A DNA stretch of 64,000 nucleotides. Origin: an uncultured Candidatus Rokubacteria bacterium. GTDB taxonomy: Bacteria; Methylomirabilota; Methylomirabilia; Rokubacteriales; CSP1-6. The stretch covers positions 1 through 64,000 of the forward strand of contig CAWBMV010000035.1 in assembly GCA_963789955.1 (NCBI GenBank), given 5' to 3'. Of this stretch, positions 1-64,000 are shown one piece after another (within the stretch, counting starts at the first letter, position 1; each line of letters opens with the position of its first letter). The position numbers and the translations under genes were made by a program. The notes below the pieces were generated by a model. The model was given only the letters and a program-made list of their open reading frames with translations, did no database searches and was not told the origin of the DNA.

Positions 1-92
1 ACGTAGGTCAGCGCGTGGCCGACGCGCTGCCACACGCGATGGCGTTTGGCACGCCGGGCGCCGACGGCGCTGCGCTCGAGCGCGATCGCCAT
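1..92 (-). CDS. 5' end of probable second carbohydrate ABC permease (runs off window)
   Basis: ATG overlaps the upstream permease stop (ATGA); reads MAIALERSAVGARRAKRHRVWQRVGHALTY. Confidence 0.55.
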   Translation of the reverse strand, partial: MAIALERSAVGARRAKRHRVWQRVGHALTY

Positions 93-1000
93 CAGGCCGC
101 CGCCCGCGTCTCCCGGACGCGCTGGATCCACATGAACACCAGGGTCAGGACCAGCACGCCGCCGACGATCACGTACGAGAGCGCCGCGGCGTAGCTCATG
201 CGAAAGTCTTTGAAGCCCATCAGGTACGTCGTGAACGCGACCGTCTCCGTAGCGCCGCCGGGCCCACCGTAGGTGAGCACGAAGATCAGCCCGAACAGCT
301 TGGTCAGGTCGATGAGCCGGATCATCATGCCGACCGCCATCGTGAACTTGAGCAGCGGCAAGGTGATCGACCAGAAGCGCTGCCAGGCGCTGGCGCCGTC
401 GGCCCTGGCCGCCTCGTAGAGCTCGGTCGGGATCGACTGCAACCCGGCCAGCAGTACCAGCATCATGAACGGCGTGTTGTGCCAGACCTCGACCAGCACG
501 ACGGCGATGATCGACACCAGGGGCGACGAGAACCAGTCGAAGTAGACGTCGATGATCCCGAGCTGGCGCCCGAGGTTGTTGATCGCCCCGTACTTGACCC
601 CGTACATCATCCGCCACGCCATCGCCGCCATCACCGGCGAGACCATCGACGGGACGACCAGGAGCGCGGTGATGATCGGCCGGCCGCGGAGCACGCGGCT
701 CAGCAGGAGCGCGATCCCGAGCCCCAGCAGGAGCTCGAGGACCAGGGACGGGGCGATGAGCAGCGCGGTGTTCCAGACCGAGCCCATGAAGCGCTCGTCT
801 CTGAAGAGCGCCTCGGTGTAGTTCTTCACGCCGACGAACTCGTACTCCGGGCCGACCGAGAGGTCGAAGTTCTGGAACGACAGATAGAACGAGTACGCGA
901 GCGGGAAGAGGATGACAAAGGCGATCAGGGCCATCGACGGCGAGGCGAAGGCCAGGGGTTCCCACTGCTTGCGCTTGAGCCCCAGCGTCGGGATTCGCAT
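92..1000 (-). CDS. Carbohydrate ABC transporter permease (UgpA/MalF-like)
   Basis: EAA loop ELYEAARADGASAWQRFWSITLPLL; multiple TM helices; start taken at MRIPTLG. Confidence 0.9.
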   Translation of the reverse strand: MRIPTLGLKRKQWEPLAFASPSMALIAFVILFPLAYSFYLSFQNFDLSVGPEYEFVGVKNYTEALFRDERFMGSVWNTALLIAPSLVLELLLGLGIALLLSRVLRGRPIITALLVVPSMVSPVMAAMAWRMMYGVKYGAINNLGRQLGIIDVYFDWFSSPLVSIIAVVLVEVWHNTPFMMLVLLAGLQSIPTELYEAARADGASAWQRFWSITLPLLKFTMAVGMMIRLIDLTKLFGLIFVLTYGGPGGATETVAFTTYLMGFKDFRMSYAAALSYVIVGGVLVLTLVFMWIQRVRETRAAA

Positions 1001-1087
1001 ATGGTGCCGGAAGAAGACCACGCCGCGGCATGGCCTGTCAAGGCGCGGTGAACCGCGGTAGGATCGCTCGCCTGAGGAGGGCCGCCC

Positions 1088-2528
1088 ATGCCGCGTCGCA
1101 TCGCCATCCACGCCGGTTACGTGATCGCCTACGACGGCCGCGGCCATCGCCTGCTACGGGACGGCGCCGTGATGGTCGACGGCGATCGTATCGTCTCGGT
1201 CGGACCACGGGCGGCCGCACCCGCCGGGGCCGACGTCGAGATCGTCGAGGCCCGCGACTCGATCCTGACGCCCGGGCTGATCTCGACCCACGCGCACATC
1301 GGCGGCTCGCCGCTCGACCGCTCGTTCATCGAGGACCGCGGCAATCCCCAGTTCTTCTACTCCGGGCTCTTCGAGCTCCTGCCCGTCCGCGGCTCGGCGC
1401 AGGACGAGGACGCGACGCGCGCGTGCGTGGACTTCTCGATGGCCGAGCTGCTCCGCGGCGGCGTGACGACGGTGATGGAGATCGGCGGCGCCAGCGAGTA
1501 CGTCGCCGACCCGCGCCGCCGACTACGGGCTGCGCGTGTACGTGGGCCTCGCCTTCCGCTCCGGGCGCTGGCTCACGCGCGACGGCCGGCGGGTCGAGTG
1601 GGAGTGGGACGAGGAGCAGGGCCGCCGCGGGCTCGCCCAGGCGATCGAGATCCACAAGAAGTACGACGGCGCCCACGGCGATCTGGTGCGCTGCTTCTTC
1701 TCGCCGGCGCAGGTCGACACGTGCACGCCCGAGCTCTTGCAGGCGTCCAAACGCGCCGCCGACGAGCGCCAGCGCCCGTGGCAGCTCCACACCTCGCAGT
1801 CGGTCGTCGAGTTCAACGAGATGCTCGGCCGCCACGGCAAGACGCCGGTCGCGTGGCTGCGCGATCTCGGCGTGCTCGGACCGAGCGCGATCCTCGGCCA
1901 CGCGATCGTGATCGGCGGCTCGTCGTGGACGAACTACCCCTCGGGCGACGTCGCGATCATGGCCGACGCCGGGTGCTCGGTCGCGCACGCGGTCTGGGTC
2001 TTCGCGCGGCGCGGCGTCGTCATGGAGTCGTTCGCGAGCTACCGGCGCGCCGGCGTGAACATGTCGCTCGGCACGGATACGAATCCGCAGAGCGTCATCG
2101 AGGCCATGCGCTGGGCGGCGGTCGTGTCGAAGATCGTCGAGCGCAACACCGAGGCGACCACCGCCGCCCACGTGTTCGACGCGGCGACCCTCGGCGGCGC
2201 CCGGGCGCTCGGCCGTGACGATCTCGGACGCATCGCGCCCGGCGCGAAGGCCGATCTCGTCCTGTGGAAAGGCGCCTCGTGGGGCATGACGCCGCTGCGC
2301 GATCCCGTGAAGAACATCGTCTACAACGCGACGGCCGAGGACGTCGATCGCGTGTGGGTCGACGGCCGTCTCGTCGTCGACGGCGGGCGCGTGCGCGCGG
2401 CCGACGAGCGCGCCATCCTCGCCGCGCTCCAGGCCGGCGGCGAGCGGATGTGGCCGCGCATGGCCCAGTTCGACTGGGCGGGCCGCGACGCGGACGCGCT
2501 CTCTCCTCAGACCTACCCGGAGTGGTAG
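1088..2528 (+). CDS. Metal-dependent amidohydrolase (SsnA/AtzA-like); one frameshift near 1510
   Basis: PGLISTHAH in ORF 1088; QLHTSQS, LGTD and GRIAPGAKADLV in ORF 1536; GAGGAGG RBS. Confidence 0.85.
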
Positions 2529-2543
2529 CGGCGCCGTCTGGAA

Positions 2544-4112
2544 CTATTTGGCGACGAGCTTCAGGTCCTCGTAGGGGGCGGAATAGGCGTGGTTGGTGAT
2601 CAGGGTCAGCCCTGATTCCGCCACCCGTGGTCCGTGACCGTTGATGAATGCGAGCTCCCAGATCGGCGCGACCATCGCCTTGTCGTAGATGAGCTGCTGG
2701 ATCCGGTGCAGAACGACCTCCCGTTTCTTCGCGTCCATCTCGCTCGCCTGCTCGCCGAGGAGTCCCTCGATGTCGGGATATGTGCCGTAGGTGAACGTGC
2801 CGCCGGCCGCCACGAAGGCGTCGAGCCGTGTGGCCGCGTTGCCGAAGGCGCCGCTCGCGGTCTGGATGATGTTCTTCAGCTTCTTCTGGCTATTCTGAAG
2901 AATGAACGCGGCGCGCTCGAGCGGACGCATCTGCACCCGGATGCCGACGGTCTGCAGGTAGTTCACGACGCCTTCGCCCAGGTTCGAGTATGACGCGTCA
3001 CAGAAGTACTCGCCCGCGTCGAAGCCGTTGGGATAGCCGGCTTCGGTCAGGAGCTGGCGCGCCTTCTTGGGGTCGTAGACCGGCGCGGGCGCCGGCCAGT
3101 AGAACTCGAAATTGTGAGGAATCATGCTCCCGGTGATCCGTGAGAAGCCGAGGGTCTCGGCCCGGTTGATCGCCGGCCGGTCGATGGCGTAGCTGGCGGC
3201 GAGCCGTACGCGCTTGTCGGCCCAGGGTGATTTCGGGTCCGTCCACTGCTCCGGGAAGACGAGCCAGAACGTGCCCGGCGGATAGTTCGGCTTGAGCGTG
3301 AGCCCCGGAGTCCGCTTGAGCTCCTCGGCGAGCGCGCCGCGGATCGAGTAGGCGATGTCGGCCTCGCCGCGCTTGAGCATGGCCAGCCGCGTCGACTCGT
3401 CGGGGATCGACTTGAACACGAGCCGCTTCACGCTCGGCGTCTTGCGCCAGTAGCCGTCGAAGGCCTCGAGGACCAACTCGACGCCCGGCTGGAAGCTCAC
3501 GAACTTGTACGGGCCCGCGCCGATCGGCGCGCGCTTGAAGGCGTCGTCGCCGACTTTCTCGACGTACTTCTTGGGCACGATCCAGCCGGCGCCGGTGGCC
3601 ATCGTGCCGTAGAAGGTCATGAAGTCCGGCCACGGATGCTTGAAGCGGAAGCGGACGCGGTTGGGATCGATCACGTCGATCGAGGCGATGCGGGCCTTGA
3701 ACGGTCCCGACGCGGCGCCGCGATAGCGCTCCATGGAAAACTTCACGTCCTCGGCCGTCACCGGATCGCCGTTGTGAAACTTCACACCCCGCCGCAGGAC
3801 GAACTCGTAGCTGAGGCCGTCCGGCGTGGTCGTCCACGACTCGGCCAGGCTCGGCGCCATGGGATTGCCCGGCATCGGCTTCACGAGCGCGTCGTGAAGC
3901 GCGTACAGGAGCATGAACGGCGTGATGATGCCGGTGGTGTCGGCCGGGTCGAACCACGACGGCGCGAGCGAGACGTGCACGGCCCACGTGAGCTGTCCCG
4001 CCGGCGGCTCCGAGCGCGCCGGCGTCGCCACGACGATTCCCAGGAGCACCACCAGGATGGTCAGGATCAGCAGGAGTCGGGATATCAGCCGGAGCGGCAC
4101 CCGTTCGGTCAT
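2544..4112 (-). CDS. Peptide/nickel ABC transporter substrate-binding protein (family 5)
   Basis: Signal peptide; LAESW..., GVKFHNGDPVTAEDVKFS, PIGAGPYKF. Confidence 0.92.
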   Translation of the reverse strand: MTERVPLRLISRLLLILTILVVLLGIVVATPARSEPPAGQLTWAVHVSLAPSWFDPADTTGIITPFMLLYALHDALVKPMPGNPMAPSLAESWTTTPDGLSYEFVLRRGVKFHNGDPVTAEDVKFSMERYRGAASGPFKARIASIDVIDPNRVRFRFKHPWPDFMTFYGTMATGAGWIVPKKYVEKVGDDAFKRAPIGAGPYKFVSFQPGVELVLEAFDGYWRKTPSVKRLVFKSIPDESTRLAMLKRGEADIAYSIRGALAEELKRTPGLTLKPNYPPGTFWLVFPEQWTDPKSPWADKRVRLAASYAIDRPAINRAETLGFSRITGSMIPHNFEFYWPAPAPVYDPKKARQLLTEAGYPNGFDAGEYFCDASYSNLGEGVVNYLQTVGIRVQMRPLERAAFILQNSQKKLKNIIQTASGAFGNAATRLDAFVAAGGTFTYGTYPDIEGLLGEQASEMDAKKREVVLHRIQQLIYDKAMVAPIWELAFINGHGPRVAESGLTLITNHAYSAPYEDLKLVAK

Positions 4113-4190
4113 GAGGATCCTCCTCTGCGTCGCGAAACCGTTTGGAGCGAAGCCGAGGGACCGAGAAACGGAAACCCGAAAGTGCGCCCG

Positions 4191-4218
4191 ATTATCCGCG
4201 GATGGCCGGGGTTGTCAA
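4191..4218 (-). promoter_or_regulatory. Putative sigma70 promoter for the downstream SBP gene
   Basis: Minus strand TTGACA-N16-GATAAT, about 80 nt upstream of ATG with GGAGG RBS. Confidence 0.55.
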
Positions 4219-5181
4219 CGGGTAGAGGTGGCAGGCGACGAGCCGGCCGCTTTCCGGCGCGAGTGGCGGCTCGTCGGCGCGGCATCGGTCCATCACGTGC
4301 CGGCAGCGCGTGTGGAAACGACAGCCCGGCGGCGGATCGAGCGGGCTCGGAATCTCGCCGCTCAGGATGATCTCCTCGCGGCGGTCGCGCGGCGCGAGCG
4401 GCAGCGCGGCCGAGAACAGCGCCTGCGTGTAGGGATGCTTCGGCCGGAGCGCCACATCGGCGGCGGCGCCGAGCTCGACGATCTTGCCGAGGTACATCAC
4501 GGCGATGGCGTGGCTCATGTGCGCGACCGCCGCGAGGTCGTGCGCGATGAACAGGTAGGCGACGCCGAGCCGGCGCTGGAGATCCCGCAAGAGGTTGAGG
4601 ATCTGGGCGCGGATCGAGACGTCGAGCGCCGAGACCGGCTCGTCGAGCACCACCAGCCGGGGCGAGAGCGCCAGCGCCCGCGCGATCGCGATGCGCTGTC
4701 GCTGGCCGCCCGAGAACTCGTGCGGAAAGAGCTCGGCGGCCCGCTCGGGAAGTCCGACCAGATCCAGGAGCTCGAGGACGCGCTTGCGGAGCATCGACGC
4801 ATCGGGCCGCTCGTTGATGACCAGCGGCTCGCCGACGATCGAGCCCACGCGCATCCGCGGATCGAGGGACCCGTACGGATCTTGGAACACGGCCTGGACG
4901 GCGCGACGATACCGCCGGAGCCCGTCGCGGTCCAGCGTCGAGAGCGGCGCGCCGTCGAAGCGGATCGCGCCGCTCGTCGGCGCCTCGACGTTGAGAATCA
5001 TTCGTGAGGTCGTCGTCTTGCCGCAGCCCGATTCGCCGACGAGCCCGAGGGTCTTGCCCGCTTCGATCGTGAACGAGACGGAGTCGACGGCCCGCACCAT
5101 ACCGGCCGAACGCCCGAGGAGGCCGCGGCGCACCGGAAAGTGCTTCGTGAGCGCCTGCGCCTCGAGGAGCGTCGCGCTCAT
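4192..5181 (-). CDS. Oligopeptide/dipeptide ABC ATPase (DppF/OppF-like)
   Basis: Walker [19 protein letters not shown]-terminal GCRFHTRC. Confidence 0.92.
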
Positions 5182-6152
5182 GCGGGGGCGTCGAGCCAGC
5201 AACGGCTCGTGTGCCCGGCGCCGAGCGTGAATTCGGACGGCTCCTGTGCGCGGCATTGCTCCATCGCGTGGGCGCAGCGCGGTGCGAACGCGCAGCCCGG
5301 CGGGAGCGCCGCGAGATCGGGCGGCTGGCCGTCGATGGCGGTGAGCCATTCCGTCTGGGCTCCGAGGCGCGGCACCGACTCGAGCAGGGCTCGTGTGTAC
5401 GGATGGCCGGGCGCGGCGAAGATCGTCTCGACCGGTCCGGCCTCCACGATGCGCCCCGCGTACATCACCGCCACGCGGTCGCACATCTTCGCGACGATCC
5501 CCAGGTTGTGCGTGACGAAGATCATCGCGAAGCGATGGCGCTCCTGGAGCTCCTTGAGGAGCCGAAGGTACTGGGCCTGGATCGTGAGATCGAGGCTGGT
5601 CGTCGGCTCATCGGCGATCAGGAGCCGCGGCGGCGCCGAGATGGCCATCGCGCCCACGACGCGCTGGCGCATGCCGCCCGAGAGCTGATGGGGATACGCA
5701 CGCAGCCGCGCCGCCGGCGACGAGATCCCGACGGCCGCGAGCAGCTCGACCGCGCGGCTCGCCAGCGCCTTACCCGAGAGGCGGTGATAGCTGGCGAGCG
5801 GCTCGCGAACCTGCATCCCGATGGAGAAGACCGGGTTCAGGCTGCTCATCGGATCCTGCAGGATCATCGCGACGCGCTTGCCGCGGATCCGCTGCATCTC
5901 GCGCGCGCTCTTCGTCAAGAGATCGTCGCCGTCGAGCAGGACCTGACCGCCCAGGATGCGTGCCGCCGGGCGCGGGGTGAGCCGCAAGATCGAGAGGCAC
6001 GTCATGCTCTTACCCGAGCCCGATTCACCCACGAGGCCGAGCGTCTCGCCCTCGGCCACCGCGAAGGACACGCCGTCGACCGCCTTGATCGTGCCCCAGC
6101 GGGTCACGAGGTGAGTTCTCAGGTTGCGGACGTCGATGACGGGCGCGCTCAT
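5178..6152 (-). CDS. Oligopeptide/dipeptide ABC ATPase (DppD/OppD-like)
   Basis: [24 protein letters not shown]; start MSAPVIDV. Confidence 0.92.
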
Positions 6153-7276
6153 GCGAGCCGCGCGGCGCCGAGCCCGCGCCAGAGATGGACGAGCGGGTCG
6201 AGCCCGAGCGCGAGCCTCGCCAGGACGTCGCCGACGGTCGGGACCAGCGCGAACCCGTGACCGGAGAAGCCCGCCGCGACCAGCAGGCCCCCGATGCCCG
6301 GCACGGGACCGAGCACGGGTAGATCGTCGGGCGTGAAGGCCTCGATGCCCGCCCAGCTCCGGGCGACCGTGCGCGCGGCGAGCGGCAGATAGACGGCGCG
6401 AGCGATCTCGAGGCTGCCGTGGACGCTGTCGTCCAGCACCTCCCAGCGGTTCATCGTCTCGTCGGGCACGCGCGCGGGCCAGCCGCCGCCGATGAGATAG
6501 GCGCCGTCGGCCAGCTGCTTCAGGCTGAGCGGCCGGCCGAAACAGCCGACGACCGGTGTCAGGCTCGCGGGCGCCGCGTCGGTCAGGAGCATCTGCAGCC
6601 CGCGGCCGCGAAGGGGAAGCTTCACGCCGATCTTCCCGAGCAGCGGCGCGCTCCACGCGCCCGCCGCCACGAGCGTCGTGTCGCACGGCTGGCGCTCGCC
6701 GTCGCTCCGCACGACACCCACGACGCGCGCGCCCTCCACGACGAGCGCGTCGGCGCCGACACCCTCTTCGATCCGCGCGCCGACCCGCCGAGCCGCGGTC
6801 GCCCATGCCTGGACCGTGGCGACGGCCTCCGCCTGGCCGTCGATCGCGCAGTACACGCCGCCTCGACACTCGGGCGAGAGACCAGGCGCCAGGCGGTGCG
6901 CGGCCGCGGCCTCGACCAGCTCTACCGGGACGCCGTCGGCGCGCTGCTCGCCGACCGACGCGCGGGCCTCGGCCCAGCCGGACTCGTCGAGGGCGATTCT
7001 CAGACCGCCGCTGCGACGATAGCCGGTCTTCGCTTCGAGCTCGCGGTCGAGATCGGGCCAGCGACCGAGACTCTCGAGCGCCATCGCCCGTTCGGCCGGG
7101 TCGCGGCCCATCACGCGAACGCCCGCCGCGCTCGCGCTCGACGCGGCGTCGCCGAGCCGCGCACGGTCGAGCACGATGACGCGCGCTCGGCGATCGGCGC
7201 GGCGCAGGTGGAATGCCGCGCTCAGGCCCATCAACCCACCGCCGACGATGACGACCGTGCGGGCGCCCGATTCCAT
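6149..7276 (-). CDS. FAD-dependent oxidoreductase (DadA/SoxB/glycine oxidase family)
   Basis: VVIVGGGLMG, FTPDDLPVLG, GFSGHGF. Confidence 0.88.
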   Translation of the reverse strand: MESGARTVVIVGGGLMGLSAAFHLRRADRRARVIVLDRARLGDAASSASAAGVRVMGRDPAERAMALESLGRWPDLDRELEAKTGYRRSGGLRIALDESGWAEARASVGEQRADGVPVELVEAAAAHRLAPGLSPECRGGVYCAIDGQAEAVATVQAWATAARRVGARIEEGVGADALVVEGARVVGVVRSDGERQPCDTTLVAAGAWSAPLLGKIGVKLPLRGRGLQMLLTDAAPASLTPVVGCFGRPLSLKQLADGAYLIGGGWPARVPDETMNRWEVLDDSVHGSLEIARAVYLPLAARTVARSWAGIEAFTPDDLPVLGPVPGIGGLLVAAGFSGHGFALVPTVGDVLARLALGLDPLVHLWRGLGAARLA

Positions 7277-7284
7277 CGGCTGGC

Positions 7285-8178
7285 TCAGAGCTGGCGCAGC
7301 TTCGGGTCGAGCGTGTCGCGCAGCCAGTCGCCGAGCAGGTTGAACGCGAGCACGACGAGGAGAATGGCGAGCCCGGGGAAGAACGAGACCCACCAGGCGC
7401 TGGTGACGAAGTCGCGCCCCTCGGCGATCATCGAGCCCCACGCCGGCGTGGGCGGCGGGATACCGGCGCCGAGGAAGGACAGCGACGCCTCCACAATGAT
7501 GACGTAGCCGACTTGGAGCGTGGTCAGCACCACGAGCGTGTTCAACGTGTTCGGGAAGAGATGCCGGAGGATGATCCGCGCGGCCGAGGCGCCCGCGATG
7601 CGTGCCTGCGTGATGAAGTCGAGCTCCATCAGCGTGAGCACCTGCCCGCGGATCACCCGCGCGAAACGCGCCCAGAGAATGACCGCGATAGCGATCACCA
7701 CGTTGATGAAGCTCGGCCCCGCTGTGACCGCGAGAATCAGCGCGAGCAGGATCACCGGGAACGACATCGTGGCGTCGGTGGCGCGCATGAGCACGGTGTC
7801 CACCCGACCGCCGTAGTAGCCGGCGACTAGGCCCACGCCGGCGCCGAGCGCGCTCGCCAGCAGCACGGTGAGCACGCCGGCCGTCAGCGACACGCGCGCG
7901 CCCCAGATGATCCGCGACAGCAGATCGCGCCCGAGCCGGTCCGTGCCGAGCAGATGCTGCGCCGTGCCACGCTCTTCCCACACCGGCGGCGTGAAGCGCT
8001 GCCGTAAGGTCTGCTCCTCCGGATCGGCGGGGCTCAGCACGTGGGCGAACAGCGCCGCGACGACGAAGACCGCGATGATCGTGAGTGACATCACCGGCAA
8101 CCGCTGCCCGCGCAATCCACTCCGCCGCGCCGGCGCCGAAACAGCCGCCGCCACTTGCCCGCCGGACTCAGCCGCCAC
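7285..8178 (-). CDS. Peptide ABC permease (DppC-like)
   Basis: HLLGTDRLGRDLLSRIIWGAR, EASLSFLG, PPPTPAWG. Confidence 0.9.
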   Translation of the reverse strand: MAAESGGQVAAAVSAPARRSGLRGQRLPVMSLTIIAVFVVAALFAHVLSPADPEEQTLRQRFTPPVWEERGTAQHLLGTDRLGRDLLSRIIWGARVSLTAGVLTVLLASALGAGVGLVAGYYGGRVDTVLMRATDATMSFPVILLALILAVTAGPSFINVVIAIAVILWARFARVIRGQVLTLMELDFITQARIAGASAARIILRHLFPNTLNTLVVLTTLQVGYVIIVEASLSFLGAGIPPPTPAWGSMIAEGRDFVTSAWWVSFFPGLAILLVVLAFNLLGDWLRDTLDPKLRQL

Positions 8179-8213
8179 TCGAGCTCTCCGTTCGAAAGGC
8201 CCCCTTCGATTGC

Positions 8214-9134
8214 CTAGCGCACATAGCGGATCCGCGGGTCGATGAACGCGTAGACGCAATCCACCGAGAGGTTCACCACCGCGACGATCGCGGCGGTGGT
8301 GAGCACCACGGCCTGGATCACCGGGAAGTCGCGCGACGAGATCGCCTCGTACGCGAGCCGGCCCAGCCCGGGCCACGCGAACACGGTCTCGACCACGATC
8401 GCGGTCGTGACCAGGATCGAGAAATAGATACCGGCGAACGTCACGACCGGAATCAGCGCGTTCTTCAGCGCATGGACCCATACCACGCGCGACTCGGTCA
8501 CGCCCTTGACGCGCGCCAGCTTCACGTACTCGGAGTCGAGCACCTCGAGCATGCCCGAGCGCAGCAGGCGCATCATCCCGGCCACGACGAACCAGCCGAG
8601 CGTGAAGCCGGGCAGGACGTAGCTTGCGAGCCCGCCGATGCCACCGGCCGGGAGCCACTGCAGACGCCCGGCCACGACCTCGATCAGCACGATCGCCACC
8701 CAGAACGTCGGCAGCGATTGGCCAAGCACCGCGATCACCTGCGCGGCGCGATCGATCCCGGTCCCCTTCCACACCGCCGCCAGCACGCCCAGCGGAAACG
8801 CCAGCAGGAGGCTCACCGTCATCGCGAACGCCGCGAGGCGCAGCGAGTTGGGCAGCCGCTGGGCGATCAGCTCGCCGACGGGGCGCCGCGCGCGCAAGGA
8901 AGTCCCGAAATCCCCGGTGAGCGCGCGGCCGACGAACGAGAGGTACTGCGCGACGTACGGCCGGTCGAGGCCAAGATACTTCCGGGCGTTCGCGTAGTCC
9001 TCTTCACTGGCCGACATCGGCAGGATCAGGTGGAGCGGATCACCGGTGGCCCTGGCCAGCACGAACACGACCACCGAGAGGATGGCCAGGGCCGCCAGCG
9101 ATTGGAGGAGGCGCGTGAGGACGAACCGCGCCAC
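8214..9134 (-). CDS. Peptide ABC permease (DppB-like)
   Basis: GDFGTS, YVKLARVKG, ETVFAWPGLG, RDFPVIQ. Confidence 0.92.
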   Translation of the reverse strand: MARFVLTRLLQSLAALAILSVVVFVLARATGDPLHLILPMSASEEDYANARKYLGLDRPYVAQYLSFVGRALTGDFGTSLRARRPVGELIAQRLPNSLRLAAFAMTVSLLLAFPLGVLAAVWKGTGIDRAAQVIAVLGQSLPTFWVAIVLIEVVAGRLQWLPAGGIGGLASYVLPGFTLGWFVVAGMMRLLRSGMLEVLDSEYVKLARVKGVTESRVVWVHALKNALIPVVTFAGIYFSILVTTAIVVETVFAWPGLGRLAYEAISSRDFPVIQAVVLTTAAIVAVVNLSVDCVYAFIDPRIRYVR

Positions 9135-9140
9135 GCCCGC

Positions 9141-10709
9141 TCAGCGCTTCGACGAGGCGAGCTCGTCGATGAAGAAGTCGTACATCACGGTGCCCGGATT
9201 CCACTTGCCGAGCGTCTTCGACGCCGCGTACGGCGAATGCAGATAGACCACCGGCAGGCCGTAGTGCTCGCTCCGGAGCCGCGTGTAGACGTTGCGCATC
9301 AACGTCCCGATCTTCTCCTTGTCGGTTTGCCGCATGACCTGCTCGATCATGCCGTCGATCTCCGGATCGTTCACGGTGTCGCCCGCCTTCGACTTGGTGT
9401 ACGCCTGCTTCTCGAGGAAGGCGTAGGCGCCGATCCAGTCTCGGTTGGCCACGTTGTAGTAGCCGAACGCTCCGGGGGTGGCGCGATCGAACCAGTTCTT
9501 GCGGAACGCCGGATAGTCGACGGGGACCAGCTTCGGCTGGACGCCGACCTTCTGCCAGTACCCGGCCACGGCCTCGGCGAACGCCTTCCCCTCGGGCAGC
9601 CCGGGGAGCTGAAAGGCGTACATCATGAGCGGGAACCCGTTCGCGAACCCGGCTTCGGCGAGCAGCTTCTTGGCGCGAGCCGGATCGTACGGGTACTGCA
9701 TCTCGGGCGTCGCCTTGAAGCCGATGTCGCGATACGCCCACGAGAGCCCCAGCGGCACGTACGCTGGATCGGCGTAGCCGGCGAAGATCGATTGGGCGAT
9801 CTCGTTGCGGTCGATGGCGAGGTTCAGCGCCTCGCGCACGCGCTTGTCCTTGGTCGGCTGGCCGTCGCGCGGCAGGATCCACCAGGCCGTCAGGATGGCC
9901 TCTTCTCTCCGGAAGTGAATCGGGAACGATTCGCGCTCGAGCTCCTTGACCCGGTCGCGGCTCACGTCGGCGATGTCGACCTCGCCGCGACGCAGGAGCG
10001 CGATTCGCGTCGTCTCTTCCGGCACCAGCTTGAAAGTGACCGTCTTGAAGCGGGGAACGCCGATGCGCCAGTGGTTGTCGACGGCCGTGAGCTTGATGTG
10101 CGAGCCCGTCACCTGCTCCACGAACTTGTATGGCCCGCTGCCTACCGGCTTCTGCGCAAACGCGTCGTCGCCGATCGCCTCGAGATATTTCTTCGGCAGG
10201 ATCATTCCCTCGGTCGAGAGCGAGCGGGACAGGTACGTCGGGATGATCAAGGTCGGATCCTTGGTGACGATGACCACCCGGTCGGGTGCCGGCGTTTCGA
10301 TGTCCACGATGAGCGTGCGCAGCGGCCCGGCGTAGCCGGTGGTCGAGCGCTTGCCGATCGCGCGCTGCAGGCTGAACTTGACGTCCTCGGACGTCGCCTC
10401 CTCGCCGGTGTGGAACTTGACGCCCTTGCGGAGATAGAACGTCCAGCGCTTGTGGTCCGCGGAGTTTTCCCAGCGCGTCGCGAGCCCTGAATCCTTCGAG
10501 AGCTGGCCGTCGGGTGTCACGCCGACGAGGTAATCGAACATCAGCGACATGTAGTACTTCACCACGTGGCCGCCCAGGACCGGATCGAGCACCTCCGTCG
10601 AGAAGCTGGAGAGCGCGACGGTGAGATCTGTCTTGCCCTGCGCGACGGCCGGGCCGGCCAGGACGGCGACCAGCAACAACGTCGCCAGCAGTGCGATGGA
10701 GAGCCTCAT
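9141..10709 (-). CDS. Peptide/nickel ABC substrate-binding protein (family 5)
   Basis: Signal peptide; LRKGVKFHTG, PVGSGPYKF; AAGGAG RBS. Confidence 0.92.
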   Translation of the reverse strand: MRLSIALLATLLLVAVLAGPAVAQGKTDLTVALSSFSTEVLDPVLGGHVVKYYMSLMFDYLVGVTPDGQLSKDSGLATRWENSADHKRWTFYLRKGVKFHTGEEATSEDVKFSLQRAIGKRSTTGYAGPLRTLIVDIETPAPDRVVIVTKDPTLIIPTYLSRSLSTEGMILPKKYLEAIGDDAFAQKPVGSGPYKFVEQVTGSHIKLTAVDNHWRIGVPRFKTVTFKLVPEETTRIALLRRGEVDIADVSRDRVKELERESFPIHFRREEAILTAWWILPRDGQPTKDKRVREALNLAIDRNEIAQSIFAGYADPAYVPLGLSWAYRDIGFKATPEMQYPYDPARAKKLLAEAGFANGFPLMMYAFQLPGLPEGKAFAEAVAGYWQKVGVQPKLVPVDYPAFRKNWFDRATPGAFGYYNVANRDWIGAYAFLEKQAYTKSKAGDTVNDPEIDGMIEQVMRQTDKEKIGTLMRNVYTRLRSEHYGLPVVYLHSPYAASKTLGKWNPGTVMYDFFIDELASSKR

Positions 10710-10789
10710 GCTGAGCTCCTTTTTTGTTCGCGGTATCGGAAACTGCGTCGACGACTCAGAAACGCCGCGATGGTAGCATGACGCCCGAC

Positions 10790-11230
10790 ATGGCCGATCT
10801 CACCCTGCGCCAAGCCACCACGATCGTCGAGGCGTCGCTCAAGAAGGGGCGCGAGACCAGCTGCGCGCCGCTGGCCGTCGCGGTCCTCGACGCGGGCGGA
10901 CACTTGAAGGCGTTCGGGCGCGAAGACGGCGCCGGGATCGTTCGACCGCAGATCGCGATCGGCAAGGCCTGGGGCGCGCTCGGGATGGGCGTCGGCTCGC
11001 GGGCGCTGGCGCGGCGCGTGGCCGAGCAGCCGCAGCAGCAGGCGTTCTTTGCCGCGCTCAACGCGATGTCCGAGGGCCGCGTCGTGCCGGCGCCGGGCGG
11101 CGTGCTCATCCGCGACGCGGGCGGCGCGGTGATCGGCGCGGTCGGGATCTCCGGCGACGTGTCGGACAAGGACGAAGCGTGCGCGCTGGCCGGGATCGCG
11201 GCCGCCGGCCTCAGCGCCGACACCGGCTAG
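10790..11230 (+). CDS. GlcG/HbpS family heme-binding protein
   Basis: AVAVLDAGGHL, AIGKAWGA, GGVLIRD, IGAVGISG, DEACA. Confidence 0.88.
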   Translation: MADLTLRQATTIVEASLKKGRETSCAPLAVAVLDAGGHLKAFGREDGAGIVRPQIAIGKAWGALGMGVGSRALARRVAEQPQQQAFFAALNAMSEGRVVPAPGGVLIRDAGGAVIGAVGISGDVSDKDEACALAGIAAAGLSADTG

Positions 11231-11349
11231 CAGACCTCTCCTAACGTCCTGATCTCGGCTTCAAATTTCCCGGTGAACAGCTGGGGATACTGTGGACAAC
11301 TTCGCGGTTGACAGCCGCGGCGTTTCCAGACTACCAAGCGCAAGCGCCG

Positions 11350-11538
11350 ATGCATGACACTGACGCCCGAGCCCACCAGATCCGTGTTCTGTCCGGGGTC
11401 GCCGGGTACCTCTGCTCGGCGCTCGAGGCGCTGGCGCGCAGCGACTGCGACTGGTACACGACCGATCTGCTGGAGCTGCTCTCCGCGATCGATGGGCAGA
11501 TCGCGGCGCTGCGGGAGCTCGACGCCGGGCTCGTCTGA
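11350..11538 (+). CDS. Small hypothetical protein (62 aa, predicted helical)
   Basis: GC3-biased codons; fills the gap between genes; TTGACA upstream at 11308. Confidence 0.5.
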   Translation: MHDTDARAHQIRVLSGVAGYLCSALEALARSDCDWYTTDLLELLSAIDGQIAALRELDAGLV

Positions 11539-11539
11539 T

Positions 11540-12689
11540 CTACCAGAACTCCCGCGTGGCGCGCCGGGCGCCTTCGGCCATGCTCGCGAGCTTCGCCCAC
11601 GCGATGTCCGGATCGACCGCGGCCTGCCCCACCCACGTGCCGAATCCACAGTCCGTTCCGGCGATGACGTTCTCGCGCCCGACCAGCCGCGCGTAGCGGC
11701 CGATGCGCTCGGCCACGAGGTCCGGGTGCTCGATGAAATTGGTCGTCGAGTCCAGGACGCCGGGGATGAGCACCTTGCCGGCCGGCAGCTTCACGCGCTC
11801 GAACACCCGCCATTCGTGCGCGTGGCGCGGATTGGCGGCCTCGAACGACACCGCCGCCGGCTTCGCGTCGAAGACGATGTCGATGATGTCGGCCAGCGCG
11901 ACGTCGTAGTGATGCGGGCCCTCGTAGTTGCCCCAGCACACGTGGAGCCTCGCGCGGTCCGCCGGCACGTTCGCGAGTGCCCGGTTCATCGCCTCGATGT
12001 GAAGCCGAGCCATCTTGCGGAACTCGTCGAGGCTCAGGTCGGCGAACTGGATGTGCCGCCCCATCCCGAGATCCGGGCAATCGAGCTGCACGACGAAGCC
12101 CGCCTTCACCACCGCCTCGTACTCGGGCCGCATCGCGTCGGCGATCGCGAACAGATAGGCCTCGTGGCTCGGGTAGTGATCGTTGCGGAAGAACAGCGAG
12201 ATCACGCCCGGCGAGGCGGCCGACATGAAGCCGCGCTCGGCCTTCGCCGCGTCGCACGCCGCGCGGAGATTCTCGGCGTCGGTCTCGGCCGCGCGCGGCT
12301 CGCGCACGCTGATCGGCCCGTCGCAGGCCGGCGTCCGTCGCCGCGACCGGCCGGGATCGCCGAAGACGCGCTTGGCCATCTCGGGAAAGTCCACGAGGTC
12401 GCGATACGTCAGCGGGATGGCTCGCGCCGCCGAAGCCGTTCAGGCGGTCCTTGACGTAGGTCGCGTAGCTCGGCTTGCTCATCTCACCGTCGTTCACGAT
12501 GGCGATGCCGGCCTTCACCTGCTTCTGCACGGCTTCGGCCACCGCGGCGCGGATGCGGGCCCCGAGGGCCGCCGCGTCGACGGGCACACCTTCTTCCTTC
12601 GCGTACATCATGCGGATCAAGTCCGCCGGACGCGGGAGACTGCCGGTGTGCGTGGTGAGGAATGCGTCGGTGCTGCGCGGCGTCGTCAT
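11540..12689 (-). CDS. Cobalamin-independent methionine synthase II / MetE C-terminal-like protein; frameshift near 12415
   Basis: TTHTGSLPRP, DGEMSK, HVCWGNYEGPH, TDCGF zinc ligands. Confidence 0.88.
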
Positions 12690-12760
12690 GGCGGCGCGAT
12701 GCTACCACACGCCCCGTCGCCCGCCAGCCGTGTCAACATACTCTGCGGCGCTCGTGTTGG

Positions 12761-12927
12761 CGGTGGAGCGGGGGCGAGGGGCCAGCGGGAGGGGTCGCGC
12801 GACCACGCGGCACGCGTGCGCTGCTCCGGGGCGGCTGGGCTCCATCCGGGCGCGCCGCATCCGATGTCCCTTGGAGGGAACGGGGCTCGTCGACCCCTCC
12901 CGCTGGCCCCTCGCCCCAGCTCCACCG
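12761..12927. repeat. 167-bp element bounded by 37-bp inverted repeats (MITE/REP-like or long RNA hairpin)
   Basis: 12761-12797 is the reverse complement of 12891-12927 at 36 of 37 positions. Confidence 0.8.
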
Positions 12928-12964
12928 GTCACGCGCAACGTGGCGCACTCGACAGGAGGGATCG

Positions 12965-13907
12965 TTGGAGCGTGGCGTGAGGCGGAGAGAGATCGAGGAG
13001 ATTCGGGAGGTTATTCGGCCGTATGTGCGGGTGACGCCGGTGGTGGAGGTCGGCGGAAAGGAGTTTGGGCTGGCGGATTTTCCGATCGTGCTGAAGCTCG
13101 AGCTCTTGCAGCATTCCGGCTCGTTCAAGGCGCGGGGGGCCTTCGCGAATCTGCTGACCCGCAAGATTCCGCGCGGTGGGCGTCGTCGCTGCGTCCGGCG
13201 GAAATCACGGGGCCGCGGTGGCGTACGCCGCCATGCGGCTCGGCGTGCCGGCCAAGATCTTCGTGCCGACCGTGTCGTCGCCGGCGAAGGTGGCGCGCAT
13301 CCGCGCGTACGGAGCCGATCTCGCCATCGTCGGTGATCGGTATGCCGACGCGCTCGCGGCCAGCGAGGCATGGGTCGCGCAGACGGCCGCGCTACCGGTG
13401 CACGCATTCGACCAGACCGAGACCTTGCTCGGCCAGGGAACGCTCGGCATGGAGCTCGCGGAGCAGGCGACGGTCGACACGGTGCTGGTGTCGGTCGGTG
13501 GCGGAGGCCTGATCGGCGGGGTGGCGGCGTGGTTCGCCGGATCGGTCAAGGTCGTCGGCGTCGAGCCCGAGTTGGCGCCGACTCTGACGGAGGCCCTGAA
13601 GGCCGGACGACCCGTCGATGCGCCGGCGGGCGGCATCGCCGCCGATTCGCTGGCGCCCCGCCGCGTCGGCGAGCTGATGTTTCCGATCGCGCGCGCTCAC
13701 GTCGCCCGCGTGGTGCTCGTGAGCGACGAGGCGATCCGCCGGGCGCAAGAGGCGCTGTGGAGCGCGGTCCGAATCGTGGCCGAGCCGGGCGGCGCGGCCG
13801 CGTTCGCGGCGCTGCTGAGCGGGGCTTACGCGCCGACGGCGGGCGAGCGGGTCGGCGTCGTCGTCAGCGGCGGCAACTCCACCGCGGTCGATTTCGGTCG
13901 CGCCTGA
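12965..13907 (+). CDS. PLP-dependent threonine/serine dehydratase family; frameshift near 13175
   Basis: LKLELLQHSGSFKARGA, ASGGNHG, VGGGGL, VAEPGG, SGGN; AGGAGG RBS before TTG. Confidence 0.88.
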
Positions 13908-13926
13908 CGGCGCCCGCGCGCTCCGC

Positions 13927-14526
13927 CTAGATGATCGCGAAATGCGCTTCGGTCGTCCGGCCGCTGCGGCCGTTGATCGGCAGAATGTCTTGCGGACAGG
14001 CGGAGAGCGCGATGACCAGATCCATCTCGGCGCGGAACACCACGTAGCTGCCCGGCTGCGAGACCGGGTCGCCCCACGCGAGCTGGCCGTCGGCCGTCCA
14101 CGGAATGTTCATGAACAGGTTCAGCGACGGCGGCGTGGCGCGGATCACCACGCCGAGGTTCGCGAGCGCCGAGTGCAGGTTGTCCCGGCAGTTGTCGTGA
14201 TAGCCCTCGACGCCGAGCAGGCCGTAGCGCCACCGGTCGCACGGCGCCATCAAGGTGTCGTGGGCGCACCGCGACGTGTCCTCGACGAGGGTGAGGATCG
14301 GCTTTCGCTGGTTGGTGACGAACGTGTCGCCGACCGCCGCCGCGAGCTTCATGAACGAGGCGCGGCTGGCCTCCATCGACATCCACTCCGTCAGATCGCG
14401 TGCGTTGAAGGCCCACGCATCGACGACCTGCGTGCCGTGGGTGTTGACGACCTTGATGTGCTGGCCGGCGCCCGCCTGCGCCGCCTTGCCCCCACGGGCC
14501 GGAATCGTGACGAGCTCAGCGCTCAC
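13927..14526 (-). CDS. DUF1989 (urea carboxylase-associated family) protein
   Basis: GTQVVDAW, HDTLMAPCD, NCRDNL, NLFMN, SACPQD. Confidence 0.88.
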   Translation of the reverse strand: MSAELVTIPARGGKAAQAGAGQHIKVVNTHGTQVVDAWAFNARDLTEWMSMEASRASFMKLAAAVGDTFVTNQRKPILTLVEDTSRCAHDTLMAPCDRWRYGLLGVEGYHDNCRDNLHSALANLGVVIRATPPSLNLFMNIPWTADGQLAWGDPVSQPGSYVVFRAEMDLVIALSACPQDILPINGRSGRTTEAHFAII

Positions 14527-15053
14527 TTGGGAGTCCCCCTTTCGGGCTTCTCACGGTAGTACGAGTTGATGCCGGTGTCCGGAGGCGAGCCGCTCGTCAT
14601 CGTGAGCATCGTGGCGAGCTCACTCCGGTGGTGGGCCGCGTGGGTCGGGACGTGGAGCAGCAGCATGCCGAGCGGCCGGCTGTACGTCCGGCCCTCGGGG
14701 GTCTTGCCGTCGAGCGACCGCCACAAGTCGGCCTCGGCGAGGCCGGCCAGAAACGTCCGCTGCTCGCCCTCGAGCTCGTCCCACTTTCGGCGGAGCTCGC
14801 CGAGATCGCGAATGACCAGGCCGTAGGTCGGATCGCCGCGGACGACCGCGGGCGGGCTGCCCCGCCACGTCGCGAGCCAGAACCAGTCGGCGCCGTACAT
14901 GTGCACGAGCATCGCACGCAGCGACGACTCGCTGAACTGCTTGCCGATCTCGCGCCCGGCGGCCTCGTCACCGAGCGCCGCCACCACGTCGAAGAGCCGG
15001 CGATTGGCCCAGTGATGGTAGGCCCAGTACTCTCGGATCAGCTCGACGCTCAT
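14523..15053 (-). CDS. DinB family protein
   Basis: YHHWANRRL, SLRAMLVHM, LLHVPTHAAHHRSE His motif. Confidence 0.85.
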   Translation of the reverse strand: MSVELIREYWAYHHWANRRLFDVVAALGDEAAGREIGKQFSESSLRAMLVHMYGADWFWLATWRGSPPAVVRGDPTYGLVIRDLGELRRKWDELEGEQRTFLAGLAEADLWRSLDGKTPEGRTYSRPLGMLLLHVPTHAAHHRSELATMLTMTSGSPPDTGINSYYREKPERGTPK

Positions 15054-15877
15054 GATCCGCTCCGGAGACCGTGGCCTCCGCGATAGTCGGACGCCGCCGG
15101 CGGCGTCCAGCCCGCGAGCAGATCGGGCGCCGGCTGCCAGATCTCGACCCCGAGCGGCCGGCACGTGGCGAGCGCATCGCCGGCGCCGGGCCCCCACACC
15201 GCCACCGAGAGATCGCCGTGCGGACACACCGAGATCGCGGCCAGCACGTCGATCTCGGCGAAGAACTCGACGAAATCACCGGTGCGCGCCGGACTCGGCT
15301 TGACGAAGTAGCGTCCCTCGGGGGTGAGCCCGGTGACCTGGAAGACGTTGAGCACGTCGTGCACGTCGAGCTCGGTCAGGTGAAAGGGCGCGACCGCGCG
15401 CACGAGATTGCTGTGACAGCAGAGGTCGAACTCCTCGCCGTTGAGCAGCTTGTGGACGTACGGGTCGCACCGCGTCCCGAGCAAGTCGTGACAGCCGCCG
15501 CCGTCCTCGTCGCGCCCGTAGCGGACGCTGTCGCCGGTCATCGTCAACATCGGCCTGAGGTACGGCAGGCACGACCACAGCCGGTCGAAGGGCGTGAGGT
15601 GCGCCTGGTGGAGCTGGCGCGTGCGCGACGCCCAGAAACGCTCGCGCGGGTTCGCCAGGCTCCACACGTTCAGATCCGCCACCTGCGGCCCCTCGACGGC
15701 GACGATCCGGAAGATCTGCCCGGCACGCACCGGCCACGCCCGGCCCGTCCGCCGGGGCACGACGAACCGGTCGACCAGGGTGCGCTTGCCGGTCTCACGC
15801 GCCAGTCGACCGTAGAGCTCGCGGTCGACCTCGAGTGGTGAGCCGGGCTTTGCGTCGTAGATCACGCGCGGTCGCAT
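15050..15877 (-). CDS. DUF1989 (urea carboxylase-associated family) protein
   Basis: GPQVADLN, CHDLLGTRCDP, CCHSNL, HDVLNVFQ, SVCPHGD. Confidence 0.88.
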   Translation of the reverse strand: MRPRVIYDAKPGSPLEVDRELYGRLARETGKRTLVDRFVVPRRTGRAWPVRAGQIFRIVAVEGPQVADLNVWSLANPRERFWASRTRQLHQAHLTPFDRLWSCLPYLRPMLTMTGDSVRYGRDEDGGGCHDLLGTRCDPYVHKLLNGEEFDLCCHSNLVRAVAPFHLTELDVHDVLNVFQVTGLTPEGRYFVKPSPARTGDFVEFFAEIDVLAAISVCPHGDLSVAVWGPGAGDALATCRPLGVEIWQPAPDLLAGWTPPAASDYRGGHGLRSGS

Positions 15878-16046
15878 GTGCTGGGAGAAGGCGGCTCCTC
15901 TCCTATCTCAACGCGGCGCCTGGGCCCACGGTTGCACGCGCAGCGGGCAGTCGCGCCGACGTTGACAATCCCTGATCAGGCATAGTCTGATACCGGCCAG
16001 CCGGATCAGAATGCCGCATGATAGCGCCGATCAGGGAGGTCCAGCC

Positions 16047-17312
16047 ATGAGAGTGTTGCGCGTGACCACGGCAATCGCACTGTTCCTCGGGCTCGTCGGC
16101 TTCGTCGCCGGCACCGACGCCCAGCAGTGCCCCAAGGGTAAGCTCCGCCTCTACACGTCGTGGCCGATGCAGGGCGCGATGCTGCCCGAGGGCACCGGCA
16201 TGAAGAACGGCGTCGACCTCGCGGTGGCCGAGGTCAACGGCGTCGTCGCGGGCTACTGCCTCGAGATCGTGAACCTGGACGACGCCTCGCCGCAAACCGG
16301 CAAGTGGGACGGCGCGGTCGAGGCCGAGAACGCGAACAAGGCGGTCGGCGATCCGCTGGCGATCGTGTACATCGGGACCTACAACTCCGGCGCCGCCAAG
16401 GTGTCGATCCCGATCACGAACCGCGCGCACATGGCGCAGGTCACGCCGGCCAACACCTATCCCGGGCTGACGAAGAAGCGCGGCGCTGCGCCGGGTGAGC
16501 CGGAGATCTACCGGCCCGGCGGGTTCGTGAACTACTTCCGGCCGATCCCGGCCGACGACATCCAGGGCGCGGTCGGCGCCAAGTGGGCCAAGCGTCTCGG
16601 CGTCAAGAAGGTGTTCATCCTCAACGACCAGGAGCTCTACGGCAAGGGCATCGCCGACGTCTTCGAGGCCACCGCGAAGAAGATCGGGCTGCCCGTCGTC
16701 GCCAACGAGGGCATCGACTGGAAGCAGCCCGACCAGAAGCCGGTGCTGACGAAGGTCCGGGCCTCCGGCGCGGACCTCGTCTACCTGGGCGGCGTCATCG
16801 AGACCGGCGCGCAGGTGATCATCCGGCAGATGAAGGAAGTCGGGCTCGTCGCGCCGCGGACGCGCTTCATGGGACCGGACGGGCTGCTGGAAGAAGAGCT
16901 CCTGAAGGGCGCCACGTGCGAGGCCGCCCTGGCGACCGACATGCGCGTCACGTTCGCCGGTCTGCCGTTCGAGAAGATGCGCGGCGTCGGCGCCAAGACG
17001 TACGAGACCTACAAGACGAAGTACGGGAAGGAGCCGACCTCGTACGCGCTGTACGCCGCCGAGGGCGGCCGCGTGATCGTCGACGCCATCAAGCGGGCCG
17101 CGCCGCAGATCGAGAAGGCGAAGGACGTCACCGAGAAGCGCGAGGCCGTGCGCAAGGCGATCGCCTCCACCAAGAACTTCGAGGGCATCAACGGCAAGTG
17201 GAGCTTCGACGAGAACGGCGACGTCGACTACGACACCATGTCCGGCTTCAAGGTGATGAAGGCCGAGGGGCCGATCGGCTGCAAGTTCCAGTTCGAGTCC
17301 ATCCTCGAGTAG
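16047..17312 (+). CDS. Branched-chain amino acid-type ABC substrate-binding protein (LivK-like)
   Basis: Signal peptide; YIGTYNSGAAK, NTYPGLT, YGKGIAD; GGAGG RBS. Confidence 0.9.
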   Translation: MRVLRVTTAIALFLGLVGFVAGTDAQQCPKGKLRLYTSWPMQGAMLPEGTGMKNGVDLAVAEVNGVVAGYCLEIVNLDDASPQTGKWDGAVEAENANKAVGDPLAIVYIGTYNSGAAKVSIPITNRAHMAQVTPANTYPGLTKKRGAAPGEPEIYRPGGFVNYFRPIPADDIQGAVGAKWAKRLGVKKVFILNDQELYGKGIADVFEATAKKIGLPVVANEGIDWKQPDQKPVLTKVRASGADLVYLGGVIETGAQVIIRQMKEVGLVAPRTRFMGPDGLLEEELLKGATCEAALATDMRVTFAGLPFEKMRGVGAKTYETYKTKYGKEPTSYALYAAEGGRVIVDAIKRAAPQIEKAKDVTEKREAVRKAIASTKNFEGINGKWSFDENGDVDYDTMSGFKVMKAEGPIGCKFQFESILE

Positions 17313-17466
17313 CGGCCTCGAACGGAGCGCCGGCTCGGCGCCCGACTTCGCGACGCAGGCCGCGATCCGCGGCCCTCGAGACCGCGAGCGCCCCGAGGGA
17401 GCGACGGCTGCGCGTCTCCGAGCGAGCTGGGGGCCCTGAGCCCACATCTCCTAACGCCCCCCACCA

Positions 17467-18405
17467 ATGAACTGGTGGGAGGTACTCGTCCAGCAGACCA
17501 TCAACGGCCTGACGCGCGGGGCCGTCTTCGCGCTGATCGCGCTCGGCTACACGATGGTCTACGGGATCATCGAGCTCATCAACTTCGCGCACGGCGACGT
17601 CTTCATGCTGGGCCTCTTCATCTCGCTCGCCTGGTTCGCGCTGCTCGGCGTCACGAAGACCTTGACCGGCTGGGAGCTCGTGACGATCCTGCCGCTCGTC
17701 TTCGTCCTGACCATGCTCACCACGGCGGCGCTCAACGTGACGATCGACCGCGTCGCCTACCGCCCGCTGCGCCGCTCGACGCGGCTGGCGCCGCTGATCA
17801 CCGCCATCGGCGTGTCGTTCATGCTGGAGAATCTGGCGCTCCTCTGGAAGGGCCCGGCGCCCATCGCGTATCCCGACGTGTTTCCGTCGGTCGACATCCT
17901 GCGCGAGTGGTTCGGCGTCGATTCGGCGATCTTCATCACCACCAAGGACGTGCTCGTGGTGGGCGCGACGATTCCGCTGATGATCGCGCTCAACTACTTC
18001 GTGACCCGGACGCGCTGGGGCAAGGCCATGCGGGCGACGGCGCAGGATCGCGAGACCGCGCAGGCGATGGGCATCAACGTCGAGCGCGTCATCCTGGTGA
18101 CGTTCTTCGTCGGCGGCGCGCTGGCGGGCGCGGCCGGGTTGATCCAGGGCATCTACTACAACATCGGCATGTGGTGGATGGGCTACCAGGCGGGCCTGCG
18201 CGCCTTCACGGCGGCGGTGCTCGGCGGCATCGGCAACATGCCCGGCGCCGCGCTCGGCGGGCTCTTCATCGGATTTCTCTCGGCGTGGAGCGACCAGTAC
18301 ATCTCCGCGCGCTGGACCAACGCGATCGTCTTCGCGATCCTCATCCTGGTGCTCGTCTTCCGTCCCCAGGGACTCCTCGGCGCCCGATCGCCGGACAAGG
18401 TATGA
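17467..18405 (+). CDS. livH: Branched-chain amino acid ABC permease LivH
   Basis: ALIALGYTMVYGIIELINFAHG, AAVLGGIG, RPQGLLG. Confidence 0.92.
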   Translation: MNWWEVLVQQTINGLTRGAVFALIALGYTMVYGIIELINFAHGDVFMLGLFISLAWFALLGVTKTLTGWELVTILPLVFVLTMLTTAALNVTIDRVAYRPLRRSTRLAPLITAIGVSFMLENLALLWKGPAPIAYPDVFPSVDILREWFGVDSAIFITTKDVLVVGATIPLMIALNYFVTRTRWGKAMRATAQDRETAQAMGINVERVILVTFFVGGALAGAAGLIQGIYYNIGMWWMGYQAGLRAFTAAVLGGIGNMPGAALGGLFIGFLSAWSDQYISARWTNAIVFAILILVLVFRPQGLLGARSPDKV

Positions 18406-19587
18406 CGCCGGCGCTCCGCTGGACGGCGCTGGTCGTGGCGCTGCTCGCCTATCCGTTCGTCGACCGCGCGCTCGGGATCCAGACGGTGCACGCGGTCTCC
18501 GACGGCATGATCTACGTGCTGCTCGCGCTCGGCCTCAACATCGTCGTCGGCTACGCGGGCCTGCTCGACCTGGGGTACGCGGCGTTCTTCGCGATCGGCG
18601 CCTACGCGATGGGCCTCTTGAACTCGCCGGTCGCTCGGCTCGCCGCTCTACGGACACGGCTGGAGCTTCTGGCTCTGCATCTGGATCGCCGCGGCGGTGT
18701 CGGCGCTGCTCGGCACCGTGATCGGCGCGCCGACCTTGCGGGTGCGCGGCGACTATCTCGCGATCATCACGCTCGGGTTCGGCGAGATCATCCCGGTCGC
18801 GATCCGCAATCTCGGCGACATCACGGTCGACATCGGGGGCTGGCGCCCGGTCGAGCGGCTCAACCTGACCGGCGGCGAGAACGGCGTCAACCCGATCGGC
18901 CGCCCGCACCTGCCCGGGCGTGCCGTTCGAGACCGATCCCGTGCCGTGGTACTTCCTGATCCTCGTCATCGGCGTCCTGTCGATCTGGGCGATGACCCGG
19001 CTCCACGATTCGCGCCTGGGCCGCGCGTGGATGGCGATCCGCGAGGACGAGACCGCCGCCGATTGCACCGGCGTCAACCCGATCTCGACCAAGCTCCTGG
19101 CGTTCGCGCTCGGCGCCTCGTTCTCGGGCTTCGCCGGCTCGGTCTACGCCGCGAAGCTCCAGGCCATCACGCCGGGCGCGTTCGAGTTCCAGGTGTCGAT
19201 CATGCTCCTGTGCATGGTCGTGCTCGGCGGCGCCGGCAGCATCAAGGGCGTGATCCTCGGCGGCATGCTCATCACGATCTTCGACCGCGTCGTGCTCTCG
19301 CAGACGACGTTCTTCGTGCGCTGGATCGGACGCACGCACCGGCGTGCACGCACTGACGGTGGCCGACGTCACGCTGTGGCGCTGGTTCTTCTTCGGACTC
19401 GGGCTCGTGCTCGTGATGCTGCTGAAGCCCGAAGGCCTGGCCGGCCGCCGGGTCCGTCCGATCGCGCCGACCGACGACGAGCTCGACGCGCCTCGCGATC
19501 GAGGAAGCGCCGCGCCGCACGGCCGCCCTGCCGGCGTGGCTCCTCGAGAGTGCCCGGCGTTCGGCCGCGCCCGATCCGATTCTCGAC
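18402..19587 (+). CDS. livM: Branched-chain amino acid ABC permease LivM; several frameshifts; probably fused to the following ATPase
   Basis: GLNIVVGYAGLLDLG, LRVRGDYLAIITLGFGEI, GRAWMAIREDE spread over successive frames. Confidence 0.82.
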
Positions 19588-20348
19588 GTGCGCGGGGTCG
19601 CCAAGCGCTTCGGCGGCGTCGTGGCCCTCGGCGAGGTCGACCTGGTCGTCCCGCGCGGCGCCATCATCGGGCTGATCGGCCCCAACGGCGCCGGCAAGAC
19701 CACGTTCTTCAACATCGTGACCGGCCTCATCTCGCCCGACGAGGGCCGCATCGTGTTCGCGGGCACCAGCATCGTGGGACTCCGGCCGAACGCGATCGTC
19801 GGGCGCGGGATCGCGCGCACCTTCCAGTCGATCCGGCTCTTCCCGCAGATGACCGTGCTGGAGAACGTGCTGGTGGGCGAGCACTGCCGCCTGCGCGCGA
19901 GCGTACCCGGCGCCGTGCTGCGTCCGGCATCGGTCGTGGCCGAAGAGGCCCGCGCTCGCGAGCGGGCGCGCGAGCTGCTCGCGTTCATCGGCCTCGACGG
20001 CAAAGGAGACGATCTCGCGCGCAACCTGCCGTACGGCGACCAGCGCCGGCTCGAGATCGCCCGCGCGCTCGCGACCGAGCCGCGGCTCCTCCTGCTCGAC
20101 GAGCCGACCGCGGGCATGAACCCGCGCGAGACCGAGAACCTGACCGACCTTGATCGGGTCGCTGCGCCGCGAGCTCGACCTGGCCATTCTCCTGATCGAG
20201 CACGACATGGAAGTGGTGATGGGCATTTCCGACCGCATCACCGTGCTCGACTACGGCGTGCGCATCGCCGAGGGCACGCCGGCGGAGATCCAGCGGCATC
20301 CCAAGGTGATCGAAGCCTATCTGGGCACGGGCTACGAGCGCGAGCCGC

Positions 20349-20356
<8 letters not shown>
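19588..20356 (+). CDS. livG: ABC ATPase LivG; frameshift near 20150
   Basis: [37 protein letters not shown]. Confidence 0.88.
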
Positions 20357-21056
<700 letters not shown>

Positions 21057-21062
21057 CGCGGG

Positions 21063-22315
21063 TCAGCGGCGCGGCGTCAGGCCCTCGAGATCGAGCGCGG
21101 GCATGCGGCCCGCTCATCAGGTCGGCGACGATCCGGGCGGTGCCGCACGCCATCGTCCATCCCATGTGGCCGTGCCCGCTGTTGAAGAAGAGGTTGCGAT
21201 GGCGGCCGAGCCCGAGAATCGGCGGCCCGTCTGGCGTCATCGGGCGCAGGCACGCGCGATACTCGCCCCGGTCGTAGTCGGCGGCGTCCGGGAAGAGATC
21301 GCGCGCGAGCTTCAAGATGTTGTTGAAGTCGCGCGGCGTCCAGCCCCAGTCGTAGCCGGCGAACTCCGCGGTCGACGTCAGCCGCAGCCGATCGCCCAGG
21401 CGTGACCAGCCGACCAGCCATTTCTCGTCGACGCCCGGCACCATCGGCGCGCGGCCGCCGGGCTTCAGCGGGAACGTCGACGAATAGCCCTTCGCCGGAT
21501 AGACCGGAAGGCTCACGCCGGCCGTGCGCGCGACGATCGGCGCGCCGACGCCGAGCGCCAGCACGTAGTTGTCCGCCGTGAGCACGCCCGCGTTCGTGAG
21601 CGCCGCGTCGATCCGGTCGCCGCCGGCCTGCAGCGCCGTCACGCGGGTGCCGAGCTTCACGACGACGCCGAGCTTCTCGCGACAGACGCGCGCGAGATTC
21701 TCGACGAAGACGCGCGAATCACCGCTCGAGTCCCCGACGTCGCGGATCGCGCCGGCGATCTTGGCCTGGACGGGCTCGAAGACCGGATCGAGCTGGGCCA
21801 CGCCGCGCGCGTCGAGGATCTCCTGCTTCTGCCCGTGCTCGGCGAGGAGCGCCATCTTCTTCACGCCGGCCTCGAGCTCGGCGCCATCGCGGTAGAGATA
21901 GAGCGCGCCTCTTCGTGATCGCGTGGTACTCGATCTGCTCGGCCCGCACCAGGTCGTTCATCACCGACTGGCTGTACTGGCAGAGCCGCAGCTTGATCAG
22001 GGTGTTCCGGCGCGCCCGGTCCGCGGTGCACTCGCGCAGGAAGCGCAGGCCCCACGTGTACAGGCGAAGGTCGGTCGTCGGCCGGATGCGGATCGCCGTC
22101 TCGCCGCCACGCAGCGAGTCCCACAGCATGCGCGGCGCGCGCGGCGACGCCCACGCGAACGAGTGGCCCGGCGCGATGATCCCGGCGTTGCCGGAGCTCG
22201 CCTCGAGGCCGAGCCCGTCCTTCTCCTCGAGGATCGTGACCTCGTGGCCCGCCTTGGCCAGGAAGTAGGCCGTCGTCACGCCGACCACGCCGCCGCCGAG
22301 CACGAGCGTCTTCAT
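21063..22315 (-). CDS. D-amino acid dehydrogenase (DadA family); frameshifts near 21905 and 21105
   Basis: VLGGGVVG, YPAKGYS, CLRPMTPDGPP, GHGHMGWTMACG. Confidence 0.85.
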
Positions 22316-22319
22316 GGGA

Positions 22320-23327
22320 TCACGCCTCGAGGAGGAATCCGGCTCGAACCGGATCGTCGGGATCGAAGAGGAACTGGCTGAATCCAGTCAGGTACGAGGT
22401 GCCGGTGATCTCCGGCAGGATCGCGCGCCGGCCCTCGACCGTGGTCTCGCCGGCGATGCGGCCCGTGAAGTCGAGACCCAGGAGCCCGCGGCTCGTGATG
22501 CTCTCGCCCACGCGCAGGAGCCCGCGGTGATGGAAGAGCGCCATGCGCGCACAGGTCCCGGATCCGCAGGGCGCCGCGTCGACCTGACCCGGCCCCCACA
22601 CGAGCGCGTTCGGCGAGACGCCCGCGCCGTCCGGCAGCTCGTGCACGAGCACGTTGTCGACGCTGGCCTTGCCGAGGCCCGGCACGTTCACCTCGAGCTG
22701 AGCATTGACGGCCTCGCGAACGGCCATGCCTCGCTGCGCGATGCGCTTGGCCAGCTCGCGCCGCACGCCGACGCCGAGCTTCTGCGCCTCGACGATGGCG
22801 AAGACGTTGCCGACGCCGACCGCGATGTCGACCGGCACCTCGCCCACCGATTCGACCTCGACGCTCTGTCCGGCGAGCACGACGAACGAGGGCGTCCAGC
22901 GCAAGGTGACCTCGCGAACGCGGTCGCGGTCCGAGCGCGCGACGGTCTCGACGACGCCGGCCTCCGTGTCGATGATCACGGGTGTCTCGGCGCCGACCCG
23001 CGGCACCATCCCGGTCTCGATCGCCACCGTCGCGGCGCCGATCGTGCCTTCGCCGCACGAGACGTAGTAGCCGCCGGGATAGATGAAGAAGAGCCCGAAG
23101 TGAGCGCCCGGCGTGACCGGCTCGGTCATCACCGCGATCAGGAGACTGCGGTGCCCGCGCGGCTCGAGGCAGAGACCCGTCCTCAGATCGTCGTGGTGCT
23201 CCTGGAAGAAGCGCCGCTTCTCGCCGATCGTGGCGCCCGGGAGCCGCCCGAGGCCGCTGGTGAGCAGACGCATCCCGATTCCGGCGGTGTGAAAATCGAT
23301 GGTCGAGATGACTCGATCGGACCGCAT
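22320..23327 (-). CDS. Proline racemase/hydroxyproline epimerase family protein (divergent)
   Basis: IDFHTAG, LEPRGH, SCGEGTIG, DAAPCGSGT, PEITG. Confidence 0.85.
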   Translation of the reverse strand: MRSDRVISTIDFHTAGIGMRLLTSGLGRLPGATIGEKRRFFQEHHDDLRTGLCLEPRGHRSLLIAVMTEPVTPGAHFGLFFIYPGGYYVSCGEGTIGAATVAIETGMVPRVGAETPVIIDTEAGVVETVARSDRDRVREVTLRWTPSFVVLAGQSVEVESVGEVPVDIAVGVGNVFAIVEAQKLGVGVRRELAKRIAQRGMAVREAVNAQLEVNVPGLGKASVDNVLVHELPDGAGVSPNALVWGPGQVDAAPCGSGTCARMALFHHRGLLRVGESITSRGLLGLDFTGRIAGETTVEGRRAILPEITGTSYLTGFSQFLFDPDDPVRAGFLLEA

Positions 23328-23376
23328 GGGCACCTCACTCTGCGCGACGTCTGCGGCGCGCACCGCCGCGCCGAAA

Positions 23377-24858
23377 TCATACCGCAGACGCGGCCCGCCC
23401 GGCCGCTAGCCGACACGCCTGGAAGTAGGGCGCCGCGGTCTCCGCCAGCACGAGCCCTGGCCCGGCCGCGGCGCGAACCTCGCTCGCGATCGCGGCGACC
23501 TCGGCGAGCACGGCCGGCTCGTCGAACGCCAGGATGCGGCCGTCGCGCAAGACCCACACGCCGTCGATCATCACCGCCGCCACCGCGGCGGCGCCGCCGT
23601 GCTGGACCAGATGCGGCACCGTCACGGGCGATCCGGCCAGCGCGGCCGTGCGCGGATCGAGCAGCACGAGATCGGCGCGCTGGCCCGGCTCGATGCGGCC
23701 GACCGCCCCGGCCTGGCCGATCGCGCGGGCCCCGCCGCTCGTCGCCATCTCGAGGATCCGGCGCGGCGCGGGCCACGCGCGCGGGTCCGGCGTGTCGGGC
23801 CGCGGCAGCATGAGGGCCAGGCGCATGATCTCGAAGAGGTCGTGGCGGCCGCCCGAGTTCGACGAGTCCGTCCCGAGCGCCAGCGGCACGCCGCGCTCCA
23901 GCATCATGGGCAGTGACAGGCGCCCGCTGCCGAGCATCAGGTTGCTGGCCGGATTGTGGACCACCGTCACGCCGTGGCGAGCGAGGAGATCGGCCTCCTC
24001 CGGCGCGAGCCACACGCCGTGTGCCACCGAGAGGCGCTCGCTCAGAACACCGGCGCGCGCCATCTCCGCGACCGTCCCGCCCGGCCACACCGCCGCGCCC
24101 CTGACCGCCTGGGCCCGTGTCTCCACGAGATGCGTGTGCGCGTGAAGTCCCGGGTCGGCGGCGAGACGCCGCCACACGTCGATCAACCCCGAAGAGCAGC
24201 GCTGAAACGCGTTCGGACCGAGCAGGATCGTGACGCGGCGGTGACCGCGCCACTGACTCGCGAGATCGCGATACATGCCTTCGGCGGCGGCGGGCTCGGA
24301 GCGCGGCGCGGTGTCGAGCGCGGCGCGGATCTCCGGTGGAAGCGCGAGCTGCAGGAATTCGTGGTCGAAGACGTCGTGCATGAACGGCGCGAACGCGACG
24401 CGCATGCCGCTCGCCGCGTGCGCGGCCAGCGCGGCCTCGGCAAATCTCGTGTGCGGGAAATGATCGAGGCAGGCGGTGATCCCGTTACGGATCATCTCGG
24501 CGGCGCCGAGCAGGACGGCCAGCCGGATCGCCTCCGCGCCGAGCGCCCGGCCGTAGGCCACGGTATAGAGCGCCCATGGCTCGAGCGGCAGGCTGTTCTC
24601 GGTCCCTTTCAGCAAGGTGCCGTAGGAGTGATAGTGCGCGTTGACCAGGCCGGGCATCAGGATCATCCCGGCGGCGTCGATCACCTCGCCGGCCCGGGCC
24701 CTCGTGTCCCGCTGCTCACGGTCCGTCAGGGCGACCGCCACGATCGAGTCGCCCTCGACGAGCACGCCGCCCGCGCGCGGCTCGTTGCCCGCGTCGGGAC
24801 GGACCAGCCGCGCGTTGGCGATGTAGACGCTCGACCGACCCGCGGCCGTTCCGCTCAA
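23377..24858 (-). CDS. Amidohydrolase (nucleoside/base deaminase-like)
   Basis: MPGLVNAHYH, HTHLVET, AHGVW, HNPASN, LGTD; TTG start overlaps upstream TGA. Confidence 0.85.
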   Translation of the reverse strand: MSGTAAGRSSVYIANARLVRPDAGNEPRAGGVLVEGDSIVAVALTDREQRDTRARAGEVIDAAGMILMPGLVNAHYHSYGTLLKGTENSLPLEPWALYTVAYGRALGAEAIRLAVLLGAAEMIRNGITACLDHFPHTRFAEAALAAHAASGMRVAFAPFMHDVFDHEFLQLALPPEIRAALDTAPRSEPAAAEGMYRDLASQWRGHRRVTILLGPNAFQRCSSGLIDVWRRLAADPGLHAHTHLVETRAQAVRGAAVWPGGTVAEMARAGVLSERLSVAHGVWLAPEEADLLARHGVTVVHNPASNLMLGSGRLSLPMMLERGVPLALGTDSSNSGGRHDLFEIMRLALMLPRPDTPDPRAWPAPRRILEMATSGGARAIGQAGAVGRIEPGQRADLVLLDPRTAALAGSPVTVPHLVQHGGAAAVAAVMIDGVWVLRDGRILAFDEPAVLAEVAAIASEVRAAAGPGLVLAETAAPYFQACRLAAGRAASAV

Positions 24859-25694
24859 GCCGTCAGCGACGGAAACCAGTGGCGCTTGCCCGCGCGAGCG
24901 AGCCGCGTGTCCCACTCGGCGAGGATTCGCACGGCCATGTTCGCCGCCTTCACGGAATGCTCGATGCCGCCGTAGACGAAGCGATCGGTGATGCGGTTCG
25001 CGACCACCGTGCAGACGGCGCCCGCGCGGAGACTGTAGAGGCCGGCCATCGTGAAGATCGTGGCCGCCTCCATCTCGAAGTTGAGCACGCCGGCGCGCCG
25101 CAGGTCGTCCACCTTGTCGCGGAAGAACGCCTGCTCGTATCCGTTGAAGCCCGGCCGGCCCTGGCCGCAGTAGAAGGACGCGGTCGAGCAGCTCACGCCG
25201 ACGTGGTAGCGGAGCCCGAGGCGCTCGGCGGCCTCCACGAGCGCCGCGGTCACCGCGTAGTGCGCGACGGCCGGGTACGCCGGATCGACGTAGTACTGGC
25301 TCGTCCCGTCGTGGCGCATCGCCCCCGACGAGATGACGATGTCGCCGCACTCGATCTCCGGCTGGAGCGCTGCCGTCGTGCCCACGCGGATGTAGGTGTC
25401 CCCGCCGAGGACCGCGAGCTCCTCCAGGGCGCTCGCCGTCGAGCCCCCGCCCGCGCCGGTCGAGCAGCACGTGAGCGCGACACCGCCGACCTTGCCGGAG
25501 AACGTGCGGTGCTCGCGATAGTTGGCGATGCGGCGCGACTCGTCCCAGTCGGCGGCGATCAGGTCCACGCGCTCCGGATCGCCCGGCAGGAGGACGTAGC
25601 GTTCCACGTCACCGCGCTTGCACCGGATGTGGTACTGCAGGCCCGCGTCCATCTCGGGCCGCGTAGCCGCCGACGTCCAGTTCGATGGCGTCAT
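24855..25694 (-). CDS. Uridine phosphorylase-like nucleoside phosphorylase
   Basis: LLPGDPERV, YIRVGT, FYCGQGR, NFEMEAA, VANR. Confidence 0.9.
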   Translation of the reverse strand: MTPSNWTSAATRPEMDAGLQYHIRCKRGDVERYVLLPGDPERVDLIAADWDESRRIANYREHRTFSGKVGGVALTCCSTGAGGGSTASALEELAVLGGDTYIRVGTTAALQPEIECGDIVISSGAMRHDGTSQYYVDPAYPAVAHYAVTAALVEAAERLGLRYHVGVSCSTASFYCGQGRPGFNGYEQAFFRDKVDDLRRAGVLNFEMEAATIFTMAGLYSLRAGAVCTVVANRITDRFVYGGIEHSVKAANMAVRILAEWDTRLARAGKRHWFPSLTA

Positions 25695-26465
25695 CCCTTG
25701 GTCTCCTTCTTCACGACGATGGCCGGAATTCCGGTGCTGAAGCTCGCGACCGGCACGAGCTCGGACACGTTTTCTTCGGCGCAGTAGCCCACGTCATCGG
25801 GCGAGCCGATGCGGCGCACGACGGCGGCCGACATCGACTGATCGAAGGCCTCGCGCGTCCCCGCGAACACCGACGCGGCGTTGCGCGCGATCGTGGCCGA
25901 CTCGCGCAACGTCACTGTCTCCCCGCCGGCCCGAACGAGCTCCTCGCCGTGACGCAGGAGGGCCGCGGCGCAATAGGAGTCGTCGAGGGCGGGAATCAGG
26001 CTCTGCTCACGTCCCGGCGCACACCAGGCTGATGCTCCGGCCGAGCCGGCGCGCCAGCGCGACGGCCGATCGCATGACGGCGGCGCCGTTGCGCATGCAG
26101 CCGATCAGCACGTGCTCGACGCCGCAGTCGCGCACGAGCTCGGCCGCGAGTGTGCCGTTGGTCGTGGCGAGGATCACGCGGCGGCCCGCGAGGTCGATCG
26201 CGTGGAGCGCCGCCGGCGAGGGCGTGAGATCCGCGTCGGCGGCTTTCAGCCCCGAGGTGTCCTCGGCGCACACCAGCGCATCGAGCCGGGTGCGCAGCTC
26301 GGCGACTCGTGGACGATCACGCTGGCCGACCAGGATGACCTCAGAGCAGCCGCGGTCCAGCAAGGTCACGATCGTGGTGCTCGCGCGGATCACGTCGATC
26401 AGCACCGCGACCGGAGACGGCTGCCGCGTCGCCTCGCGCGGCAGGAAGCAGACCTCGAAGTCCAC
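25691..26465 (-). CDS. 2-phosphosulfolactate phosphatase (ComB) family; frameshifts near 25950-26010
   Basis: [21 protein letters not shown], then ALDD and C-terminal DDVGYCA in other frames. Confidence 0.78.
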
Positions 26466-26475
26466 TGAGCCGCGC

Positions 26476-27828
26476 TTACGAGGTGGCCGGCGCCGCGTTG
26501 GCGGAGGGGACGTCGCCCGGATCGGCGCCCTGCGCGCGCATCGCCCGCTGGATCGCGACGGGATCGACGTCGCGTAGACGCGAGCCGTGATTCAGCGCCA
26601 GCGCGGCCGCGATGCCGGCGGCCTGGCCCTGCACCATGCACGGCGGGATCTCGCGCGAGATCTTCTGCGCCTGCGGATCGGCCGAGTAGTGCCGCCCGGC
26701 CACGATGAGCTGGTCGAGGTTCTTGGGAAGCAGCGCCCGGTACGGCGTGTAGTAGTCGCGCCCCCGGCAGACCGTGTCGCGGAAGTGGCGCCGCTCGAGC
26801 ACGTCTGCCTTGGTGACGACGTACTCGCCCTCGAGCAGCCGGCTCTGGCGCACGCCGAGCTGCGGCGCGACGTCGATCAGATAGCACTGAGCGAAGCCGG
26901 GAAGCTCGGCGCGCGCGAACGCCATCAACGACGCGATGCGGCGCCTGCCCTCCAGCTCGGCGGCGGTCATGTCCTCGACCTTGAGGGCGTCGTAGCCGGT
27001 CATGTGCGGGCAGTTGCACCAGACGATGCCGGGGAGCGGCGTCTTGAGCCACCAGAAGTCCCAGGCGCCACCGAGCAGTCGCTTGGCCTGCCGGTCCAGC
27101 GCGCTGAACTCCTCGGGGTGCTCGTACTCGAACCGGAGCGCTGCGTCGGTGTCCACGTTGCCGAGGCGGAACACGGTCGTCACCATGTACCCGCCGACGA
27201 CGTGCGGGGCGCCGGCCCGCGCGGCGACGTCGAGGTCGCCGGTTGCATCGACGACGATCTCGGCGAGCAGCGCCTGGCGGCCCGCCTTGGTCTCGACCAC
27301 GGCGCCGCGCAGGCGCCCGTCCTCGACGATCGGCTCGGAGAACCAGCTGTGCAGCCTCAAGTTGACGCCGCTCTCGACGACGAGATCTTCCGAGACTGCG
27401 TTTCCAGCCGTCCGGATCGAACGCGACCGCGTAGACGATCGGCTGGGGCTTTCCGTGGGCGCGGAAGTCGTGGCATCCCCAGCGCGCCCACGTCCGCCAC
27501 ACGTCCCAGCCCACGCGGCGCTCTTCGATCGGCGGCGACACCGCGAGGCCGAGCTTCTCGAGCCGCTCGATGGCCTCGCCGATCAGCCCCGTCGTGGTGA
27601 TTTCGGCTCCGTTCACCATGTCGTCGAGCACGAGCACCATGCCGCCCGACGCGAGCCCGCCGAGATACGGATAGCGCTCGATCAACGTGACCCGCGCGCC
27701 GCTCCGCGCCGCGGCGACCGCGGCACTGACTCCGGCCGGACCTCCGCCCACCACGAGCACGTCGCTCCGGTCGACGATCGGGGTCGAGCGGGTCGCCTCG
27801 GCGACCGTGGGCGGCGGGGCGCAGCCAT
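26476..27828 (-). CDS. FAD-dependent oxidoreductase (FAD_oxidored family); frameshifts near 27815 and 27400
   Basis: [35 protein letters not shown]. Confidence 0.85.
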
Positions 27829-28665
27829 CACGACACCTCGCCCTGTTTCCAGGTGACGATGCGCCGCTCGGCGAAGCTGACCACGGCGAAGAAGACGACG
27901 GCCCAGGCCGAGGAGACGAACACCGTCGCGTAGAGAAGCGGCGAGCGGAAGTTGTGGGTGGCCTCGATGATCAGGGCGCCCAGCCCCAGGTCGGCGCCGA
28001 TCCACTCGCCGACGATCGCCCCGAGCACGGAGGTGGTCGAGGCGATCTTGAGCGCCGAGAACAGGAACGGCAGCGAGCTCGGCACGCGCAGCTTCCAGAA
28101 CACCTCGGCCTTGCTCGCCGACAGCACGCGCATCAGCTCGAGCGATTGCGGGTTCACCGACGTGAGGCCCCGCACCATGTTGGCGAGGGTCGGGAAGAAG
28201 CAGATGAACGCGGCGATCACGACCTTGGAGGTCATCCCGAGCCCGAAGATCAGGACCAGGATCGGCGCCTTGGCCAGGATCGGGATCGTGTTCACGAACA
28301 CCGCGATCGGATACAGCGCCGCTTCGAGACGGCGAGAGTGCACGAACAGCACGGCCACCGCGATCGCGATCGAGTTGCCGACGACGAACCCGATGAGGCT
28401 CTCGACCGCGGTCGGCACGAAGTTGCGCATGAGCATGGGGAAATCGCTCACCAGGGCTTTCGTCACCTGGATGGGCGTGGGCGCGATGTAGATCGGGTAG
28501 CGAGAACACCTGCGCCAGGATCTGCCAGGCGGCGACGAGCACCGCCGCGGCGATGAACGGCAAGAGCGCCTGCGATCGGGGGCGCGGCGGCCGCGAGACG
28601 GCCGGCGCGGGAGCGCGGCGCGCGGCGGCGGGCTCGGCGATGACCGCGGTCGGCTTGTCGTCCAT
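27828..28665 (-). CDS. NitT/TauT ABC permease; frameshift near 28497
   Basis: [34 protein letters not shown]. Confidence 0.88.
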
Positions 28666-28681
28666 CAGCGCCGTCCGTCCA

Positions 28682-29464
28682 TCAGCACGTTTGGAGTAAT
28701 GCGCGCAGGTGCGAGGCGATCCGGATGAACTCCGGCGTCTCGCGGACGCTGAGCGGCCGGGGATAGGGCAGCTCGCACGCGACGAGCTCGCGCACGCGCC
28801 CCGGGTTGGTGGCCAGGACCAGGACGCGCTCGGACAGAAAGACCGCCTCCGGAATGCTGTGGGTGACGAAGAGGATGGTGGTGCCGGTCTCCCGCCAGAT
28901 CCTCAGCAGCTCCTCGTTCAAGGTGTCGCGCGTGATCTCGTCGAGCGCGCCGAACGGCTCGTCCATCAGGAGGATCCGCGGCTCCGAGACGAGCGCCCGC
29001 GCGATCGCGACCCGCTGGCGCATGCCGCCCGAGAGCTCGTGCGGCAGCGCGTGCTCACGCCCGGCGAGGCCGACGAGCCGCAAGAGCTCTTCCGGCTTGC
29101 GGAGCCCGGCGCGATCCCGCTTCTTCGGCCCGACCTCGAGGGGGAGCCGCACGTTTTCGAGCGCCGAGCGCCACGGCAGCAAGGTCGCGTCCTGGAACAC
29201 GAACCCGAGCTCGCGGTTGAGTCGCGCCCGCTCCGGAGGTCCCCCGAGCACCGAGACCGTGCCGTGAGTCGGCGAGACGAGATCGGCGACGAGACGGAGC
29301 AGCGTCGACTTGCCGCATCCGGAGGGTCCGAGCAGGCTGACGAAGCCGCCCGGCTGCACCGCGAGGCCGACATTCTCGAGCGCGGTGACGGAGCCGCGCT
29401 CGCTCGTGAACCGGACGGTGGCGTTCTCGAGCTCGACGGCGAGTGTCGCGCCCGGACTGCTCAT
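28682..29464 (-). CDS. NitT/TauT ABC ATPase
   Basis: [26 protein letters not shown]. Confidence 0.93.
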
Positions 29465-29486
29465 GGGCTCGCCGGACTCGCCCCGC

Positions 29487-30540
29487 CTACGCGCCGATCT
29501 TGGGCCGCGCGGCCGCCGTCGCCTTCAGAGATCGCATCGGTCATCACGTCGGTGACCTTCGGGGCCGGGCCCTTGAACTGCTGGAGCTCGTCGTAGATGT
29601 GCAGCTGCTGCTCCCACACGCCGGGCTCCATCGTGCCCCAGCCCTTGGCCGCGGTGGTCTTGGTGAAGCTGAAGCCGAGCACGGGCTTGATCGCCGCCAT
29701 CTCGGCGTCGCGATCCAGGTTCGGGTACGCCTTCACCAGGAGATCGACGGCCTTGTCCGGATTCTGCTGCGCGTACGCCCAGCCCTTGGCCGCCGCGCGC
29801 GTGAACCCGGCGAGCACGTCGCCGTGCTTCTGGAGCGTGTCGTCGGTCGCGTAGTAGAGGTTCGCGTAGAGCTGGATGCCCGCGTCCCAGAGCCGCATGT
29901 CGACCCGGTCGGAGCCGAGCGGCTTCAAGGCACTCGCGTTCGTGAGCCAGCCGGTGACCGCGTCGACCTGGCCCGTCAAGAGCGGCGCCATGTCGCTGCC
30001 CATCACCACGACCTGCACGTCGGACTCCTTGATCTTGTGCTTGGCCAGGAGCGCGCGCAGGAGAATCTTCGCGGTGCCCTGCGTGCCGATCTTCTTGCCG
30101 ATCATGTCCTGCGGCGTGCGGATCGGCTTCTTCGGAAGCGAGAAGTACGTGAACGGGTGCTCCTGATATCCGACCGCGAAGCACTTGACCGGGATCCCGC
30201 CCGCGCGGGCGAGCATCAGCGACGGGCTCGACGACAGGTTGCCGGCCTGAGCGGATCCGGCGGCCACGACCGCCACGCCGTCGACGTTCGGACCACCCGG
30301 CGCGAATTTCAAGTTGATCCCCTCGGCTTCGAAATAGCCGAGGCTGCGCCCGGCGACCTCGCCGATCTGGCCGTTGCTCATGATCCAGCCGAGCTGGAAC
30401 GTCACCTCACTCGTCGCGGCGCGCGCGCCGCGCGCGACGGAGATGACGCCGCCGCCCGCCGCCACTCCGGCGAGCAGTGCGGCCGAGCGGCCGAGCATGT
30501 GGCGGCGGGTCAGATCGTGACTGGCGGGTGTCCGGCTCAT
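29487..30540 (-). CDS. NMT1/THI5-like ABC substrate-binding protein with Tat-type leader; probable frameshift near the 3' end
   Basis: LTRRHML twin-arginine leader, [26 protein letters not shown]. Confidence 0.85.
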
Positions 30541-30620
30541 AAATCCTCCTCGCGGCTCTGCTCGACCGTTCCGCAACCTTAGCCGGTTTCCCCGGAGAAT
30601 CCAAGCGCGCGAGGTTCCCT

Positions 30621-30649
30621 TTGACCTCCGTGCCGGCGTCACCTACGCT
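30621..30649 (+). promoter_or_regulatory. Putative sigma70 promoter (leaderless geometry)
   Basis: TTGACC-N17-TACGCT, 6 nt before GTG at 30656. Confidence 0.55.
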
Positions 30650-30655
30650 GCGACG

Positions 30656-31609
30656 GTGAACTCGAGCGTCGAATACATCGGGCCGCGGGCCGCCTTCGCG
30701 ACGCTCGGTGGAAGCCCGACCTGGGGCCTCGGCGATCGGTTCCACGAGCTCGCGGCGACACGCGGACACACGAGGCTCGGCATCCACCGACCTCGGACGC
30801 CCTACGGTCTCGGTCCCCAGGTGGAGCACTTCCGAGGGCCGAGCGGGCGTGAGTTCCTGCGCATCCCGACGTACGGTCAGGTCGTCGACGAAGATCCCCT
30901 GCTGCACGCCAGCGAGTGGAAGACGTTCTGGATTCTCTGGAAGGCAGGTGTGCGCGTGCTGCTCGTCGGCGGCACCAGCGGCAGCTGCGACTGGCGGCGA
31001 ACGGCCGTCGACGAGGACGCCGTGCGTCCCGGCGACTTCGTGCTGCCGAAGAGCTACCTGACGCGCGACACGATGCCGACCGGCCTGCCCGGCACCGAGC
31101 TCGAGTTCTGCCTGCCGCGCCAGGTCGCGATCATGGACGATCCCTTCTGCCCGCCGCTCGCGGACGCGCTGCGCTCGCGCGCCGGGCGCGCGCTCGATTT
31201 CAGATTCCGTCGCATCCACGGCCCGGAGGCCGGCGTGGTGCTGAACCGCTGGCTCGCCGGAAACGGCTTCGAGTCGCTCGCGACGTGCCGCATGCTCGAA
31301 GCGTCGGGCCGCCAGATCGGAATGCCGATCATCACCGGTGACTGCGTGAGCCCGGTGCTGGCGCGCGTGTGCGGGATGCACCTCGCGTACTACCACGTCG
31401 TGGCCAACTGGGGCACCGGGCTCGAGCCCGACGATCCGACGATCGTCTTGAATCGGCTCTACATGGAGACGCTTCCCGCGGTGGCCGCGGCCCTCGAGCT
31501 CTCGTTCCTCGACGAGGCGAGCGAGCCGACCGCGTGCCGGTGTCGCGAGCTCCTGCGCGCTCGCCCCCCGGAGTACGCGCGAGCGCTGAGCCCCCGCGCG
31601 ACGCAGTAA
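30656..31609 (+). CDS. Divergent MTAP/purine nucleoside phosphorylase-like protein
   Basis: VRPGDFVLP, DPFCPPL, GFES, YYHVVANWGTG and C-terminal CRC resemble MTAP. Confidence 0.65.
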   Translation: MNSSVEYIGPRAAFATLGGSPTWGLGDRFHELAATRGHTRLGIHRPRTPYGLGPQVEHFRGPSGREFLRIPTYGQVVDEDPLLHASEWKTFWILWKAGVRVLLVGGTSGSCDWRRTAVDEDAVRPGDFVLPKSYLTRDTMPTGLPGTELEFCLPRQVAIMDDPFCPPLADALRSRAGRALDFRFRRIHGPEAGVVLNRWLAGNGFESLATCRMLEASGRQIGMPIITGDCVSPVLARVCGMHLAYYHVVANWGTGLEPDDPTIVLNRLYMETLPAVAAALELSFLDEASEPTACRCRELLRARPPEYARALSPRATQ

Positions 31610-31632
31610 ACTCGACGTCCAGGAGGAGAGCC

Positions 31633-32574
31633 TTGAAGACGATCACTCCAGCGCTCAAGCAGATCGCGTCGGGGCTGCGATTCCCCGAGGGCCCGGTGGC
31701 GATGAGCGACGGTTCGGTGGTGCTGGTCGAGATCGAACGGCGCACGCTCTCGCGCGTCACACCCGACGGCAAGATCCACGTGGTCGCCACCCTGGGCGGC
31801 GGGCCGAACGGCGCGGCGATGGGGCCGGGCGGCAAGATCTACGTGACCAACAACGGCGGGCTGAAGTTCATGGATCGCCCGGGCAAGCTGTTTCCGATCG
31901 CGCAGGGCGACGACTACAAGGGCGGGCTGATCCAGCGAGTCGATCCCGAGACCGGAAAGTTCGAGACGCTCTACGATTCGTGCGACGGGATGAAGCTGCG
32001 CGGGCCGAACGATCTCGTGTTCGACAACGCCGGCGGCTTCTGGTTCACGGATCTCGGCAAGACGCGCGATCGCGACATGGATCGCGGCTCGGTCTACTAC
32101 GCGAAGGCCGACGGCTCGATGATCAAGGAGGCGATCTTCCCGCTCGAGCGGCCGAACGGGATCGGGCTCTCGCCGGACGAGCGCACGCTCTACGTCGTCG
32201 AGACGCCGACCGCGCGCTGCTGGGCGTTCAAGCTCTCGGCGCCCGGCCAGATCGAATCGGCCAATGGTCCGTATCGCGGCGAGAAGGGCACCGTCATCGC
32301 CGGGCTCGGCGGCTATCAGATGTTCGACTCGCTCGCGGTCGACGGCGAGGGCCACATCTGCGTGGCGACCCTGATCACCGGCGCGGTGAGCGACATCTGG
32401 CCGGACGGCAGCCGCGTCGACCAGTACAAGCTGCCGGACATGATGGTCACCAACGTCTGCTTCGGCGGCCGCGAGCTCAGGACCGCGTTCGCGACCCTGT
32501 CGATGGGCGGCACGCTCGTGTCGTTCGAGTGGCCGCGGCCGGGCCTCGCGCTCAAATACCTGAACACGCCATGA
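31633..32574 (+). CDS. SMP-30/gluconolactonase/LRE family protein
   Basis: GLRFPEGP, GGPNG, GPNDL, PNGIGLSPD; AGGAGG RBS. Confidence 0.9.
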   Translation: MKTITPALKQIASGLRFPEGPVAMSDGSVVLVEIERRTLSRVTPDGKIHVVATLGGGPNGAAMGPGGKIYVTNNGGLKFMDRPGKLFPIAQGDDYKGGLIQRVDPETGKFETLYDSCDGMKLRGPNDLVFDNAGGFWFTDLGKTRDRDMDRGSVYYAKADGSMIKEAIFPLERPNGIGLSPDERTLYVVETPTARCWAFKLSAPGQIESANGPYRGEKGTVIAGLGGYQMFDSLAVDGEGHICVATLITGAVSDIWPDGSRVDQYKLPDMMVTNVCFGGRELRTAFATLSMGGTLVSFEWPRPGLALKYLNTP

Positions 32575-33863
32575 GTCTCTCCGACCGCTATGGCCTGACG
32601 CTCTCGACGACATCGGCCGACGCCGCCCGGCACTACCAGGACGGCATGGACCGGCTGCTCTCCTACGGCTTCGGCGCCGATCAGTCGTTCGCCGCGGCGG
32701 TCGCGGCCGACGAGGGATTCGCCCTCGGCCACGCGGGCGCGGCGCTCTTCTCACTCTTCCAGGGCGACGGCGCCTCGGCGAAGGCGTCGATCGAGCGGGC
32801 GCGCGGCCTGACGGCCGGGGTGACGCGGCGCGAGCGGCAGCACGTCGAGGCGCTCGCCGCGATCGCCGGCGGCGAATCGGCGCGCGGCCTGGCGCAGATC
32901 GAGGAGCACGTGAAGGAATTTCCGCGCGACGCGCTGCTCGTCAACCAGGCGGGCAGCACCATCGGGCTCGGCGGCCGCGCCGATCGCGAGGCGCTGCGGG
33001 TCGGATTCATCGAAGGCCTGGCCCACGCCTACGGCGACGACTGGTGGTATCAGTCGGCGCTCGGCTTCACCTATCACGAGGTCGGACGCTACGAAGAATC
33101 GCGGCGGCTCTCCGAGCGCTCGCTCGCGCAGTACCAGGGCAACGCGAACGCCAGCCACAACATCGCCCACGTCTGCTACGAGACCGTCGACAACGAGGGC
33201 GGGATCGCGATGCTCTCGGACTGGCTCGGCGGCTACGACCGGCGCGCGCCGTTCCATTGCCACCTGGCCTGGCACGTGGCGCTCTTCGAGCTTCAGTGCG
33301 GCCGGCCCGAGCGCGCGCTCACGATCTACGAGCGCGACATCGCGCCGTCCTCCAATCCGCGCCTGGCCATGATCGACGGCTCGGCGTTGCTGTGGCGCTT
33401 CGGGCTCTACGACTATCAGAAGGGGCCCCTGCCGTGGCGTCGGCTGGCCGACCTCGCGACCCGGGTCACACGCCCGGGCTTCATCTTCGGCGACGTCCAC
33501 GCCGCCCTCGCCTACGCGTCGGCCGGCGACGACGCGGCGCTATCGGCGCTGATCAGCGGCCTGGAAGCCCTGCACGCGAAGGGGCACCCGATCGCCGGCA
33601 TGGTGGCCCTGCCGCTGGTCAGAGGCGTCGCGGCCTACGTGGCCGGCGACTACGCCGGGGCTCTCGGCCTCATGGAGTCGGTCGACGGCGAGATCCACCG
33701 GGTGGGCGGTAGCCACGCCCAGTGGGAGCTGTTCGAAGAGACGATGGTGGTCTGCCTGCTGCGGCTCGGTCGCCTCGACCAGGCCCAGCGACTCATTCGC
33801 CGGCGCCTGGGCGTCCGCTCGTCGCCGCGCGATCTCGCCTGGCTCGATCAGACGACTCACTGA
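32571..33863 (+). CDS. Tetratricopeptide repeat protein (TTC38-like)
   Basis: PRDALL, HNIAHVCYE, HLAWHVAL, VGGSHAQ. Confidence 0.75.
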   Translation: MSLSDRYGLTLSTTSADAARHYQDGMDRLLSYGFGADQSFAAAVAADEGFALGHAGAALFSLFQGDGASAKASIERARGLTAGVTRRERQHVEALAAIAGGESARGLAQIEEHVKEFPRDALLVNQAGSTIGLGGRADREALRVGFIEGLAHAYGDDWWYQSALGFTYHEVGRYEESRRLSERSLAQYQGNANASHNIAHVCYETVDNEGGIAMLSDWLGGYDRRAPFHCHLAWHVALFELQCGRPERALTIYERDIAPSSNPRLAMIDGSALLWRFGLYDYQKGPLPWRRLADLATRVTRPGFIFGDVHAALAYASAGDDAALSALISGLEALHAKGHPIAGMVALPLVRGVAAYVAGDYAGALGLMESVDGEIHRVGGSHAQWELFEETMVVCLLRLGRLDQAQRLIRRRLGVRSSPRDLAWLDQTTH

Positions 33864-33987
33864 CCGGTACAACCTTGACCATGGTGATGCCGGACTGTCC
33901 AGTCAAAATAGTCAATCACTCGGCGTTCACGAGCGTGTCTCGCGCATAACTCGGCAATACGTCGTCGTTTCCGCAAACGATGACGCG

Positions 33988-34002
33988 TGGCATCCGATTT
34001 GC
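33988..34002 (+). promoter_or_regulatory. sigma54 (-24/-12) promoter motif
   Basis: TGGCATCCGATTTGC fits TGGCAC-N5-TTGC with exact GG-N10-GC spacing. Confidence 0.7.
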
Positions 34003-34023
34003 CACTCTCCCGGATCGTTCGCG

Positions 34024-34557
34024 ATGAGAGCAGAGAGCGCCCGGGTCCACATCCGCCACACACGAGGTACCGCGCTACCGCTGCATATGCCGCTTCGCCG
34101 CCTAGCGTTGTGCCTCGATTGCGAGGCATGCTTTGAAATCGGAATCTCGTCATGCCCCGCGTGTGGCGGAGATACCTGGGTGCTCCTCTCCAAGTTCCTC
34201 GACCAGGGGCCGCTGAAGGTCCTGCCCCAGTTCCATCCGTTCCCGAAGAGCTGGACGGCCGAGTCGAAGGGCCGTGACGAGGCCTCGGGACAGGCCGCCA
34301 AGCAGATCCTGGTCGTCGCGCGCGATCGCCAGAAGCTCTTCGAGTACGCGAAGCGAGCGTTTACAGGCAATTCCTCGGTCGAGGTCGTCCTCGATCGCCG
34401 GCGGGCCGAGCGGCGCAGCGGCGAACGGGCCAGCTCGCCGGATCGCCGCCGGGGTGATCGCCGACTCATGAACGAGATCGACAACCACCTCCGGGCCCTT
34501 GGCTGGGCGGTGGTTCGCCTCGACGTCTTCCGGACGCTCGGGTTGACGAGACGGTAG
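34024..34557 (+). CDS. Hypothetical protein: Zn ribbon plus Arg-rich DRR/ERR domain
   Basis: CLDC-x10-CPAC; C-terminal domain shared with the gene at 60589; alternative start at 34087. Confidence 0.75.
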   Translation: MRAESARVHIRHTRGTALPLHMPLRRLALCLDCEACFEIGISSCPACGGDTWVLLSKFLDQGPLKVLPQFHPFPKSWTAESKGRDEASGQAAKQILVVARDRQKLFEYAKRAFTGNSSVEVVLDRRRAERRSGERASSPDRRRGDRRLMNEIDNHLRALGWAVVRLDVFRTLGLTRR

Positions 34558-34566
34558 GTAATTGAC

Positions 34567-34591
34567 ATGGGGGCCCCGAAATGGCCCCCAT
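34567..34591. repeat. REP-like GC-rich hairpin
   Basis: ATGGGGGCC-ccgaaat-GGCCCCCAT, perfect 9-bp stem. Confidence 0.6.
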
Positions 34592-34752
34592 ACCCCCTCG
34601 CTCGGCGTTTTTCTGACCTTGGTCGGTCTCCGTCGTTTCTGCGATCGCTACCCGACCGCTTGCTTCTGAGCTACCATTCCTGCCGTGGCCAGGCTGGCGG
34701 TCTGGCTTGTTCCTCTGGGTGGATCACGGCGCTTTCGGAAAGGAGCGGCGAG

Positions 34753-36449
34753 ATGACCTACGACCTGCTGATCAAGAATGGACGCGTCATCGACGGATCC
34801 GGGCGGCCCGCGTACCACGGTGACGTCGGTGTGGCGAAGGGCAAGATCGTCGAGCTCGGGCGTCTGAGCGGATCCGCGCGCCAGACGATCGAGGCCGACG
34901 GCCGGGTCGTCTCGCCGGGCTTCGTCGACAATCACTGCCACTACGACGCGCAGGTCGTGTGGGATCCCCTCTGCACCTACTCCTGCCACCACGGCTCCAC
35001 CACGGTGATCATCGGCAACTGCTCGCTCGCGCTGGCGCCCGTCAAGCCCGAGGCGCGCGAGAAGCTGGCGGGCATGCTCTCGTACGTCGAAGCCATCCCG
35101 ATGGACGTCCTGCAGGCCGGCGTGCCCTGGAACTGGGAGACGTTCCCTCAGTACATGAGCGCGATCGGCCAGCGGCTCGGCGTCAACGTCGGCACGCTCG
35201 TCGGCCATTCGGCCGTGCGGCTCTACGCCATGGGCGAGGAGTGCTCGGACCGCGACGCCACGCCGGACGAGCTCGAGACGATGCGCCGCCTGGTCCGCGA
35301 ATCGCTCGAGGCCGGCGCGCTGGGGCTCTCGATCACGCGGAACATGAATCACTTCGACATCGCGGGCAAACGCATTCCCGCGGCCTGCGCGCCGGAGTCG
35401 GAGCTGTTCGCGCTGGCCGACGTGCTGCGTGAGGTCGGCACGGGGGTGATGCAGTGCGGCGGCGGCACCAATCCCGAGCTGAAGGACAAGCTCCTGTCCC
35501 GCATCTCGGAAGCGTGCGGCCGGCCGATCATGTACAACACCCTGCTCGAGCAGGCCCGGCAGCCCGGGCGCTGGAAGGCGCACCTGGCGCACGTCGAGGA
35601 AACCGTGAAGCAGGGCATCCGCGCGATCCCGCTCTGCAACCCCGGCAGCGTCGTCAACCGGTTCACGATGAAGAACTGCCAGGTGTTCCGCAGCATGCCG
35701 ACGTGGCTGCCGATTCTGCAGGGCGCCGACGCCGACAAGCTTTCCGCGTACGCCAATCCGGCGATCCGCGCGAAGCTGCGCGAAGAGGTCGACGCGCCGC
35801 TCGGTCCGGACTCGACCTTCTCCAAGCGCTGGGACCTCATGTTCGTCGAAGAGCCCAAGCTCGCGAAGAATCGCGGGCTCGCGGGCAAGCACATCGCCGA
35901 GATCGCCCAGGCCAGGGCCAGCATCCGCTCGACGCGTTCCTCGATCTGGCCGTCGAGGAAAACCTGGAAACGGTGTACAGCCTGGGCGAGATCAACATGG
36001 ACACCGAGGCCGTCGCGCAGATCCTCGGCAGCCCGTACGCGGTGGTCGGACTCACCGACGGCGGCGCTCACGTGCAGTTCCACTCGAACGTCAGCAACCC
36101 GACCCGGCTGCTCGGCTACTGGGTGCGCGAGAAGCAGATCATGTCGCTCGAGCACGCCGTGCGGCGGCTGACGTACGACTCGGCCTCGGCGTTCGGCATC
36201 TACGACCGCGGCCTGGTGCAGCCGGGCATGGCGGCGGACCTGGTGGTCTTCGACCCGGACACCGTCGCGCCGGTCAAGGAAGACGTCGTGCACGATTTCC
36301 CGGCCAACGGCTGGCGGATGCGCGAGCTGGCCGAGGGCATCCACTACACGGTGGTCAACGGCGAGGTGCTGCTCGAGAAGGGCCAGCACACCGGAAGTCA
36401 TCCCGGGCGCGTGATCCGCAACGCTCGCTATCAGATGGCGGGCGCGTAG
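34753..36449 (+). CDS. N-acyl-D-amino-acid deacylase-like amidohydrolase; frameshift near 35915
   Basis: YDLLIKNGRVIDG, PGFVDNHCHYD, IGNC, DGGAH, DRGLVQPG. Confidence 0.88.
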
Positions 36450-36486
36450 CGCGGCGCTGGAATCGATCGAACACTTCTGATCATCG

Positions 36487-36513
36487 CGAGGGGCGGCGTC
36501 GAGCCGCCCCTCG
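36487..36513. terminator. Hairpin between convergent genes
   Basis: CGAGGGGCGGC-gtcga-GCCGCCCCTCG, 11-bp stem. Confidence 0.55.
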
Positions 36514-36555
36514 GTCTATTCGGGTGGTCGGATCGCGCGGGGCAGAGTCAGCGGG

Positions 36556-37870
36556 TTAGTCCGGCCGGAGCTCCCAGACCGTGCCGCCGGGCGTGTCGCG
36601 GAGCTCGATGCGCGCCGCGATCAATCGATCACGAACGCGGTCGGCCAGCTCGAACGCGCGCGCGGCCCGGAGCTCTCCGCGGAGCGTGATCAGGCTCTCG
36701 ACCAGCGGAGCCAGCAGCTCGCGCGGATCGCGCAGTCCGCCCGCCGCGGCCTCGCCGAGTCGTTGCACCAGCGAATGCAGGACGGCCCGCGCGCGGTCCG
36801 GATCGTCGGTCTGAAGCGTGTCGGCCGACCAGTCGCCGATGGCGCGGTCGAGATTCAGGATCGCCTCGGCGGCCTCGGGCGCCCGCCGCGCGGCGATCGC
36901 CGTCTCGAACGCCTGCTCGAGCCGGGTCGACCTCGGAGAGCAGCGGCGATCGCTGCGACGCCGGTGCGTTGGCGCTCGCCGGCGTCGCAGCGCGCCGCCG
37001 CGGCCGCGCCCTCCGTCGCACGCCGCGCCGTGTCCGCTTCGCCGCGAGCGGCGGCGAGCAGCTCATCCAGGCCGAGCTTCGTGCCCGCGGGAAACACGCG
37101 CGACCGGCCGCGACGGCGCACCGTGACGCCGCCGCGCCCCGAGACGGCGACCGTCTTCGCGTCGAGATCGGCCACCAGCACGGTGTGCTCGTCGATGCCG
37201 AGCACCCACGCATCGTCGGGGCAGCATGCCCTCCATCACCGCGAGCCGCCGCTCGCCGAGATAACAGAAGCGCGTGTCGTGCGTGCCGCCCTCGGCGTTG
37301 TCGTAGTGCGGGATGACCACGCACGAGCCCTCGAAGCCGGCCGCGCGCATGAGATCGAGCCCGTCGAGCCAGTGCACGGGATGACCGACCTTGTAGATCT
37401 CGTACACCGGAACGCTGAAGCGGCCGAGCGTCAGCGCCGCCGCGCTCGAGAACACGACCGCGCCGCCCTCGGCGAGCTTGGTGGTGAGCGCCTCGGGCAC
37501 CGGCGAGCTGCGCCAGACCGAGAGCGCGTACGACGGGCTGCCCGGCCCGGCGAACACGAAGCCGGCCGTGCGCAGCCGCGAGAGCGCGGCCGCCTCGGCG
37601 AGCGGGGCGTGATGGCCCTGGTCAGCCGCGAGCGGCCCGAGAATACCCGGCGGCTTCGATCGTCAGCTGCACGCGATGCGCGAAGTACTCGACCGCCCGC
37701 TCGGTGATCTCCGATGCGTTCTCCTGGAATCCGTAGGGCGTGTCGAGCAGGACCGCGCGCGGCGTCGGCTCGCCCAGGCGCGCGACGATCTCGCGGTGCG
37801 GCGTGACCATCGTGGGCGCGGTCTCGCCCGAGCCCATGATCGCGAGGATGCGCGGCGCGCGCGCGCTCAC
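36556..37870 (-). CDS. Peptidase S51/cyanophycinase-like domain fused to a CysRS-like C-terminal domain; several frameshifts
   Basis: IMGSGET, FAGPGSP, FSSAAA, PHYD, LGIDEHT; C-terminus RAARAFELADRVRDRL...ELRDTPGGTVW. Confidence 0.7.
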
Positions 37871-38755
37871 GCGAAGAATCCTTCGCGCAGCGCCTGCAGG
37901 AAGAGCTCCGCCACGCGCTCGGGAGACTCGAGGTGCAGATCGTGGTGGCCGGGCGAGAACCAGACCGAGCGGATCTGGCCGCCGGCCGCGAGCGCCGCCG
38001 CCTCGGCGCTGCGCTTGCGGGAGGTTCTCGAGCCGTCGCCGCTGTCGGCGAGCAGCAGCATCGTCGGCGCCTTCAAGGTCGCCCAGCGGGTCGAGGGGCG
38101 ATGCTCCCAGAGCGAGCGCAGGATCGAGAGATGCCGGCGGCGCTGCAGTCGCGGCTCGATCGTCCCGTCGGCGCGCGTGCGGAAGCAGTGCAGGTACGCG
38201 GCAACCGCGCGATCGGTGAAGTGCGGCACGCTCTTGCGAATCCGCGCCTCGAGCTCCGCCAGGGTGAGATGATCGAGCGCCGGCGGGGTCAGCGCCGCCA
38301 GGCACTCCTCCCACGAGGGATACGCCTGGGACAGCTCGATGACGCCGCCGTCGACGCAGGCGATGCCGCGCACGACATCCGGCCGGCGCCAGCCGAGCTC
38401 CAGCACCACGTTGCCGCCCCAGGACTGGCCGGCGAGGACCGGGCGCTCGAGCTCGAGCGTGCCGATCAGCGTGAGCAGGTCGGCGACCGCGGTGTCCAGG
38501 TCATAGCCGATGTCCGGCGCGTCGGAGAGGCCGTGGCCACGCTGATCGATCACGACCACCGTGTGGCCGGCGGCGTGGAGATGCTCGGCCACGCCGTCCC
38601 AGAGCCGCGCGTTGGACGCCAGACCGTGGACGAGCACGAAGGGGGCCGTCGCCCGATCGCCGAGCCCGCACCTCGACGTGCAGCTCGACACCCGGCGCGA
38701 CCACGACGCGCCGCTCGACCACCTTGGCCACCGACGATCTCGCTGGCTCCGTCAT
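37867..38755 (-). CDS. Alpha/beta fold hydrolase; frameshift near 38665
   Basis: LVHGLAS, DQRGHG, GQSWGG nucleophile elbow, GHHDLH. Confidence 0.88.
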
Positions 38756-38874
38756 GGCGCCAATCCTAGCATCGCTGGCGGCAGGCCGGGGCGCACGCCG
38801 GCGCGCCGGCGCGAACCGGCTCGACTCGCGCCAGATAGAATGGCCCTGACGAAGTCGTCCACGGGGAGGCGCGC

Positions 38875-39256
38875 ATGGCAGGCGGGATCGATCGACGGGT
38901 CTGGCCGGGGTGCTCATCTGGACGGAGGCCGATCGCTTCCCGGCGATGGCGCAGCTTCTACCGGGACACGCTCGGGCTCACGCCGCGCTCCTCGAAGTCG
39001 GATTTCATCAACTTCGACTGGAGCGGCGTTCGGCTGAGCGTGGGCGTGCACGACCGGGTCCGCGGGACGAGCCGCGAGCCGCTGCGGATCATGCTCAACC
39101 TGACCGTCGCCGACATCCGCGCCGTGCACCAGCGTCTGACTCGCGCCGGCGTCGTGCTTCAGTCGCGAGCCCGCGCGCGAGGAGTGGGGCGGGTGGGTCG
39201 CCACGTTCACCGATCCCGACGGCAACATCCTGCAGCTGATGCAGCTTCCGGCGTGA
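38875..39256 (+). CDS. VOC/glyoxalase family protein; multiple frameshifts
   Basis: FYRDTLGL, LTVADI, WGGWVATFTDPDGNILQL over successive frames. Confidence 0.75.
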
Positions 39257-39261
39257 TGCGT

Positions 39262-39787
39262 TCAGCGGTCCTCGCGTAACCGTCGCGAAGGCCGGCGGGT
39301 CGAGCCGAACACGCCCCGTCGAAGTGCGACGCGTACCATTCGTCGTCGAGGCTGCGCGATGCCGACACGCCGACCGGTCTGTCGTGGCGTGAATGAAGCG
39401 GCCGTCGCCGACGTAGATCCCGTTGTGGCGCCGGTGATCGAAGAAGACCAGGTCGCCCGGCTCGAGATCATCGCGCGCCGACCGGCGCGCCGAGCCGGTA
39501 CTGCTGGGCGGCGTTGTGCGGGAGCGCGACGCCCGACCTGCGCGTACACGTAGCGCACCAGACCCGAGCAGTCGAAGCCCGACGGGCTCGATCCGCCCCA
39601 GCGATACGGCGCGCCGACGTACTGCTTCGCGACGGCGACGACCGTCACGGCCGCGCGCGGCTTCGGCGAGCCGTGCGATCGATCGGGACCGGTACCGACA
39701 CCTTCGCGCATCCGGCGGACGACCGCCGAGATCGCCGACGAAAATGACAAAGCCTGCAATGCGTCCAATCATGGCCAATCCAATCAT
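39262..39787 (-). CDS. NlpC/P60 (C40) peptidase; frameshifted, ends approximate
   Basis: [39 protein letters not shown]. Confidence 0.8.
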
Positions 39788-39837
39788 GGGCCGAGCCCGA
39801 GTGCTCGGCGCGGGCCTCGACAGAAGGCCCGAGAGCG

Positions 39838-41119
39838 TCAAATCGCCAGCGCGCAGTTCACGCTGACCGGCGCCGGCGACCGGCCGGCGCAGATCGGGGA
39901 CCAGCTCCTCATAGACATCCACGAGCGCCCGCGCCACGGTCGGCCAGGCAAAGCTCTGCGCCCACCGGGCCGCGTGCCGGCCGAGCGTGCGCCGCCGCGG
40001 CCCGTCGGCCAGCAGCGACCCGATCGCCGAGGCGAGCGCGACGTCGTCGCGCGGTGGGACGAGCACGCCCGTGACGCCGTCCTGAATCGTGGTGGCGAGG
40101 CCGCCCACGCGCGAGGCGACGACCGTGGCGCCGCACGCCATGGCCTCGAGCGCCGCCATGCCGAACGATTCGTGATGCGACGGTACCAGACAGAGATCGG
40201 CCGCGCGGTAGTATTCCGGCAGCGCCGATTGCGGCTCGGGTCCCTTGAAGTCGACCCACCCGCCGACCCCGAGCCCGTCGGCCAGCGCGCGCAGGCGCGC
40301 GCGATCCTCGTTGCCCTCTTCGTTGCGATCGCCGCCCACGATCACCAGCCTCACGTCGGCGTGACCGAGCCCGTCGGCCTTCAAACGCGCGAGCGCCTGC
40401 AGCAGGACCTCGAGTCCCTTGATCGGAGCCGGCCGCCCCACGAACAGCAGCACCCACTCGGCGTGGAGCCCCAGGCGCTCGCGCGCCGCGACCGCGCTGC
40501 CCGGGCTGAAGAGCTCGACGTCGACTCCGCACGGAATCGTCCGCACCCGCTCGACGGCGGCCCCGCAGTACCAGGCGAGCTCGGCGCTCTCGAGCGGCGT
40601 CGCGGCGACGATGCGATCGGCGAGCGCCGCCACTTTCGCCTCGGCGTCGACGCGCGCCTGCGGCACCTGATCGCCGGGCTGATCGGCCAGCGCGTTCTTC
40701 ACGACGCCCAGGGTGTGGAACATCTGGACCACCGGGACGCCGCCGAAGCGTCGCGAGAGATCGACCGCGACCAGGCCGGACAGCCAGTAGTGGCCGTGCA
40801 GCAGCGCGTACTCGGCGCCGCTCCGGCGCTGGAAGGCCATCACGCCGTCGGTGAACTCGTCCAGATCGGTGACGATCTCGGGCGGCGGCACCGGCCGCTG
40901 CGGGCCGGCGTCGATGTGAACGACGCGCGCGCCCCAGCCGAGCGGCACGATCGTCGGCACGCCCGGCGTCTGCTTTCGCGTGAACACGTCGACCGCGAGC
41001 CCCAGCCGCCCGAGATGGCGCGCGACCTCGCGCACGTAGACGTTCATGCCGCCCGTCTCTTTGCCGCCGAGCGCGGCCAGGGGACAGGTATGAACGGAGA
41101 TGACGCCGATGCGCTTCAT
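39838..41119 (-). CDS. GT4 glycosyltransferase, MshA-like; 3' end approximate
   Basis: VHTCPLAALGGKETGGMNVYV, HYWLSG, FHTLG, ESFGMAALEAMACG. Confidence 0.85.
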
Positions 41120-42099
41120 GCGGCGAGCCCGGCCGCCCCGCGCAGCCGTTCGAGGACCGCGAGCAGGGTGATCGATGCGGCGCACGGTCGGCGCGGCACG
41201 TCGCCGCCGCGGACCACCGCATGAAAATGCTCGATCATCTCCCGATACGGATCGGCGCCGGCGGTCACGATGGTCTCGGCCCGGCCGTCGCGGTGGCGGA
41301 GCGTCATCGCGGTGTCCGCGGGCCCCGGCGTGTACGCGCGATCGAGGACGACCGACGCTTCCGTGCCGACGATCTCGAGAAATTGACGCTCGGGCGCGTC
41401 GAACGAGCACTCGATCGTCGCGGTGAATCCATCGCCGAAGTCGAGCCAGCCGGAGAACGACGCGTCGACACCCGACTTCGCGAGCGTGGCGGACGCTTCG
41501 ACTCGCGCGGGCGTGCGGCCCGCCGCCGCCAGGAGCGGCGCCAGACAATAGATGCCGACGTCGAGCAGCGCGCCTCCTCCCATCTCGGGACGCCAGCGAT
41601 GGTCGTCCGGGCGGTCGAGCACGCCCGTGAAGGCGGCCCGCGCGAAGCGCAGCGCCCCCAGGCGGCCCGACGCGACGAGCGTGTCGAGCGCGATCGCCCG
41701 GGGATGGAACGGCGTCATGTAGGCCTCGCACAGCGCGACCCCCGCGCCCTCGCACGCCGCCGCCATCGCCTCGGCATCGGCCACCGTCGGCGCCAGCGGC
41801 TTCTCGCAGAGCACGTGCTTGCCGGCGGCCGCGGCGCGGACGACCCACGCGCGATGCAGGCTGTTCGGCAGCGGCACGTAGACCGCCTCGACCTCGGGAT
41901 CGTCGAGCACGGCGTCGTAGGCTCGGTGGGCGCGCAGGGGCTCGAACCAGCCGGCGCCGCCGTCGGCGGCGCTCTCGCTCGCGACCGCGACGAGGCGCGC
42001 GCCCGGGCTCGCGACGATCGCGGGCAGCACCGCCTTCTGGGCGACCTGCGACGTGGCGCCGATCACACCCCAGCCGACCGGCAGCGCCGGGGCGGGCAC
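41116..42099 (-). CDS. Gfo/Idh/MocA family oxidoreductase
   Basis: WGVIGA, PLPNSLH, HVLCEKP, GGGALLDVGIY. Confidence 0.9.
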   Translation of the reverse strand: MPAPALPVGWGVIGATSQVAQKAVLPAIVASPGARLVAVASESAADGGAGWFEPLRAHRAYDAVLDDPEVEAVYVPLPNSLHRAWVVRAAAAGKHVLCEKPLAPTVADAEAMAAACEGAGVALCEAYMTPFHPRAIALDTLVASGRLGALRFARAAFTGVLDRPDDHRWRPEMGGGALLDVGIYCLAPLLAAAGRTPARVEASATLAKSGVDASFSGWLDFGDGFTATIECSFDAPERQFLEIVGTEASVVLDRAYTPGPADTAMTLRHRDGRAETIVTAGADPYREMIEHFHAVVRGGDVPRRPCAASITLLAVLERLRGAAGLAA

Positions 42100-42100
42100 G

Positions 42101-43774
42101 TCAGCTCCCGTCGTCCTCGATCACGACGGGCGCGCCGCCCGCGCGTGCTCGACCGCTGCGCGGCTTCGAGGACGCCGATGACGCGCCGGACCGACGCCGG
42201 GGTGATCGCGAGGGGCTCGCCGAGGTGGAGGTGATCGGCGAGGTTACGGTGAAAGGCGAACGGCTGATCGACGGCCGGCGGCAGCCGGGTCTCGCTGATC
42301 CCGTAGCCGCTCTCGTAGCGCGCCAGCACCAGCTCGGCCGGCGCCTCGGCGTGATGCGGCTGCGTGGCCACGTAGCCGCGGCCGGGCTCGATCGCCTCGA
42401 GCGTGATCGTGCGGTACGAGCCGACGAGCGTGCCGGCGGTGCCTTGCACGTAGAACTTGGGCCGGCGCACCGCGGCGATGTCGCTCTGAAGGAACTCGGC
42501 CTCGCGACCGTCGGGCCATATCATGCGGACCCGAATCTGATCGTGATTGGTCACGTCGTGCCAGACGCGCTTGTGACCGTGCGCCTGCACGACGCGCGGC
42601 GCGCCCCGAGATGAGCTGGAGCACCCAGTCGACGTGGTGCGAGCCCCAGTCGTAGCCGGCGCCGCCGGAGACCGCGGTGTCCGAGTGCCACGTGCGGCAG
42701 GGATGGGCGTAGCCGCCCACGAAGGTCTCGACGTTGAAGATCTCGCCGAGGAGCCCGGCGCCGACGGCGCGGCGCAGCGCGACGAAGTCGGGATCCCACC
42801 GCCGGTTCTGGTGGACCGTCAGCATGCGCCGGCTCGACGCCGCGGTGGCGATGATCTGGTCCGCCTCCGCGACCGTCAGGCAGAGCGGCTTCTCGCAGGC
42901 CACGTGCTTGCCCGCGCGCAGCAAGGTGAGGGTCAGCGCGACGTGGTGCGCCGGCGGCGTCGCGACCAGCGCCACCTCGACGTCGTCGTCGCTGACGAGC
43001 TCGCTCACCGACGCGTACGTCCGCACGCCCGGGAAGTCCGTCTCGGCGGCCTTGCGCCGCTCGACGTTCGGATCGACCACGGCGACGAGCTCGAGCCCGT
43101 CGGTCGCCGTCACCCCGAGCCCGTGGTGATAGCCCATGCCGCCGAGCGGGCCGTAGCCGACGATGCCCACGCCGATGTTGCGCCCGCAGCAGTGCAAGTC
43201 GGGACGCAGCGCGCGCCCGAGCAGCTGGGCGAGCTCGGGGTTGCCGCAGCGCCGCGTCGGTGTTCCCGAGCCCGCACGCCACCACGCGGCCGGCGCCGCG
43301 AGACGTCTCGACCACGGCGGCGAGGTCACGCAGCGCGACGCTCACGTCGACGATGACCTTGCCGTCCGCGATCGGGATCAGCGGCACGAACCCGTCGACG
43401 AGCGCGAACTCGCGCGTGACGCGGGCCGAGATGTGGGAGTGTGCGTCCGTGACCCTCGCGTAGTACTCGCCCGGCGGCGGCTCCGGACCCGCCACCGCGC
43501 CGAGCAGCTCAGCCCAGAAGCCGTCGCGCTCGACCGGCGCGCCGCCGATCGCGACCAGTGCCATGCCGCGCTCGACCGCCGCACGGATCGCGGCGAGGAA
43601 TTGCAAGGGCTGGGCGGGCTGCGGCCCGTCCACGACGATCGCGTCGCATTCGGACATGTCCGGCGCCGGATCGCCGGGCGTGACGAATTGGGGCTCGCCG
43701 AGCTCTCGCGTCAGAGCCCGGAACGCGGCGCGACGATTCTCCGTGAGACGCGAGGACAGGACCAGGATGTGCAT
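42101..43774 (-). CDS. ThuA-like N-terminal domain plus Gfo/Idh/MocA oxidoreductase; frameshifts near 43245, 42605 and 42130
   Basis: GAGRVVACGLG; VGIVGYG, CEKP, HQNRRWD, YDWGSH. Confidence 0.75.
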
Positions 43775-43780
43775 GGCGGC

Positions 43781-45239
43781 CTAGAAATGCATCACCTCGG
43801 CCGCGTGGTCGAACACATCCTGGATGCGGCCGTGCGAGATCGCGCTTGCCTGCACGGCCGCCACCAGGTGGCGCCAGCGCAGCGACGGACGGGTCGCGTA
43901 GAACTCCTCGTACGTCGCCTGATGGTGCTTGAAGGCATGCATCTCGGTGAAGTTGTCGCGACAGGCGATCTTGGCCAGCACGTCGATCAACGCCTCCGGT
44001 GCATAGCCGTTGTCGGCGTACTGCTGCGCGAGCGCGGCCGCGTGCTTGACCTCGTCGGTCGAGCGCCAGCTGGCGAGACCCGCCGTCGGCAGCCGCTCGC
44101 CGACCGGGCAGACTGCTGATGAGGCTCTCGAGCTCCTCGAGCAGCTGGTCTTGCGTGCGGGCCGACAACGCCGCCACGCGCTCGGGCTCGGGCTGGACGT
44201 CCGACGCGAGCATGCGCTGCGCCATCCGCACCTCCGGCCCCGTGTTCCAGGTCAGCAGCGCCTGCAGCTTGATTCGCCGCGAGAGCTCCGGCTGCCGCAG
44301 CAGATAGCGCCGGGTGTTGGCGCCGGTGTTGATGTGCACGTCCATCGGGTTGCCGGTCTTCGAGCGCAGGAAGAGCGTGGATCCGCCGACCGACAGGGCT
44401 TCGCCGGCGCCCTCGAGCGACAGGCCGCCGCCGAGCGCCCGCGCCAGCATCTCCGGGATCTCGCCGAACTCGGTGCAGCGCCCGATCTCGTCGGCCAGCG
44501 CCGTGATCGCGGCGGTCTCGTCGTCGCCCGTCTTCGCGCGCAGATCGCGCTCGAGCAGCTCGTGCTTCCGGATCAGCTCGTCGACGTCGAGCATCATCGC
44601 GGGATTCGTCGGACGCGTGATGTAGCGCACCGGCGCCCGGCCGATGTACTTCGCGTAGTCCCAGCCGAAGTATTCGAGGGCCCGCACCGTGAACACCGGG
44701 AACAGGAAGTAGTGGTCGTCGAGCTGGTTCTTCGGCACGCCGACCTCGAGCAGGAGCTCGAGAATCTGCATCGGCGAGAGGCGATCGAGCAGGTACAGGA
44801 AGTAGTGATCGCAGGCGTTGTAGACCCCGCGGCTCACGGCGGTCCGGAACGCCTTCACCGTCGCCTCGACGTCGTCGTTCTCCGAGACGGGCTTCGCGTC
44901 GGCGAGCACGTAGGGGCCCATCGCCGGCGAGTGGATGTGCTTGTTCGCGACCGCGACGTTCTGGATGACCGGCAGCATCGCGTACTCACCGGAGAGCCGG
45001 GCCGAGATGTGGTGGACGGCGTGCAGCCCGCAGAGCGGGTGGACCGGGCCGCCGTGATGGCCGGGCGGCAGATCCGAGGAGCGCACGACCGCCAGCGCCG
45101 AGGCGAGGAGCATGTCCTTCACCGTCGTGCCGGCGCCGAGCCTGTCGTGGGTCGCGGCCACAATGCGGTCGGGCGTCGTCTCCTCGACGAACTGCACCAG
45201 CGGCTCGATGTGCTCTGGAAAGCGAACACGTTGGGCCAT
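43781..45239 (-). CDS. Hypothetical His-rich helical protein; frameshift near 44110
   Basis: Strong coding bias; GGAGG RBS; C-terminus in ORF 43781-43990. Confidence 0.75.
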
Positions 45240-45255
45240 GACACGATCCTCCCGG

Positions 45256-46182
45256 TTACCTGAGCGTTGCGCCGGCGGGCGAAGCTGCCGCGAGGGCCTC
45301 TCGCACGAAGGCGGGTTCGAAGATCCGGTCAGCCATCACCTGACAGCGCTTCATCAGCCGGTGCTCGTCCGGCCGGTAGTCGGCGACCGCGTTGTGAAGC
45401 GTACCGATGTGATCCCACATCAGCACGTCACCTTCGGTCCAGCGGTGCGTGAACTGATACTTCGGCTGCAGCTGGTGCGCGAACAAGGTCTCGAGCACCC
45501 GATCGCTCTCGGCCTCGTCGAGCTCGTTGATGCGGATCGCGTAGCCGGGGTTGCAGTAGAGCACGCGCCGGCCCGTGATCGGATGCGTGAGAAACAGCGG
45601 ATGCACGGACGGCGGACGACGCCGGCGCTGCTCCGCGGTGAGCGGCCCCCGCAGGCTGCCGGGGCGGCGCCGCATGTTCTCCCAGAACTTGTTGAAGTCG
45701 TGGGTGGCCGTCGCGTTCGCGAGCCTGGCTTTCAGCTCGGGCGCCAGATCCTCGTACGCGGCCTGCGTGTTCGCGAACATCGTGGCGCCGAGCACCTGCC
45801 CGTCTCGGCGCGGCACCTTGACCGCGTAGAGCACGTTCAGGAACCCGATCGTCTCGTTGTAGGACATGTCGGTGTGCCAGTCCTGCCCCGCGTCGGTGAT
45901 GCCGATCGGCTCGCCGTTCTCGATGATGTTCGAGAGATAGCCGACCTCGGGCATGCCGGGCTCGTGGTGCCGGCCGGTGAGCGTGGCCTGGATCTGGCCG
46001 AAGCGCCGGGAGAAGTCTCGTAGCTGGACGGCCTCGAGCTTTTGGCCGGGAAAGCGCAGCACGCCGTGCCGGCCGAGACCTTCCAGAATCGTCGCGAAGT
46101 CCGCGTCGCTCAAGGGTTTCGCGAGGTCCATCCCCCGGACCGTCGCACCCAGGATCTGCCCGCTCGGCTCGATGGCCGTCAT
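45256..46182 (-). CDS. TauD/TfdA family Fe(II)/2-oxoglutarate dioxygenase
   Basis: WHTD, HPL...HPITG, WDHIGTLH. Confidence 0.92.
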   Translation of the reverse strand: MTAIEPSGQILGATVRGMDLAKPLSDADFATILEGLGRHGVLRFPGQKLEAVQLRDFSRRFGQIQATLTGRHHEPGMPEVGYLSNIIENGEPIGITDAGQDWHTDMSYNETIGFLNVLYAVKVPRRDGQVLGATMFANTQAAYEDLAPELKARLANATATHDFNKFWENMRRRPGSLRGPLTAEQRRRRPPSVHPLFLTHPITGRRVLYCNPGYAIRINELDEAESDRVLETLFAHQLQPKYQFTHRWTEGDVLMWDHIGTLHNAVADYRPDEHRLMKRCQVMADRIFEPAFVREALAAASPAGATLR

Positions 46183-46257
46183 GCCATCCTCCTCACCGCT
46201 TGGCGGGATTATACTGCGCCGAGTTCGCTAACGTGTCGCGCACCAGGAGGAAGCCCG

Positions 46258-47355
46258 ATGGAGATGCAGGCCGCCGTCTTTCGCAAGGTCCACGAGCCGT
46301 TGACGATCGAGTCCGTCGAGATCGACAAGCCCTGGGGCCGCGAGGTCCTGGTTCGCACCGCCGCCACCGGCGTCTGCCACAGCGATCTGCACGTTGTCGA
46401 CGGTTTCGGCCGGTTTCCGCTGGATCGCCCGATCGTGCTCGGCCACGAGGGCTCCGGCGTCGTCGAGGCGGTCGGCGCCGACGTGACGACGGTGCGACCG
46501 GGCGACCACGTGGTGGCCTGCCTCTCGGGCTTCTGCGGCACCTGCGAGCAATGCCTGGGCGGCCACCCGAATCTCTGCGTCGCCGGGTTTGTCACTCGGG
46601 CTGACTCGAGCGCCCCACGTCTTTCGCAGAAAGGCGCTCCGGTGCGGCAGTTCATCGGCATCTCGAGCTACGCCGAGCGGATGCTGCTCCACGAGAACTC
46701 GATCGTGAAGATCGATCCCGACCTCCCGCTCGACCGCGCGGCGCTCGTCGGGTGCGGCGTGCTCACCGGCGTGGGAGCCGCGCTGCGGTCCGCCGGGCTC
46801 GAGGCCGGGCAAACCGTCGCCGTCTTCGGCTGCGGCGGGGTGGGGCTGTCGATCGTGCAGGGCGCGCGGATCGGCGGCGCCAGCCAGATCATCGGCGTCG
46901 ACGTCTTCGACGGAAAGCTCGAGATGGCCAAGCGCGTGGGCGCCACGCACGTCGTGAACAGCTCGAAGGACGATCCCGTCAAGGCGGTGCGCTCGCTCAC
47001 GCGCGGCGCGGGAGTCGATCACGCCTTCGAGGCGGTCGGCAACACCACGCTCGTCCGCCAGGCGATCGAAAGCCTCGCCATCCGGGGCACGGCCACGATC
47101 GTGGGTGTCATGCCCCCGGACGCGAAGATCGAGTTTCCGTGGATGGCGATTCGGCCGGAGTGCAAGGTGCAGACCTCGCGCATGGGCAGCAACCGGTTCC
47201 GCACGGACATTCCGCGCTACCTGGAGTTCTATCGCCAGGGCCGCCTGATGCTGGACGAGATGGTCAGCCGTCGCGGCCGGCTCAGCGACATCAACGAAGC
47301 GTTCCGCGCGATGAAGGCGGGCGAGGTCGCGCGGTCCGTTCTCATGTTCAATTAG
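46258..47355 (+). CDS. Zn-dependent alcohol dehydrogenase
   Basis: GVCHSD, LGHEG, CGTCEQC, GCGGVG; AGGAGG RBS. Confidence 0.93.
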   Translation: MEMQAAVFRKVHEPLTIESVEIDKPWGREVLVRTAATGVCHSDLHVVDGFGRFPLDRPIVLGHEGSGVVEAVGADVTTVRPGDHVVACLSGFCGTCEQCLGGHPNLCVAGFVTRADSSAPRLSQKGAPVRQFIGISSYAERMLLHENSIVKIDPDLPLDRAALVGCGVLTGVGAALRSAGLEAGQTVAVFGCGGVGLSIVQGARIGGASQIIGVDVFDGKLEMAKRVGATHVVNSSKDDPVKAVRSLTRGAGVDHAFEAVGNTTLVRQAIESLAIRGTATIVGVMPPDAKIEFPWMAIRPECKVQTSRMGSNRFRTDIPRYLEFYRQGRLMLDEMVSRRGRLSDINEAFRAMKAGEVARSVLMFN

Positions 47356-47402
47356 CCGGCGATCCTCGGAGCCAGAGGCCCCGCGGCATCAGGAACGCAG
47401 CG

Positions 47403-48440
47403 ATGATCGTCGACATGCACGCGCACATCATTCCGGAGAATTTCCCGCCGGCGGGGACGCGCCCGAGCGCGTGGTCGTGGCCGTCGATGGATCATTTCGA
47501 GGCCGGGCGGGCGCGCGTGATGATCGGCGGCGAAAACTATCGCACCGTGCACGACGGCAACTGGAGCGTCGAGCGCCGGCTGCGGGACATGAAGGCTCAG
47601 AGCGTCGACGTCGAGGTGATCTCGCCGATGCCCGAGCTGTGCGCCTACTGGTTCACGGCGGCGGACGCGCTCGACTTCTGCCGCTACACCAACGACGTGA
47701 TCGTCCGCATGTGCGCGGCGGCGCCCGGCCGCTTCATCGGCCTCGGGATCGTGCCGCTCCAGGATCCGGAGATGGCCGCGAAGGAGCTGGCTCACATCAA
47801 GAGTCTCGGCTTCCCCGGCGTCGAGCTCGGATCGAACGTGAATGGCCAGTCGCTGGGCATGGCGGAGTTTCAAGGATTCTTCCAGGAAGCCGAACGGCTC
47901 GGCGTCGCGGTCTTCGTGCACGCGCTGCGGCCGACGATGATGGACCGCTTTCCCACGAAGGCGCTCTTCAATCCGGTCGGCTACCCGACCGACACGAGCC
48001 TGAGCATCGCGTCGATGATCGACGGCGGCACCGCCGAGAAGTGCCCGAGCTTGAGGATCGCGTTCAGCCACGGCGGCGGCACGTTTCCGTTCCTGCTGCC
48101 GCGCTACAACCATCACTGGAGCGGCACGTGGAACGAGGAGACGCCCGTTCCGGGCCGCGGCGCGGCGGCGCCGGACGCGCTGCCGCGCTCGCCGGCCGAG
48201 TACGCGCGCCGCTTCTACTACGACACGTTGCTCTTCGACCGGCGGGCGCTGCGCTACCTGATCGACATGGTCGGCGCCGGACAGATTCTCGTCGGCACGG
48301 ACTACCCCTACATGGCGCCCGAGCTACCGGTGGACAAGACGCTTCGGACCTTGAATCTGCCGCCGGACGTTCACGCGGACATCACCTGGAACAACTGCTT
48401 CCGTTTCCTCGGGATGACGCCGCCGAGCCTCTCCAAGTAG
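47403..48440 (+). CDS. Amidohydrolase_2 family (ACMSD-like decarboxylase)
   Basis: DMHAH, SPMPEL, SHGGG, FYYDT, GTDYP. Confidence 0.85.
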   Translation: MIVDMHAHIIPENFPPAGTRPSAWSWPSMDHFEAGRARVMIGGENYRTVHDGNWSVERRLRDMKAQSVDVEVISPMPELCAYWFTAADALDFCRYTNDVIVRMCAAAPGRFIGLGIVPLQDPEMAAKELAHIKSLGFPGVELGSNVNGQSLGMAEFQGFFQEAERLGVAVFVHALRPTMMDRFPTKALFNPVGYPTDTSLSIASMIDGGTAEKCPSLRIAFSHGGGTFPFLLPRYNHHWSGTWNEETPVPGRGAAAPDALPRSPAEYARRFYYDTLLFDRRALRYLIDMVGAGQILVGTDYPYMAPELPVDKTLRTLNLPPDVHADITWNNCFRFLGMTPPSLSK

Positions 48441-48483
48441 CCATCGCGACGCGTTGCGCGCGCCTCGCCGAGCGGAGGAGTCG

Positions 48484-49656
48484 ATGCTGAAGGTCACCCA
48501 GAATCTGATGCTGCCGACCGCCATCACCGGGTCGTATCCGCGGCCGCTCTGGTTCACCGAGAGCCTGCATGGACGGTCGTTCAAGTCGGCGCTCGGCGAC
48601 TCGATCTTTCGCGAGCAGTATCTGGACGCGGTCGCGTGCGTCGTCAACGCTCAGGAAGCCGCCGGGCTCGACATCGTGACCGACGGCGACACGCGGTTCG
48701 ATCTCGCCGTCGGCGGCAAGTCGTGGTTCTTCTACCCGATCGAGCGCCTGGGCGGCATCGAAGGCCACCGCGACACCTCGCGCGGCTGGATGGCTCGGCA
48801 CGGCCTGCGACCCGGCCGCATCCTCTGGGAAGTGCAAGAGGCGTATCAGCCCGGGGTGGTCCGGGAAAAGCTGACCCGCGGCCCCCTGGAATACACCGCG
48901 CTCTGGAAGACGGCGCAGCGGCTGACCGACAAGCCGATGAAGTTCGGCGCGATCTGCGCGCCCGCGCTGGCCAGCATGCTCTGGGACGAGCACTATCGTG
49001 ACGAGAAGGCGCTGATCAACGACCTCTGCGACATCATGAACGCCGAGTTCCGCGAGCTCGCGGCCGCCGGCTGTCCCCTCATTCAGGTGGAAGAGCCGCC
49101 GCACCACGGTCGCACGACGCGCCCGGACTGCACCGACGCCGATCTCGAGTTTTTCACGCAGGCCTTCAATCGCCAGCTGAAAGGAGTCGACTCCGAGATC
49201 TGGGTCCACACCTGCTGGGGCAACCCGAATCAGCAGCGCGTGTACTGGGAGCCGCCGAGCTACGAGCGGGCGCTCCCCCATCTGCTCCAGCTCGACGGCG
49301 ACGTGATCACGTTCGAGTGCGCCAGCTCGGACGGCCGCGATCTTCACCTCTTCGGCAAGTATCGAACCGACAAGAAGATCGGGATCGGCGTCGTGAACCA
49401 CTGCAACACGGTCGTCGAGCCGCCCGAGCACGTGGCGCGGTTGATCCGGAAGGCGTTGGAGTACATCCCGCCGGAGCGGCTCGTGATCACGACCGACTGC
49501 GGCTTCGGACGCGAGGGGCTCAGCCGCCGGATCGCGTACTACAAGTGCGTGGCGCTGGTCGAGGGCACCAACATCGTCCGGCGCGAGCTCGGTCTGCCCG
49601 AGGCGCGCGTGCGCGCCGCCGACCCACGGCTCTGGTTCGCCAGCGGGCCCGAGTAG
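48484..49656 (+). CDS. Cobalamin-independent methionine synthase II / MetE-like protein
   Basis: GSYPRP, QEAAGLDIVTDG, VHTCWGN, TDCGF. Confidence 0.88.
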   Translation: MLKVTQNLMLPTAITGSYPRPLWFTESLHGRSFKSALGDSIFREQYLDAVACVVNAQEAAGLDIVTDGDTRFDLAVGGKSWFFYPIERLGGIEGHRDTSRGWMARHGLRPGRILWEVQEAYQPGVVREKLTRGPLEYTALWKTAQRLTDKPMKFGAICAPALASMLWDEHYRDEKALINDLCDIMNAEFRELAAAGCPLIQVEEPPHHGRTTRPDCTDADLEFFTQAFNRQLKGVDSEIWVHTCWGNPNQQRVYWEPPSYERALPHLLQLDGDVITFECASSDGRDLHLFGKYRTDKKIGIGVVNHCNTVVEPPEHVARLIRKALEYIPPERLVITTDCGFGREGLSRRIAYYKCVALVEGTNIVRRELGLPEARVRAADPRLWFASGPE

Positions 49657-49701
49657 TCCTGCCTTGCATCGGTCTGGGTGGCGCAGCCGGGAAACGCGGC
49701 C

Positions 49702-50268
49702 CTACTCGACGTACAACTGGCCTGCGACCACGCGGGTTCCGTCCGGGGCACGGCGCAGCACGACGAACTCGCCCATACGGATGTTGAGTCCGGTCAGATC
49801 CGTCACGACACTGCCGTGAGTGACGACAACGAGCGGCGCTCCGCCCTGGTACGCGTCGATGACTTTTCGCGTCTCGGCCAGGCGGCGTTGGCGGAGCTCG
49901 GTGTCGTTGAGCGCGCCCTGAAGCACATCCCACGGCTCGACCCGGCCGAAGGCGAGGCGCGCCGTGTCCAGGCAGCGGCAGCGCGGGCTCGAGAGGACCC
50001 TGGCCACGGCGATCGCGTGCTGGCGGAACGCCTCGCCGACCCGCCGCGCCTGAGCCCGGCCGTTCTCGTCCAGGTTGCGCTGGGTCGAGCAGTCCTCGAG
50101 CTTTGCATCGGGCGGATCGAAGCCGCCGGGAGCGTAGCTATGCCGCAGCACCACGACGCTGCCCGGCGCGCGCAGCGCATCCCACACCGACTCCGCGTGC
50201 GCGATCGACGCGAGGGCGACGCCGATCGCGACGATCAGCAGCACGACCACCCTCTGTCGTGCCTGCAT
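49702..50268 (-). CDS. Exported histidine phosphatase family protein
   Basis: Signal peptide; LRH, SSPRCRC, VVTH. Confidence 0.82.
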   Translation of the reverse strand: MQARQRVVVLLIVAIGVALASIAHAESVWDALRAPGSVVVLRHSYAPGGFDPPDAKLEDCSTQRNLDENGRAQARRVGEAFRQHAIAVARVLSSPRCRCLDTARLAFGRVEPWDVLQGALNDTELRQRRLAETRKVIDAYQGGAPLVVVTHGSVVTDLTGLNIRMGEFVVLRRAPDGTRVVAGQLYVE

Positions 50269-50390
50269 GGCGGCTCCTGTCTGACGTTCTGGCAAGCTGA
50301 TCTACCCCCGGTGGCCCTCGCGGCCGCCGGGCGCACCATCCCTGCTGCTAATTGCCGGACATTGCACCATATCTCGCCCGTCGCCGCTTC

Positions 50391-50406
50391 GGGCATTGGA
50401 TGTGCA
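50391..50406 (+). promoter_or_regulatory. Weak sigma54-type motif upstream of the pal-like gene
   Basis: GGGCATTGGATGTGCA (GG-N10-GC). Confidence 0.35.
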
Positions 50407-50479
50407 GACTTGCGTCAGCGCCCGCGGCCCGCGACCGAATCGCGGCCCCATCCAGGGCTCGCGGAAGGGAGGATCTCAA

Positions 50480-51049
50480 GTGAAGCACTTCTCACAGACC
50501 GCTCTCGTCCTGATGCTGGCGGCAGCGCCATTCCTCGCCGGATGCGCGATGACGCCGAACACGATGGCCGACTCCGGGTCGGCGCCTGCACCCGGCGGAT
50601 CGAAGGGTGGATCGATGGATGGAGGTCGCGCGGTCGGGTCTGCGGCCGGCGATCGTTCGGGCTCGAATGCGCAGGGCGCCGCCCGGCCCAACCCGAAGGA
50701 GTTCACCGCGAAGACGGACCTTCGGGACGTTCGCTTCGAGTTCGATTCCTACCAGATCCGTGCTGAAGACACGCAGGTTCTCGACCAGAACGCCGACATG
50801 ATGAAGGCGAACCCTGGTTGGATGGTGCTCATCGAAGGGCACGCCGATCAGCGCGGGACGACCGACTACAATCTCGCGCTCAGCGAGCGCCGGGCTCGCG
50901 CGTCGATGAACTACCTCGTCTCCCGAGGCGTCCGGGCTAACCGGATCTCGGTCATCAGCTACGGCAAGGAACACCCGATCTGCGCGGAGGCCAGCGAGGA
51001 TTGCTGGAGCCTGAATCGCCGAGCGCACTTCGCGGTCAAGGCGAAGTAA
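50480..51049 (+). CDS. Pal/OmpA-like peptidoglycan-associated lipoprotein
   Basis: Lipobox LAGC; IEGHADQRGTTDYNLALSERRA, SYGKE, NRR. Confidence 0.9.
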   Translation: MKHFSQTALVLMLAAAPFLAGCAMTPNTMADSGSAPAPGGSKGGSMDGGRAVGSAAGDRSGSNAQGAARPNPKEFTAKTDLRDVRFEFDSYQIRAEDTQVLDQNADMMKANPGWMVLIEGHADQRGTTDYNLALSERRARASMNYLVSRGVRANRISVISYGKEHPICAEASEDCWSLNRRAHFAVKAK

Positions 51050-51074
51050 CCCCTAACCCTAACCGTTCACGAAG

Positions 51075-51105
51075 AAGGAGGCGGCACGTGGCCGCCTCCT
51101 TTTTT
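51075..51105 (+). terminator. Rho-independent terminator
   Basis: AAGGAGGCGGC-acgtg-GCCGCCTCCTT followed by a T-run. Confidence 0.85.
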
Positions 51106-51124
51106 GTTTCACCTTCCGTCCGGA

Positions 51125-51826
51125 CTATCGTCCCTGGAGTGAGACCGTCGTGAGCCGGCGGGGTGCGACGTTCGTATACGTCACGCTGCCGTCGCGCGCG
51201 ACGTACTGCTGGATGCCGCCGCTGCCCTGCAGCTCCCACGCGAGCGGGGCGCCGTAGTAGCGCAGCACGCGCGCGACGTATTCCCGCGTCTCGGGATACG
51301 GCGGGATGCCGCGGAATGCCGCGACCGGCCTGTCACCGGCGTTGTAGGCGGCGATGGCCATCGGCAGGTCGTAGTGGAAGCGATCCATCATGCCGCGAAG
51401 ATGCCGGGTGCCCGCGTGGATGTTTTCGCGCGGATTGAACATGTCGCGAACGCCCAGAATCGCGGCGGTCTCCGGCATCAGCTGCATCAGCCCGCGCGCG
51501 CCTTTCGGCGACACGGCGCGAGCATCGAATCCCGACTCGACGCGGATGACGGCCCAGATGAGGCGCTCGGGCACCCCGTATCGCGCCGATGCTTCCGCGA
51601 TCTCGCGGGAGTACAGGCCGTAGTCACTCGAAGCCGGACGCTGCGATTCCCGCGCGGGCACCGCGTACGCCACGCGTTGCACCGTAGGATTCGGCTGGAT
51701 GTTCGTGAAATAGGTGGTCCCGTCGGAGGCGGTCCGCTTGTAGACCTGTGCGGCCGCCGGCGTCGCCGTGGCCATCGCTGCGGCGACCGCGAGGAGTCCC
51801 AGGGACCGCGTTCCCAACCTGCTCAT
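51125..51826 (-). CDS. Lytic transglycosylase (SLT domain) with DUF4124-like motifs
   Basis: AVIRVES, GARGLMQLMP, AAYNAG, ETREYV; signal peptide. Confidence 0.9.
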   Translation of the reverse strand: MSRLGTRSLGLLAVAAAMATATPAAAQVYKRTASDGTTYFTNIQPNPTVQRVAYAVPARESQRPASSDYGLYSREIAEASARYGVPERLIWAVIRVESGFDARAVSPKGARGLMQLMPETAAILGVRDMFNPRENIHAGTRHLRGMMDRFHYDLPMAIAAYNAGDRPVAAFRGIPPYPETREYVARVLRYYGAPLAWELQGSGGIQQYVARDGSVTYTNVAPRRLTTVSLQGR

Positions 51827-51840
51827 GCCAGGGTAATATG

Positions 51841-51855
51841 GCATATTCGATGCCG
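51841..51855 (-). promoter_or_regulatory. sigma54-type motif upstream of the lytic transglycosylase
   Basis: Minus strand CGGCATCGAATATGC (GG-N10-GC) in an AT-rich intergenic region. Confidence 0.5.
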
Positions 51856-51972
51856 AGCGGAATATCGTTATGTTTCATATGGTTAGAACGAATCGACCGG
51901 AAACAGGCCTGGTGAGTTTCTGGCCGGACGGCTCATTCCCGGACACCCCATTGGGGGCCCGGTCGCTCCGGA

Positions 51973-52971
51973 TCAGTACTCGTCGAACATGCGCTGGATC
52001 TCGGACACGTTGTCGGTCCTGGTGAGGGCCAGCATGGCCAGCACGCGCGCCTTCTGAGGAGTCAGGTTGTCGGCGACGACGATCTCCTGCTGACGCAGGA
52101 GCGTACGGGGAAGGACGCGACCGCTTCCCGCGCGGCTCGAAAGCACGATCAGGACTCCCTGCCGGCGGGCTTCGAGAAGGGCTTCCGTCTCGGCCGGCGT
52201 GGTGACGCCCGGCGGGAGCGAGGCCGATACGATCGCCCGCGCGCCGGCCGCAACGAACGCGCGAATCGCCGCGCCATCCGCCCCTGAATACGACGCCGCG
52301 ATGTCCACGCGCGGCAGATCGGTCCGCCCTCGCACATCGAACTCCGTGTCCGGCGCATGACGGCGCGATGGCCGGCGGTAGATGGCGATTCGGCCGTCGG
52401 GATCGGCGTAGCCGAGCATGCCGAGGTCCGGACTGCGAAACGTCTCGAGACGCAAGGTCGACGTCTTCGTCACGTCGCGCGCGGTCTGGATCTCGTCGTT
52501 GAGGAGTACGAGCACGCCGAGACCGCGCGCCTCGGACGATCCGGCGACCCGCACCGCGTTCAGGAGATTGAGCCCGGCGTCCGAGCTGAGGCCGGTGGCC
52601 GGCCGCTGCGAACCGACCAGCACGACGGTCGCGTCGACCTTGAGGGCGAGATTCAGAAAGTACGCCGTCTCCTCGAGTGTCGCGGTGCCGTGCGTGATCA
52701 CGATCCCGTCGAGGGGGGTGTGGCTGACCGTCGCGTCGCTCACCGCCGCGGCGAGGGCGAGCCAGTCGCCGGGTCCGATCGCCGCGCTTCCGACCGAGCG
52801 GAAGTGAACCGGGACGATCTCAGCGGCCTCGGCCGCCTCGGGGAACCGCACGAGGAGCTCGTCGGGCTCCGCCTTGCGGCTCGTATCCATGTACTCCCAC
52901 AGATCGAGGCTCCCGCGGCCGATCGACGAGATCGTGCCGCCCGTGCCGATCAGCGCGACCCGTCGCTTCAC
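51973..52971 (-). CDS. L-asparaginase family protein
   Basis: GTGGTIS, ITHGTATLEET, GSQRP, DVTK, KARV. Confidence 0.9.
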   Translation of the reverse strand: MKRRVALIGTGGTISSIGRGSLDLWEYMDTSRKAEPDELLVRFPEAAEAAEIVPVHFRSVGSAAIGPGDWLALAAAVSDATVSHTPLDGIVITHGTATLEETAYFLNLALKVDATVVLVGSQRPATGLSSDAGLNLLNAVRVAGSSEARGLGVLVLLNDEIQTARDVTKTSTLRLETFRSPDLGMLGYADPDGRIAIYRRPSRRHAPDTEFDVRGRTDLPRVDIAASYSGADGAAIRAFVAAGARAIVSASLPPGVTTPAETEALLEARRQGVLIVLSSRAGSGRVLPRTLLRQQEIVVADNLTPQKARVLAMLALTRTDNVSEIQRMFDEY

Positions 52972-54419
52972 CTGGGTCGGGCGAGCACCTCCGCCGCCTG
53001 CTTCTCCACCACCGTGCCCTTGAAGAAGTCCGGGTTCAGCTGACCCCAGAAGCGCACGGCATTCTCGAACACGAAGTCGCGGAAGTCGTTCTCGTCGAGG
53101 AGCCCGTGCTCGACCAGCTCGTACGCCTCGGGAACCACCTCGGTCATGTCGGGCACGTCGAAGTGGCCGATGTCCGAGCTGAAGAACGCGTTGAGCCGCG
53201 CGTGCATCGGGTTCGCCTTGCGATTGAAGGCCCACGCGTTGATCGGGTCGTCGGCCTCGCAGCCGAAGTAGAAGCGCTTGATGTAGAGGTCGTTGAAATC
53301 CTGCTTGCTCGTGATCTGGCAACGCGAGTAGTCGTCGAGATCCTCGACGCCGCCGGTGCCGTCACCGTTGTCGTCCAGCCCCTCGCCGCGACGCACCGCC
53401 TCGATCACGGTGGGCTTCCCGTACTTCTCGGCGAGCGCGAGCAGCTGGGCCCGGTCGAGTCGCGCCGGGTTGGTGTTCTCGAGCGCGTCGCGCTTGCGCT
53501 TCTCCCAGTGCCCGATGAGATCGGCGAAGAGCGAGCACGCCCAGCCGACGCCGCCCTCGAGGAAGGCGAAGTTGATCTCGGGGAATCGGCGCGTGACGCC
53601 GCCGAAGAAGATGGCCTTCGCCATGGCCTCGCTCGCGGAGGCGAAGTGTCCGATGTGGTTGTAGCAGAAGTTCGACGGCGAGTTGCGAAGCAGGATCGAG
53701 CGCGCCCCGTTGTGGAAGCTCGGCGAGATGCGCAGCTCGCGGCACTTCGCCCAGACCGGATCGTAGTCGTGAATGCTGTCGATCGCGATCGGGTCGTACC
53801 ACTCGACGAACTTCGCGGCCTCCGGATGCTCCTCGACGAGCGCCTGGATCGGCCGGCGGATCAAGCTTCCCATCATCACGACCCGGTAGCCCAGCTGCCG
53901 TGACGCGAACTCGAGCTCTTCGCACGCCTCTTCGGGCGAGTACATCGGGATGATCGCGGCGGGAATGAGCCGATCGCCGTACGGGCGGAACTGGTCCATC
54001 GTGAACACGTTGTAGGCGCGACACAGGGCGCGCCGCAGCTTGTCCGGCGGCAGCCGGTAGTAGCCGAGCCCGGCGGTCGGATAGATCACGGAGAAATCGA
54101 GCCCGAGATCGTCCAGGCGCTCGTAGAGCAGGCGCGGCATCATCGCGGTCGCGCGATCCAGGGTGTTCTTCGTCGGCAGGAACCAGAACGCCTCCTGCCC
54201 GATCCGGCGCCGGCGCCGCTCGGCCACGGACATGTTGAGCGAGTTGGGGATACGCGCGCTCGCCATCGCCAGCGCCTCGACCGCCGCGTCGCCGCCGATG
54301 CGACGAAACTCCTCGCGCATGTGCGGCGCGAACTCGGCCCAGTGGCCATCCGCGTCGATGATCGGGTGCTTCAGGCCCGCGCGGAGCTTCTTCGCCTCGT
54401 GCTGTCCATTGCTCGACAT
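52968..54419 (-). CDS. Amidohydrolase_2 family protein
   Basis: IDADGH, YDPVW, FLEGG, SSDIGHFD. Confidence 0.85.
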   Translation of the reverse strand: MSSNGQHEAKKLRAGLKHPIIDADGHWAEFAPHMREEFRRIGGDAAVEALAMASARIPNSLNMSVAERRRRRIGQEAFWFLPTKNTLDRATAMMPRLLYERLDDLGLDFSVIYPTAGLGYYRLPPDKLRRALCRAYNVFTMDQFRPYGDRLIPAAIIPMYSPEEACEELEFASRQLGYRVVMMGSLIRRPIQALVEEHPEAAKFVEWYDPIAIDSIHDYDPVWAKCRELRISPSFHNGARSILLRNSPSNFCYNHIGHFASASEAMAKAIFFGGVTRRFPEINFAFLEGGVGWACSLFADLIGHWEKRKRDALENTNPARLDRAQLLALAEKYGKPTVIEAVRRGEGLDDNGDGTGGVEDLDDYSRCQITSKQDFNDLYIKRFYFGCEADDPINAWAFNRKANPMHARLNAFFSSDIGHFDVPDMTEVVPEAYELVEHGLLDENDFRDFVFENAVRFWGQLNPDFFKGTVVEKQAAEVLARPR

Positions 54420-54592
54420 GGCCACCCTCCGGGGCAAGCGTTATCTCGGGATGATACTCCGATGTGCCGGGTCGAGGAATGCCGTCGCGACGGGGGCGAA
54501 CCAGGCGGCTTGATCGCCGGCCTCTTTGCTGGCTAAATCGGGGCGGTCGCGGAATCTTTCCAGAATCTACCGTCGCGACAGGAGAGACCGAT

Positions 54593-55519
54593 ATGCTTCC
54601 GGCACCGGGCTTCCATCATCTCCATCTGAACTCCGTCGATCCGGACGCGGCGATCGCGTTCTACGTCGAGCAGTTCCCGACCAGCGCCAAGTCGAGCTGG
54701 GGTGGCTTCCCGGCGCTCGCGGCGCCGAACAACGTCCTGATCTTGTTCACGAGGGTCGCCACGGCGGCGCCGACCTCACCGCAAACCGCGCTCTGGCACT
54801 TCGGCTGGCATGTCACCGACACGCGCAAGAGCCTCGACACCTACACGGCTCGGAAGAGCCTCACGCTCCTGCCGCTCTACACCACGGACGAGGGCGGCTC
54901 GGTCTTCATCAGCAGCGACAGCTGGCCGGGCACGGGCGGCGTGCCCGGGCGAACGAAGGCGCAGATCGCCGAGGCCAAGGCGCAGGGCATCCAGCCGGCT
55001 CGCAGCGGAGGCTTCGGCTACATGCAGGGCCCCGACGACGCCCTGGTCGAATATGCGGGGAACCATCCGGCCGAGCGCTTCAACCACGTGCATATGTTCC
55101 AGGACGATCCGTTCTGCGCGCAGATCTGGTATCAGCAGCATCTCAACGCGCCGGTGTTCGCGGGTCGCACGAGCCCGGCCGGAATGACGGAGAGCACGTG
55201 CCAGGTCCCGCGCGGACCTGAACGCTCGTGGCCGGCGCTCGAACGCCAGGGAATGTTCCGGTCGCCGTCAGCGGCCGTGATGTTCGGAGACGTGGCGCTG
55301 CCGTGGTACATGCGGCAGGACGACAAGCCGCTCGCGAGCTCGCGCGGTCACCTCTACGATCACATCGCGCTCACGGTGGCCGACCTCGATGCCTGGGTCG
55401 CGAAGCTGCGCGGCGAAGGCGTGCGGTTCCTCGAAGAGCCTTATCGTCTCGGCGCTACGCGGGCGGCGATGATCGAGGGCCCGAGCCGCGAGGCGATCGA
55501 GCTGGTCGAGGTCAGGTAG
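54593..55519 (+). CDS. Two-domain VOC/glyoxalase family protein
   Basis: FHHLHL, WHFGW, FNHVH, DHIAL, IELVE; AGGAG RBS. Confidence 0.8.
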   Translation: MLPAPGFHHLHLNSVDPDAAIAFYVEQFPTSAKSSWGGFPALAAPNNVLILFTRVATAAPTSPQTALWHFGWHVTDTRKSLDTYTARKSLTLLPLYTTDEGGSVFISSDSWPGTGGVPGRTKAQIAEAKAQGIQPARSGGFGYMQGPDDALVEYAGNHPAERFNHVHMFQDDPFCAQIWYQQHLNAPVFAGRTSPAGMTESTCQVPRGPERSWPALERQGMFRSPSAAVMFGDVALPWYMRQDDKPLASSRGHLYDHIALTVADLDAWVAKLRGEGVRFLEEPYRLGATRAAMIEGPSREAIELVEVR

Positions 55520-56693
55520 CGGCCTGCCGCCGCGCTCGGATGTCGGAGGACGAGGAGTCGAGGCGGAAGCGGCTCTCCGGGATCGCGACGAACAGGCGGG
55601 CAAACCGCTCAGGAACGGCGACGTCGCTCAGCGCGCGCACCCGGCCGGCGCGATCCACGCGCACCGCCACGAGAAACGAGCACCCGCGGTCGGCGATCTC
55701 CTGGAGCGCCGCGGCCATCCGCTCGGCGCTATCGCCGTAGTACCGCGCCGCCACCAGACGCTCGGCCGTGTCGGCGCCGATGACGAACGCCGCGCCCGGG
55801 AACAGCCGTGCCTTCTCGAGGAACGTCGGCGCCCGGGTGAGCTCGACGCGCGCCCGCCACGCGAACTGCGCGAGCCGGTTTCGTACCTCGCCGGCCGCGA
55901 GCGGCGGCTTGTCGACGTTGAGCACCGCGATCTCGAACGCGACCGGCTGCTGCCGGATGTCCTCGGCGACGCGCGCGAGCAGGAGATGTCCGGCGTGCAA
56001 CGGATTGAACGAGCCGGGCAGCACGACACCAGGCGGTGCGGCCGCCGGCACGAGCTGTCCATCGGGCCACACCGTCACGCGAGAGACTCCGCCGGCGAGG
56101 AGCTGGTCGATCAGATCGCCGGTCTGCACGACGGCCTCCGCGTAGCGCTCGTCGGCCTCCAGCAAGGTGCGCGGCGACGGGACCGGGACTCCGCACGCGC
56201 GGGCCAGCCACAACACGATGGCACGCGCCACGAGGTCCTCTTCGCCGGGACGATCGCGCCGCCCCTTCGCCAGCACGATCGAGCAGTGGTCGGTCCCGGC
56301 TCCGGTGGTGACGGCGATGTGGAAGCGGTGCTCGCCCTGCCTGGGCCGATCGGTGACGAGCCCCGCCGTGGCGCCGAGGCCGACCAGCTGAGCGCCGGTC
56401 GGCGCGAATTTCGCCGCGCGCTCGCGCGCACGCTGCGCCATGGCCACCGCCGTCTCGACGCTGCACGCCTGCTCCGGCTCGAAGCCCAGGAACGCTGTCA
56501 GCGCCCGCGAATCGTAGGGCACCAGCGCCTCGAGCAGCAGCCGCGACCCGCCCGGCACCCGCAGTAGCTCCGAGATCGCGCCGCTCCCGCCCCCGGTGAT
56601 GGCGAGCACCGCCTGGCGGCCGGACGCATGCATCTCGGCGATCGTTTGTCGCCACGACGCGTCGGATTGGCGTTCGACTCCGCTGGAATCCAC
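55512..56693 (-). CDS. CinA/PncC-like domain fused to an HxGH nucleotidyltransferase (NadD-like)
   Basis: ELLRVPGGS...AVAMAQRA; PGSFNPLHAGH, IGADT, SSSDIR. Confidence 0.72.
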   Translation of the reverse strand: MDSSGVERQSDASWRQTIAEMHASGRQAVLAITGGGSGAISELLRVPGGSRLLLEALVPYDSRALTAFLGFEPEQACSVETAVAMAQRARERAAKFAPTGAQLVGLGATAGLVTDRPRQGEHRFHIAVTTGAGTDHCSIVLAKGRRDRPGEEDLVARAIVLWLARACGVPVPSPRTLLEADERYAEAVVQTGDLIDQLLAGGVSRVTVWPDGQLVPAAAPPGVVLPGSFNPLHAGHLLLARVAEDIRQQPVAFEIAVLNVDKPPLAAGEVRNRLAQFAWRARVELTRAPTFLEKARLFPGAAFVIGADTAERLVAARYYGDSAERMAAALQEIADRGCSFLVAVRVDRAGRVRALSDVAVPERFARLFVAIPESRFRLDSSSSDIRARRQAAT

Positions 56694-56706
56694 GGCGGAG
56701 GAGATT

Positions 56707-57543
56707 CTACATGACGGCTCCGCCGTCGACGTTCCACGCCTGGCCCGTGATGTGGTCGCTCTGCGCCGAGGCGAGGAAGAGCGCGAGTCGCGCGACGTCG
56801 TCGGGTCGCGCGACCCGCCCGGTCGGCGGCAGGCCGAGGACCGCGGCGCCGGGCTCGCGCTCGGCGAGCGCGCGCTCGCGGCGCGAGGTCGATTCGCGGC
56901 GGCTCGTGTCGACGCTGCCCGGGCAGATCGCGTTCACGGTGATCCCGTGCGGGGCGAGCTCCTGAGCCATGGCCTGCGTGAGGCCGATCACCCCGAACTT
57001 CGACGCGGTGTAGGCGCCGCGGCGGGGCGTGCCACGCTTGCCCGAGATCGACGCCATATTGACGATGCGGCCGCTGCGGCGCGACAGCATGTGCGGAATC
57101 ACCGCGCGGCTCATCAAGAACGTGCCCTTGAGATTGACGTCGATGACGAGATCCCACGCCTCTTCCGGGACCTCCCAGAGCAGACGACGGTCGGCTCCGT
57201 GGGGCGCGGCCGCGTTGTTGACGAGCACGTCGATGCGGCCGAACCGCGCAAGCGCTTCCTTCACGAAACGCTCGGCGTCGGCGGCGCGACTCACGTCGCC
57301 CTCGAGCGTGAGGATCCGGCGTCCGAGGCCTTCGATCTCCTTGGCCAGGCTTTCCAGTCCCGTCCAGCCCAGGCGGATCTCCTCGAGCCCTTCCTCGTTC
57401 TCGTTGCGCGTGCCGCCGATCGCGATATCGGTCGCGACGACATCGGCGCCGGCCCGAGCGAACGCGACCGAGAGGGCGCGGCCGATTCCGCGGACGCGCC
57501 CGCATCCGGTGACCAGCACGCACGTTCCTTCGAATTCGCTCAC
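56707..57543 (-). CDS. Short-chain dehydrogenase/reductase
   Basis: TGCGRVRGIG, LVNNAA, YTASK, NVDGG. Confidence 0.92.
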   Translation of the reverse strand: MSEFEGTCVLVTGCGRVRGIGRALSVAFARAGADVVATDIAIGGTRNENEEGLEEIRLGWTGLESLAKEIEGLGRRILTLEGDVSRAADAERFVKEALARFGRIDVLVNNAAAPHGADRRLLWEVPEEAWDLVIDVNLKGTFLMSRAVIPHMLSRRSGRIVNMASISGKRGTPRRGAYTASKFGVIGLTQAMAQELAPHGITVNAICPGSVDTSRRESTSRRERALAEREPGAAVLGLPPTGRVARPDDVARLALFLASAQSDHITGQAWNVDGGAVM

Positions 57544-57728
57544 GGCCCGTACCTCCCTATCCTCTGGACCCCGAACGCCGAGATGGCTCGGGGCCGGGCC
57601 CGACCATACGGCAGGACCCGGCCCTCGTCCAGCCGGCCCCCAGGTCTCGCCGTTTTCTTTGGCCCTGCCCACCACACGTGGTAGTCATGGGGTTGGACAC
57701 GGCTCAATTTGCCGCAAAGGGGGATTGG

Positions 57729-57902
57729 ATGACGAAGCGCACGGCCAGTAAGAAACCCGCATTCGGAGGCTACGCGATCAGCTTTCGGGGTCGCACGGAC
57801 AGCCTGGAGTCGCTGTTCGGCGCCACGCCGATCGGACCCGCCGAGATGACCAAGAAGCTCTGGAGCTACGTGAAGCGGAAGGGTCTGGCCAGCAAGAGCT
57901 GA
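57729..57902 (+). CDS. Small basic SWIB/MDM2-like protein
   Basis: LFGATPIGPAEMTKKLWSYVKRKGL matches the SWIB core pattern. Confidence 0.6.
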   Translation: MTKRTASKKPAFGGYAISFRGRTDSLESLFGATPIGPAEMTKKLWSYVKRKGLASKS

Positions 57903-57913
57903 GCTGACGCCGA

Positions 57914-57940
57914 GCCGGGCGGCCCCCCACGCCGCCCGGC
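57914..57940. terminator. GC-rich hairpin between the SWIB-like and Crp genes
   Basis: GCCGGGCGGC-loop-GCCGCCCGGC; no T-tract. Confidence 0.45.
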
Positions 57941-57953
57941 CCAACCTCGCGGC

Positions 57954-58643
57954 GTGACGATCGCATCACGTCGCCGCCTCCCTGATCGCTCGACTCGAAG
58001 CGCGCCGGCGAGCAGCCCCGCGCTCAGGACGTACCTTGCGAAGGCCCGAGGGGGCACCAGCAAGGATTACCGGAAGAAAACAACCGTCTTCTCGCAGGGT
58101 AGTCCCGCGGATTCAGTTTTCTACATTGAGAAGGGCAAGGTGAAGCTGACCGTAATCTCCACGCGCGGGAAGGAAGCGGTCGTCGCGATCTTGAGCAGCG
58201 GCGATTTCTTTGGTGAAGGTTGCCTGGCGGGACAGCCGCTTCGCATGGCCACGGCGATCGCGATCACTGAGTGTTCACTCCTTCGACTTCAAAAAGAAAC
58301 TATGGTCCGAATGCTCCACAATGAGCCCGCATTGTCCGAGCTCTTCATGTCGTACCTGCTGTCTCGGAATGTGCGGATCGAAGAGGACCTGGTCGATCAG
58401 CTTTTCAATTCCAGCGAGAAACGGCTCGCGCGCATTCTGTTGCTGCTGACCCGCTTCGGCAAAGACGGGCAACATGAGCCCGTCGTGCCCAAGATCAGTC
58501 AGGAAACCCTGGCCGAAATGGTCGGGACGACGCGATCCAGGGTGAGTTTCTTCATGAACAAGTTTCGGAAGCTCGGCTTCATCGAATATAACGGCGGCTT
58601 GAACGTCCATAGCTCCCTCCTCAATATCGTCCTCCACGACTAG
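57954..58643 (+). CDS. Crp/Fnr family transcriptional regulator
   Basis: GDFFGE, RMATA, EKRLAR, HTH SQETLAEMVGTTRSRVS. Confidence 0.92.
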   Translation: MTIASRRRLPDRSTRSAPASSPALRTYLAKARGGTSKDYRKKTTVFSQGSPADSVFYIEKGKVKLTVISTRGKEAVVAILSSGDFFGEGCLAGQPLRMATAIAITECSLLRLQKETMVRMLHNEPALSELFMSYLLSRNVRIEEDLVDQLFNSSEKRLARILLLLTRFGKDGQHEPVVPKISQETLAEMVGTTRSRVSFFMNKFRKLGFIEYNGGLNVHSSLLNIVLHD

Positions 58644-58732
58644 AGGGCATTCGTACCGTTAGTCTGTCGTCGCTGTCGACCAAAAACCCGATCCTCCCGC
58701 CTCGTTCTGTGCTTCGCCACGGTGGCCCCCGC

Positions 58733-58794
58733 TTGACACCGTAAGTAACCAGCTAGATACTCACGGCCACGGTTTGGTATCCAGATGGTTACTT
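58733..58794 (+). promoter_or_regulatory. sigma70 promoter with two TetR-type operator copies
   Basis: TTGACA-N17-GATACT; 58743-58760 and 58777-58794 are inverted 16/18-identical imperfect palindromes. Confidence 0.75.
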
Positions 58795-59417
58795 CGAGCC
58801 GCGACCCGGTCCGTACTCGCGAGCGCATCCTTCGCGCCGCCCGGCGCGAATTCGTCGCCAAGGGGTTCGCCGGCGCGCGCGTCGACGTGATCGCGCGCGC
58901 CGCGGCCGTGAACAAGCGGATGCTGTACCACTATTTCGACAACAAGGAAGGCCTCTATCGCGCCACGCTCTACGAGGGCATGGCGACGAACCTCGATCTG
59001 GTCGCCTCCGCGCCGGCCGATCCCGACGACCTCTTGCCGTTCCTGTTCGCGCGCGCCGCGAAGCGCGTGGACGGGATCCGCCTCCTTCAGTGGGAAGCAC
59101 TGGGCGCCGGCGCCCGCAAGCCCATTGCCGAGGACGAGCGGCGCAAGGCGTGGGTCGAGGGCACCGAGCGCATCCGTGACGCGCAGCGCGCCGGCCGGCT
59201 GCACCCGGACCTCGACGCCGAGTACCTCGTTCTGGCGCTCATGGCGCTGACGATCTTTCCCCAGGCCTTCCCCCAGCTCGTGCGCATGGTCACCGGCTCA
59301 CGACTGTCCGACGCCGAGTTCCAGCAACGCCAGGCGCGCTTCCTTCGCCGCCTGGGCAGCTATCTGCGGCCGTCCGTGGGGCGCGCGGCGCTCGCGGACA
59401 AGGAGAAGCAGCGATGA
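58785..59417 (+). CDS. TetR/AcrR family transcriptional regulator
   Basis: RERILRAARREF..KGF.GARVDVIA.....NKRMLYHYFDNKE. Confidence 0.93.
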   Translation: MVTSSRDPVRTRERILRAARREFVAKGFAGARVDVIARAAAVNKRMLYHYFDNKEGLYRATLYEGMATNLDLVASAPADPDDLLPFLFARAAKRVDGIRLLQWEALGAGARKPIAEDERRKAWVEGTERIRDAQRAGRLHPDLDAEYLVLALMALTIFPQAFPQLVRMVTGSRLSDAEFQQRQARFLRRLGSYLRPSVGRAALADKEKQR

Positions 59418-60592
59418 GCTCCGTACCGACCACACTCTTCGGACGCTCGACCGATACGTACACGCGCGTCGATTCCGTCGGTCTCTACCGGGTCGCGCTC
59501 TGGGTGCTGCTGGGCGCCAATCTCCTCGCCGGCTGGGGCGTGCAGTGGGACATCCAGTGGCACGTGCGCATCGGCCGCGACACGTTCTGGATTCCGCCGC
59601 ACGTCATCACCTATTCGGGCGTGACGATCCTCGTGCTGGCCAGCTTCGGCGTGCTGGCGCGTGACACGCTTCGCCATCTGCTCGCGGGCCGCGCCCCCGA
59701 GGGCACGGAACGCGTGCTCGGCCTCACCGGCACGCCGGGGTTTCTCCTGGCGGCGTGCGGCATCGCGCTGACGGTTCTGGCGGCGCCGATCGACGACCTC
59801 TGGCACCGCTTGTTCGGCATCGACGTCACGTTGTGGAGCCCGCCGCACCTTCTCGGTCTGGTCGGCGTCACGATCAACACCTTGGGATGCGCGCTCATCG
59901 CCCGCGAAGCGTACCCGGCGAAGAGCTGGGTGCGGTTCGCCGGCGTGGTCATCGCGCTCACCAGCTTCTACGGCAGCCTCTCGATCGGGCTGCGGCCCGC
60001 CAGCCGGCTCGCGTATCTATACGGCGGGCTCTGGTTTTACGCCTTTCCGATCCTCGGCGCGCTCTTCCTGCCGCTGGCGATGATCACGGCCGTGCGCCTC
60101 AGCGGGCGGCGCTGGACGCCGATCGCACTGGTGATCGTCGGACTCGCCGTCGGCACGATCGGCGTGAACATCGCGCGGATCGGCTTCGACATCATGCGGC
60201 CGGTCTCGGTGATCGAGGATGAGATCGCCAAGGACCCGACGTCGCCGATCGCGGTGTCCCACGCGATCGCGCGGAAGAACGGCAGTACGCCCGGCGGGGT
60301 CCCCGGCGGAAGCTTCGCGCGGTTTCTCTCGCTGGTGCCCGTGCTGCTGCTGGTCGCCGTCGACCCCCGGCGACGGCCGATGTCGGCGACCTTGGTCTAC
60401 GCCCTGGGGCTGTTCGCCCTCTGGGCCTTCACGATCGGCCGGACACCGGCCTTTCAGCCGATGATGCCCGGACCGGCGCCGACCGTGGTCGCGCTGGTGA
60501 TCACGACCGCGATGGCCGTGGTCGGAGGACTGGCCGCCCGCTGGCTCGCCGAGACCCTGGCGACTGCGGACCGGGTTCCGGTGGAGGGTTAG
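59414..60592 (+). CDS. Polytopic membrane protein with two DxxWH...PPH motifs
   Basis: Many hydrophobic segments; WDIQWHVRIGRDTFWIPPH and IDDLWHRLFGIDVTLWSPPH; ATGA coupling to tetR. Confidence 0.8.
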   Translation: MSSVPTTLFGRSTDTYTRVDSVGLYRVALWVLLGANLLAGWGVQWDIQWHVRIGRDTFWIPPHVITYSGVTILVLASFGVLARDTLRHLLAGRAPEGTERVLGLTGTPGFLLAACGIALTVLAAPIDDLWHRLFGIDVTLWSPPHLLGLVGVTINTLGCALIAREAYPAKSWVRFAGVVIALTSFYGSLSIGLRPASRLAYLYGGLWFYAFPILGALFLPLAMITAVRLSGRRWTPIALVIVGLAVGTIGVNIARIGFDIMRPVSVIEDEIAKDPTSPIAVSHAIARKNGSTPGGVPGGSFARFLSLVPVLLLVAVDPRRRPMSATLVYALGLFALWAFTIGRTPAFQPMMPGPAPTVVALVITTAMAVVGGLAARWLAETLATADRVPVEG

Positions 60593-61071
60593 GCGCGCGC
60601 GTCGGGAGGGTGGTTTCGGCGAATCTTCGGGCCGCGCAGACGCACGATGGTCCAGCCGATCGCGCGGAGGAGCCCTTCGGTCCTCTCGGGCGAGCGTCGA
60701 TTCCTCGGGCGTCGTGCGCCGGGCCGGCGCACCGGATCCAGGGGGCTATCGCCGCGCCGATCCAGGACGATCTGGACCGTCGCGTTGCCCTCGAAAGCCC
60801 GTCTGAAGAAGTTGTAGAGGTGTTCCCGATCCGGTGAGACGACGATGAGCTGTCGGGATCCTCCCGGCCGCTCGTCGAGGGTCCTCACCCGCCGAACCAG
60901 CTCATAGAGCGCGCTCTTACCCCCGTTGTAGCCGAGGGTCTGGGCCCGGCGCATGATTTCGACCGCCGAGATCGTAGGCTCCTCCCGCAGCCACTGCGCC
61001 ACCTGGGCCGCGTACTGGGCCACGATGGAAGGGCGCCGTGCATTGCTCGGCTGGGAGCCGCCATCACCCAT
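60589..61071 (-). CDS. Hypothetical protein: IS21 IstA-like HTH plus Arg-rich DRR domain
   Basis: RPS...WLREEP..SAVEI.RRA...GY.GGKSALYELVRR; C-terminal domain shared with the gene at 34024. Confidence 0.7.
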   Translation of the reverse strand: MGDGGSQPSNARRPSIVAQYAAQVAQWLREEPTISAVEIMRRAQTLGYNGGKSALYELVRRVRTLDERPGGSRQLIVVSPDREHLYNFFRRAFEGNATVQIVLDRRGDSPLDPVRRPGARRPRNRRSPERTEGLLRAIGWTIVRLRGPKIRRNHPPDARA

Positions 61072-61085
61072 AGAAGACCTCTTGG

Positions 61086-61100
61086 GCAAATTTGATACCG
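61086..61100 (-). promoter_or_regulatory. sigma54-type motif
   Basis: Minus strand CGGTATCAAATTTGC (GG-N10-GC with TTGC). Confidence 0.5.
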
Positions 61101-61292
61101 AAACAACATTACAAGCGGATCAAGAGTTTCGGTGACACGACCGCTAGCTCCGACTGGCTCGCCTTTGACCGGATAGCTCAGTTTGGAACCAGCACCTGCC
61201 TTGACAGCGTCACCGGCGGGGGCGCAGTATCGCGCCAACCAACGGGCACTCGCCACCTTCAGAAGGCCAACAAATTTCGCGGACTCAGGAGC

Positions 61293-62240
61293 TATGGGTT
61301 CTACGCCATCCGGACTTTCGAGAAGTACACGGTCCCGGTGACCGCCGCGATCATGATGCTGATGAGCATCCTCGCCTGGAGCCGTCCCGGCGTCGTCAAC
61401 TGGGGACTCACCAGCTCGCTGCCGCCGGCCGCGCACATGGCCATGCTCTCCCTGCTGATGACGGCGATCGGCGTGGGCTGGGGAATCTCGTGGGTCACGT
61501 GGGCCTCGGACTACTCGCGCTTCGTGCCGCGGTCGGTCTCGTCAGCCGCCGTGTTCTGGTACAGCTACATCGGCATGCTCGTCCCTACGGTGTGGCTCGC
61601 CATACTCGGGGCAACCGTCGCCAGCGTGACCAAGGACACCGATCCGGCGAAAATGGTCAGCGCGGTGTTCGGCGGCGTCACGAGCATCCTGGTGCTGCTG
61701 ATGGTGCTGCACGGCCCGATTGCGACGAACATTCTGAACGTGTACTCGGCCGCCCTTGCCGCGCTCAGCATGGGTCTTCGGCTCTCGCGCACGGTCCTGG
61801 CGCTCGTCGCCGGCGTCGTCGGCTATCTCGTGACGATCTATTTCGTCTTCCAGCCCTCGTTCGCCAAGGCCTTCGACAACTGGATGATCAGCCTGCTGCT
61901 GTGGATGAGCCCGTGGGCCGGCGTCGTCCTGACCGACTTCTTCATCGTGCGACGCGGCCGCATCGACGTCGACGAGCTCTATCGCGAGCCCGAACGGAGC
62001 GCCTACGGCGACATCAACTGGGGTGCGATCGTCGCCTTTCTGGTCGGACTGGTCGCCGGCTGGTCGGTCGAAGACGGTCTCGTGCCCGCACTGCAGGGGC
62101 CCATCTCGACGAAGCTGCTGAGCGGCGCCGATCTCAGCTGGCTCGTCGGAATCGTCGTGGCCGGCGGCGTCTATCTGGCGGTCGGCCGCCGCGTCGCGCC
62201 GGCTCCCGTGTCGCAGCCGTTAGGCAGCGCCAGGCGGTAA
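61293..62240 (+). pseudogene. 5'-truncated purine-cytosine permease (NCS1 family)
   Basis: Family-like sequence begins at YGFYAIRTFEK; WASDYSR, NVYS, PWAGVVLTDF; the upstream in-frame sequence is not hydrophobic and is AT-richer. Confidence 0.7.
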
Positions 62241-62337
62241 GCAGGGCCGCTCGCCGTTCCTCCCGGGGCGTCGGGGTTTTCCCTGCGCCCGGTACCGGGT
62301 TCCTACCCGATTGCCTCTCCGCGCGGCAATTGGCTTA

Positions 62338-63258
62338 GTGAATTCGGTGCCCCTTCGAACGACCCTCAAGCGCCGACTGTATTCGACCGGCGTCTCGAGC
62401 GCGCTGGCGCGTCGTGACGGCGCGAGCTTCATTCTCGCCGCGCACATCGTGCTGGAGGAAGAAGCCGAGCAACTCGCGGCGATCATCCGCCTTCTGCAAC
62501 AAAGCTTCGCGTTGGTGTCGATCGACGAGTATCTCGACGCCTTGCATGCCGGGAAGTGCCGGAACCTGGTCACCCTGACCTTCGACGACGGCCTCCGCAA
62601 TCAACTCACGGTCGCTCACGAAGTCCTCTCGCGCCTCCGGGTGCCGGCAACCTTCTACGTGTGCCCAGCGCTGGTCGGCACACCCTTCTCGACGTGGACA
62701 TGGGAGCTCGAGCCTCGGCTCGCGCGCCTATCGAGCCTCCGCCGGCAAGAGATCTTCGCCCGCGGGTCGGCCGACTCGTTCGCCGCGTTCCTGCACGGGC
62801 TGAAGACGATGCCGCTCCGCCGGCGTGAAGCGCTCTGGGACGAGATCGTGAAGGCCACGCCGGAGTTCGCGTTCACTCCCGACGAAGAACGGCAGTTCGG
62901 CCTGATGGACTGGGCGGAGCTGGCGCGGCTGGACCAATCGCTGATCACCATCGGCTCCCACACGCACACGCACGTGGATCTGCCTCAAGTCGACGCCGAG
63001 CGACTGGAAGACGAGCTGGCCGCCAGCAAGGCCATGCTCCGAGAGAAGCTCGGGTACGACGCGCGACACTTCGCGTATCCGAACGGAAGCCACGACCAGC
63101 GGGCGTCACGGGCCGTGGCCCGGCACTTCGACTCCGGGGTGACGATGGAGCACCGCGCCGTCGGACGCGCGTCGGCGCCTCACCTGTTGCCACGCGTTCA
63201 CATCCAGTGGGATCCGTCGGAGCTGGCCTGGACCTTGGCGAGGGTCGCGCGTGACTGA
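62338..63258 (+). CDS. Polysaccharide deacetylase (CE4) family protein
   Basis: TLTFDDG, PATFYV, IGSHTHTH, FAYPNG. Confidence 0.88.
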   Translation: MNSVPLRTTLKRRLYSTGVSSALARRDGASFILAAHIVLEEEAEQLAAIIRLLQQSFALVSIDEYLDALHAGKCRNLVTLTFDDGLRNQLTVAHEVLSRLRVPATFYVCPALVGTPFSTWTWELEPRLARLSSLRRQEIFARGSADSFAAFLHGLKTMPLRRREALWDEIVKATPEFAFTPDEERQFGLMDWAELARLDQSLITIGSHTHTHVDLPQVDAERLEDELAASKAMLREKLGYDARHFAYPNGSHDQRASRAVARHFDSGVTMEHRAVGRASAPHLLPRVHIQWDPSELAWTLARVARD

Positions 63259-64000
63259 GCTAACGTCGTCCGATCGCGTGCTCGTACTCGACGGCTCGAG
63301 CCGCGCCGCGGTCGAGGCCGTGCAATCGCTCGGCAAGCGGGGCCTCGAGGTCCACGTAGCCGCGCGCTCGAACTGCCCGGCGTTTCACTCGCGCTGGGCG
63401 GCGAGCACGCTCGTCCAGCCGTCCACGTCGGACACGCAGCGGTTCACCGACTGGCTGCGCGCCTTGCCGGACGAGTACGCGCTCATCATTCCGGCCACGG
63501 GCTACAGCCTTCATCATCTCGCCGGCCTGCCGAACTCGGATCCGCTGCGTGAGCGCGCCGTCTTGCCCCCGCCGGACGCATTGCACATTGCCCTCGACAA
63601 GGCGCGAACGATCGACACGGCGGTCAGGCTGGGCATCAGTGCTCCCTCGTCCTCGCTCGTGACGAGCCTGGATGAGGCGGGCAAGCACCAGCCGCCGTGC
63701 GTGCTCAAGCCGACCCGCAGCGTGATCGAGAACGACGACGATCTGGGCGAGGTCTTTCCGGAGCTGGTCCACGACGCGGCGCACAGAAGGGAAGCGCTCG
63801 GGCGCCTGCTACACCGAGGTCCGGTGCTCGAGCAGGAGCTCGTGCCGGGCATCGGGATCGGCGTGGAATGCTTGTACGCGGACGGAACCCTGATCTGGCA
63901 CTTCGCGCACGAGCGGCTCCACGAGGGCACCGGCGGCGGGCTCGGCAGCGGGAGCTTCTATCGCAAGTCGATCGTCGCGCCGCCGCCGCTGCTCCAGGCC
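63251..64000 (+). CDS. ATP-grasp domain protein (runs off window; absent from the ORF track)
   Basis: Manual translation from GTG 63251: VLVLDGSSRAAVEAVQSLG, ALDK, VLKP, EQELVPGIG, HERLHE. Confidence 0.82.
   Translation, partial: MTELTSSDRVLVLDGSSRAAVEAVQSLGKRGLEVHVAARSNCPAFHSRWAASTLVQPSTSDTQRFTDWLRALPDEYALIIPATGYSLHHLAGLPNSDPLRERAVLPPPDALHIALDKARTIDTAVRLGISAPSSSLVTSLDEAGKHQPPCVLKPTRSVIENDDDLGEVFPELVHDAAHRREALGRLLHRGPVLEQELVPGIGIGVECLYADGTLIWHFAHERLHEGTGGGLGSGSFYRKSIVAPPPLLQA

Follow-up and report, generated by a model that had tools for sequence, protein, structure and literature searches.

Two genes in the 64,000-nt stretch of Rokubacteria DNA analysed here (the window) end in a common domain of about 77-78 residues which, judged from its sequences, is an unannotated, phylum-restricted and portable signalling domain multiplied in Rokubacteria. 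About 30 copies were found in this genome; of the 151 Methylomirabilota genomes, 120 contain the domain, and 1,444 clusters match it at E ≤ 1e-10. By analogy with the Caulobacter Cle peptide, we see an even chance that it is a c-di-GMP receptor that works as a dimer and binds through the DRR and RRxxD elements of that peptide.

In c-di-GMP signalling, it is the receptors that are hardest to predict. If c-di-GMP is bound, the domain would be a new receptor family of more than 1,000 sequence clusters and would connect c-di-GMP both with two-component signalling and with the synthesis of cyclic nucleotides. Should it not be bound, an unannotated phylum-restricted signalling domain would still explain many 'hypothetical proteins'. 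As the domain can stand alone in 77 residues, is easily expressed and has a sharply defined candidate site, the question is directly testable for an uncultured soil lineage.

Two genes with a common C-terminal domain

Gene A (34024..34557, + strand, 177 aa) consists of a zinc ribbon, a linker and the arginine-loop domain, and gene B (60589..61071, - strand, 160 aa from its ATG) of an IS21-transposase-like HTH and a degenerate copy of the domain. Both are real genes. When the two domains were compared by BLASTP, 36 of 87 positions were identical (41 %; E-value 5e-17), which confirms the common C-terminal domain that an earlier note on this DNA had proposed. In a whole-genome ranking, B was the third match for the domain of A and A the second match for that of B. 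Pairwise alignment and the predicted model, a beta-alpha-beta-loop-alpha-beta arrangement, place the shared domain at residues 93-166 of A (34300..34521, + strand) and residues 73-145 of B (60637..60855, - strand). The loops are not equivalent, as A has four [DE]RR blocks and B only the first DRR and a final NRR, the middle [DE]RR blocks being gone.

The N-terminal partners do differ, as had been claimed. In A, a 4-Cys zinc ribbon (34087..34203, + strand; residues 22-60, with C30, C33, C44 and C47) was recognised from sequence and its cysteines are kept among homologues; B carries an HTH (60868..61044, - strand; residues 10-68). The nearest Atlas clusters of the ribbon are unnamed proteins of 57-62 aa, mostly from phages, a lead only. 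The earlier note did not address how large and widespread the family is, that its tandem motif is fixed, that a dimer is predicted, that the HTH is transposase-like in origin or that B is degenerate.

An orthologue of A was found in 15 of 16 same-genus genomes and one of B in 8 of 16. Contigs from three RNA runs of two studies reach from 34029-36 to 34540-60 in A, and most of B is covered by contigs of runs X1 and X2; run X9, which covers both regions throughout, was set aside as possibly DNA.

The genome has a GC content of 68 %, Arg-rich shadow frames are common in it and a few copies of the domain are frameshifted, so that spurious Arg-rich frames or remnants of DNA repeats had to be considered. 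We count this explanation as refuted: among 14 orthologues the domain of A has synonymous changes in 315 codons against replacements in 165, and the codons are diverse, the fusions in frame, the promoters conserved and the core fold confidently predicted. The first DRR is encoded by 19 different codon strings in 31 copies and is thus kept as protein.

The sigma54-type motifs noticed earlier at both genes are borne out by conservation. The -24/-12 motif of A (33988..34002, + strand) is an exact match kept in 14 of 15 orthologous loci (in the 15th, the extracted stretch ended short of the site), and that of B (61086..61100, - strand) is a variant scoring 16.1 bits, kept in 9 of 9 loci; RpoN is encoded in the genome. 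Farther upstream, a conserved element of A (33890..33907, + strand) is a candidate activator (enhancer) site, and a similar element of B (61164..61181, - strand) is a candidate site for the same activator. From these sequences, one sigma-54 activator likely switches on both genes. No clear wider regulon was found through the upstream element common to A and B. Of the AT-richer patches that had been described, the upstream regions stand (GC 0.56, below the 5th percentile, 0.58, of 1,210 intergenic stretches) and the genes do not (0.66 and 0.685 against 0.693 for the window).

Sigma-54 control of the entire family was considered but is not supported. At 9 bits, 6 of 29 copies had a motif (background 2.9 %), or 4 of 27 without A and B, and the result was not significant at 11 or 13 bits.

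Family range, fusion partners and genomic context

The domain could not be assigned to any named family, in agreement with the earlier note. Pfam gave no significant match for A, B or 26 domain copies, NCBIfam gave none for the domain, PHROGs none at E < 0.01, and Atlas no named cluster, the unnamed Methylomirabilota clusters lying at 0.89. The PDB sequence search returned weak SEFIR matches only (a 28-residue stretch of bacterial SEFIR, E-value 0.25-0.27); the domain is about half the length of a TIR/SEFIR domain, which in full is five-stranded. No description of the domain was found in the mostly open-access literature searched. One B homologue carries a precomputed PF27155 label, a family outside the Pfam set searched; the other listed homologues are unlabelled.

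A single-protein scan gave no match outside the phylum. When the best 80 of 131 loci were sorted by title, 75 belonged to Rokubacteria or Methylomirabilota. As for the other five, one shares contigs with a same-genus genome, two (one titled 'Binatia' and one untitled) have same-genus genomes among their relatives, one lies in an untitled genome without firm placement and one is a Myxococcales match, on a 9-kb contig and the only one among 61 in its phylum. With the queries used, the domain was not found in viral contigs, plasmids or phages.

The domain stands alone (77 aa), in tandem, or fused to class III cyclase-STAND, GAF, MshEN, REC, PAS-HisKA, zinc-ribbon and membrane modules. The signalling architectures are cyclase-AAA-TPR, sigma-54 activator-AAA-TPR, GAF, GAF-MshEN, REC and PAS-HisKA, and the commonest large fusion is cyclase-AAA-TPR (9 of 86 domain-bearing frames in 80 GTDB loci). 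With these many fusions, about 30 copies here and a presence in 120 of 151 genomes of the phylum, the lineage-expanded modular domain with exchanged N-terminal partners that had been postulated is supported. Modules appear to have been swapped recently within the family; among them is an HTH taken from a transposase.

The fusion partners also support the signalling context suggested earlier, as does the proximity of histidine kinases: a HisKA domain lies within 3.5 kb of the copies in 8 of 29 loci, where 2.1-2.5 were expected (p 0.0004-0.004). In favour of c-di-GMP as the ligand, this genome has 7 GGDEF, 4 PilZ and 4 MshEN matches over the cut-off, GGDEF was found in 149 of 151 genomes of the phylum, and the genus g32, represented by two genomes (95-98 % complete) with 0 and 1 marginal domain match and only one GGDEF each, is the one genus of its family nearly without copies. 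Against it, a search of 5 genomes for EAL domains gave none, genome G012 (94 % complete) has no GGDEF match and 4 domain matches, of which the printed one keeps the DRR blocks, and in family f5 GGDEF is present in 17 of 18 genomes and the domain in 0 of 18.

The arginine loop as a candidate ligand site

The strictest conservation is seen in the arginines of the loop and not in the core. Two [DE]RRxx[DE]RR motifs lie in the loop, in most cases with eight residues between them. Among 116 aligned rows, R36, R37 and R58 are invariant (100 %), D35 is kept in 97 %, and an acidic residue precedes each RR pair in 87-97 %. In A the loop (34393..34464, + strand; D124-R147) has both blocks with eight residues between them, is modelled with low pLDDT and is the candidate ligand site. 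The full tandem was found in 97 of 162 database domains but is retained whole in only 10 of 33 own copies, against 1.0 and 0.0, respectively, in shuffled loops, and the 8-residue linker in 83 of 97 and 9 of 9; the database domains are those that score best against the profile, which inflates these motif counts. The tandem is absent from all other called proteins of the genome.

Eight or more Arg within 24 residues could instead form an arginine-rich RNA- or DNA-binding motif, the proteins being small nucleic-acid-binding regulators. HTH and zinc ribbons are among the partners, and the proteins are small, predicted to be dimeric and often stand-alone. We nevertheless hold this to be quite unlikely, since an acidic residue before each Arg pair would be needless in a polyanion binder, and the membrane-anchor and kinase fusions fit less well.

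The c-di-GMP reading comes from the likeness of the motif to the Cle peptide (PMC7382256). There, DRR and [RK]RxxD of the CleD peptide bind a c-di-GMP dimer and the peptide folds on binding; deleting single loop residues weakens binding 2- to 11-fold, and losing Tyr163 or Gly165 does so 25- to 43-fold (its Table 1). A Cle-like DRR + [RK]RxxD pattern with a spacing of 8-12 is seen in 111 of 162 database domains (11.1 after shuffling) and in 11 of 33 own copies (1.1 after shuffling); it is present in A and absent from B. Exact DRR-x11-[RK]RxxD occurs in 0 of 33 own and 1 of 162 database domains, the spacing here being 9, and so does [YF]xGP[DE][RK]R (0 of 33 and 1 of 162). The column profile (116 rows) has no conserved counterpart of Tyr163 or Gly165.

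Like the Cle ARR/CSP segments of CleA-E, the loop is a short flexible DRR + [RK]RxxD tandem that is portable and appended to signalling domains. It differs in lacking [YF]xGP, in having four [DE]RR blocks and a spacing of 9 rather than 11, and in lying inside a folded unit of its own, which is predicted to dimerise. No CheY-like partner is needed, whereas Cle proteins have an N-terminal receiver; neither A nor B contains a receiver domain, and in the two REC fusions among 64 scanned proteins REC is placed after the domain. The ARR is mostly alphaproteobacterial (294 of 302 matches in the reported search; PMC5677366, PMC7382256), whereas the present domain belongs to Methylomirabilota.

PilZ (PF07238) is likewise small and portable, occurs alone or fused to REC, GAF, kinases or cyclases, and has an Arg-rich flexible segment. 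However, the domain lacks DxSxxG (column profile, 116 rows) and its predicted core is alpha/beta where PilZ is a beta-barrel. None of 26 members matched PF07238 at E ≤ 1, and the genome has separate true PilZ proteins. The RxxxR motif, which the earlier note cited for PilZ domains, is uninformative here, as shuffled loops give RxxxR equally often (29 of 33 loops against 29.8). By these comparisons, the domain is neither PilZ nor Cle.

In the proposed mechanism, the tandem loop would bind c-di-GMP and then switch the attached module. In the manner of the Cle peptide, Asp or Glu would recognise the edge of the guanine base, and the Arg pairs would stack against an intercalated c-di-GMP dimer. 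On binding, the loop may become ordered and so alter the dimer geometry or access to the partner. Gene A would be an intact receptor bearing a zinc ribbon, and the stand-alone 77-aa copies might act as sinks or competing subunits.

The loop might bind another guanine-containing or cyclic nucleotide (cGMP, cAMP, cGAMP or (p)ppGpp); the product of the fused class III cyclases might, for instance, feed back on them in this way. Besides the frequency of the cyclase-AAA-TPR fusion, the genome has 26 cyclase domains over the cut-off, and cyclase genes are mildly enriched near the copies (3 of 31 within 3.5 kb against 0.8 expected), while no GGDEF gene lies within 10 kb of a copy (0 of 31; 0.46 expected). 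Co-variation with GGDEF number is weak (rho 0.32 for 106 genomes; 0.18, p 0.25, for 44 genus means), the domain counts being at least those among the best 36 scored candidates. Against this, only one of the STAND cyclase loci found in the genome adjoins a copy, multi-Arg + Asp motifs are given in the discussion of PMC7382256 as the usual signature of intercalated c-di-GMP dimers, and the Cle peptide bound no GMP, GTP, pGpG, c-di-AMP or cGAMP. We consider another nucleotide quite unlikely.

Predicted fold, dimer and the case of gene B

The domain is predicted to fold as beta-alpha-beta-loop-alpha-beta, with three strands, two helices and a flexible loop between strand 2 and helix 2 (core pLDDT > 80). 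Fold searches gave no match at E ≤ 0.001 for the domain or B, which is not proof of a new fold; the best Foldseek E-value for the domain model was 0.58, and the best hit in the VIA structure search had Z 4.5 (rmsd 3.0, 57 aligned), with none at Z ≥ 5 among 48,161 chains. All top VIA rows belong to the thioredoxin / KaiB / GST N-terminal fold, whose first half has the same element order. However, the Z scores are within the range of common arrangements, and the domain lacks CxxC and the last strand and helix, and has a 24-residue Arg loop after strand 2. A likeness to the receiver beta1-alpha1-beta2 unit and to DUF559 was also considered; Pfam and fold searches gave no support.

A homodimer is predicted through the edge strands and the conserved hydrophobics of helix 1, which in A bears L105, A109 and F113; the loop would lie outside the interface. 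Its ipSAE was 0.65 against 0.26 for the best control, with contact agreement of at least 89 % and pLDDT of at least 74 among the runs. Of solved structures, 20 of 30 dimers and 1 of 23 monomers attained the ipSAE mark, counts that hold only roughly, and the ligand included in the prediction was unscored.

Such an interface, together with tandem domain copies within one chain, would also suit a dimerisation or docking module, in which paralogues pair and join cyclases, kinases, receivers and DNA-binding heads, and the loop binds an acidic protein surface. Two subfamilies, the B family (loop block 1 retained in 24 of 45 rows) and a membrane-anchored group, have eroded the loop and kept the core. 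Yet they still hold the first and last RR pair, and across the family the loop is the most strictly conserved part, where the linker is fixed and acidic residues alternate with Arg. We regard a docking module as unlikely. A wider version of the c-di-GMP reading, also unlikely in our estimate, is a phylum-specific combinatorial switchboard: dozens of receptor copies per genome would form mixed dimers and place STAND cyclases, histidine kinases, receivers and the HTH taken from a transposase under the control of a single messenger. Copies that stand alone would soak up the ligand, and those lacking the loop, gene B among them, would be subunits blind to it.

Gene B, having lost most of the loop arginine blocks, probably binds ligand poorly; at the position after strand 1 where 89 % of the family carries Arg, it has Pro. 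A basal orthologue of B still has an intact loop. Since most of the loop is lost, B may be a DNA-binding protein in which the domain serves chiefly to bring two HTHs together. The HTH matches positions 43-104 of the IS21 transposase model NF033546 (E-value 8.8e-6), as do those of 8 of 8 scanned B-family proteins, and this corresponds to HTH-2 of IstA, residues 55-104 (PMC10122671). Over its full length B scores 25 bits against a cut-off of 160 and, compared with IstA as described there, lacks HTH-1 and the DDE domain and has only 160 aa. The HTH was likely captured from a transposase and, given its conserved genomic place and sigma-54 promoter, is likely a domesticated DNA-binding head. In the predicted model (mean pLDDT 60, poor outside the HTH) the N-terminus forms three helices. 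The neighbours of B are a membrane protein, a TetR gene and a permease-like ORF.

The arginine-loop domain in two genes and across the phylum

Gene A (34024-34557, + strand; 177 aa), with a zinc ribbon, and gene B (60589-61071, - strand; 160 aa), with an IS21-transposase-like HTH, were confirmed as open frames as the earlier note gave them. The domain it had aligned by eye is common to both (87-residue alignment, 41 % identity, E-value 5e-17). Orthologues were found in 15 of 16 same-genus genomes for A and in 8 of 16 for B, together on one contig in three same-genus cases. A's domain showed 315 synonymous and 165 replacement codon changes (14 orthologues). In B's domain (8 orthologues) synonymous changes were not in excess (136 vs 176), which is consistent with an eroding loop.

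Contigs from three RNA runs of two studies cover A, starting at 34029-34036, just 3' of the predicted start site, and ending at 34540-34560; contigs from two RNA runs cover most of B. They were treated as a hint of transcription, since such contigs are no proof of it and the runs were picked via the A region. A G+C-rich hairpin directly 3' of A (34566-34604) has three matches in the genome and is the sole match of many unrelated RNA-run contigs; thus, it is probably a dispersed repeat or terminator. A Crp-family regulator (cNMP-binding and HTH; 57954-58643, + strand) is encoded 2 kb from B, where the GC content is locally low.

When an iterative profile was applied to the window's genome, 32 matches were observed at about 29-31 places, a few of them being frameshifted halves. 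A profile of 26 copies was run on 151 genomes of the phylum and matched 120, including 92/93 and 11/11 in the order's two main families and 0/18 in family f5 (lower bounds, with 36 candidates scored per genome). The lineage expansion proposed earlier was therefore borne out. With a cut-off of E ≤ 1e-10 the same profile matched 1,444 clusters (50 % identity); relaxing it to E ≤ 0.001 gave 3,971, the weak end of which may take in unrelated Arg-rich proteins. Matched sequences carry Rokubacteria or Methylomirabilota labels on their sources or records; apparent outsiders mostly regrouped with these or had a single copy, and searches covering one other phylum did not find the domain established beyond the phylum. 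One record labelled Binatia (L120, genome G155) holds 15 copies and has window-genus genomes among its relatives; the label is probably wrong. Two loci (L009 and L012) have copies within lower-GC regions rich in short degenerate ORFs of one repeated small family.

No description of the domain was found in the literature searched, which was incompletely covered, or in the passages covered of a 2025 effector review (PMC12564702). One B homologue has a newer Pfam label (PF27155). The suspected unnamed signalling domain is thus real and phylum-restricted, and apparently undescribed in that literature.

Loop, predicted dimer and candidate ligand

The AlphaFold2 model (mean pLDDT 78) consists of strand-helix-strand, a low-confidence 23-residue loop and helix-strand, and in a fold search its core resembled the first half only of the thioredoxin/KaiB arrangement (Z ≤ 4.5). 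Across 116 rows R36, R37 and R58 are invariant, D35, R41, R42, R53 and R57 reach at least 90 % and R11 89 % (adding 89 gives residue numbers in A). The loop pattern, [DE]RRxx[DE]RR, eight residues and [DE]RRxx[DE]RR, was complete in 10 of 33 own domains (0.0 with shuffled loops) and in 97 of 162 database domains, a set biased to good scorers (1.0 shuffled). Judged by topology, R11, which follows strand 1, D35-R37, which follow strand 2, and R57-R58, which precede helix 2, should all sit at the same end of the sheet.

Two copies of the domain are predicted to pair. The homodimer scored 0.65 and the best control 0.26, for the protein pair with c-di-GMP present but unscored; among solved structures, 20 of 30 dimers and 1 of 23 monomers attained the mark used. 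Contact agreement among runs was at least 89 % and pLDDT at least 74. The predicted interface comprises helix 1, strands 1 and 3 and helix 2, with the loop outside. PDB sequence and fold searches returned no comparable complex, and we know of none.

The closest worked-out case is the Caulobacter peptide CleD, which binds a c-di-GMP dimer via DRR-x11-[RK]RxxD and folds upon binding (PMC7382256; for Cle proteins see also PMC5677366). The domain's loop carries both CleD elements twice, and the acidic residues conserved in it suggest that the loop reads bases and does not act by charge alone. For these two reasons we favour a dimeric c-di-GMP receptor, giving it about an even chance; the domain would work similarly to PilZ or the Cle peptide, yet it belongs to neither. 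Against this reading, the spacing is 9 and the Tyr and Gly important in CleD are absent. Genome-level links to c-di-GMP are weak: copies and GGDEF matches correlate at rho 0.18 (genus means), one genome has copies and no GGDEF match, and one genus is low in both. Beside the receptor reading, the domain could be a docking module, which is unlikely; that its loop binds another nucleotide is rather less probable, and that it binds nucleic acid is the least probable. Gene B lacks R11, both middle blocks of the four and the last Asp, and is therefore the poorer test case; basal B orthologues retain the middle blocks.

The window's genome has 7 GGDEF matches, and an EAL match was found neither there nor in four related genomes; c-di-GMP breakdown may proceed via HD-GYP proteins. 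A class III cyclase with a C-terminal PilZ-like domain (contig C20, 133819-135174, - strand) is a possible second link, from c-di-GMP to cyclic-nucleotide synthesis.

Fusion partners and their exchange

Many members are stand-alone proteins of 75-105 aa, and some contain two or three copies. The domain also sits at the C-terminal end of zinc ribbon-cyclase-AAA-TPR proteins about 1,200 aa long and of one sigma-54 activator-AAA-TPR protein, and is N-terminal to REC in REC fusions; further partners are GAF, GAF-MshEN, PAS-HisKA, coiled coils and other Cys-rich heads. In one cyclase-AAA-TPR gene (L013; contig C1, 277443-281000, - strand) the tail domain is out of frame, through either an assembly error or a recent frameshift; two genomes of the same genus (L034 and L036) carry it as an in-frame fusion. 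Members also include a membrane-anchored group: seven paralogues (L015, L020, L021, L022, L024 and L025), whose loop is shortened and whose C-terminal part is long and of low complexity, form a well-supported separate clade.

In the 67-domain tree, in which most deep forks are without support, B and its orthologues cluster with two GAF-MshEN proteins and one zinc-ribbon protein (99/92), and A groups with this clade at weak support (85/58). The mixed heads in B's clade confirm the proposed swapping of N-terminal partners and place an exchange inside one young branch.

In a profile match, B's head corresponds to the second HTH of IS21 transposases (placed using PMC10122671). The zinc ribbon of A is similar to some small, unnamed proteins from phages, which is a lead only. 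A small stand-alone protein (contig C12, 345656-346009, + strand) consists of B's IS21-like HTH, with its own sigma-54-like site and B-type upstream element; it is likely a domesticated transposase HTH and a plausible donor of B's.

Genomic neighbours and sigma-54 motifs

Copies are scattered singletons in the genome. HisKA genes lie within 3.5 kb of 8 of 29 copies (about 2.3 expected) and within 10 kb of 14 (about 6.1 expected); cyclase genes show mild proximity and GGDEF genes none to the copies in this genome.

The sigma-54 motifs reported for A and B held up, being conserved 20-40 bases 5' of the start, with a conserved element 65-82 bases further upstream; RpoN is encoded in the genome. 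Most other copies scored in this genome have no such promoter. A matrix from A's orthologues alone ranked B's promoter 3rd of 227 sigma-54-like sites, and B's matrix ranked A's 7th, ranks that are partly circular because the sites were picked by a shared four-base core. Between B's upstream element and promoter, a conserved stretch (61118-61130) appears to resemble the IHF consensus.
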